This document shows, piece by piece, positions 1-20,000 of a DNA stretch of 20,000 nucleotides. Within the stretch, counting starts at the first letter, position 1. Each line of letters starts with the position of its first letter. Position numbers and translations under genes: made by a program. The DNA comes from an uncultured virus (IMG/VR IMGVR_UViG_2061766007_000468). Lineage: Duplodnaviria > Heunggongvirae > Uroviricota > Caudoviricetes. The notes beneath the pieces are model-generated. The model was not told where the DNA came from. It searched no databases and saw nothing but the letters and a program-made list of their open reading frames with translations. The stretch lies in IMG/VR virus record IMGVR_UViG_2061766007_000468. One strand, given 5' to 3'.

Positions 1-132
1 CTTGGGACTGGACTACGCCAGGGAAGCGGTAGGAGGCGCGGACGTAGCAGCTCTTCTTGCACGCGGCGCAGTTCTTGCACGAGCCCTTGATGTCTTCCAG
101 GAGTCCGCTGAGACCCTTGTAGGTGTAGTCGC
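1..132 (-). CDS. Internal fragment of GP88-like gene (allelic copy of 6167-7074)
   Basis: Translates DYTYKGLSGLLEDIKGSCKNCAACKKSCYVRASYRFPGVVQSQ, nearly identical to 6660-6845; bounded by window edge and N gap. Confidence 0.8.
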
Positions 133-480
133 NNNNNNNNNNCTTTCCCCTAGCGGAAGCCCTGTGGCGAGTGTGCGAGGAAGTTAGCCCAGAGTAAGAA
201 AGTTAGCGCATTTTGTAACCTAGAATAGAGATTGTTTGAAGTGGAGACAAATACCCAACATAGTGGAAATGTGTCGAGAATGTTGATAAGGTGTTGACAA
301 GTGAAAAAATTAGTTTACATAATGTATGTAATCGGCAATGCTTTTATACTGCTCNNNNNNNNNNAGGAAGTTAGTCCAGAGTAAGAAAGTTAGCGCATTT
401 GGCAACCTAGAATAGAGATTGTTTGAAGTGGAGACAAAATACCAACATAGTGGAAATGTGTCGAGGATGTTGATAAGTTG

Positions 481-510
481 TTGACAAGTGCAAAAATTAG
501 TTTACATAAT
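481..510 (+). promoter_or_regulatory. Sigma70-like promoter (TTGACA-18 bp-CATAAT), allelic duplicate at 294-323
   Basis: Perfect TTGACA at 481-486, CATAAT at 505-510 in AT-rich non-coding DNA; TACAT/ATGTA inverted repeat overlaps the -10. Confidence 0.45.
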
Positions 511-1114
511 GTATGTAATCGGCAATGCTTTTATACTGCTCAAGTGTGCCCCACGATCCCAGACGTGCGCACGTAAGTAAAAAATATTTTTTATGGTCTG
601 CGACGGTCTGGCCATGTTGGGACACTTCAGTCCCGTCGGAACCGTGCCAGTCAGTCGGCGCTGGCGGCACAAAAAAAGCCCCAGGTCNNNNNNNNNNNNN
701 NNNNNNNNNNNNNNNNNNNNNNNNNNNNNNNNNNNNNNNNNNNNNNNNNNNNNNNNNNNNNNNNNNNNNNNNNNNNNNNNNNNNNNNNNNNNNNNNNNNN
801 NNNNNNNNNNNNNNNNNNNNNNNNNNNNNNNNNNNNNNNNNNNNNNNNNNNNNNNNNNNNNNNNNNNNNNNNNNNNNNNNNNNNNNNNNNNNNNNNNNNN
901 NNNNNNNNNNNNNNNNNNNNNNNNNNNNNNNNNNNNNNNNNNNNNNNNNNNNNNNNNNNNNNNNNNNNNNNNNNNNNNNNNNNNNNNNNNNNNNNNNNNN
1001 NNNNNNNNNNNNNNNNNNNNNNNNNNNNNNNNNNNNNNNNNNNNNNNNNNNNNNNNNNNNNNNNNNNNNNNNNNNNNNNNNNNNNNNNNNNNNNNNNNNN
1101 NNNNNNNNAAAATA

Positions 1115-1444
1115 TTAGAAGTGGGGAAGGTCGGTAATGCGAGTAGGGCTGTTGACGTACTGCCAAGCTTGTGTCAAGGTACGTTCGAGAGCTTCCTTGT
1201 TGGAAGACAAGTATGCGGCATTGAATGGGATAGTCCGGAACAGATCCGGATGATGGTTGAAGTGAGCGACCACACGGCCATTTTCGGCCTTGACGACCAC
1301 GGAACCACTGGATACATCGATCAGTCCCATCTGGACAGCACGGTCGAACAGTTGGCGGAAGAGGATCTTCTGGTTATCGATACGGTTTTTTTGTCTACGG
1401 GCTTGGTCCTGGACGTACCAGGCGAGAGGGTCAGCGAAGTTCAT
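1115..1444 (-). CDS. Hypothetical protein (MNFADPLAWY...), allele or paralog of 1574-1918
   Basis: AAGGAG RBS before ATG at 1444; open frame conserved with 1574-1918 apart from an in-frame indel. Confidence 0.8.
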   Translation of the reverse strand: MNFADPLAWYVQDQARRQKNRIDNQKILFRQLFDRAVQMGLIDVSSGSVVVKAENGRVVAHFNHHPDLFRTIPFNAAYLSSNKEALERTLTQAWQYVNSPTRITDLPHF

Positions 1445-1485
1445 ATACAGCTCCTTATATGTATGGTGTTTATCAAAATTCCCCC

Positions 1486-1522
1486 AAAGAAGCACCAGTC
1501 TACCTATGGGTAAACTGGTGCT
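1486..1522 (-). terminator. Intrinsic terminator-like hairpin (duplicate at about 1961-1997)
   Basis: AGCACCAGT(C)TACC...GGTA(A)ACTGGTGCT stem followed by TCTTT on the minus strand. Confidence 0.55.
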
Positions 1523-1573
1523 ATAACCAGGGAGCNNNNNNNNNNGGCTTTCCAACCACGGAGAATAAAAATT

Positions 1574-1918
1574 TTATAAGTGAGGGATGTCGGTAATGTG
1601 AGTAGGGCTGTTGACGTACTGCAAAGCTTGGGTCAAAGTATTTTCGAGAGCGTCCTTGTGACTGGAGAGATAATACGCATTGAACGGAATAGTCTGGAAC
1701 AGATCCGGATGATGGTTGAAGTGTGCGACCACACGGCCAGGTTCGGCCTTGACGATTACGGTTTTTCGGCGACTCGGCAGAGTGGCGATTTCGATCAGAC
1801 CGTCGTGGACTGCGTCATCGAACAGTCGACGGAAGAGGATCTTCTGATTATCGATACGGTTTTGTTGTCTACGGGCCTGGTCATGGACGTACCAAGCGAT
1901 AGGGTCAGCGAAATTCAT
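1574..1918 (-). CDS. Hypothetical protein (MNFADPIAWY...)
   Basis: RBS AAGGAG, complete ORF, conserved with 1115-1444. Confidence 0.8.
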   Translation of the reverse strand: MNFADPIAWYVHDQARRQQNRIDNQKILFRRLFDDAVHDGLIEIATLPSRRKTVIVKAEPGRVVAHFNHHPDLFQTIPFNAYYLSSHKDALENTLTQALQYVNSPTHITDIPHL

Positions 1919-2101
1919 ATACAAGCTCCTTATATGTATGGTGTTTATCAGAATTCCCCAAAAGAAGCACCAGTCTACCTATGGGTAAACTGGTGCTGTA
2001 ACCANNNNNNNNNNNNNNNNNNNNNNNNNNNNNNNNNNNNNNNNNNNNNNNNNNNNNNNNNNNNNNNNNNNNNNNNNNNNNNNNNNNNNNNNNNNNNNNN
2101 N

Positions 2102-2562
2102 GCATCGAACTGGCCGGACTTGATGTACTGGATCGCATCGACGAGTTTCGTTCTGGCCAACTCAGTGGATTCATGCCTAATACGTACATCATTACCAGAT
2201 TCGGCAACGGTGAGGCAGTTTACCATCTCGTCAGCGTCTTCGTCATATGCATTGACATAGACATAGATTTCGTCTTGTCTATTGAGATATGACACAATAA
2301 CTTTGAAGTTGGTATAATCGTTATACCTCTTGTCCTTTACAGTGACCGTCAGCTCGGTTCTGTCTTCCTTGCGCATATTATTGTAATGGATGAGGATATC
2401 ACGATAGTTTGCGTTAATATGGTGCCAGAATTCTTCGAAGAAGGCTTTCTGCTTCTTCTCGGTATTTTCGAGTTTTTTGGTGGTTTTTTCGGTATCGGCT
2501 TCTACTGCGTTGAGCAGATCGCTGAGGTTCTGTACGATTTTGGTGACATTCTTGTTAGCCAT
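2102..2562 (-). CDS. Hypothetical protein with coiled-coil-like N-terminus (MANKNVTK...), 3' end in gap; allelic 5' end at 2646-2675
   Basis: AAAGGAG RBS, repeat copy upstream at 2611. Confidence 0.8.
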
Positions 2563-2791
2563 GATATGATCTCCTTTGGTTGTGGGTGCCCTTAGTATAA
2601 TTATGTAGCGCAGTCCCGTCTGGGCTGTGCCAGTCNNNNNNNNNNGACGATTTTGGTAATATTCTTGTTAGCCATGATATGATCTCCTTGGTTGTGTGTG
2701 CCCTTAGTATAATTGTGTAGCGCAGTCCCGTCTGGGCTGTGCCAGTCCCTGGTTTTGCTGGGCGANNNNNNNNNNAGTTTCCGGAGGCCAG

Positions 2792-2824
2792 AAAAAAGCC
2801 GAGACGGAGATCATCCGTCCCGGC
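2792..2824 (-). terminator. Intrinsic terminator downstream of tRNA-like RNA
   Basis: GCCG-GACGGA/TCCGTC-CGGC stem followed by TTTTTT on the minus strand. Confidence 0.7.
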
Positions 2825-2845
2825 CAACCAGGGAGCTATAGAATT

Positions 2846-2965
2846 TAGTAGTCTGAACCGGAGTCGAACCAGTAACTACGGATCGGGTTCCCAGACAGAT
2901 GTTGCTAGCTAGTCTATCTGGCTGATTTTTCCGTCCGTCGCATTTACCAATTAAGCTATCAGACC
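2846..2965 (-). ncRNA. tRNA-like RNA with a 51-nt structured segment replacing the anticodon loop (interrupted tRNA or tRNA mimic)
   Basis: Acceptor GGTCTGA/TCAGACT, TA-GCTT-AATTGGTAA-ATGC D arm, ACGGA/TCCGT anticodon stem, ACTGG-TTCGACT-CCGGT T arm, 3' A-CTA; no assignable anticodon. Confidence 0.75.
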
Positions 2966-3113
2966 GGGTAAAATATAATAAAGGGAAGCCGGTGAACGAA
3001 CCTCCTGCATGGTTAAAAAATATTTACCGACGGTGGCGGTGTGTTGTGGCTGGGTGTGTTAGTCCCAGGCCACCGTCGGCTGCCCTCAGGGAGTAGGGCA
3101 AATNNNNNNNNNN

Positions 3114-3437
3114 CTGGAGGAGCATGAGGAAGCACTTGACCGCCATGTCGTAGGGGTCACGGCACGTCTTGCAGAACTTCCAAGAGTCGACGCCTATACG
3201 GTCGCCCATTCTGGAGTCCTTGCACAGATCGAACTCGAATCCTTCGCACGTGCCATTGAGGCAGATGGTATCGCCGAGCGTGACGGACGAGATCAGTCCG
3301 GCCTTGATTTCCCCAGACATGACAGCGGAATTGAAGGTAGCTCTGACCTTTTCCATCTGGTCGAGCATTTCCTTGGGGAATTCGACGGTTTCGTTTATTT
3401 TCTTGAGGTTCGGTTTCCAGTAGTTAGTGTAACCCAT
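3114..3437 (-). CDS. Conserved phage/plasmid hypothetical protein (MGYTxYW...FCKTxRxPYD type), 3' end in gap
   Basis: Motifs MGYTNYW and WKFCKTCRDPYDMAV recalled from an uncharacterised mobile-element family; RBS and repeat upstream. Confidence 0.75.
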
Positions 3438-3512
3438 GATTAAATCTCCTTTTGGTTGTGTGTGTGGAAAGAATAACCCGGCAGGGCAGTCCCGCCGGGC
3501 GGCGGCCAGTTC

Positions 3513-3920
3513 CTAGAACTCTTGGATCTTGTCGTCGACCGTCATCAGAGCTTCGAAGTCGGTACCACCGTCCAGATCGGCGATGTCGTCGATATGGTTC
3601 TGGAAGAATTTTTTAAGCCAGCTGGCTTCACGTGCCGTGAGAACCAGGGTGCTCTTCGGAACATCGTGCTCGACGATACTCAGGCAGAAGTCGCCGAACT
3701 GGTAGCCGTTGAGCTTGACGCAGTCGGCAGCATTGATATGCTCGGTATGGGCATGGTTAGGCCATTTGTTGAATTCGTCGATCTCTTCGTTCATACGATC
3801 GGCGACGAACTTGGCCGCTGCCTTCTTGGACGTGAACAAAGGCGGATAGGACAATGTGTCCGTGCCCATGCAGACACGCTTCATTCCGGACACTGTGTAA
3901 AATTTTCTTTTCTTAGCCAT
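3513..3920 (-). CDS. Hypothetical protein, 135 aa
   Basis: Complete ORF between repeat copies 3964 and 3487, RBS AACCAAGGAG. Confidence 0.85.
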   Translation of the reverse strand: MAKKRKFYTVSGMKRVCMGTDTLSYPPLFTSKKAAAKFVADRMNEEIDEFNKWPNHAHTEHINAADCVKLNGYQFGDFCLSIVEHDVPKSTLVLTAREASWLKKFFQNHIDDIADLDGGTDFEALMTVDDKIQEF

Positions 3921-3989
3921 AATGAATCTCCTTGGTTTGTGCGGAAAAAATAACCCGGCAGGGCAGTCCCGCCGGGTGGCTGCCAGTTC

Positions 3990-4757
3990 CTAGAACTTGA
4001 CGACTTCCTTGTCATCCGACAGACGAGCAGCGTCATCTGCATAGCCGGGGCCAACAGGGATCGCTCCCTTTACCGGGTTCTTGGATCCGTTCGGCAGCTT
4101 TTTAGCTGAAGCTAGATAATTTGCCATATGTTCCTCGATCGTTTCGAACGGGACCTTTGGGTTGTCCACCCGGCTGCGGATGACAGCCGACCAGAGGTGT
4201 CCTACACGTACGAGGGTGACGTCATAGCCATCCAGCTCGAACGACGGCTGTTTGGCCAGCCAGAAGCACAGCGTTTCGCCGTAGCCAGCGTGAGACGGGA
4301 TCTTGAAGAACCCGGAGTCCTCGAAGTACTCGGCGACGGACATGANNNNNNNNNNGCGGCTGCGGATGACAGCCGACCAGAGGTGTCCTACACGGACGAG
4401 GGTGACGTCATAGCCATCCAGCTCGAACGACGGCTGCTTGGCCAGCCAGAAGCACAGCGTTTCGCCGTAGCCAGCGTGAGCCGGGATCTTGAAGAACCCG
4501 GAGTCCTCGAAGTACTCGGCGACGGACATGATATCCGGGTGGTCGTCGATGAGGATCGACTCGACATAAAATTTCTTTTTGTCGACCTTGATGCCGTAGC
4601 AGCTGGAGTAAATCTTGAATTCGAGCTTACCCTGCTTGATCTCTTCCTTGAGGGCCGCGACCGCCTTGTCGGTAGCCTGTTTGGCAGAATCTGCCTGGAC
4701 GTGGATCTTGATATCCTTGGTGAGGTTGACGTTTACGATGTAAGTGGGTTTAGCCAT
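3990..4757 (-). CDS. Hypothetical protein (internal 57-aa duplication across the gap is an assembly artefact)
   Basis: ORF between repeat copies 4807 and 3964; segment MSVAEYF...VIRSR appears on both sides of a 10-N join. Confidence 0.8.
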   Translation of the reverse strand: MAKPTYIVNVNLTKDIKIHVQADSAKQATDKAVAALKEEIKQGKLEFKIYSSCYGIKVDKKKFYVESILIDDHPDIMSVAEYFEDSGFFKIPAHAGYGETLCFWLAKQPSFELDGYDVTLVRVGHLWSAVIRSRXXXXMSVAEYFEDSGFFKIPSHAGYGETLCFWLAKQPSFELDGYDVTLVRVGHLWSAVIRSRVDNPKVPFETIEEHMANYLASAKKLPNGSKNPVKGAIPVGPGYADDAARLSDDKEVVKF

Positions 4758-4850
4758 GATGAATCTCCTTGGTTGAGGGTTGTATAAAGCAAATAATTAT
4801 TCGGAGCAGTCCCGCCCGGTCTTTGCCAGTCGCCGGAAGCGGCTGGATAT

Positions 4851-4882
4851 AAAAACTGGGTCGGAACGTGTCCGACCCAGTT
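4851..4882 (-). terminator. Intrinsic terminator after GP88-like allele
   Basis: 12-bp stem AACTGGGTCGGA/TCCGACCCAGTT running into a T-tract on the minus strand. Confidence 0.75.
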
Positions 4883-4906
4883 GAACCAGGGAGTCAAAAA
4901 TTATTT

Positions 4907-4966
4907 TTAGTGGTCATGGCAAGCGATAACCTTGACCTTGCTGTCGATACAGAGGCGGCAGTTCTC
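4907..4966 (-). CDS. 3' end of a GP88-like allele (ENCRLCIDSKVKVIACHDH)
   Basis: Same peptide as the end of 6167-7074. Confidence 0.8.
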   Translation of the reverse strand, partial: ENCRLCIDSKVKVIACHDH

Positions 4967-4976
4967 NNNNNNNNNN

Positions 4977-5533
4977 AATTCGTTTACACGGTCACAGAAT
5001 CGATCCGCTTCATTGAGGCACGAATTTAATTTGTCAACGATTTCTTTTCCAGTGAGTTGGTAACCACGTCCCATGGTAGGTTGGCTTGTGCTGAAATAGC
5101 CACCTTTTTTGCACATCGTCTTGACATCTTTGTCATTGAGCGCGGTGGACGGAGTACCGAATTCGTCCATAGTGACTAGTACTCGGCCAGTGGTCAAGCT
5201 GATTCCGCACGAGAATCTGCATGCGCCGCCGCCACGAGTGAAGTACACATCAGTAATGCGACGGTCAAAACCCGGCCAGTGGTACCAGCCGTCACTCAGA
5301 AAATATCCTTTCTGGTAATGGTCTTCACGGTTCAGGTACATGTTCTCTTCAAGCATGATGAAATTGTTCGCCTGTAGGGTACGGAAAATTCTTTCAGCTT
5401 CCCTGAGTTTCGGAAGTTTTTTCTTGAACTCTCGCATGATGACGGTAAAGTTCTTTGCCAAAGCGTCGCGCTTTGCCTGTTCCGCGTCAAGTTGCTGCTG
5501 GCGCTTTTTCGCAATCTGTTCGCAAATATCCAT
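4977..5533 (-). CDS. Hypothetical protein (MDICEQIAKK...), 3' end in gap
   Basis: RBS and repeat 5586 upstream; the ORF-track C-terminus beyond the gap belongs to another gene. Confidence 0.8.
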
Positions 5534-5611
5534 GATAGTCTCCTTGGTTGGTTTGGTTGTGTGTGGAAAGAATAACCCGGCAGGGCAGTCCCGCCGGGTG
5601 TCGGCCAGAAT

Positions 5612-6019
5612 TTACTGGGCTGCAGCGACGGTCGCCTTGATCAGTCCAAGCACGTCGTACAGGACCGACTTGGCGTGCATGCCGCTGAGCTTGGTGAACG
5701 CCTTGGCGTATTCGCACGATTCATGGTCAGCCGGGGACACGTAGACCGTGACTTCCCATATGGTAGTGACGAGTTCAGAGTGGTAGTTAAGATGGACAAA
5801 GAGGCGGTCATCGTCGGCCAGCCCGTCGAACTGATCAAACTCGACGATCGCCAAGATGCCATCCTGTTCATTGACCCAGACGCTGCTGGGCACGGCATCC
5901 AGTTCATTGTCGACGAGGTCGGCGATGATGGAGCCTTCGATCTTGCACTTTTTCTGTTCGCGTGTATACTGGTTGGAGCCAGCGAGTTCTTCCATAGTGG
6001 ACATTAGATAATTTTTCAT
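5612..6019 (-). CDS. Hypothetical protein (MKNYLMST...)
   Basis: AACCAAGGA RBS before ATG 6019; lies between repeat copies 6067 and 5586. Confidence 0.8.
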   Translation of the reverse strand: MKNYLMSTMEELAGSNQYTREQKKCKIEGSIIADLVDNELDAVPSSVWVNEQDGILAIVEFDQFDGLADDDRLFVHLNYHSELVTTIWEVTVYVSPADHESCEYAKAFTKLSGMHAKSVLYDVLGLIKATVAAAQ

Positions 6020-6110
6020 GGTACGTCCTTGGTTGAGGTTTCTATCAAACAAATAATTATTCGGAGCAGTCCCGCCCGGTCTTTGCCAGTCACCCGATGG
6101 GGTAGGCAAT

Positions 6111-6143
6111 AAAAAAACTGGGCCGGAACATGTCCGACCCAGT
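6111..6143 (-). terminator. Intrinsic terminator after GP88-like gene
   Basis: ACTGGG(C)CGGA/TCCG(A)CCCAGT stem followed by T-run on the minus strand. Confidence 0.7.
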
Positions 6144-6166
6144 AACCAGGGAGTCAAAAATTATTT

Positions 6167-7074
6167 TTAGTGATCGTGGCAAGCGATAACCTTGACCTTG
6201 CTGTCGATACAGAGGCGGCAGTTCTCGCAGTGCGCCTTGGGATCTGGGTTGAGCTTTGCTTTGCCAGTCTTACCGACTACCAGGTAGGCAGGGCAGTAGC
6301 ACTTGGTAGGCAAGCACATATCCACGCCGTCATCGAAGACGAACGCCTTGACGTTCGGCAGCGAAGAATATTTTTTGTAAGCTTCGACGCCTACGTCGTG
6401 CCAGACGGAGAACAGGATCGTGAAGTTGGGCGGCACGTCGCCGTTTTCGAGGAATTTTCCCACGATATCGTACATTTTCGTGTACAGGTAGAACTTGGTA
6501 TCGGGGAACTGGATAGCGAGGCGGCACCACATAGCCATCTGGCGTTCGTTTTCGAGTTCGCCAGACTGGTTGATACGAGCGATCTTGATGTGGCGACGTT
6601 CGATCTGCTTCGCAAGGTCGGCCTCGACCTTCTTGAGTTCGTGACGGAGNNNNNNNNNNCTTCTTGAGTTCGTGGCGGAGACCCCACGTGTTGATCGCCT
6701 GGGACTGGACGACGCCAGGGAAGCGGTAGGAAGCTCTGACGTAGCAGCTCTTCTTGCACGCCGAGCAGTTCTTGCACGTACCCTTGATGTCTTCGAGGAG
6801 TCCGCTGAGACCCTTGTAGGTGTAGTCGCCGAGCAGCGTCGACCANNNNNNNNNNAGCTGCACAGTTCTTGCACGTGCCCTTGATATCGGCGAGCAGTCC
6901 GTTGAGACCCTTGTAGGTGTAGTCGCCGAGCAGCGTAGACCACGTGGCGATCTTGCCCACCTTGATGTTGCCAGCGAGGCTGAAGCCGTAGGTGTGCTTC
7001 TCGCGGTCGAACGGCTGCACGGTATCGAGGCCGCTAGGTGTGACGGTTTTGGTGTCTTCATGAAACAGTGCCAT
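6167..7074 (-). CDS. Phage GP88-like Cys-rich (radical-SAM-like) protein, assembled as overlapping allelic pieces
   Basis: GNIKVG, CKNCSACKKSCY, RINQSGE, FYLYTK, CPAY and CENCRLC motifs match my recollection of the gene product 88 family; another allelic fragment at 7141-7290. Confidence 0.7.
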
Positions 7075-7335
7075 AGTAAACTCCTTTTGGTTGGCTTGTG
7101 TAGAAATTATATCAGAAAGGGGCAGTCCCGNNNNNNNNNNAGCGCAGTTCTTGCACGTGCCCTTGATGTCTTCCAGGAGTCCGCTGAGACCCTTGTAGGT
7201 GTAGTCGCCGAGCAGCGTCGACCAGGTGGCGATACGGCCTACCTTGATGTTGCCAGCGAGGCTGAAGCCGTAGGTGTGCTTCTCGCGGTCNNNNNNNNNN
7301 CCAGATTTCTGTCAGTCGCCTCGTAGGGACGCCAG

Positions 7336-7363
7336 CAGAAAGACGGCGAAACCGCCGTCTGTC
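7336..7363 (-). terminator. Terminator-like hairpin (duplicate at about 7490-7516)
   Basis: AGACGGCG-AAAC-CGCCGTCT, followed by a short TTCT tract on the minus strand. Confidence 0.5.
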
Positions 7364-7539
7364 GTTATTCTGGAATGATTTTACTCCTAGAGTGTGAACG
7401 AGTTGATGTAGAATACGTCGGCACGTTCGTCGATCTGAACCATNNNNNNNNNNTGAGATTTCTGTCAGTCGCCTCGTAGGGCCGCCATCAGAAAGACGGC
7501 GAAACCGCCGTCTGTCGTTATTCTGGGATGATTTTACTC

Positions 7540-7953
7540 CTAGAGAGTGAACGAGTTGATGTAGAATACGTCGGCACGTTCGTCGATCTGAACCATGGCA
7601 TAGTTCACGTATGCCGGTACAGTGACCATGATTGTGTCGATTTCGCCAGCAGCCAGCCAGTTCTGGAGCTGCTGGATGTACTTCTTGTTGCGTTTCCAGT
7701 TCTTGATGGTCTTGTAGTCCCATTCGCAGCTGTTGACGGAGTTGTGCTTGCATTCGATCACGAGATAGTCCGGACCCGGCTGCTTTGCGGTACGGATCTT
7801 GTCAGCAAATGATTCCTCGATCTCTTGCATGATCTGGATGGCCGCCTCGTTGAGCGATACGGTAGGTTCCCAGCACGCCGGAGCGATCAGATCGCCGTCA
7901 CAGTGATCGGTAGTGTAGCAGATTGCCTGGAAATAAGTTTTCTTTTTAGCCAT
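7540..7953 (-). CDS. Hypothetical protein (MAKKKTYFQ...); allelic 3' end at 7387-7443
   Basis: RBS AACCAAGGAG and repeat 7998 upstream. Confidence 0.85.
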   Translation of the reverse strand: MAKKKTYFQAICYTTDHCDGDLIAPACWEPTVSLNEAAIQIMQEIEESFADKIRTAKQPGPDYLVIECKHNSVNSCEWDYKTIKNWKRNKKYIQQLQNWLAAGEIDTIMVTVPAYVNYAMVQIDERADVFYINSFTL

Positions 7954-8030
7954 GATTGATTCTCCTTGGTTTGTGTGATAAAAATAAAAGAAGGCAGCAG
8001 CCCCGTGAGGCTGCCGCCAGTCCTTACGTC

Positions 8031-8588
8031 TTACAGACTGTCCACCAGGGCATACAGTTGCTTTTCCCATTCCAGGGCGGCCAGCATGAAGTCCTTGGCG
8101 TTCGGGCGCATCCGGTTCTCGGAGATATTGTTTTCAGGGATCTCGAAATAGGTACCGTGTTCATCAGTTTCCCTGTTGATGACCCACAGTCCATCCGGCC
8201 CGATTACAATGCAGTTGGCACTGCCGAACCCTTCACGCGGACGGATCGCGCCGATGCACGTTAGTTGCGTGTGGTTCTTGGTACGGTAAGTGGATGCACC
8301 GAAGGTGTACTCTTCTTTACCCAGCCAGAACTTGCCCATCTTGACAGTCGGAAGAGTCGTAAGCTTGGACACCTGGGCGGCCATCTGTACCAGATCCGGG
8401 GCACGTTTCATGAACTCGTCAAGCTGTTTGCGGTAATCGCGCAGTTCGTCCTCCTGGGCTTTCTTAACGGCCTTGTCGTGTGTTTCCTTGGCCGCTGCCA
8501 GCTTGTTCACCTTTTCGAGGCGCACGGCCATGATGTCCTGTTCGGCTTTCTTGCTGGCGGTACGAGGATCAATTTTCTTTTTAGTCAT
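8031..8588 (-). CDS. Hypothetical protein with helical N-terminus (MTKKKIDP...)
   Basis: ORF between repeat copies 8633 and 7998 with RBS. Confidence 0.85.
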   Translation of the reverse strand: MTKKKIDPRTASKKAEQDIMAVRLEKVNKLAAAKETHDKAVKKAQEDELRDYRKQLDEFMKRAPDLVQMAAQVSKLTTLPTVKMGKFWLGKEEYTFGASTYRTKNHTQLTCIGAIRPREGFGSANCIVIGPDGLWVINRETDEHGTYFEIPENNISENRMRPNAKDFMLAALEWEKQLYALVDSL

Positions 8589-8656
8589 GATAGAATCTCC
8601 TTGGTTTGTGTGATGAAAATAAAAGACCGGAGCAGTCCCGGAGGACTGCCGCCAGT

Positions 8657-8857
8657 CTACTGGATGTTGTGCTGGGTTCTGAACTGTTCTTGCATTTTGC
8701 GGACTTCGTCCCAGGGGACGACACGCAGCGGAGTCAAGTACTCGACCAGAATCCAGTCGCCGCCCTGGAGCAGCGATCGCTTGTAGGTCTTGGTCATACC
8801 TTCTGCCTCGCACTCGATCCAGACGCGCTGCTCTCCGTTAGCGAGCTTTTCGGACAG
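8657..8857 (-). CDS. 3' part of hypothetical protein (...RTQHNIQ)
   Basis: Open frame from gap to a stop adjoining repeat 8633; may or may not continue 8868-9086. Confidence 0.65.
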   Translation of the reverse strand: MSEKLANGEQRVWIECEAEGMTKTYKRSLLQGGDWILVEYLTPLRVVPWDEVRKMQEQFRTQHNIQ

Positions 8858-8867
8858 NNNNNNNNNN

Positions 8868-9086
8868 ATCGATACACCAGCGATACCAGTTAAACACGGT
8901 TTCACAGTTATTTTCTCTGCCGTCCTGATAGTCCGGGTCTTTTTCGTTAATAGGAACGAACGAGTTGAACGACAGAGGAGCCTGGTTGCCCTTTTCGTCA
9001 GCAGGGCCACGAGCCTTCTGCATAAAGAGTTCGACATCGGCCTTCGAGCCAGTCACGGTCAACGTATTAGAACACCAGTTTGGCAT
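8868..9086 (-). CDS. DUF1281/YubB-like protein, N-terminal part
   Basis: MPNWCSNTL start, LSFNSFVP and NWYRWCID motifs typical of this family; truncated by gap. Confidence 0.7.
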
Positions 9087-9156
9087 ATTAACTCCTTGGT
9101 TTGGGTGTATAGGGAAAATGACCCGGCGAGGCAGTCCCGCCGGGTAATCGTCAGTC

Positions 9157-9318
9157 TTACAGTGACTTGACCTTGTCGACGACCTTCAAGAAGTCGTCGT
9201 AGCCTTCCTCACCGTAGCTCTGAGTAGCCATTTCGTGGGTGTGGCTCTTGAAATAGTCCTTGAGCCACTTGGCCTCGCCGTCGGTGAGGGTCAATGTTTT
9301 TTCGTTCTGTGTAGCCAT
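9157..9318 (-). CDS. Small hypothetical protein (MATQNEK...), similar to the C-terminus of 3513-3920
   Basis: AAGGAG RBS; TLTLTDGEAKWLKDYFKSH vs TLVLTAREASWLKKFFQNH. Confidence 0.75.
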   Translation of the reverse strand: MATQNEKTLTLTDGEAKWLKDYFKSHTHEMATQSYGEEGYDDFLKVVDKVKSL

Positions 9319-9320
9319 AG

Positions 9321-9590
9321 TTAAATCTCCTTCAGATGGATAGAGCGTTCCTTGCCAGACCACCACGTCAGTCCAGCGACGTAGATGTAGCCGCCGTAAG
9401 AAAACTTGTTTCTGACGACTTCGACGATGGATTCCTTGGCGGCCTCGACTTCCTCTTGGGTCATCTTGTTCCAGCCAGCCTTGGTTTCCGGCAGCTTGAC
9501 CTTCTGCCTGGTTTCATCAGACACGTTGAATGCGCTGACACGGTCGGTATGACCGTTAAATTCTCCGTTGACTTGTACTCTGTAGGGCAT
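9321..9590 (-). CDS. Hypothetical protein (MPYRVQV...)
   Basis: RBS and repeat 9634 upstream; its 3' end carries the RBS of the next gene. Confidence 0.8.
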   Translation of the reverse strand: MPYRVQVNGEFNGHTDRVSAFNVSDETRQKVKLPETKAGWNKMTQEEVEAAKESIVEVVRNKFSYGGYIYVAGLTWWSGKERSIHLKEI

Positions 9591-9657
9591 CGTTAATCTC
9601 CTTGGTTTGTGTAGAAGAAATGACCCGGCAGGGCAGCCCCGCCGGGTGTTGGTCAGT

Positions 9658-10056
9658 TTAGGCAAGTGTATCTAGCGTGTCTTTCCACTCATTCCACACG
9701 CGGTTAGCTTGCTGATTAAGATAATCAACCTCGGACTGAACTCCGCTAAGCTCAATGTCGGTAGCATCAGCCTCTCCGTCCTCATAGTAGGGGAATAGCC
9801 AGTCAATGTCAAAGTCGCACTGCATGGCGGAGTTGGCTGGCTGGTAGGCTATCTTACCACAGATACGCCACGACTTGTCAGCGTTGGGAGTTCCCTCTGG
9901 TGCTTCGTCAAAGCCGTCAAGCCAGCCTACAACGATACACAGTTTGCGACCGCCTTCCGTTGTATTGATAAGGTGATGACAGCAACCGCACTTGTTCCGA
10001 TTGAGAAAATCGATGTCATCTTTAAGGTCTGCAAGGGTAATAATTTCTTTTGCCAT
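9658..10056 (-). CDS. Hypothetical acidic protein, 132 aa
   Basis: ORF between repeat copies 10106 and 9634. Confidence 0.85.
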   Translation of the reverse strand: MAKEIITLADLKDDIDFLNRNKCGCCHHLINTTEGGRKLCIVVGWLDGFDEAPEGTPNADKSWRICGKIAYQPANSAMQCDFDIDWLFPYYEDGEADATDIELSGVQSEVDYLNQQANRVWNEWKDTLDTLA

Positions 10057-10139
10057 ACGGGCTCCTTGGTTGATTGGTTTGTGTAGAAGAAATGACCCGG
10101 CAGGGCAGTCCCGCCGGGAATGAATCAGTTTTCCGCCGC

Positions 10140-10523
10140 TTAATCGTTCAAGAAACCTCCGTCATTGTAGAACTCGACTTCGACCTCTGGATCCGGCTTG
10201 ATACGGAACCCGTTTGCCTCCATGATCGAAGTAGGGATATGTGCGACAGACCTGGCTGGGAAACGTCCAATGGCATATTCCAGTTCGTCTCCGTCGCTTT
10301 CATCGTACTCATATCCATAGCCGTACATGTTGATTTCATCGGCAAGATCGTCCTTGTCCTCGTGGAACCAATCGGACACGGCCTTACGGATTCGCTTGTA
10401 AAATTCTTGCTCGATGTCATCCGAGCTGCTTTCTTCCATGTCGATTATGAAATCGTTGGAATAGTCGTATGAGTGATCGCCATCAGAGTCCTTGATTGCA
10501 AATCTTACTGTGTACTGTGCCAT
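10140..10523 (-). CDS. Highly acidic hypothetical protein (MAQYTVRF...)
   Basis: RBS AACCAAGGAG; very D/E-rich. Confidence 0.85.
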   Translation of the reverse strand: MAQYTVRFAIKDSDGDHSYDYSNDFIIDMEESSSDDIEQEFYKRIRKAVSDWFHEDKDDLADEINMYGYGYEYDESDGDELEYAIGRFPARSVAHIPTSIMEANGFRIKPDPEVEVEFYNDGGFLND

Positions 10524-10668
10524 GATTGTCTCCTTGGTTGAATGGTTGTATAANNNNNNNNNNGGAACTCGCACTTCATTTTCTGGCCGAACACGAACGG
10601 CTGCTTCTTACCGATGAACAGCGGATAGCACTGGCCGTCGGTGCCTTGGCGTACTAANNNNNNNNNNT

Positions 10669-10776
10669 GAACTCGCACTTCATCTTCTGGCCGAACACGA
10701 ACGGCTGCTTCTTGCCGATGAACAGCGGATAGCACTGGCCGTCGGTGCCTTGGCGTACTAACTTGTAGACTTTCAT
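10669..10776 (-). CDS. Phage hypothetical protein N-terminus (MKVYKLVRQGTDGQCYPLFIG...), allelic copy at 10564-10657
   Basis: CAGGAG RBS inside the upstream gene end; truncated by gaps. Confidence 0.7.
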
Positions 10777-10778
10777 AG

Positions 10779-11064
10779 TTACTCCTGGGTTTCTGGTGCA
10801 GCGACGCCTTCTTCGGCGTAGCCTGTATCAATCATATCAATATTCAGCTGGATACCGAAAAACTCGCCGTCGTCCAGCTCGGTCATGCCTTCCGGCACGC
10901 CGTCATAGAAGGCTTCCACGTCGTTCGGTGCGATGAAGATCGATTCAGTCAGACGGTTGTGAATCAGGTGAGCGCCAATCTCGTGGAGCTTGGCCTGAAG
11001 CTGGTCGGCGATGGCCTGGACGGCCTTGATATCTTCGTCAGAAATTTTTGTGTACCAGTTTGTA
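10779..11064 (-). CDS. Allele of the MENTNWYTK protein (5' end in gap)
   Basis: Near-identical to 14986-15279. Confidence 0.8.
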
Positions 11065-11088
11065 NNNNNNNNNNTGTTAATCTCCTTT

Positions 11089-11334
11089 CTAGATACCGAG
11101 CTTCTTCTTCAGAACTCGACCGAGCGACAGTGCGACTTCGTACGAGTTCCACTTCGGATCGCCGGTAATATATACTTTATTGTGCGTGGCGACATCCCGG
11201 AAAACATCAGGAAGTAAAGCATTGACGATCTTGTCCACGGTGGGGTCGTCGGCGACAGCCTGTCGAAGATTATACACCAGCGTAGAACGGACATCTTCCG
11301 GGTCGATGAGCAGTGGTTGATTGTTGCGAGCCAT
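11089..11334 (-). CDS. Hypothetical protein, 81 aa
   Basis: RBS and repeat 11376 upstream. Confidence 0.8.
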   Translation of the reverse strand: MARNNQPLLIDPEDVRSTLVYNLRQAVADDPTVDKIVNALLPDVFRDVATHNKVYITGDPKWNSYEVALSLGRVLKKKLGI

Positions 11335-11394
11335 GTTATCTCCTTGGTTTGTATAAATAAAATAACCCGGCGAGGCAGTCCCGCCGGGTAAGCG

Positions 11395-12233
11395 TCAGTC
11401 TTCGACGTGGTGAACTTCCCAGTATTCTCTGGCGTAGTCGTCAGAATCGTCACGAGTGAACGGCGAGCCGTCGATCGGAGTGCCGGAGAAGCCAGTAGAA
11501 CATTCAGAAATAAATTCTTCTACGTCCTTGGCGCACGTCGTCTGGTAGAACTCGGCGACCTTGGTTCGACCGATATACTCGGCAATCTGTTCGTTCTTGA
11601 TAGTGATACCGCTGTCCCAGATTTCGTCGACAAATTCATCCAGAAGCTCTGCGCCGTACCACTTGGCGACCATAGCGTCACAGTCTGCCTGAGCCAGTTG
11701 CAGCTCACGCTTTTTCTTGCCGGTATAGAAGTAACCGTCCACCCAGCGTTCGGCGATAGCCTCGACGATGTCGCAGCGAGCTTCCATTCGTTCTGGATGG
11801 TCGTCACGCTCGGTTTCGTCGTCGGTTTCCATCAGAGGGCCGAAGTCCAGATTCTCCTGAAGCATACGGATCATTACCGATTCCTTCAGGTCGCGTTCCT
11901 TCTGGTTTTCTTGGCTGGGATAGACGGCATTGTCGTCGTCTTCNNNNNNNNNNTCTTGGTTCGACCGATGTACTCGGCGATACGCTCGTTCTTGATAGTG
12001 ATACCGCTGTCCCAGATTTCGTCGACAAATTCATCNNNNNNNNNNGACAGATTCCTTCAAGGCACGTTCCTTCTGGTTTTCTTGGCTGGGATAGACGGCA
12101 TTGTCGTCGTCTTCAGCCAGTTCAGGATTGTCGTTCAGGACATCTTCTTCCGTCGCCTCGTAGCCTTGGGCACAGAGAAGGCTGGTCAGNNNNNNNNNNT
12201 ACAGGACTTGATGAGTTGTTCTCTTGAAAGCAT
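11395..12233 (-). CDS. Acidic hypothetical protein (MLSREQLIKS...WEVHHVED), about 220 aa, in overlapping allelic pieces; second 5' allele at 12773-12979
   Basis: Pieces overlap at DDDNAVYPSQENQKER...MIRMLQ; the stop TGA overlaps the repeat box at 11396. Confidence 0.75.
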
Positions 12234-12235
12234 TG

Positions 12236-12478
12236 TTAATTCTCCTTTGGTTGAATGTAGGTGAAATACCAGTCCCAGAACGGGTCACCAAACGACCGCA
12301 TACATACCAGCGGCTGCGGCTTGACGATCGCGTACGCCGCCATGTAGCCATGCTCGAACTTGACCACGATTTCTTTCTTCTTGTCGTTCACTGTGATCGG
12401 AATGCGACGGACTTCGCATTCAGACTGGAGGCGCAAGATTCTTTTTTTGGTAAACAGCTTTTGAAATAACTTTTTCAT
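12236..12478 (-). CDS. Basic hypothetical protein, 80 aa (optional cassette)
   Basis: RBS and repeat 12524 upstream; absent from the allelic arrangement at 12979-13049. Confidence 0.75.
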   Translation of the reverse strand: MKKLFQKLFTKKRILRLQSECEVRRIPITVNDKKKEIVVKFEHGYMAAYAIVKPQPLVCMRSFGDPFWDWYFTYIQPKEN

Positions 12479-12547
12479 ATCAACTCCTTGGTTTGGGTGT
12501 ATAGGGAAAATAACCCGGCAGGGCAGCCCCGCCGGGTCGAGACCAGT

Positions 12548-12761
12548 CTAGTTAATGGTCAGAGTCTTTAACCGGAGCCAGTATTCCGGGCCGAAACAGT
12601 CCATAGAGAAGTAGTCGGCACCGTTGTTCAGAAGCTCCTTGGCTTCTTCACGGTCAGGCTCTTCGTCGTCCACGTTGATGACGTTAATCTCGTCAGCGTA
12701 GTCGATAGCGGCGATTGCCTTCTTCGCCAGTTCTTCCTGAGCCTTCTTGCGGTCGGCGAAC
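12548..12761 (-). CDS. 3' part of hypothetical protein (...WLRLKTLTIN); allelic end at 13049-13123
   Basis: Open frame ending next to repeat 12524. Confidence 0.75.
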
Positions 12762-13192
12762 ANNNNNNNNNNTTGAAGCATACGGATCATTACCGCTTCC
12801 TTCAGGGCGCGTTCCTTCTGGTTTTCTTGGCTGGGATAGACGGCAGTGTCGTCGTCTTCAGCCAGTTCCGGATTGTCGTTCAGTACATCTTCTTCCGTCG
12901 CCTCGTAGCCTTGGGCACAGAGAAGGCTGGTCAGATGGTTTTCTTGACAGGACTTGATGAGTTGTTCTCTTGAAAGCATTATTAATTCTCCTTTGGGTTG
13001 TATAAAGAAAATAACCCGGCGGCGCAGTCCCGCCGGGTCGAGACCAGTCTAGTTAATGGTCAGAGTCTTTAATCGGAGCCAGTATTCCGGGCCGAAACAG
13101 TCCATAGAGAAGTAGTCGGCACCNNNNNNNNNNGGTTGCGGTTGTATAAATAAAATAACCCGGCGAGGCAGTCCCGCCGGGTTGTCGCCAGT

Positions 13193-13450
13193 CTAATTGA
13201 TGGCGATCTTGACGACCTTCAGCGCAACGATCTCCCCAGCTTCGTCGTGGTGGTACGTACCGTCGGGGAAGTTGCTCTTGTCGTCGAAGTCGATGTCGGC
13301 TTCCGGGAAGGTGTCCTTCAGAATATCGACGGCGCAAGCGTCGGCGGCTGCGCTGTCGTTGAAGTCTTCGGTGATGACGTCCACCGAACCGTCGTCCGGA
13401 TGAAAGTGTGCGCCAGAAAGAATGAAACGTTCGATAGTTGCTGTTGCCAT
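13193..13450 (-). CDS. Acidic hypothetical protein, 85 aa
   Basis: ORF between repeat copies 13498 and 13169. Confidence 0.85.
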   Translation of the reverse strand: MATATIERFILSGAHFHPDDGSVDVITEDFNDSAAADACAVDILKDTFPEADIDFDDKSNFPDGTYHHDEAGEIVALKVVKIAIN

Positions 13451-13561
13451 TTTAAATCTCCTTGATTGGGTTGTATAAATAAAATAATCCGGCGAGGCAG
13501 CCCCGCCGGGTTGTCGCCAGTCTTATTCTGCGTCACCGTCTTCGTTGATGTNNNNNNNNNN

Positions 13562-13663
13562 TGAGTCTGGAATTACCACCGAGCGAGGCAGCCCACATTC
13601 CTTGAACGTGGCTCCGTCGGTATCCCACTTGATGTTGTATGCCTTTCTGATTTTCTTTGCCAT
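13562..13663 (-). CDS. Phage hypothetical protein N-terminus (MAKKIRKAYNIKWDTDG...)
   Basis: RBS and repeat 13707 upstream; truncated by gap; a gene end lies at 13523-13551. Confidence 0.7.
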
Positions 13664-13730
13664 AATTAAACTCCTTGGTTTGTGTAGGGAAAATAAAAGA
13701 ACGGTGCAGTCCCGGAGGACTGCCGCCAGT

Positions 13731-14062
13731 CTACTGGATGTTTGGTGCAGCGACGCCTTCGTCGGCGTAGCCGGAATCAATCATATCGATATCCAGCTGG
13801 ATACCGAAAAACTCGCCGTCGTCCAGCTCGGTCATGCCNNNNNNNNNNNNNNNNNNNNNNNNNNCCAGTGCGGTCATGCCTTCTGGCACGTCTTCATAGA
13901 AGGGTTCCACTTCGTTCGGTGCGATGAAGATAGATCCGGTCATACGGTTGTGAATCAGGTGAGCGCCAATCTCGTGGAGCTTGGCCTGAAGCTNNNNNNN
14001 NNNTCCTGGACGGCCTTGATATCTTCGTCAGAAATTTTTGTGTACCAGTTTGTATTTTCCAT
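13731..14062 (-). CDS. Allele of the MENTNWYTK protein with alternative C-terminus NIQ
   Basis: Near-identical to 14986-15279 except the last residues; internal gaps. Confidence 0.75.
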
Positions 14063-14131
14063 AATGAATCTCCTTGGTTTGTGTAGGGAAAATAACCCGG
14101 CAGGGCAGTCCCGCCGGGTAATAGCCAGTTC

Positions 14132-14527
14132 CTAGAAGGAAGCGAACTCGATATAGTCGCTGGTCTTATCACGAGTAACCAGCATGGACACCATAGTCGT
14201 AAGGACTTCCCTACCACGGTCAATCGAGCTGTCCCCGGCGCACTCAATGTCGTCAGCCAGATCTTCACGAGTGATGCCGTTCTCTTCCAGAATCTTGTCA
14301 AGCTCGGCTTCCAGCTTGGGGTTGTTCTTCTTTTTGACGAAGATGGCGACTGCCTTGACCGCTTGCTTATAGTCCGGCAGCCAGCAGTCGAACTCGGTGC
14401 TGTCTTCTCGCCCGGACGTGTTGCAGCCCAGATCGTCCAGAAGGGTACGGAACTGGTCGTCCTTCCAGTTGAAACCGCAGCTACCGTACTCGGCCTGACG
14501 TGCTACTACATGTACTCTGCATCCCAT
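14132..14527 (-). CDS. Hypothetical protein, 131 aa
   Basis: ORF between repeat copies 14578 and 14106. Confidence 0.85.
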   Translation of the reverse strand: MGCRVHVVARQAEYGSCGFNWKDDQFRTLLDDLGCNTSGREDSTEFDCWLPDYKQAVKAVAIFVKKKNNPKLEAELDKILEENGITREDLADDIECAGDSSIDRGREVLTTMVSMLVTRDKTSDYIEFASF

Positions 14528-14623
14528 AATTAAACTCCTTGGTTGATTGGTTGTGTAAGGGAAATGACCCGGCAGGGCAGTCCCGTAGACCGGGTGTCAG
14601 TCGTTTTGGAGGCTGCCAGCACG

Positions 14624-14646
14624 AAAAGGGCTGGTTTTCCAGCCCC
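14624..14646 (-). terminator. Intrinsic terminator
   Basis: GGGCTGG-TTTT-CCAGCCC with TTTT following on the minus strand. Confidence 0.7.
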
Positions 14647-14652
14647 TGGTAT

Positions 14653-14958
14653 TTATTTTTTCTTTTTCTTTGTCGGCTTTTTAGTCGACTTGCGGACTTT
14701 TTTCTGCTTGAATCCGTACGATTTAGCCATTATGGCGAAATCGCAGTCGTCCATGTCGATGATGACTGATGCTTCCGGAATATTCGCCATATCGTCTTCG
14801 TCGAGATACCAGTCGCAGAGATTCCCCTGCAGCTCGTCTATATCGCCGGACTCGAGATCGAACCCCAGTTCAGAAAGCTTTTCGTTGATAGCAGTCAGAG
14901 CCTTCTCGTCGGTGTCGATCGATTCGTGTTCGTGGCAGCCAGTTCCTTCGATACCGTC
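14653..14958 (-). CDS. 3' part of acidic protein with poly-Lys tail (not in ORF track)
   Basis: Manual translation ...DWYLDEDDMANIPEASVIIDMDDCDFAIMAKSYGFKQKKVRKSTKKPTKKKKK*, followed by a terminator. Confidence 0.75.
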   Translation of the reverse strand, partial: DGIEGTGCHEHESIDTDEKALTAINEKLSELGFDLESGDIDELQGNLCDWYLDEDDMANIPEASVIIDMDDCDFAIMAKSYGFKQKKVRKSTKKPTKKKKK

Positions 14959-14985
14959 NNNNNNNNNNCTTATAGACTTTCATAG

Positions 14986-15279
14986 TTACTCCTGTGGTTC
15001 GGGTGCAGCGACACCTTCGTCGGCGTAGCCGGTATCAATCATATCAATATCCAGCTGGATACCGAAAAACTCGCCGTCGTCCAGCTCGGTCATGCCTTCT
15101 GGCACGCCTTCATAGAAGGTTTCCACTTCGTTCGGAGCGATGAAGATCGATCCGGTCAGACGGTTGTGAATCAGGTGAGCGCCGATCTCGTGGAGCTTGT
15201 TCCGAAGCTGGTCGGCGATGCTCTGGACGGCTTTGATATCTTCGTCAGAAATTTTTGTGTACCAGTTTGTATTTTCCAT
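14986..15279 (-). CDS. Hypothetical protein MENTNWYTK..., 97 aa
   Basis: Complete ORF with RBS, three allelic copies in the window. Confidence 0.85.
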   Translation of the reverse strand: MENTNWYTKISDEDIKAVQSIADQLRNKLHEIGAHLIHNRLTGSIFIAPNEVETFYEGVPEGMTELDDGEFFGIQLDIDMIDTGYADEGVAAPEPQE

Positions 15280-15340
15280 AAATAACTCCTTGGTTTGTGT
15301 AGAATGAATAATCCGGCGAGGCAGTCCCGCCAGTCCAGTG

Positions 15341-15979
15341 CTATTCTACTGGTCTCGTGGCTACCGTGATTTCGTCCACATGAACCCACGACTGCCTGTG
15401 TGTATCGTGGTACTTCACAATGGCTTTGGCTATAATGTTCTCGCCGATGGCAGCCGATACGATGAACATGCCGTCCGTGTCGAACTGATTAAATTTGCAC
15501 TTACTCACTAAGCAGAACTTGTCGAGTTCGGCACGAATGTGGCCTTCGACCTTGTCCATGAGAGCTTTCTTCTCGGCGTCCGATCCGACAATATGCTCCA
15601 TGCTGTCGCACAGTTCGGCCTTGATCGTCTCGTGGGCTTGCTGGATCTGCTTGAGCGTGTCGAGGTAGGTCTGGCACTGGCGAATCACGATCTGGACGAC
15701 GTTCTCGGCCTTCTCGCTGTCGGTCTCGCCAGTCGGCTTGATCTGGAACTGGGCAGTGTCGTACTTGTTCGTGCCAGCTTGGGTCATGAGACTGGCGAAA
15801 ATGTGGTCAGGGAACGGGAACAGTTCGACGCTGAACTCGCGATCTTCGAGCTTGACCTTGAACTGGATGCCTTCTGCCGTGGTGTCGGTCTCGCCGAGCT
15901 TGACGCAGCGAGAGGTTTCTGGAAAGCGGAACTCGGTCGCGACTATGTAGGCAAGATACTGGTCTGTTGTAAATTTCAT
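15341..15979 (-). CDS. Hypothetical protein (MKFTTDQY...), about 212 aa; diverged fragment at 16505-16607
   Basis: ORF between repeat copies 16022 and 15322. Confidence 0.85.
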   Translation of the reverse strand: MKFTTDQYLAYIVATEFRFPETSRCVKLGETDTTAEGIQFKVKLEDREFSVELFPFPDHIFASLMTQAGTNKYDTAQFQIKPTGETDSEKAENVVQIVIRQCQTYLDTLKQIQQAHETIKAELCDSMEHIVGSDAEKKALMDKVEGHIRAELDKFCLVSKCKFNQFDTDGMFIVSAAIGENIIAKAIVKYHDTHRQSWVHVDEITVATRPVE

Positions 15980-16066
15980 GTTCAACTCCTTGGTTGGTAT
16001 AAATAAAATAATCCGGCGAGGCAGCCCCGCCAGTCACGAGCCAGTAGCACGGTGGCTTACAGACGT

Positions 16067-16097
16067 AAAAGGGGAACTGGCCGGAGCCAGCTCCCTT
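16067..16097 (-). terminator. Intrinsic terminator
   Basis: Imperfect AAGGGGAACTGGC-CGGA-GCCAGCTCCCTT stem with T-run on the minus strand. Confidence 0.65.
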
Positions 16098-16123
16098 GGA
16101 GCTATCTTCATGAAGAATACAGA

Positions 16124-16494
16124 TTAAGATTTTTTGTTTAAGAAGTCCTTAAACACCGTTCCGGTGATGTTCCATGTGTGGTAATGGTTTTCGCAGTCCG
16201 GAGTCTTTACCGTATAGCCGAAAGCGAAGTCAGACTCCTTGAGGTCGAGTTCCATATCGACATCCGCATCCGGATCTTGGCCGAAGAAATCTTCCATGAC
16301 GGATTCGTAGTTACGGTTGACCCAGTCAACCGCGTCTTGCTTGCTGGTAAACGTCGCAGAACATGTGTCCAGCTTATTATCCCAGCCGTTGAACTCGGAG
16401 CTGCTGACCGTCCAGATAGTCAGATCCGTAGGCTCTTCTTGTACGATTTCCAGCTGGATGGTGTCAGAGAGCAGATTGCTCCACGGCGTATCCA
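16124..16494 (-). CDS. 3' part of acidic hypothetical protein (not in ORF track)
   Basis: Manual translation DTPWSNLLSD...FTSKQDAVDWVNRNY...VFKDFLNKKS*, followed by a terminator. Confidence 0.75.
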
Positions 16495-17111
16495 NNNNNN
16501 NNNNTGCCAGCTTGGGTCAAGATGCTGACGTGGATGTGGTCAGGGAACGGGAACAGTCCGACTTTGAACTCGCGGCCTTCAAGAGTGACCTTGAACTCGA
16601 TGCCTTCNNNNNNNNNNNNNNNNNNNNNNNNNNNNNNNNNNNNNNNNNNNNNNNNNNNNNNNNNNNNNNNNNNNNNNNNNNNNNNNNNNNNNNNNNNNNN
16701 NNNNNNNNNNNNNNNNNNNNNNNNNNNNNNNNNNNNNNNNNNNNNNNNNNNNNNNNNNNNNNNNNNNNNNNNNNNNNNNNNNNNNNNNNNNNNNNNNNNN
16801 NNNNNNNNNNNNNNNNNNNNNNNNNNNNNNNNNNNNNNNNNNNNNNNNNNNNNNNNNNNNNNNNNNNNNNNNNNNNNNNNNNNNNNNNNNNNNNNNNNNN
16901 NNNNNNNNNNNNNNNNNNNNNNNNNNNNNNNNNNNNNNNNNNNNNNNNNNNNNNNNNNNNNNNNNNNNNNNNNNNNNNNNNNNNNNNNNNNNNNNNNNNN
17001 NNNNNNNNNNNNNNNNNNNNNNNNNNNNNNNNNNNNNNNNNNNNNNNNNNNNNNNNNNNNNNNNNNNNNNNNNNNNNNNNNNNNNNNNNNNNNNNNNNNN
17101 NNNNNNNNNNN

Positions 17112-17201
17112 AGTTGCATCGCGGTATTCGACGCCGGATATTTCGCCAGCACGGTCGTCCGTACCGCCACGCATACGATAGGTCTTAATTACTTCTGTCA
17201 T
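17112..17201 (-). CDS. 5' end of hypothetical protein (MTEVIKTYRM...)
   Basis: RBS and repeat 17249 upstream; rest in gap. Confidence 0.65.
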
Positions 17202-17289
17202 TTTAAACTCCTTGGTTGAGGTTGTATAAAGAAAATAACCCAGTAGGGCAGCCCCGCCAGATCTGCGCCAGTCGGTAGAGTAGTGAGGC

Positions 17290-17321
17290 AAAATAAAGGG
17301 GATCCATCGCTGGATTCCCTT
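17290..17321 (-). terminator. Intrinsic terminator
   Basis: AAGGGGATCCA-TCGC-TGGATTCCCTT followed by TATTTT on the minus strand. Confidence 0.7.
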
Positions 17322-17340
17322 GTTCAACCAGGAGTAAAAA

Positions 17341-17520
17341 TTATTTTTTCGGACGTCTGCCGCGTTTGAGCGTGACCTTTAGCGGCTGAACCTTCTTATC
17401 CGTCTTTGGCGGTCTTCCGCGTTTCGTCGGCTGCGTCAGGAGACTGGCCTTGTGCTGCTTGAGGGCGGCAGCCTTGTCCTTGGTGGACAGTTCGTTCCAT
17501 TCGGCGTCGAGCTGTGCGGC
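17341..17520 (-). CDS. 3' part of protein with AT-hook-like motifs (not in ORF track)
   Basis: Manual translation ...QPTKRGRPPKTDKKVQPLKVTLKRGRRPKK*. Confidence 0.7.
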   Translation of the reverse strand, partial: AAQLDAEWNELSTKDKAAALKQHKASLLTQPTKRGRPPKTDKKVQPLKVTLKRGRRPKK

Positions 17521-17564
17521 NNNNNNNNNNGTGGGTCAGCCCCGCTGGGTCACGTCCAGTCCGG

Positions 17565-17951
17565 CTATCGGATCTCGTAGCCTACGCCCTCTACGTCGAA
17601 GAGCGGAATACAGATGCTTTCGTGGTTGTCGTCGTCGTCCAAATCGGCATAATCGACGATTTCTAACGAAATTCTGCTCGTCATGTATTCGAAGATGTGG
17701 TCGAAGTTGTCCGGCCCGTGCGGCCACTTGGGATCTTCAACCTTCTTCATGACATCGTTCACGATGTCGAGGGCCGCCCAAAGCCGTGCGACTGGAACCT
17801 TCAGCATTTCAAGGTCAGCGTCGGTCTTTGGGTAGTCGTAAAGGTCGAACATGGCGGTAAGGGCCTTTGCAAGCGATTCCGCGAAAGATGTAAAGTCGTT
17901 GTCGCCGATACGGACGACGAGATAGGGTGCGTTTTTCGGCTTGTTCGCCAT
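17565..17951 (-). CDS. Hypothetical protein (MANKPKNAPY...); allelic 5' end at 18652-18765 (+)
   Basis: ATG at 17951, stop next to repeat 17537; the allele shows an AACCAAGGAG RBS. Confidence 0.8.
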   Translation of the reverse strand: MANKPKNAPYLVVRIGDNDFTSFAESLAKALTAMFDLYDYPKTDADLEMLKVPVARLWAALDIVNDVMKKVEDPKWPHGPDNFDHIFEYMTSRISLEIVDYADLDDDDNHESICIPLFDVEGVGYEIR

Positions 17952-17969
17952 ATTAAACTNNNNNNNNNN

Positions 17970-18185
17970 CACGACGAACGCCGCGTCCGTGTCACCGTGA
18001 CCAGAACCGACGACAATATGGGCATGTATGATACTGCCCGCGCCAATCCGACGGTCAAGTACGATAATAGCCTGTGGTGCGCCGACAAGGCAGACGCCCG
18101 CAACCTCGCCGAAACGGTGTCGCTCATGTGCAACCACATGCTCACCGCCGAATTCTACAATTTCAGCCTCAACGAACTCAACTAA
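17970..18185 (+). CDS. 3' part of the MKNNPHF protein (inverted contig)
   Basis: Same peptide DERRVRVTVTRTDDNMGMYDTARANPTVKYDNS as 18776-19090 (-). Confidence 0.75.
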   Translation, partial: HDERRVRVTVTRTDDNMGMYDTARANPTVKYDNSLWCADKADARNLAETVSLMCNHMLTAEFYNFSLNELN

Positions 18186-18194
18186 GGAGCAGCC

Positions 18195-18398
18195 ATGAAG
18201 CTTTCAGATCTTTCCGCAGAACAGAAACTGGAACTCAAGCAGAACTTGCTTGAAAAGAAAAACGAAGCCAAGGGAGAAGGAACTTCCTACGGCGAGCTTG
18301 CTGACGCAGACCAGCTCGTGACCGACGCAGAACTCGAAGCCGAATACGGTAACACCGAATTTACTGGCGACGACTTCTGCTGCACGGCTGGCAAGTAA
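18195..18398 (+). CDS. Small acidic hypothetical protein, 67 aa
   Basis: AAGGAG RBS; stop abuts repeat box ACTG at 18398. Confidence 0.8.
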   Translation: MKLSDLSAEQKLELKQNLLEKKNEAKGEGTSYGELADADQLVTDAELEAEYGNTEFTGDDFCCTAGK

Positions 18399-18466
18399 CT
18401 GGAAGTGACCCAGCGGGGCTGACCCACTGGGTTATTTTTATTTTGCACTTATTCAAGGAGCTTGAT

Positions 18467-18634
18467 ATGGCCGAATTTGAAAAATCTTGCTATTACTGCA
18501 AGCATTTCCACAAGCCGAACCGCGTGAAGTGGTGTGGCGAGGAAAAGAAGAACTCGTGCATAGGTGACTGCTGCGACAACTTCGAATGGTGTTCGATGGT
18601 CAAGTCGTGGAAACCCAAGAACAAGCGAAAATAG
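18467..18634 (+). CDS. Small Cys-rich protein (possible metal-binding)
   Basis: CAAGGAG RBS, MAEFEKSCYYCKHF...WC...SCIGDCCDNFEWC. Confidence 0.7.
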   Translation: MAEFEKSCYYCKHFHKPNRVKWCGEEKKNSCIGDCCDNFEWCSMVKSWKPKNKRK

Positions 18635-18775
18635 CAACCAAGGAGTTTAATATGGCGAACAAGCCGAAAAACGCACCCTATCTCGTCGTCCGTCTCGGCG
18701 ACAATGACTTCACAACTTTCGCGGAATCGCTTGCAAAGGCCCTTACCGCCATGTTCGACCTTTACNNNNNNNNNN

Positions 18776-19090
18776 CGAGTTGTCGTACTTGACCGTAGGG
18801 TTGGCGCGAGCAGTATCATACATGCCCATATTGTCATCGGTTCTGGTCACGGTGACACGGACGCGGCGTTCGTCGGTCGTCGCGCTGATGTTCACGTGCA
18901 GCTCGACCGTAGGCCCAGGCTGGCGGTTCTTGCGGTTCACGTAGTTCAGACGGAACAGCAGTACTATCGTAGCGTCACTGACGACTTCCAGACTGATGAA
19001 GTGACTGTTCTTGCCCAGATTGTTACGCAACATCTTGGACTTGTCAAAGTAATCGTAGACTGGCGTGGTGAAATGCGGATTATTCTTCAT
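18776..19090 (-). CDS. Hypothetical protein MKNNPHF..., 5' part
   Basis: RBS and repeat 19140 upstream. Confidence 0.8.
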
Positions 19091-19166
19091 GGATATCTCC
19101 TTTGGTTGAAATGTTCGAAATAAGAATAAGCGGCGAGGTCAGCCCCGCCGCCTACGGTCAAGTTCG

Positions 19167-19289
19167 CTAGTCAAATAAGCTATCGGCGTAATCGGATGTA
19201 GCAGTAGCGTCAACATCCAATGTCTTGAACCCATTCTGACCAGCGATACCATACGGAATCAACACGACGCACCGTGCGGTAAACTTTGA
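19167..19289 (-). CDS. 3' end of hypothetical protein (...KFTARCVVLIPYGIAGQNGFKTLDVDATATSDYADSLFD)
   Basis: This frame stops immediately before repeat 19140, as other cassette genes do. Confidence 0.55.
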   Translation of the reverse strand, partial: SKFTARCVVLIPYGIAGQNGFKTLDVDATATSDYADSLFD

Positions 19290-19788
19290 NNNNNNNNNNN
19301 NNNNNNNNNNNNNNNNNNNNNNNNNNNNNNNNNNNNNNNNNNNNNNNNNNNNNNNNNNNNNNNNNNNNNNNNNNNNNNNNNNNNNNNNNNNNNNNNNNNN
19401 NNNNNNNNNNNNNNNNNNNNNNNNNNNNNNNNNNNNNNNNNNNNNNNNNNNNNNNNNNNNNNNNNNNNNNNNNNNNNNNNNNNNNNNNNNNNNNNNNNNN
19501 NNNNNNNNNNNNNNNNNNNNNNNNNNNNNNNNNNNNNNNNNNNNNNNNNNNNNNNNNNNNNNNNNNNNNNNNNNNNNNNNNNNNNNNNNNNNNNNNNNNN
19601 NNNNNNNNNNNNNNNNNNNNNNNNNNNNNNNNNNNNNNNNNNNNNNNNNNNNNNNNNNNNNNNNNNNNNNNNNNNNNNNNNNNNNNNNNNNNNNNNNNNN
19701 NNNNNNNNNNNNNNNNNNNNNNNNNCATGCGCCCGCGGGGCCGACCTCGCGGGCTATTTCTTAAGTGAACCTCAATCAAGGAGTTGTT

Positions 19789-19953
19789 ATGGCTGAATCT
19801 TTAGAAGACTACGAGCAGCGCGTTGACCGCTGGCTCTGGAAAGCTGGCTACGACAGTGGCGAAATCAATGACTTTATTGTCGAACATGAGGCAGAAATCA
19901 AGGCTGGCTTCGAAGCTGGCACAGATGTAGATGAACTTATCCACAACCTATAG
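19789..19953 (+). CDS. Small acidic hypothetical protein (MAESLEDY...)
   Basis: CAAGGAG RBS and repeat-like hairpin upstream. Confidence 0.75.
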   Translation: MAESLEDYEQRVDRWLWKAGYDSGEINDFIVEHEAEIKAGFEAGTDVDELIHNL

Positions 19954-19963
19954 GAGTTATACC

Positions 19964-20000
19964 ATGAAACACTATCCAGAAGGAATTTACACTTGCACTC
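19964..20000 (+). CDS. 5' end of hypothetical protein (MKHYPEG...)
   Basis: AGGAG RBS; runs off window. Confidence 0.5.
   Translation, partial: MKHYPEGIYTCT

What the first reader, a model, noticed from the sequence alone, without database searches (positions are those of the whole stretch)
628..19755. Array of small-gene cassettes delimited by about 29 copies of a two-box element with invariant 20-bp spacing
Seen: nearly every gene or gene pair is preceded by ACTG(G/A)-variable-CGGG(A/G)CTG, a T-rich stretch and AACCAAGGAG. In all 25 copies where both boxes are readable (one has CAGA for CAGT) the boxes start exactly 20 bp apart, e.g. 3487/3507, 4807/4827, 8633/8653, 14578/14598, 17249/17269, while the bases between them vary freely. 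Known: neither sigma70 hexamers nor integron attC RYYYAAC/GTTRRRY cores match. The closest precedent I know is the promoter-stem-loop (PeSL) cassettes that shuffle genes in T4-type phages. Inference: a same-face (about two helical turns) binding site for an element-encoded factor. It could be a dedicated promoter or activator site, or the recombination site of an undescribed integron-like cassette system, or both.
Basis: partly seen in the sequence, partly recalled or inferred. Interest (0 to 1): 0.9.

Follow-up and report, generated by a model that had tools for sequence, protein, structure and literature searches.

The report
Phage terminator-promoter modules with novel promoter
The repeats are real: each looks like a combined stop-and-restart signal for transcription placed before nearly every small gene of a giant T4-like rumen phage, built on a promoter motif not described before, and related phages swap genes at these joints.

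Summary
The window holds 28 copies of CGGGRCTG against about 1 expected. In 26 of them ACTGR lies exactly 16 nt upstream, against 0.07 expected.

The element is longer than reported. Its full form is GACTGGC-N10-CGGGRCTGCC-N9-TATT-N5-TAT[R]CAA, then a leader, AAGGAG and ATG.

The window is a relative of a 348-kb T4-type jumbo phage, IMG/VR contig G001. That phage has 72 copies, all on one strand, inside one 61-kb block of about 120 small, mostly unknown genes. The likely host is Fibrobacter.

Best reading: each copy is a composite terminator-promoter module of the PeSL/PmSL kind known from T4-like phages. Two things differ from the described forms:
- The promoter is non-sigma70 and probably needs a dedicated factor. 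The relative encodes two sigma-70-family proteins and uses three promoter classes.
- The terminator hairpin is folded around box 2, in three different registers.

Homology between the window and the relative breaks inside the elements (8 of 13 free ends, p=6e-6). No integrase or attC cores were found, so the integron-like reading is not supported.

No transcription start could be mapped, and the recognising factor is unknown.

The same promoter heads a 4-5-gene anti-restriction module in Fibrobacter chromosomal islands.

The parts
601..652 (-). two-box element (box 1 to position 35); atypical downstream part, followed by a conserved non-coding stretch
   Evidence: homologous to G001 266.0 and 270.9 kb
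2584..2635 (-). two-box element; box 2 forms the 3' arm of the hairpin; TATACT downstream
2696..2747 (-). two-box element, near-duplicate of 2584-2635 (assembly variant or paralogue)
3460..3511 (-). two-box element with embedded terminator hairpin; homology to G001 ends at its 5' edge (3510)
3937..3988 (-). two-box element with embedded terminator hairpin
4780..4831 (-). two-box element with weak hairpin, preceded by a separate canonical terminator at 4854-4882
   Evidence: homology to G001 ends at 4778
5559..5610 (-). two-box element, box 1 TCTGG (1 mismatch), embedded hairpin
6040..6091 (-). two-box element with weak hairpin, preceded by a separate canonical terminator at 6117-6143
   Evidence: homology to G001 ends at 6040
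7096..7130 (-). box 2 plus TATAAT-containing downstream part; box 1 lost in an N run
7971..8022 (-). two-box element; box 2 (GGGGCTGC) pairs as 3' arm with GCAGCC
8606..8657 (-). two-box element; box 2 (GGACTGC) pairs as 3' arm with GCAGTCC, compensatory to 7971-8022; homology to G001 ends at 8657
9105..9156 (-). two-box element with embedded hairpin
9607..9658 (-). two-box element with embedded hairpin
10079..10130 (-). two-box element with embedded hairpin
11349..11400 (-). two-box element; the stop codon TGA of the upstream gene lies inside box 1; homology to G001 ends at 11361
12497..12548 (-). two-box element with embedded hairpin (12 pairs)
12998..13049 (-). two-box element; homology to G001 ends at 13051
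13142..13193 (-). two-box element with embedded hairpin
13471..13522 (-). two-box element with embedded hairpin
13680..13731 (-). two-box element; box 2 as 3' arm
14079..14130 (-). two-box element with embedded hairpin
14551..14602 (-). two-box element; 5' arm of the hairpin shifted 4 nt upstream; homology to G001 ends at 14585 (first base of box 2)
15295..15346 (-). box 2 with displaced box 1 (ACTGGACTGG abutting); the regular 20-bp spacing is lost
15995..16046 (-). two-box element, preceded by a separate terminator-like hairpin at 16072-16095
17222..17273 (-). two-box element
17531..17561 (-). two-box element cut by an N run downstream
18397..18448 (+). the only plus-strand copy; mirror of 17531-17561 on an inverted scaffold piece
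19113..19164 (-). two-box element, box 1 ACTTG (1 mismatch); stem GCGGCG/CGCCGC is compensatory to the common CCGGCG/CGCCGG; homology to G001 ends at 19124

Best explanation
Each element is a composite terminator-promoter module marking the border between small-gene cassettes. It sits in the hyperplastic, probably host-takeover, region of a T4-type jumbo phage whose host is most likely Fibrobacter.

Anatomy, read on the coding strand, with position 1 = the C of CGGGRCTG:
- Box 1, GACTGGC, at -17..-11.
- Box 2, CGGGRCTGCC, at 1..10.
- TATT at 20..23.
- TAT[R]CAA at 29..35.
- Then a CA-rich leader, AAGGAG and ATG.

Inferred mechanism:
1. A GC-rich hairpin built around box 2, followed by the T-rich TATT tract, ends or insulates the transcript of the upstream cassette.
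2. The same about 50 bp are a promoter that lacks a -35 hexamer. TATT acts as the -10-like element and transcription starts at the purine at position 32 (or 30). This puts box 2 at about -31..-22 and box 1 at about -48..-42. The two boxes are direct repeats 20 bp apart, on one DNA face.
3. Recognition needs a dedicated factor, not the host primary sigma alone. This could be one of the two phage sigma-70-family proteins, or an activator working in the manner of T4 MotA or lambda cII.
4. Because about 50 bp recur before every gene, the modules serve as patches of homology at which cassettes are exchanged, inserted or lost by general recombination.

Shown here: the motif, its rigid spacing, its strand and region restriction, the hairpin co-variation, the breakpoints and the absence of a recombinase.

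Inferred: promoter activity, the start site, the factor and termination.
For: Motif and distribution:
- The window has 26 two-box copies against 0.07 expected.
- The 348-kb relative G001 has 63 exact copies plus 9 with one mismatch. All are on the plus strand, the exact ones between 232.2 and 293.2 kb, and none is on the other strand.
- The block holds about 120 small genes. Of the 119 scanned, 14 have any PHROG match, among them anti-restriction and methyltransferase families.

Positions that were not used to select the copies are nonetheless conserved in 105 non-redundant copies from three lineages:
- C1 in 105 of 105.
- C9 in 101.
- A21 and T22 in 103 each.
- Position 32 is a purine in 101.

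The element is separable from a terminator:
- In the second lineage (L024, L045, L056) and in the Fibrobacter islands it follows a complete terminator T-run by about 13 nt.
- A strong embedded hairpin (at most -10 kcal/mol) is found in 74 of 105 copies, and 5 of these have an upstream T-run.
- A weak hairpin is found in 31 copies, and 16 of these have an upstream T-run. Fisher p=8e-7.

The boxes stay constant while the hairpin changes register. Box 2 is in the 5' arm in 37 copies, in the loop in 36, in the 3' arm in 29, and unpaired in 3.

Hairpin support:
- The outer stem columns show 5-6 pair types.
- 68% of cells are paired, against 37-50% when the partner columns are slid.
- Terminator-like sites number 52 against 18.5 +/- 4.3 in shuffles, and the top-ranked ones lie on the elements.

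Start site:
- The distance from position 32 to the start codon has a median of 23 nt and a minimum of 16, so the start cannot lie later if the ribosome-binding site is to be kept.
- In 4 of 8 long leaders a hairpin begins exactly at position 32.

It is not the host sigma-A promoter type:
- 14 Fibrobacter SRP-RNA genes have cTTGACA-N17-cTAtATT upstream.
- G001 has a TTGACA-N17-TATATT class of its own, mostly outside the block.
- In the elements, the best match to TTGACA at the -35 place is at most 3 of 6 in 97 of 105 copies.

Three promoter classes and two phage sigmas:
- A third motif, GATAAACT, precedes structural and replication genes.
- G001 encodes two sigma-70-family proteins, each with regions 2 and 4.
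- No MotA C-terminal domain, no RNA polymerase beta-type subunit and no T7-type polymerase were found.
- No PHROG named for late sigma, gp33 or AsiA turned up among 125 ORFs.

Shuffling:
- 8 of 13 free ends of window-versus-G001 alignments lie in element spans, which cover 9.7% of the window (p=6e-6).
- One upstream gene, terminator and element is followed by three different genes, in window copies 4780-4831 and 6040-6091 and in G001.
Against: - No transcription start or end was mapped. The RNA runs that hold the sequence are kept only as short assembled contigs, which cannot show ends.
- The -10-like element is incomplete under either alignment. TATT read as -12..-9 lacks a conserved T at -7. 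Read as -10..-7, as two hybrid copies with TTGACA abutting box 2 suggest, it lacks A at -11.
- The T tract after the hairpin is often interrupted (for example TATTCCCTTT), so termination may be weak.
- The same promoter heads genes in Fibrobacter chromosomal islands that carry no close homologue of phage sigma 1. Only host sigmas of 25-34% identity are found there. This argues against a phage sigma as the sole reader and leaves the factor open.
- The window itself is only 20 kb and shows no factor gene.
- The joints seen in RNA contigs at the elements may be assembly artefacts at repeats.
Confidence: 0.68

Rival explanations
1. The boxes are operators for a repressor or shut-off factor, not for an activator or sigma. 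The promoter would be a weak host-type one (TATT plus start region), and a phage or host protein bound to the two direct repeats would switch the whole block off together.
For: Direct repeats 20 bp apart flank the place of the -35 hexamer. Two hybrid copies in G001 carry a full TTGACA-N17-TATATT around box 2. The island copies would then work without any phage factor.
Against: 97 of 105 copies have at most 3 of 6 matches to TTGACA, and there is no extended -10. Without help these would be very poor promoters for genes that carry consensus ribosome-binding sites. The host-type class in the same genome is close to consensus.
Confidence: 0.1
2. The element acts in RNA. It would be a conserved 3'-end or intercistronic signal, such as a processing site, an antitermination site or the binding site of an RNA-binding protein, and the hairpin would be its core.
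For: The hairpin co-varies. Box 2 often sits in the loop. G001 encodes RNA repair and RNA-binding proteins.
Against: Box 2 is in the loop, the 5' arm or the 3' arm in roughly equal shares and is unpaired in some copies. An RNA motif would keep one structure. Where a separate terminator precedes the element, it would be absent from terminated transcripts. The spacing to TATT and TAT[R]CAA is rigid regardless of the fold. No Rfam family matched at E up to 1.
Confidence: 0.07
3. The elements are plain intrinsic terminators whose sequence is conserved by recent copying, with no promoter function.
For: 74 of 105 copies have a strong hairpin followed by a T-rich tract.
Against: The boxes are conserved across three lineages with different flanks, GC content and ribosome-binding sites, while the stems vary. 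Copies without a hairpin lie just after a real terminator. Box 1 lies outside the hairpin in most copies. The downstream TAT[R]CAA box has no role in termination.
Confidence: 0.05
4. The elements are recombination sites of an integron-like, site-specific cassette system.
For: Homology breakpoints fall in the elements. In the Fibrobacter islands a serine recombinase gene is the last gene of the module.
Against: No tyrosine or serine recombinase was found in the 348-kb relative, nor among the 22 window proteins scanned. The two attC cores occur together in 0 of 105 copies. The breakpoints are spread over the element (5' edge, spacer, T tract, leader) and do not share one crossover point. The phage has a UvsX-type recombinase for general recombination.
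Confidence: 0.04
5. The elements are sigma-54-type promoters: box 1 (CTGGCAC) would be the -24 element and the GC at positions -1/1 the -12 element.
For: The GG of box 1 and the GC at -1/1 are 12 nt apart, as in TGGCAC-N5-TTGC. Several copies read CTGGCAC.
Against: The second G of the GG is G in only 70 of 105 copies. The T's of TTGC are absent. The strongest conservation (GGGRCTG, TATT, TAT[R]CAA) would lie downstream of -12, where sigma-54 promoters are not conserved. In arrays this tight there is no room for upstream activator sites.
Confidence: 0.03

Closest known systems
PeSL (promoter-early stem-loop) cassettes of T4-like phages RB49/phi1, PST/T4 and nt-1/KVP40 (PMC2839356: listing and abstract seen; PMC4122927: parts 1-2 of 3 read)
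   Same: A short composite of a stem-loop and a promoter, ending in a Shine-Dalgarno sequence and start codon. It is repeated between small, mostly unknown genes of the hyperplastic regions of T4-type myoviruses, and sits at the borders of insertions, deletions and replacements between related phages.
   Different: PeSL promoters are sigma70-like (TTGACA or TTTACW, N17, TATAAT-like) and the stem-loop lies just upstream of the promoter. Here there is no -35 hexamer. Two other boxes 20 bp apart replace it, and the hairpin is folded around box 2, inside the promoter. [quoted passage not shown]
PmSL (promoter-middle stem-loop) of Vibrio phage nt-1, and T4 middle promoters (MotA/AsiA sigma appropriation) (PMC4122927 read; T4 mechanism recalled; PMC2988021 seen in a listing only)
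   Same: A promoter with a -10-like box (TATTAT in nt-1, TATT here). The -35 hexamer is replaced by a phage-specific box centred near -30, and the promoter is combined with a stem-loop in a T4-type phage.
   Different: The Mot box TGCTT is absent. A search of G001 with the MotA C-terminal domain family gave only a 12-bit match with a stop inside it. There are two boxes, not one. The relative encodes two full sigma-70-family proteins, which T4 does not (recalled).
Lambda cII-dependent promoters (direct repeats TTGC-N6-TTGC flanking the -35 region); recalled, not tested
   Same: Direct repeats on one DNA face bracket the place of a missing or poor -35 element.
   Different: The repeat period is 20 bp, not 10, and the sequence is unrelated. 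No cII homologue was sought.
Sigma cascades of large phages such as Bacillus phage SPO1 (gp28, gp33/34); recalled
   Same: Host-type early promoters plus phage-sigma-specific later classes. G001 has three promoter classes and two sigma genes.
   Different: Standard sigma geometry (-35, 16-18 bp, -10) does not fit either box. No assignment of a sigma to a class was possible.

Membership tests
PeSL / PmSL composite terminator-promoter cassettes of T4-type phages | Found in a T4-type myovirus | tested here: met
   The relative G001 has a gp23-like capsid protein (28-32% identity to T4-type phages). It also has portal, prohead protease, sheath, baseplate wedge, UvsX, gp32-like SSB, clamp loader and gp46/47-like proteins. 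The window shares 72-93% identical stretches with G001.
PeSL / PmSL composite terminator-promoter cassettes of T4-type phages | Repeated in intergenic spaces of a hyperplastic region of small, mostly unknown genes, ending in a Shine-Dalgarno sequence and start codon | tested here: met
   72 copies lie in one 61-kb block. 14 of 119 block ORFs have any PHROG match. AAGGAG is present in 79 of 91 copies.
PeSL / PmSL composite terminator-promoter cassettes of T4-type phages | Stem-loop located just upstream of the promoter | tested here: not met
   The hairpin overlaps box 2, inside the promoter-like element, in 102 of 105 copies. A separate upstream terminator is seen only in a minority of copies.
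PeSL / PmSL composite terminator-promoter cassettes of T4-type phages | Sigma70-like -35 and -10 boxes (PeSL), or Mot box TGCTT plus a -10 box (PmSL) | tested here: not met
   The best match to TTGACA is at most 3 of 6 in 97 of 105 copies. The consensus has no TGCTT. Only a TATT -10-like box is shared.
PeSL / PmSL composite terminator-promoter cassettes of T4-type phages | Sits at borders of insertions, deletions and replacements between related phages | tested here: met
   8 of 13 free alignment ends lie in elements that cover 9.7% of the window (p=6e-6).
PeSL / PmSL composite terminator-promoter cassettes of T4-type phages | Mini-circle excision between tandem copies | not testable with these tools
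   Only assembled contigs of the runs were available.
Integron (attC sites plus IntI) | Tyrosine recombinase IntI next to the array | tested here: not met
   PF00589 is absent from G001 while the control genomes matched. None was found among 22 window proteins. The window is only part of the genome.
Integron (attC sites plus IntI) | attC with inverse cores RYYYAAC and GTTRRRY | tested here: not met
   Both cores occur together in 0 of 105 copies.
Integron (attC sites plus IntI) | Cassettes lack promoters and are read from a common Pc | tested here: inconclusive
   Every cassette has its own promoter-like element and ribosome-binding site, but no start site was mapped.
Intrinsic (rho-independent) terminator | GC-rich hairpin directly followed by a T tract | tested here: met
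   74 of 105 copies fold at -10 kcal/mol or below. The consensus scan gives 52 sites against 18.5 in shuffles. The T tract is often interrupted.
Sigma-54 promoter | Invariant GG at -24 and GC at -12, in TGGCAC-N5-TTGC | tested here: not met
   The spacing fits, but the second G is present in only 70 of 105 copies and TTGC is replaced by CGGC.
Known RNA families (Rfam 15) | Match to a covariance model | tested here: not met
   The only match in the window at E up to 1 is a tRNA at 2849-2965.

The most novel reading that the evidence does not exclude
The two-box promoter is a private transcription channel shared by a jumbo phage and chromosomal mobile islands of its host genus. Small clusters of the motif lie in Fibrobacter genomes: 4 copies in G002, 5 in G026, 5 in G029 and 2-3 in G081. 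In the four island loci examined, a 4-5-gene module drawn from MHYG-like, MADR-like, SpoVG-domain, DUF1281-type, ArdC-like and resolvase genes is headed gene by gene by this same promoter. The MADR-like and ArdC-like genes are shared by all four, and several module genes are homologues of genes in the phage block.

Either the islands listen in on the phage's sigma or activator, switching on their anti-restriction and recombinase genes when the phage infects, as satellite P4 does with P2 late promoters. Or both phage and islands use an undescribed host or element-encoded factor dedicated to anti-defence genes of incoming DNA.
Probability: 0.25. Interest if true: 0.75.

Novelty: new variant of a known kind. 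Interest (0 to 1): 0.52.

Why it matters
- It extends the PeSL idea of regulatory cassettes that also drive gene shuffling. The extension is to a very distant T4-type jumbo phage of an uncultured-phage host group (Fibrobacter, a key rumen fibre degrader), and to a promoter class that is not sigma70-like.
- It gives a 50-bp signature with which the accessory, probably anti-defence, gene pool of these phages can be found and delimited in metagenomes.
- It offers a clean test case for how a phage with two sigma genes and three promoter classes programmes its host.
- The occurrence of the same promoter in chromosomal islands raises a testable question about cross-talk between phage and island.

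Tried and rejected
- No whole genome is held for the window.
- ARAGORN in default mode found no tRNA. With the intron option it did.
- My first motif scan had the wrong spacer, N12, and found nothing.
- There was no DNA match in the collection of sequenced phages.
- The first viral-contig scan, which included a TYATT clause, found nothing.
- The metagenome scan gave 58 loci, of which 54 were single chance hits.
- RNA evidence: 4 metatranscriptome runs hold 5-7% of the sampled words, as short contigs of depth 2-9. They cannot show starts, ends or strand. Joints and loose ends at the elements (for example 11399/11400, 13511, 9644, and 15331 joined to 9152) may be k-mer assembly artefacts at repeats. 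I do not count them as evidence.
- The T7-type RNA polymerase search was negative, but the controls were silent too, so it is uninformative.
- The MotA C-domain search gave only a 12-bit match with a stop inside it.
- Ribosomal RNA promoters of Fibrobacter could not be read because the rRNA contigs end at the gene. SRP RNA genes were used instead.
- Recurrent single motif hits in many Fibrobacter genomes lie inside conserved coding regions and are chance.
- A 116-aa island protein shared with a gene next to phage sigma 1 (33% identity) has no Pfam family and only a PHROG of unknown function, and gives no hint of DNA binding.
- Genome G060 carries a sigma 1 homologue (55% identity) but no motif cluster, so no sigma-motif co-variation test was possible.
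- Look-ups in earlier scan notes by place found nothing.

Full report

Yes. On the minus strand, which is the coding strand of almost all genes here, the pattern ACTGR-N11-CGGGRCTG occurs 26 times with at most one mismatch. Of these, 24 are exact, 25 lie on the minus strand and 1 on the plus strand. Dinucleotide-preserving shuffles give 0.07. CGGGRCTG alone occurs 28 times against 1.12 expected.

Two box-2 copies have no scored box 1. One has box 1 hidden in an N run (7123-7130). In the other, ACTGG is displaced (15322-15329).

One caveat applies. The window is a scaffold with 34 N runs and 1774 N in all, and several neighbouring pieces are near-duplicates. One piece is inverted, which explains the single plus-strand copy. 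Independent copies are therefore fewer than 28.

**2. What the element looks like**

I aligned 105 non-redundant copies without gaps: 72 from a related phage, 24 from the window and 11 from a second lineage, 107 in all before two duplicates were removed. This gives a rigid module of about 52 bp. Position 1 is the C of CGGGRCTG.

| Part | Position | Conservation |
|---|---|---|
| Box 1, GACTGGC | -17..-11 | G at -17 in 83 of 105 |
| Box 2, CGGGRCTGCC | 1..10 | C1 in 105 of 105, C9 in 101 |
| TATT | 20..23 | A21 and T22 in 103 each |
| TAT[R]CAA | 29..35 | position 32 a purine in 101 |

C1, C9, TATT and TAT[R]CAA were not used to pick the copies, so their conservation is independent.

A CA-rich leader, AAGGAG (79 of 91 copies) and the start codon follow. 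The distance from position 32 to the start codon has a median of 23 nt and a minimum of 16. A stop-codon triplet lies within 9 nt of, or inside, box 1 in 69 of 92 copies. The packing is very tight.

**3. Where the window comes from**

The window proteins are almost all without family. Of 22 scanned, one matched Pfam GP88 and three had PHROG matches of unknown function.

Pattern scans of public collections gave the following:
- One viral contig with many copies: IMGVR_UViG_3300037512_000782, 348,092 bp, handle G001, estimated 91% complete.
- Four metagenome contigs of a second lineage with lower GC content (L016, L024, L045, L056).

G001 shares stretches of 72-93% identity with the window, in broadly the same order.

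G001 is a distant T4-type myovirus. Its major capsid protein is 28-32% identical to gp23-type proteins. PHROG matches include portal, prohead protease, sheath, baseplate wedge, UvsX-like recombinase, gp32-like SSB, clamp loader, family B polymerase and gp46/47-like nuclease.

In G001 the element occurs 63 times exactly, plus 9 times with one mismatch in box 1. Every copy is on the plus strand, the exact ones all lie between 232.2 and 293.2 kb, and none is on the other strand. This 61-kb block holds about 120 small genes. Only 14 of the 119 scanned have any PHROG match, among them an ArdC-type anti-restriction protein, a DNA methyltransferase, an FtsK-like protein and a DNA repair protein. It looks like a hyperplastic, host-takeover region.

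**4. The host**

Several lines point to Fibrobacter:
- Runs that hold the window are ruminant gut metagenomes from 13 studies.
- A scan of one genome per prokaryote species found multiple copies only in a Fibrobacter MAG.
- Among 151 Fibrobacteraceae genomes, one MAG (G061) contains the G001 phage itself. It has 17 elements on one contig and sigma 1 at 100% identity on another.
- The phage's host-like promoters (TTGACA-N17-TATATT) match the consensus I read upstream of 14 Fibrobacter SRP-RNA genes, cTTGACA-N17-cTAtATT.
- A recent paper on pig-gut jumbo phages assigns one phage family to Fibrobacterota. I saw one passage; the words promoter and sigma do not occur in its main text.

**5. Terminator function**

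Most copies carry a GC-rich hairpin around box 2, followed by the T-rich TATT tract:
- The mean folding energy of positions -13..19 is -13.7 kcal/mol, against -9.3 for shuffles.
- The consensus scan finds 52 terminator-like sites in the window, against 18.5 +/- 4.3 in shuffles. The best-ranked ones are the elements.
- The stems co-vary. Examples are CCCGG/CCGGG, CCCAG/CTGGG, GATCGG/CCGATC and GCGGCG/CGCCGC. The outer columns show 5-6 pair types. 68% of cells are paired, against 37-50% with slid partners.

The hairpin uses three registers. Box 2 is in the 5' arm in 37 copies, in the loop in 36, in the 3' arm in 29, and unpaired in 3. The 3'-arm form includes a compensatory pair: GCAGTCC/GGACTGC against GCAGCC/GGCTGC. 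What is selected is therefore 'a hairpin ending just before the T tract', while the boxes are conserved whatever their pairing.

Embedded hairpins and separate upstream terminators are complementary:

| Embedded hairpin | Copies | With an upstream T-run |
|---|---|---|
| Strong (at most -10 kcal/mol) | 74 | 5 |
| Weak | 31 | 16 |

Fisher p=8e-7.

**6. Promoter function (inferred)**

Several observations point to a promoter:
- In the second lineage, in the left part of the G001 block and in the Fibrobacter islands, the element lies about 13 nt after a complete terminator and before a gene. That is the place of a promoter, not of a terminator.
- The spacing from box 1 to TAT[R]CAA never changes, while the leader after it varies from 16 to 130 nt.
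- The shortest leaders require a start at or before about position 33 if the ribosome-binding site is to be in the mRNA.
- In 4 of 8 long leaders a stable hairpin begins exactly at position 32, as expected for a 5'-terminal stabiliser.

With +1 at position 32, TATT is at -12..-9, box 2 at -31..-22 and box 1 at -48..-42.

Two hybrid copies in G001 have TTGACA directly abutting box 2 and TATATT at positions 18-23. These suggest the alternative alignment, TATT at -10..-7 with a start near position 30. Under either alignment there is no -35 hexamer: the best match to TTGACA is at most 3 of 6 in 97 of 105 copies. Under either alignment the -10 is incomplete. The host primary sigma alone is therefore unlikely to suffice.

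**7. Which factor?**

G001 uses three promoter-like classes:
1. A host-type class, mostly outside the block.
2. The two-box class.
3. GATAAACT, found 25-35 nt before many structural and replication genes.

G001 encodes two sigma-70-family proteins with regions 2 and 4, of 270 and 246 aa. Both belong to phrog_351, and their best NCBIfam matches (RpoD, RpoS and SigB/F/G types) fall far below the cut-offs.

I found the following absent:
- An RNA polymerase beta-type subunit.
- A T7-type polymerase (the controls were silent too).
- A MotA C-terminal domain.
- Any PHROG named for gp55, gp33 or AsiA among 125 ORFs.

Three classes against a host sigma plus two phage sigmas is a tidy fit, but it is only parsimony.

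Against a phage sigma as the sole reader stands the island evidence. The same promoter heads a conserved module in chromosomal islands of at least four Fibrobacter species:

| Genome | Copies | Context |
|---|---|---|
| G002 | 4 | Island with two tyrosine integrases, next to housekeeping genes |
| G026 | 5 | Next to an AlgX-like gene, as in G002 |
| G029 | 5 | Island locus |
| G081 | 2-3 | On a 1.15-Mb contig, next to TniQ/TniB-type transposition genes |

The module draws on MHYG-like, MADR-like, SpoVG-domain, DUF1281-type, ArdC-like and resolvase genes. Its make-up differs between genomes. These genomes have only host sigmas at 25-34% identity to sigma 1. The module genes are homologues of genes in the phage block, at 28-58% identity. 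The factor is therefore open. It could be a phage sigma, a shared activator or a host factor.

**8. Recombination**

Alignments of the window against G001 of 120 nt or more have 13 ends that are not forced by an N run. Eight of them lie inside element spans, which cover 9.7% of the window (binomial p=6e-6).

The ends are spread over the element:
- The 5' edge of box 1 (3510, 8657, 13051).
- The first base of box 2 (14585).
- The T tract (11361, 19124).
- The leader (4778, 6040).

This fits general recombination within a patch of homology and not a fixed crossover.

The same upstream gene, terminator and element is followed by three different genes, in two window copies and in G001.

G001 has a UvsX-like recombinase and no tyrosine or serine recombinase. 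The two attC cores occur together in 0 of 105 copies.

**9. Comparison with what is known**

The closest described elements are the PeSLs of T4-like phages and the PmSL variant of Vibrio phage nt-1. For PMC4122927 I read parts 1-2 of 3. For PMC2839356 I saw the listing and abstract.

Shared features:
- A composite of stem-loop and promoter, ending in a Shine-Dalgarno sequence and start codon.
- Location in hyperplastic regions of T4-type phages.
- Association with indels and replacements.

Differences:
- The promoter is neither sigma70-like nor Mot-box based.
- It has two boxes, 20 bp apart.
- The hairpin lies inside the promoter and not upstream of it.
- It is shared with host chromosomal islands.

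I therefore rate it a new variant of a known kind, not a member in the strict sense.

No Rfam family matches. No paper in the library holds two of the three motif strings. My searches on Fibrobacter phages and Fibrobacter promoters turned up no description of this motif.

That is not independent support, but it means the scan has seen this kind before.

**10. What remains open**

- No start or end of any RNA was mapped. The RNA runs are available only as short contigs.
- The factor is unknown.
- Termination efficiency is unknown.
- The order of pieces in the window scaffold is not reliable. Only within-piece junctions were used for the breakpoint count.
- Supplementary files of the papers were not consulted.

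Noticed in passing
window 2849-2965 (-): A tRNA-Phe(GAA) gene of 117-118 nt with a 44-nt intron in the anticodon loop. Rfam tRNA scores 43.8 bits. ARAGORN finds it only with the intron option. The related phage G001 encodes an RtcB-type ligase, a tRNA-His guanylyltransferase-like protein and a CCA-adding enzyme.
   Followed up: partly
window 175-354 and 365-540 (near-duplicates); promoter-like sites at 294-323 and 481-510 (+): A conserved non-coding stretch with the best host-type promoter match in the window (TTGACA-18-CATAAT). It points on the plus strand into the atypical element at 601-652. The adjoining stretch is conserved in G001 near 270.8-271.0 kb. It may be a small or antisense RNA.
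   Followed up: no
G001 (L132-L149), whole contig: Two further promoter-like classes. One is a host-type class, TTGACA-N17-TATATT, often preceded by tttGC. The relaxed scan gave 77 sites against 14-32 in shuffles. The other is GATAAACT (often aaCTGATAAACTg), found 25-35 nt before many structural and replication genes, with 50 sites. This is probably the late class, and it differs from T4's TATAAATA.
   Followed up: partly
G002:C84 13.5-17.6 kb (L271); G026:C2 (L288 8.4-12.1 kb); G029:C110 (L289 7.0-10.3 kb); G081:C8 (L290 8.0-11.3 kb): Fibrobacter chromosomal islands carry a conserved module of MHYG-like, MADR-like, SpoVG-domain, ArdC-like (ArdcN plus metallopeptidase) and resolvase genes. Each gene has its own terminator and two-box promoter. 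In G081 the module lies next to TniQ/TniB-type transposition genes. In G002 it lies in an island with two tyrosine integrases.
   Followed up: partly
G001 244,450 and 247,949 (+): Two hybrid promoters in which a perfect TTGACA abuts box 2 and TATATT follows 17 bp later. They are either dual-mode promoters or evolutionary intermediates between the host-type and the two-box class.
   Followed up: no
window 6167-7290 (-) and 3-132: Several overlapping assembly variants of a GP88-family gene (PF17338, phrog_1392) are joined by N10 runs. G001 has two paralogues, at 246.2-247.0 and 262.1-262.9 kb.
   Followed up: no
G001 25,808-26,968 (+): A transposase (phrog_506, E 2e-117) lies inside the jumbo phage genome. 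Homing or HNH endonuclease genes lie near 18.1-18.9 kb and 157.3-158.0 kb.
   Followed up: no

Follow-up and report, generated by a model that had tools for sequence, protein, structure and literature searches.

We identified a tRNA-shaped gene on the minus strand of a 20,000-nucleotide stretch of viral DNA (IMG/VR record IMGVR_UViG_2061766007_000468, referred to here as the window) that probably encodes a conserved, non-decoding phage RNA built on a tRNA body. The gene has a cloverleaf with an anticodon arm of about 18 bp, ends in CTA, and stands alone among small genes of early type. Its parts are as follows, in window coordinates.

2846..2965, minus strand (read from 2965 to 2846): tRNA-shaped noncoding RNA gene, 117 nt to discriminator A73, plus CTA; matches Rfam RF00005 and has a syntenic homolog
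2959..2965, minus strand: 5' strand of the acceptor stem, pairing with 2856-2850; 7 bp, with G1-U72 and no G3-U70
2940..2956, minus strand: D arm, with a 4-bp stem, one bulged pyrimidine (2942) on its 3' strand, and a loop with A14, A15 and GG
2934..2938, minus strand: 5' strand of the anticodon stem, pairing with 2882-2878; 5/5 pairs in both homologs, with one double-sided change
2883..2933, minus strand: 51-nt insert, with a 3-bp helix (2933-2931 with 2886-2884), an A-rich internal loop, a 10-bp helix and a 15-nt apical loop
2905..2912, minus strand: 8-nt self-complementary word in the apical loop
2857..2877, minus strand: variable loop of 4 nt, with U48 able to pair with A15, followed by the T arm, whose loop is TTCGA
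2846..2849, minus strand: discriminator A and CTA, the same in the homolog

The preliminary description of this DNA had claimed a tRNA-shaped RNA with all four stems and 51 nt inside the anticodon stem, and had proposed Rfam and ARAGORN in intron mode as checks, both of which matched the element as a tRNA. The Rfam tRNA model (RF00005) scored it at 43.8 bits (cut-off 29; E 1.6e-6) and aligned it with a long insertion in the anticodon loop, which bears out the claimed shape, and this was the sole above-cut-off match among the four listed for the window. ARAGORN called no gene for the element without intron mode, and with it called Phe(GAA) with a 44-nt intron. Among the hallmarks of tRNA, U8, A14, the D-loop GG, the TTCRA loop and the 15:48 pair (A15/U48 in both homologs) were present; a 7-nt anticodon loop with U33 was not, as 51 nt (window) or 55 nt (homolog) lie inside the stem, with G33 in both. 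What was described earlier as one mismatch in the D stem is better explained by 4 bp and a single bulged pyrimidine, a register that the homolog retains with two double-sided changes. Whole-gene folding z-scores were modest (-1.6 in the window, -1.4 in the homolog).

The window is broken by 34 N gaps, many of them flanked by duplicated pieces (e.g. 2540-2760), which is typical of mixed-strain scaffolding. The element, which lies in an N-free block of this gapped window, is not an assembly artefact, because contigs of other studies match it: those of three studies span the whole gene with zero differences, and that of a fourth covers 103/120 bases. The runs that gave these contigs were picked for words shared with the stretch, and their identity is therefore evidence of the gene's reality, not of selection.

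A single homolog was found, at L130:6607-6730 in the 348-kb record of a T4-like jumbo phage (G001), where it is syntenic. The two genes are identical at 87/124 positions (70%), compared to 82/107 (77%) for third codon positions of the adjoining gene, and 67 of the 68 stem cells are paired across the two orthologs. Fourteen of the 34 pairs differ between them (seven double-sided, six one-sided and one broken), such that 13 of these 14 stay standard pairs, although these counts lean towards structure, as the structure was itself derived from the only two sequences that differ. A pairing count as high was reached in 6 of 500 shuffles, and slid registers paired 25-51%. The acceptor has 7/7 pairs in both homologs, with two double-sided and two one-sided changes, and the T stem has 5/5 pairs in both, with one double-sided and two one-sided changes. 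Also common to both orthologs are G33, the bulged D-stem pyrimidine, the A15/U48 combination, and an apical loop that contains an 8-nt palindrome. This two-sequence covariation is suggestive of, rather than formal proof for, a conserved structure, and the comparison shows a pattern of selection that appears to act on the shape of the insert and body and not on an anticodon.

G33, G1-U72, a possible empty-site allele (described below), the gene's absence from most clade records and its lack of a conserved promoter would all be expected of a decayed tRNA pseudogene, or of a chance or mobile insertion. We nonetheless regard this explanation as very improbable, because the stems stay paired at near-neutral divergence (13/14 changed pairs) and the insert helix is better conserved than the acceptor: 28/35 bases are identical in the insert helix and its internal loops, 8/14 in the acceptor and 11/20 in the D arm. 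The insert is the best-conserved part of the gene, and no second copy of it was found in the window or in G001. The preliminary description had named homologs with a normal loop and an unconserved insert as the mark of such decay; the sole homolog instead keeps the insert, with covarying stems, which supports the tRNA mimic that had been offered as one reading.

Within the insert, the 10-bp helix joins 2925-2916 with 2900-2891, with G at position 33. The hairpin register proposed earlier (CCAGATAGA/TCTGTCTGG) is the minimum-energy fold of the window, but 3/9 of its pairs are broken in the homolog; an alternative register, 4 nt further 5', fits both homologs, with 1/10 pairs broken, in the window. 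The window arm folds better than 987 of its insert shuffles (13/1000 fold as well), and the homolog arm is weaker by this measure (99/1000 as good, not significant). At the place of the 8-nt word, the apical loop of the homolog has a different 8-nt palindrome, arising by two symmetric changes; the chance of such palindromes in loop shuffles was 1.6% and 6.7%, and they were noticed post hoc. No complement of the insert longer than 11 nt was found elsewhere in G001, and an antisense role for the insert was rejected on this ground.

The ribozyme core of group I and group II introns measures some 200 nt or more, and archaeal and eukaryotic tRNA introns have either a bulge-helix-bulge or a base 32 that pairs with intron position -3. 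As an intron, the insert would be 44-48 nt long, and it gave no Rfam group I or group II intron match at E up to 5. It might instead be protein-spliced, with a nuclease removing the 44-48-nt intron and the phage RtcB ligating the halves, as has been proposed for the introns of Lak megaphages. In keeping with this, ARAGORN in intron mode at its default threshold accepted both the window and L130 genes, each of them has C32-N33-G34NN-A37-A38 on the 5' side (with G34NN being GAA in the window and GGC in L130), and the search for RtcB that had been suggested with the preliminary description found this ligase encoded by the relative G001. However, RtcB is present in four of five records, three of which lack the element, and so is not specific to element carriers, and the splicing endonuclease PF01974 was found in 0/5 phage records (controls: 4 archaea of 14). 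None of eight registers gives U33 in the window, which has A33 in the register where L130 has U33; array tRNAs of G001 have U33 in 40/42 cases and G33 in 0/42, as against G33 in both orthologs of the element. The ARAGORN isotypes conflict between orthologs, being Phe cut at 39 in the window and Ala cut at 33 in L130, and intact Phe(GAA) and Ala(GGC) genes are already present in the G001 array. The window body does resemble a bacterial tRNA-Phe, but this match is biased, having been retrieved with a pattern derived from the gene itself; L130 has no G3-U70, and the best matches of its body are not Ala. A Phe or Ala identity for the bodies was rejected. Neither a bulge-helix-bulge nor an anticodon-intron pair was found in the window, and L130 has the base-32 pair together with two formal bulge-helix-bulge matches that would break the main helices. 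The joint of an insert-free allele was not seen in contigs of four runs, which show presence and not absence. The missing U33 register, the conflicting isotypes, the lack of a bulge-helix-bulge in the window and the lack of an endonuclease in the five records disfavor the protein-spliced tRNA that the preliminary description had entertained, and we consider it unlikely.

That description had also held short tRNA inserts to be only archaeal or eukaryotic, which overlooks those of Lak megaphages. In the rows of Table S6 part 4 drawn on here, these 'enigmatic' introns are 79-114 nt long and AT-rich (PMC6784885); a word resembling a T loop occurs in them, one of them is itself a nested tRNA, and the genes keep U33 and a clear anticodon (PMC6784885). 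An insert-free allele exists for Lak (Devoto et al. 2019; PMC6784885, 10.1101/356790). Like these, the element belongs to a jumbo phage and is a tRNA gene whose anticodon loop carries a conserved insert too short for group I or II (PMC6784885, 10.1101/356790). Unlike them, as far as the portions of those sources used here describe them, its insert of 44-48 nt forms one hairpin, it has G33, no consistent anticodon and a D-stem bulge, and it lies outside the tRNA array. Removal of a Lak-type insert would leave a normal loop with U33 and one isotype, which removal from the element does not.

The features of the gene's flanks are listed here.

2966..3026, minus strand: variable upstream linker, which holds TATTAT; other rumen strains and the homolog have a GC-rich hairpin at this place
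3027..3103, minus strand: upstream double hairpin, 3' of the neighboring gene; 75/77 bases identical in L130
2790..2825, minus strand: intrinsic-terminator-like hairpin with T run (2825-2797)
3117..3437, minus strand: upstream gene of about 148 aa, cut by an N gap; of no convincing family; fixes synteny
3472..3493, minus strand: nearest promoter-like cassette (GGGACTG, 11 nt, TATT), before the upstream gene

The A-CTA end remarked on in the preliminary description is present but is no oddity, as it is the usual tRNA end of the clade: an N73-CTA end was found in 32 of the 42 array tRNAs of G001, none had CCA, and related phages were alike in alignments. A-CTA as a defect was thus rejected; sharing the normal end of the phage's tRNAs speaks for the element being processed as they are and against damage. 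The CTA ends of the G001 array (L164:3100-20000 and L165:1-400) occur in a phage with an encoded enzyme of the CCA-adding type. The TATTAT box was likewise located (2980-2975) but is not conserved, being absent in the homolog and altered in 2/2 other contigs spanning the site, and it was rejected as a promoter. No sigma-70 promoter was found upstream of the gene, and there is no conserved promoter directly upstream. The downstream terminator that had been noted stands as a terminator-like hairpin with a T run; at this place, the homolog has an unrelated hairpin and no clean T run.

The neighboring upstream gene is 83% identical in L130 and has 60 homologs, and it matched no family over cut-off in Pfam or PHROGs. 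The cassette before it consists of an inverted repeat around GGGACTG, 11 nt and TATT, followed by a CAACC-AAGGAG leader. There are 22 copies of GGGACTG on the minus strand of the window (e.g. 3493, 3970, 5592), most of them just before small genes, and 53 plus-strand sites in G001, most between 232 and 297 kb. The cassette is likely to be a phage early promoter.

The double hairpin at 3027-3103, with 75/77 bases identical compared to 85% in the coding neighbor, is a candidate for a regulatory RNA or promoter element of its own. Being so well conserved in the homolog and probably co-transcribed, it could be the RNA that the element serves: the tRNA shape would then be a processing signal, at which an RNase P cut matures the 3' end of the upstream RNA, or a carrier from which the insert is released as a hairpin RNA. 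We consider this decidedly improbable, as a processing signal would need no conserved insert and the insert lacks a complement over 11 nt elsewhere in G001. A 67-nt contig of run X5, of which only 30 letters lie on the stretch (borderline, and under the detection bar), joins the downstream flank directly to the upstream hairpin across 2843-2966. It may represent a possible allele that lacks the whole gene and keeps the upstream part, which also speaks against a processing signal. The hairpin just upstream of the gene in the homolog (L130:6528-6606) and in loose ends of X5 has CCTCCTT, the anti-Shine-Dalgarno word, in its loop; the window version is without it.

Small genes follow one another along a single strand of the window, many with a promoter-like cassette in front of them, and the only family assignment among them is a GP88-like protein. 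The runs that match the stretch best are labeled bovine gut or gut metagenome. No RNA run was among the public runs listed as containing it; one run (X20) is labeled metatranscriptomic but is probably DNA and so does not bear on expression. In G001, a Pfam scan, which covered 206/360 predicted proteins and may therefore have missed small RNA-processing genes, found a T4-like capsid, portal and terminase, as well as RtcB, TROVE/Ro60, Thg1 and an enzyme of the CCA-adding type. RtcB, TROVE, Thg1 and CCA enzymes have been described as an RNA-repair kit of jumbo phages (PMC7824862). The array of 42 tRNAs lies about 85 kb from the element and includes the intact Phe(GAA) and Ala(GGC) genes mentioned above. 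The G001 capsid has no cultured match over 32%, and one Fibrobacter-type domain is only a hint at the host. From this context, the window is very likely part of a variable, early-type region of a rumen jumbo phage.

Model R1 was searched against 44 of the 64 capsid-related records (the 20 left out were all <10 kb) and gave a full-length match only in G001, although divergent copies could be missed. Because the element is absent from 43 of the 44 clade records searched, including four of the five that are at least 90% complete and many that are fragments, it is accessory. In viral contigs, the exact D-arm and T-arm patterns gave no matches each, and the insert pattern gave one locus, G001 itself. 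The T-arm pattern in metagenome contigs gave nine loci and no homolog (two bacterial Phe, one Gln and six others), and the upstream-hairpin pattern gave G001 and one chance match only. The 26 loci that matched the insert pattern in genome contigs had a best model score of 16.9 bits and were read as chance. A search for the GP88 neighbor returned G001 only, and blastn against cultured phages returned only T-arm scraps. RF00005 on 15 records gave long matches only in G001, G031 and G034; the latter two were rejected as homologs, as they belong to another family, described below. No description of this RNA was found in the literature searched, which was largely open-access and took in bioRxiv preprints without their supplements; as kinds, both tRNA-like RNAs of phages and short inserts in tRNAs are already known.

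In tmRNA, the tRNA-like domain has the top half of a tRNA, a long helix replaces the anticodon arm, and G3-U70 and a tag frame are present. Unlike tmRNA, the element has a D stem and neither tag frame nor pseudoknots, with U3-A70 and G3-C70 in the two homologs, and ARAGORN and Rfam found no tmRNA in the window. The T4 stable RNAs RNAC and RNAD (species 1 and 2), of 119-139 nt, have an open function in the accounts consulted (PMC9697503, PMC12685909; NC_000866). The element is of the same phage stable-RNA size class, and RNAC, like it, ends in a T arm. Unlike the element, RNAC and RNAD have predicted folds without a D arm or cloverleaf, have no RF00005 match and lie in a tRNA cluster; they scored 10.7 bits on the element's model and are not homologous to it. 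The closest working model is the 'tRNA scaffold', in which E. coli processes engineered tRNAs that have an RNA instead of the anticodon loop, and the products are stable there (Ponchon et al.; PMC3753655). Here, too, the acceptor, D and T arms are kept and a hairpin cargo sits at the anticodon loop; unlike this artificial system, as presented in the sections used, the element is natural, its cargo is conserved and its processing is putative (PMC3753655).

As a non-decoding RNA on a tRNA body, the element would probably owe its transcription to the promoter cassette at 3493, through read-through. As with the other tRNAs of the phage, it would be cut out by RNase P together with a 3' trimming enzyme; CCA would be added by a CCA-adding enzyme of host or phage, and the RNA would persist unspliced. 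It would not be able to enter the decoding site. The tRNA body would give it precise ends and stability, as in the engineered scaffold, with the arm as the working part, and the conserved extended arm may be a ligand for a protein or an RNA. Its most likely job within this non-decoding reading is probably counter-defence or host takeover, for which the basis is location and analogy. About half of the weight of the reading would go to a competitor for a host tRNA-binding protein, and the next share to a phage-protein partner such as Ro60. The early-type accessory place, the patchy presence, the possible empty site and the acceptor, which changes faster than synonymous sites (8/14 identical), are in keeping with a part in conflict between phage and host, for instance as a competitor for acceptor-reading toxins, but the same picture would result from horizontal exchange.

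Some host toxins recognize base pairs of the acceptor stem, and phages use tRNAs to counter them (PMC11559606). It is conceivable, though rather unlikely in all of its parts, that the element is a natural tRNA-scaffold counter-defence RNA in which the fast-changing acceptor would be bait for acceptor-reading toxins, the anticodon-less body would be uncleavable, and the conserved arm would bind a protein and dimerize via its self-complementary loop. Phage tRNA genes are usually read as a decoding supply, and those with short inserts have been filed as pseudogenes or unexplained introns. The ortholog pair points to phage tRNA genes that are retained for a non-decoding job, and the element, which is short and easy to make, bears on the question raised by the Lak introns and the T4 stable RNAs.

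Since G001 encodes TROVE, we also considered whether the element could be an unpermuted Y-RNA-like partner of the phage Ro60, with the extended arm at the place of the Ro60-binding helix in YrlA. The design occurs in the clade, as two other members have tRNA genes with an anticodon-arm hairpin insert directly upstream of TROVE. This partnership is nevertheless improbable: the element lies about 92 kb from TROVE in G001, the GNCGAAN0-1G motif was found in 0/2 homologs, a profile of the TROVE-linked inserts does not match the element, and permuted T-AS-D units that adjoin TROVE in G001 (read by eye) can fill the Y-RNA role. YrlA RNAs are described as permuted (T, closed acceptor, D), with GNCGAAN0-1G, and as lying within 4 kb of Ro60 (PMC4201824). 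The element is like them in mimicking a tRNA that does not decode, in keeping D and T arms, in having a long helix at the place of the anticodon arm, and in its occurrence in phages with Ro60 (Chen et al. 2014, PMC4201824). It is unlike them, as they are portrayed in the parts of that paper used here, in being unpermuted with an open acceptor, in lacking GNCGAAN0-1G, and in not lying within 4 kb of Ro60 (PMC4201824). Judged on these sequence features, the element is not a member of YrlA, and the clade plainly uses extended-arm tRNA bodies.

The permuted units of G001, at L164:10700-11250, comprise three or four tRNA-like units of YrlA-like topology just upstream of TROVE. They gave no Rfam match at the gathering level and no match to the profile of TROVE-linked inserts, and their likeness to the inserts of G031 and G034 is by eye only. 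These inserts belong to a separate family of unpermuted phage tRNA genes in which a 40-66-nt hairpin interrupts the anticodon stem on its 5' strand, near position 28/29.

L295:370-501, 604-729, 3241-3376 and 3631-3768: loci of the separate insert family in G031
L296:542-682 and 849-983, minus strand: loci of the separate insert family in G034

The genes of this family in G031 and G034 adjoin the TROVE/Ro60 gene, directly upstream of it, and the family was also seen in L047, L085, L014 and L108. Some of its genes have perfect anticodon arms (Cys GCA with U33 at L295:604-729) and others have lost them, and Rfam matches them as tRNA only. They may be intermediates between tRNA and Y RNA, or true short introns. 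A scan with loose criteria, for a D arm and a T arm separated by 62-92 nt, gave at least 120 loci in L010-L129 (e.g. L032, L045, L063, L073, L086, L100, L124), with TROVE within the 600-base flanks of 2/120 among the loci listed. A CAGCWA or GGTTA(C)T word occurred in 39/123 among the matches listed, many of which consist of a hairpin and ACAGCAA before an intact anticodon arm.
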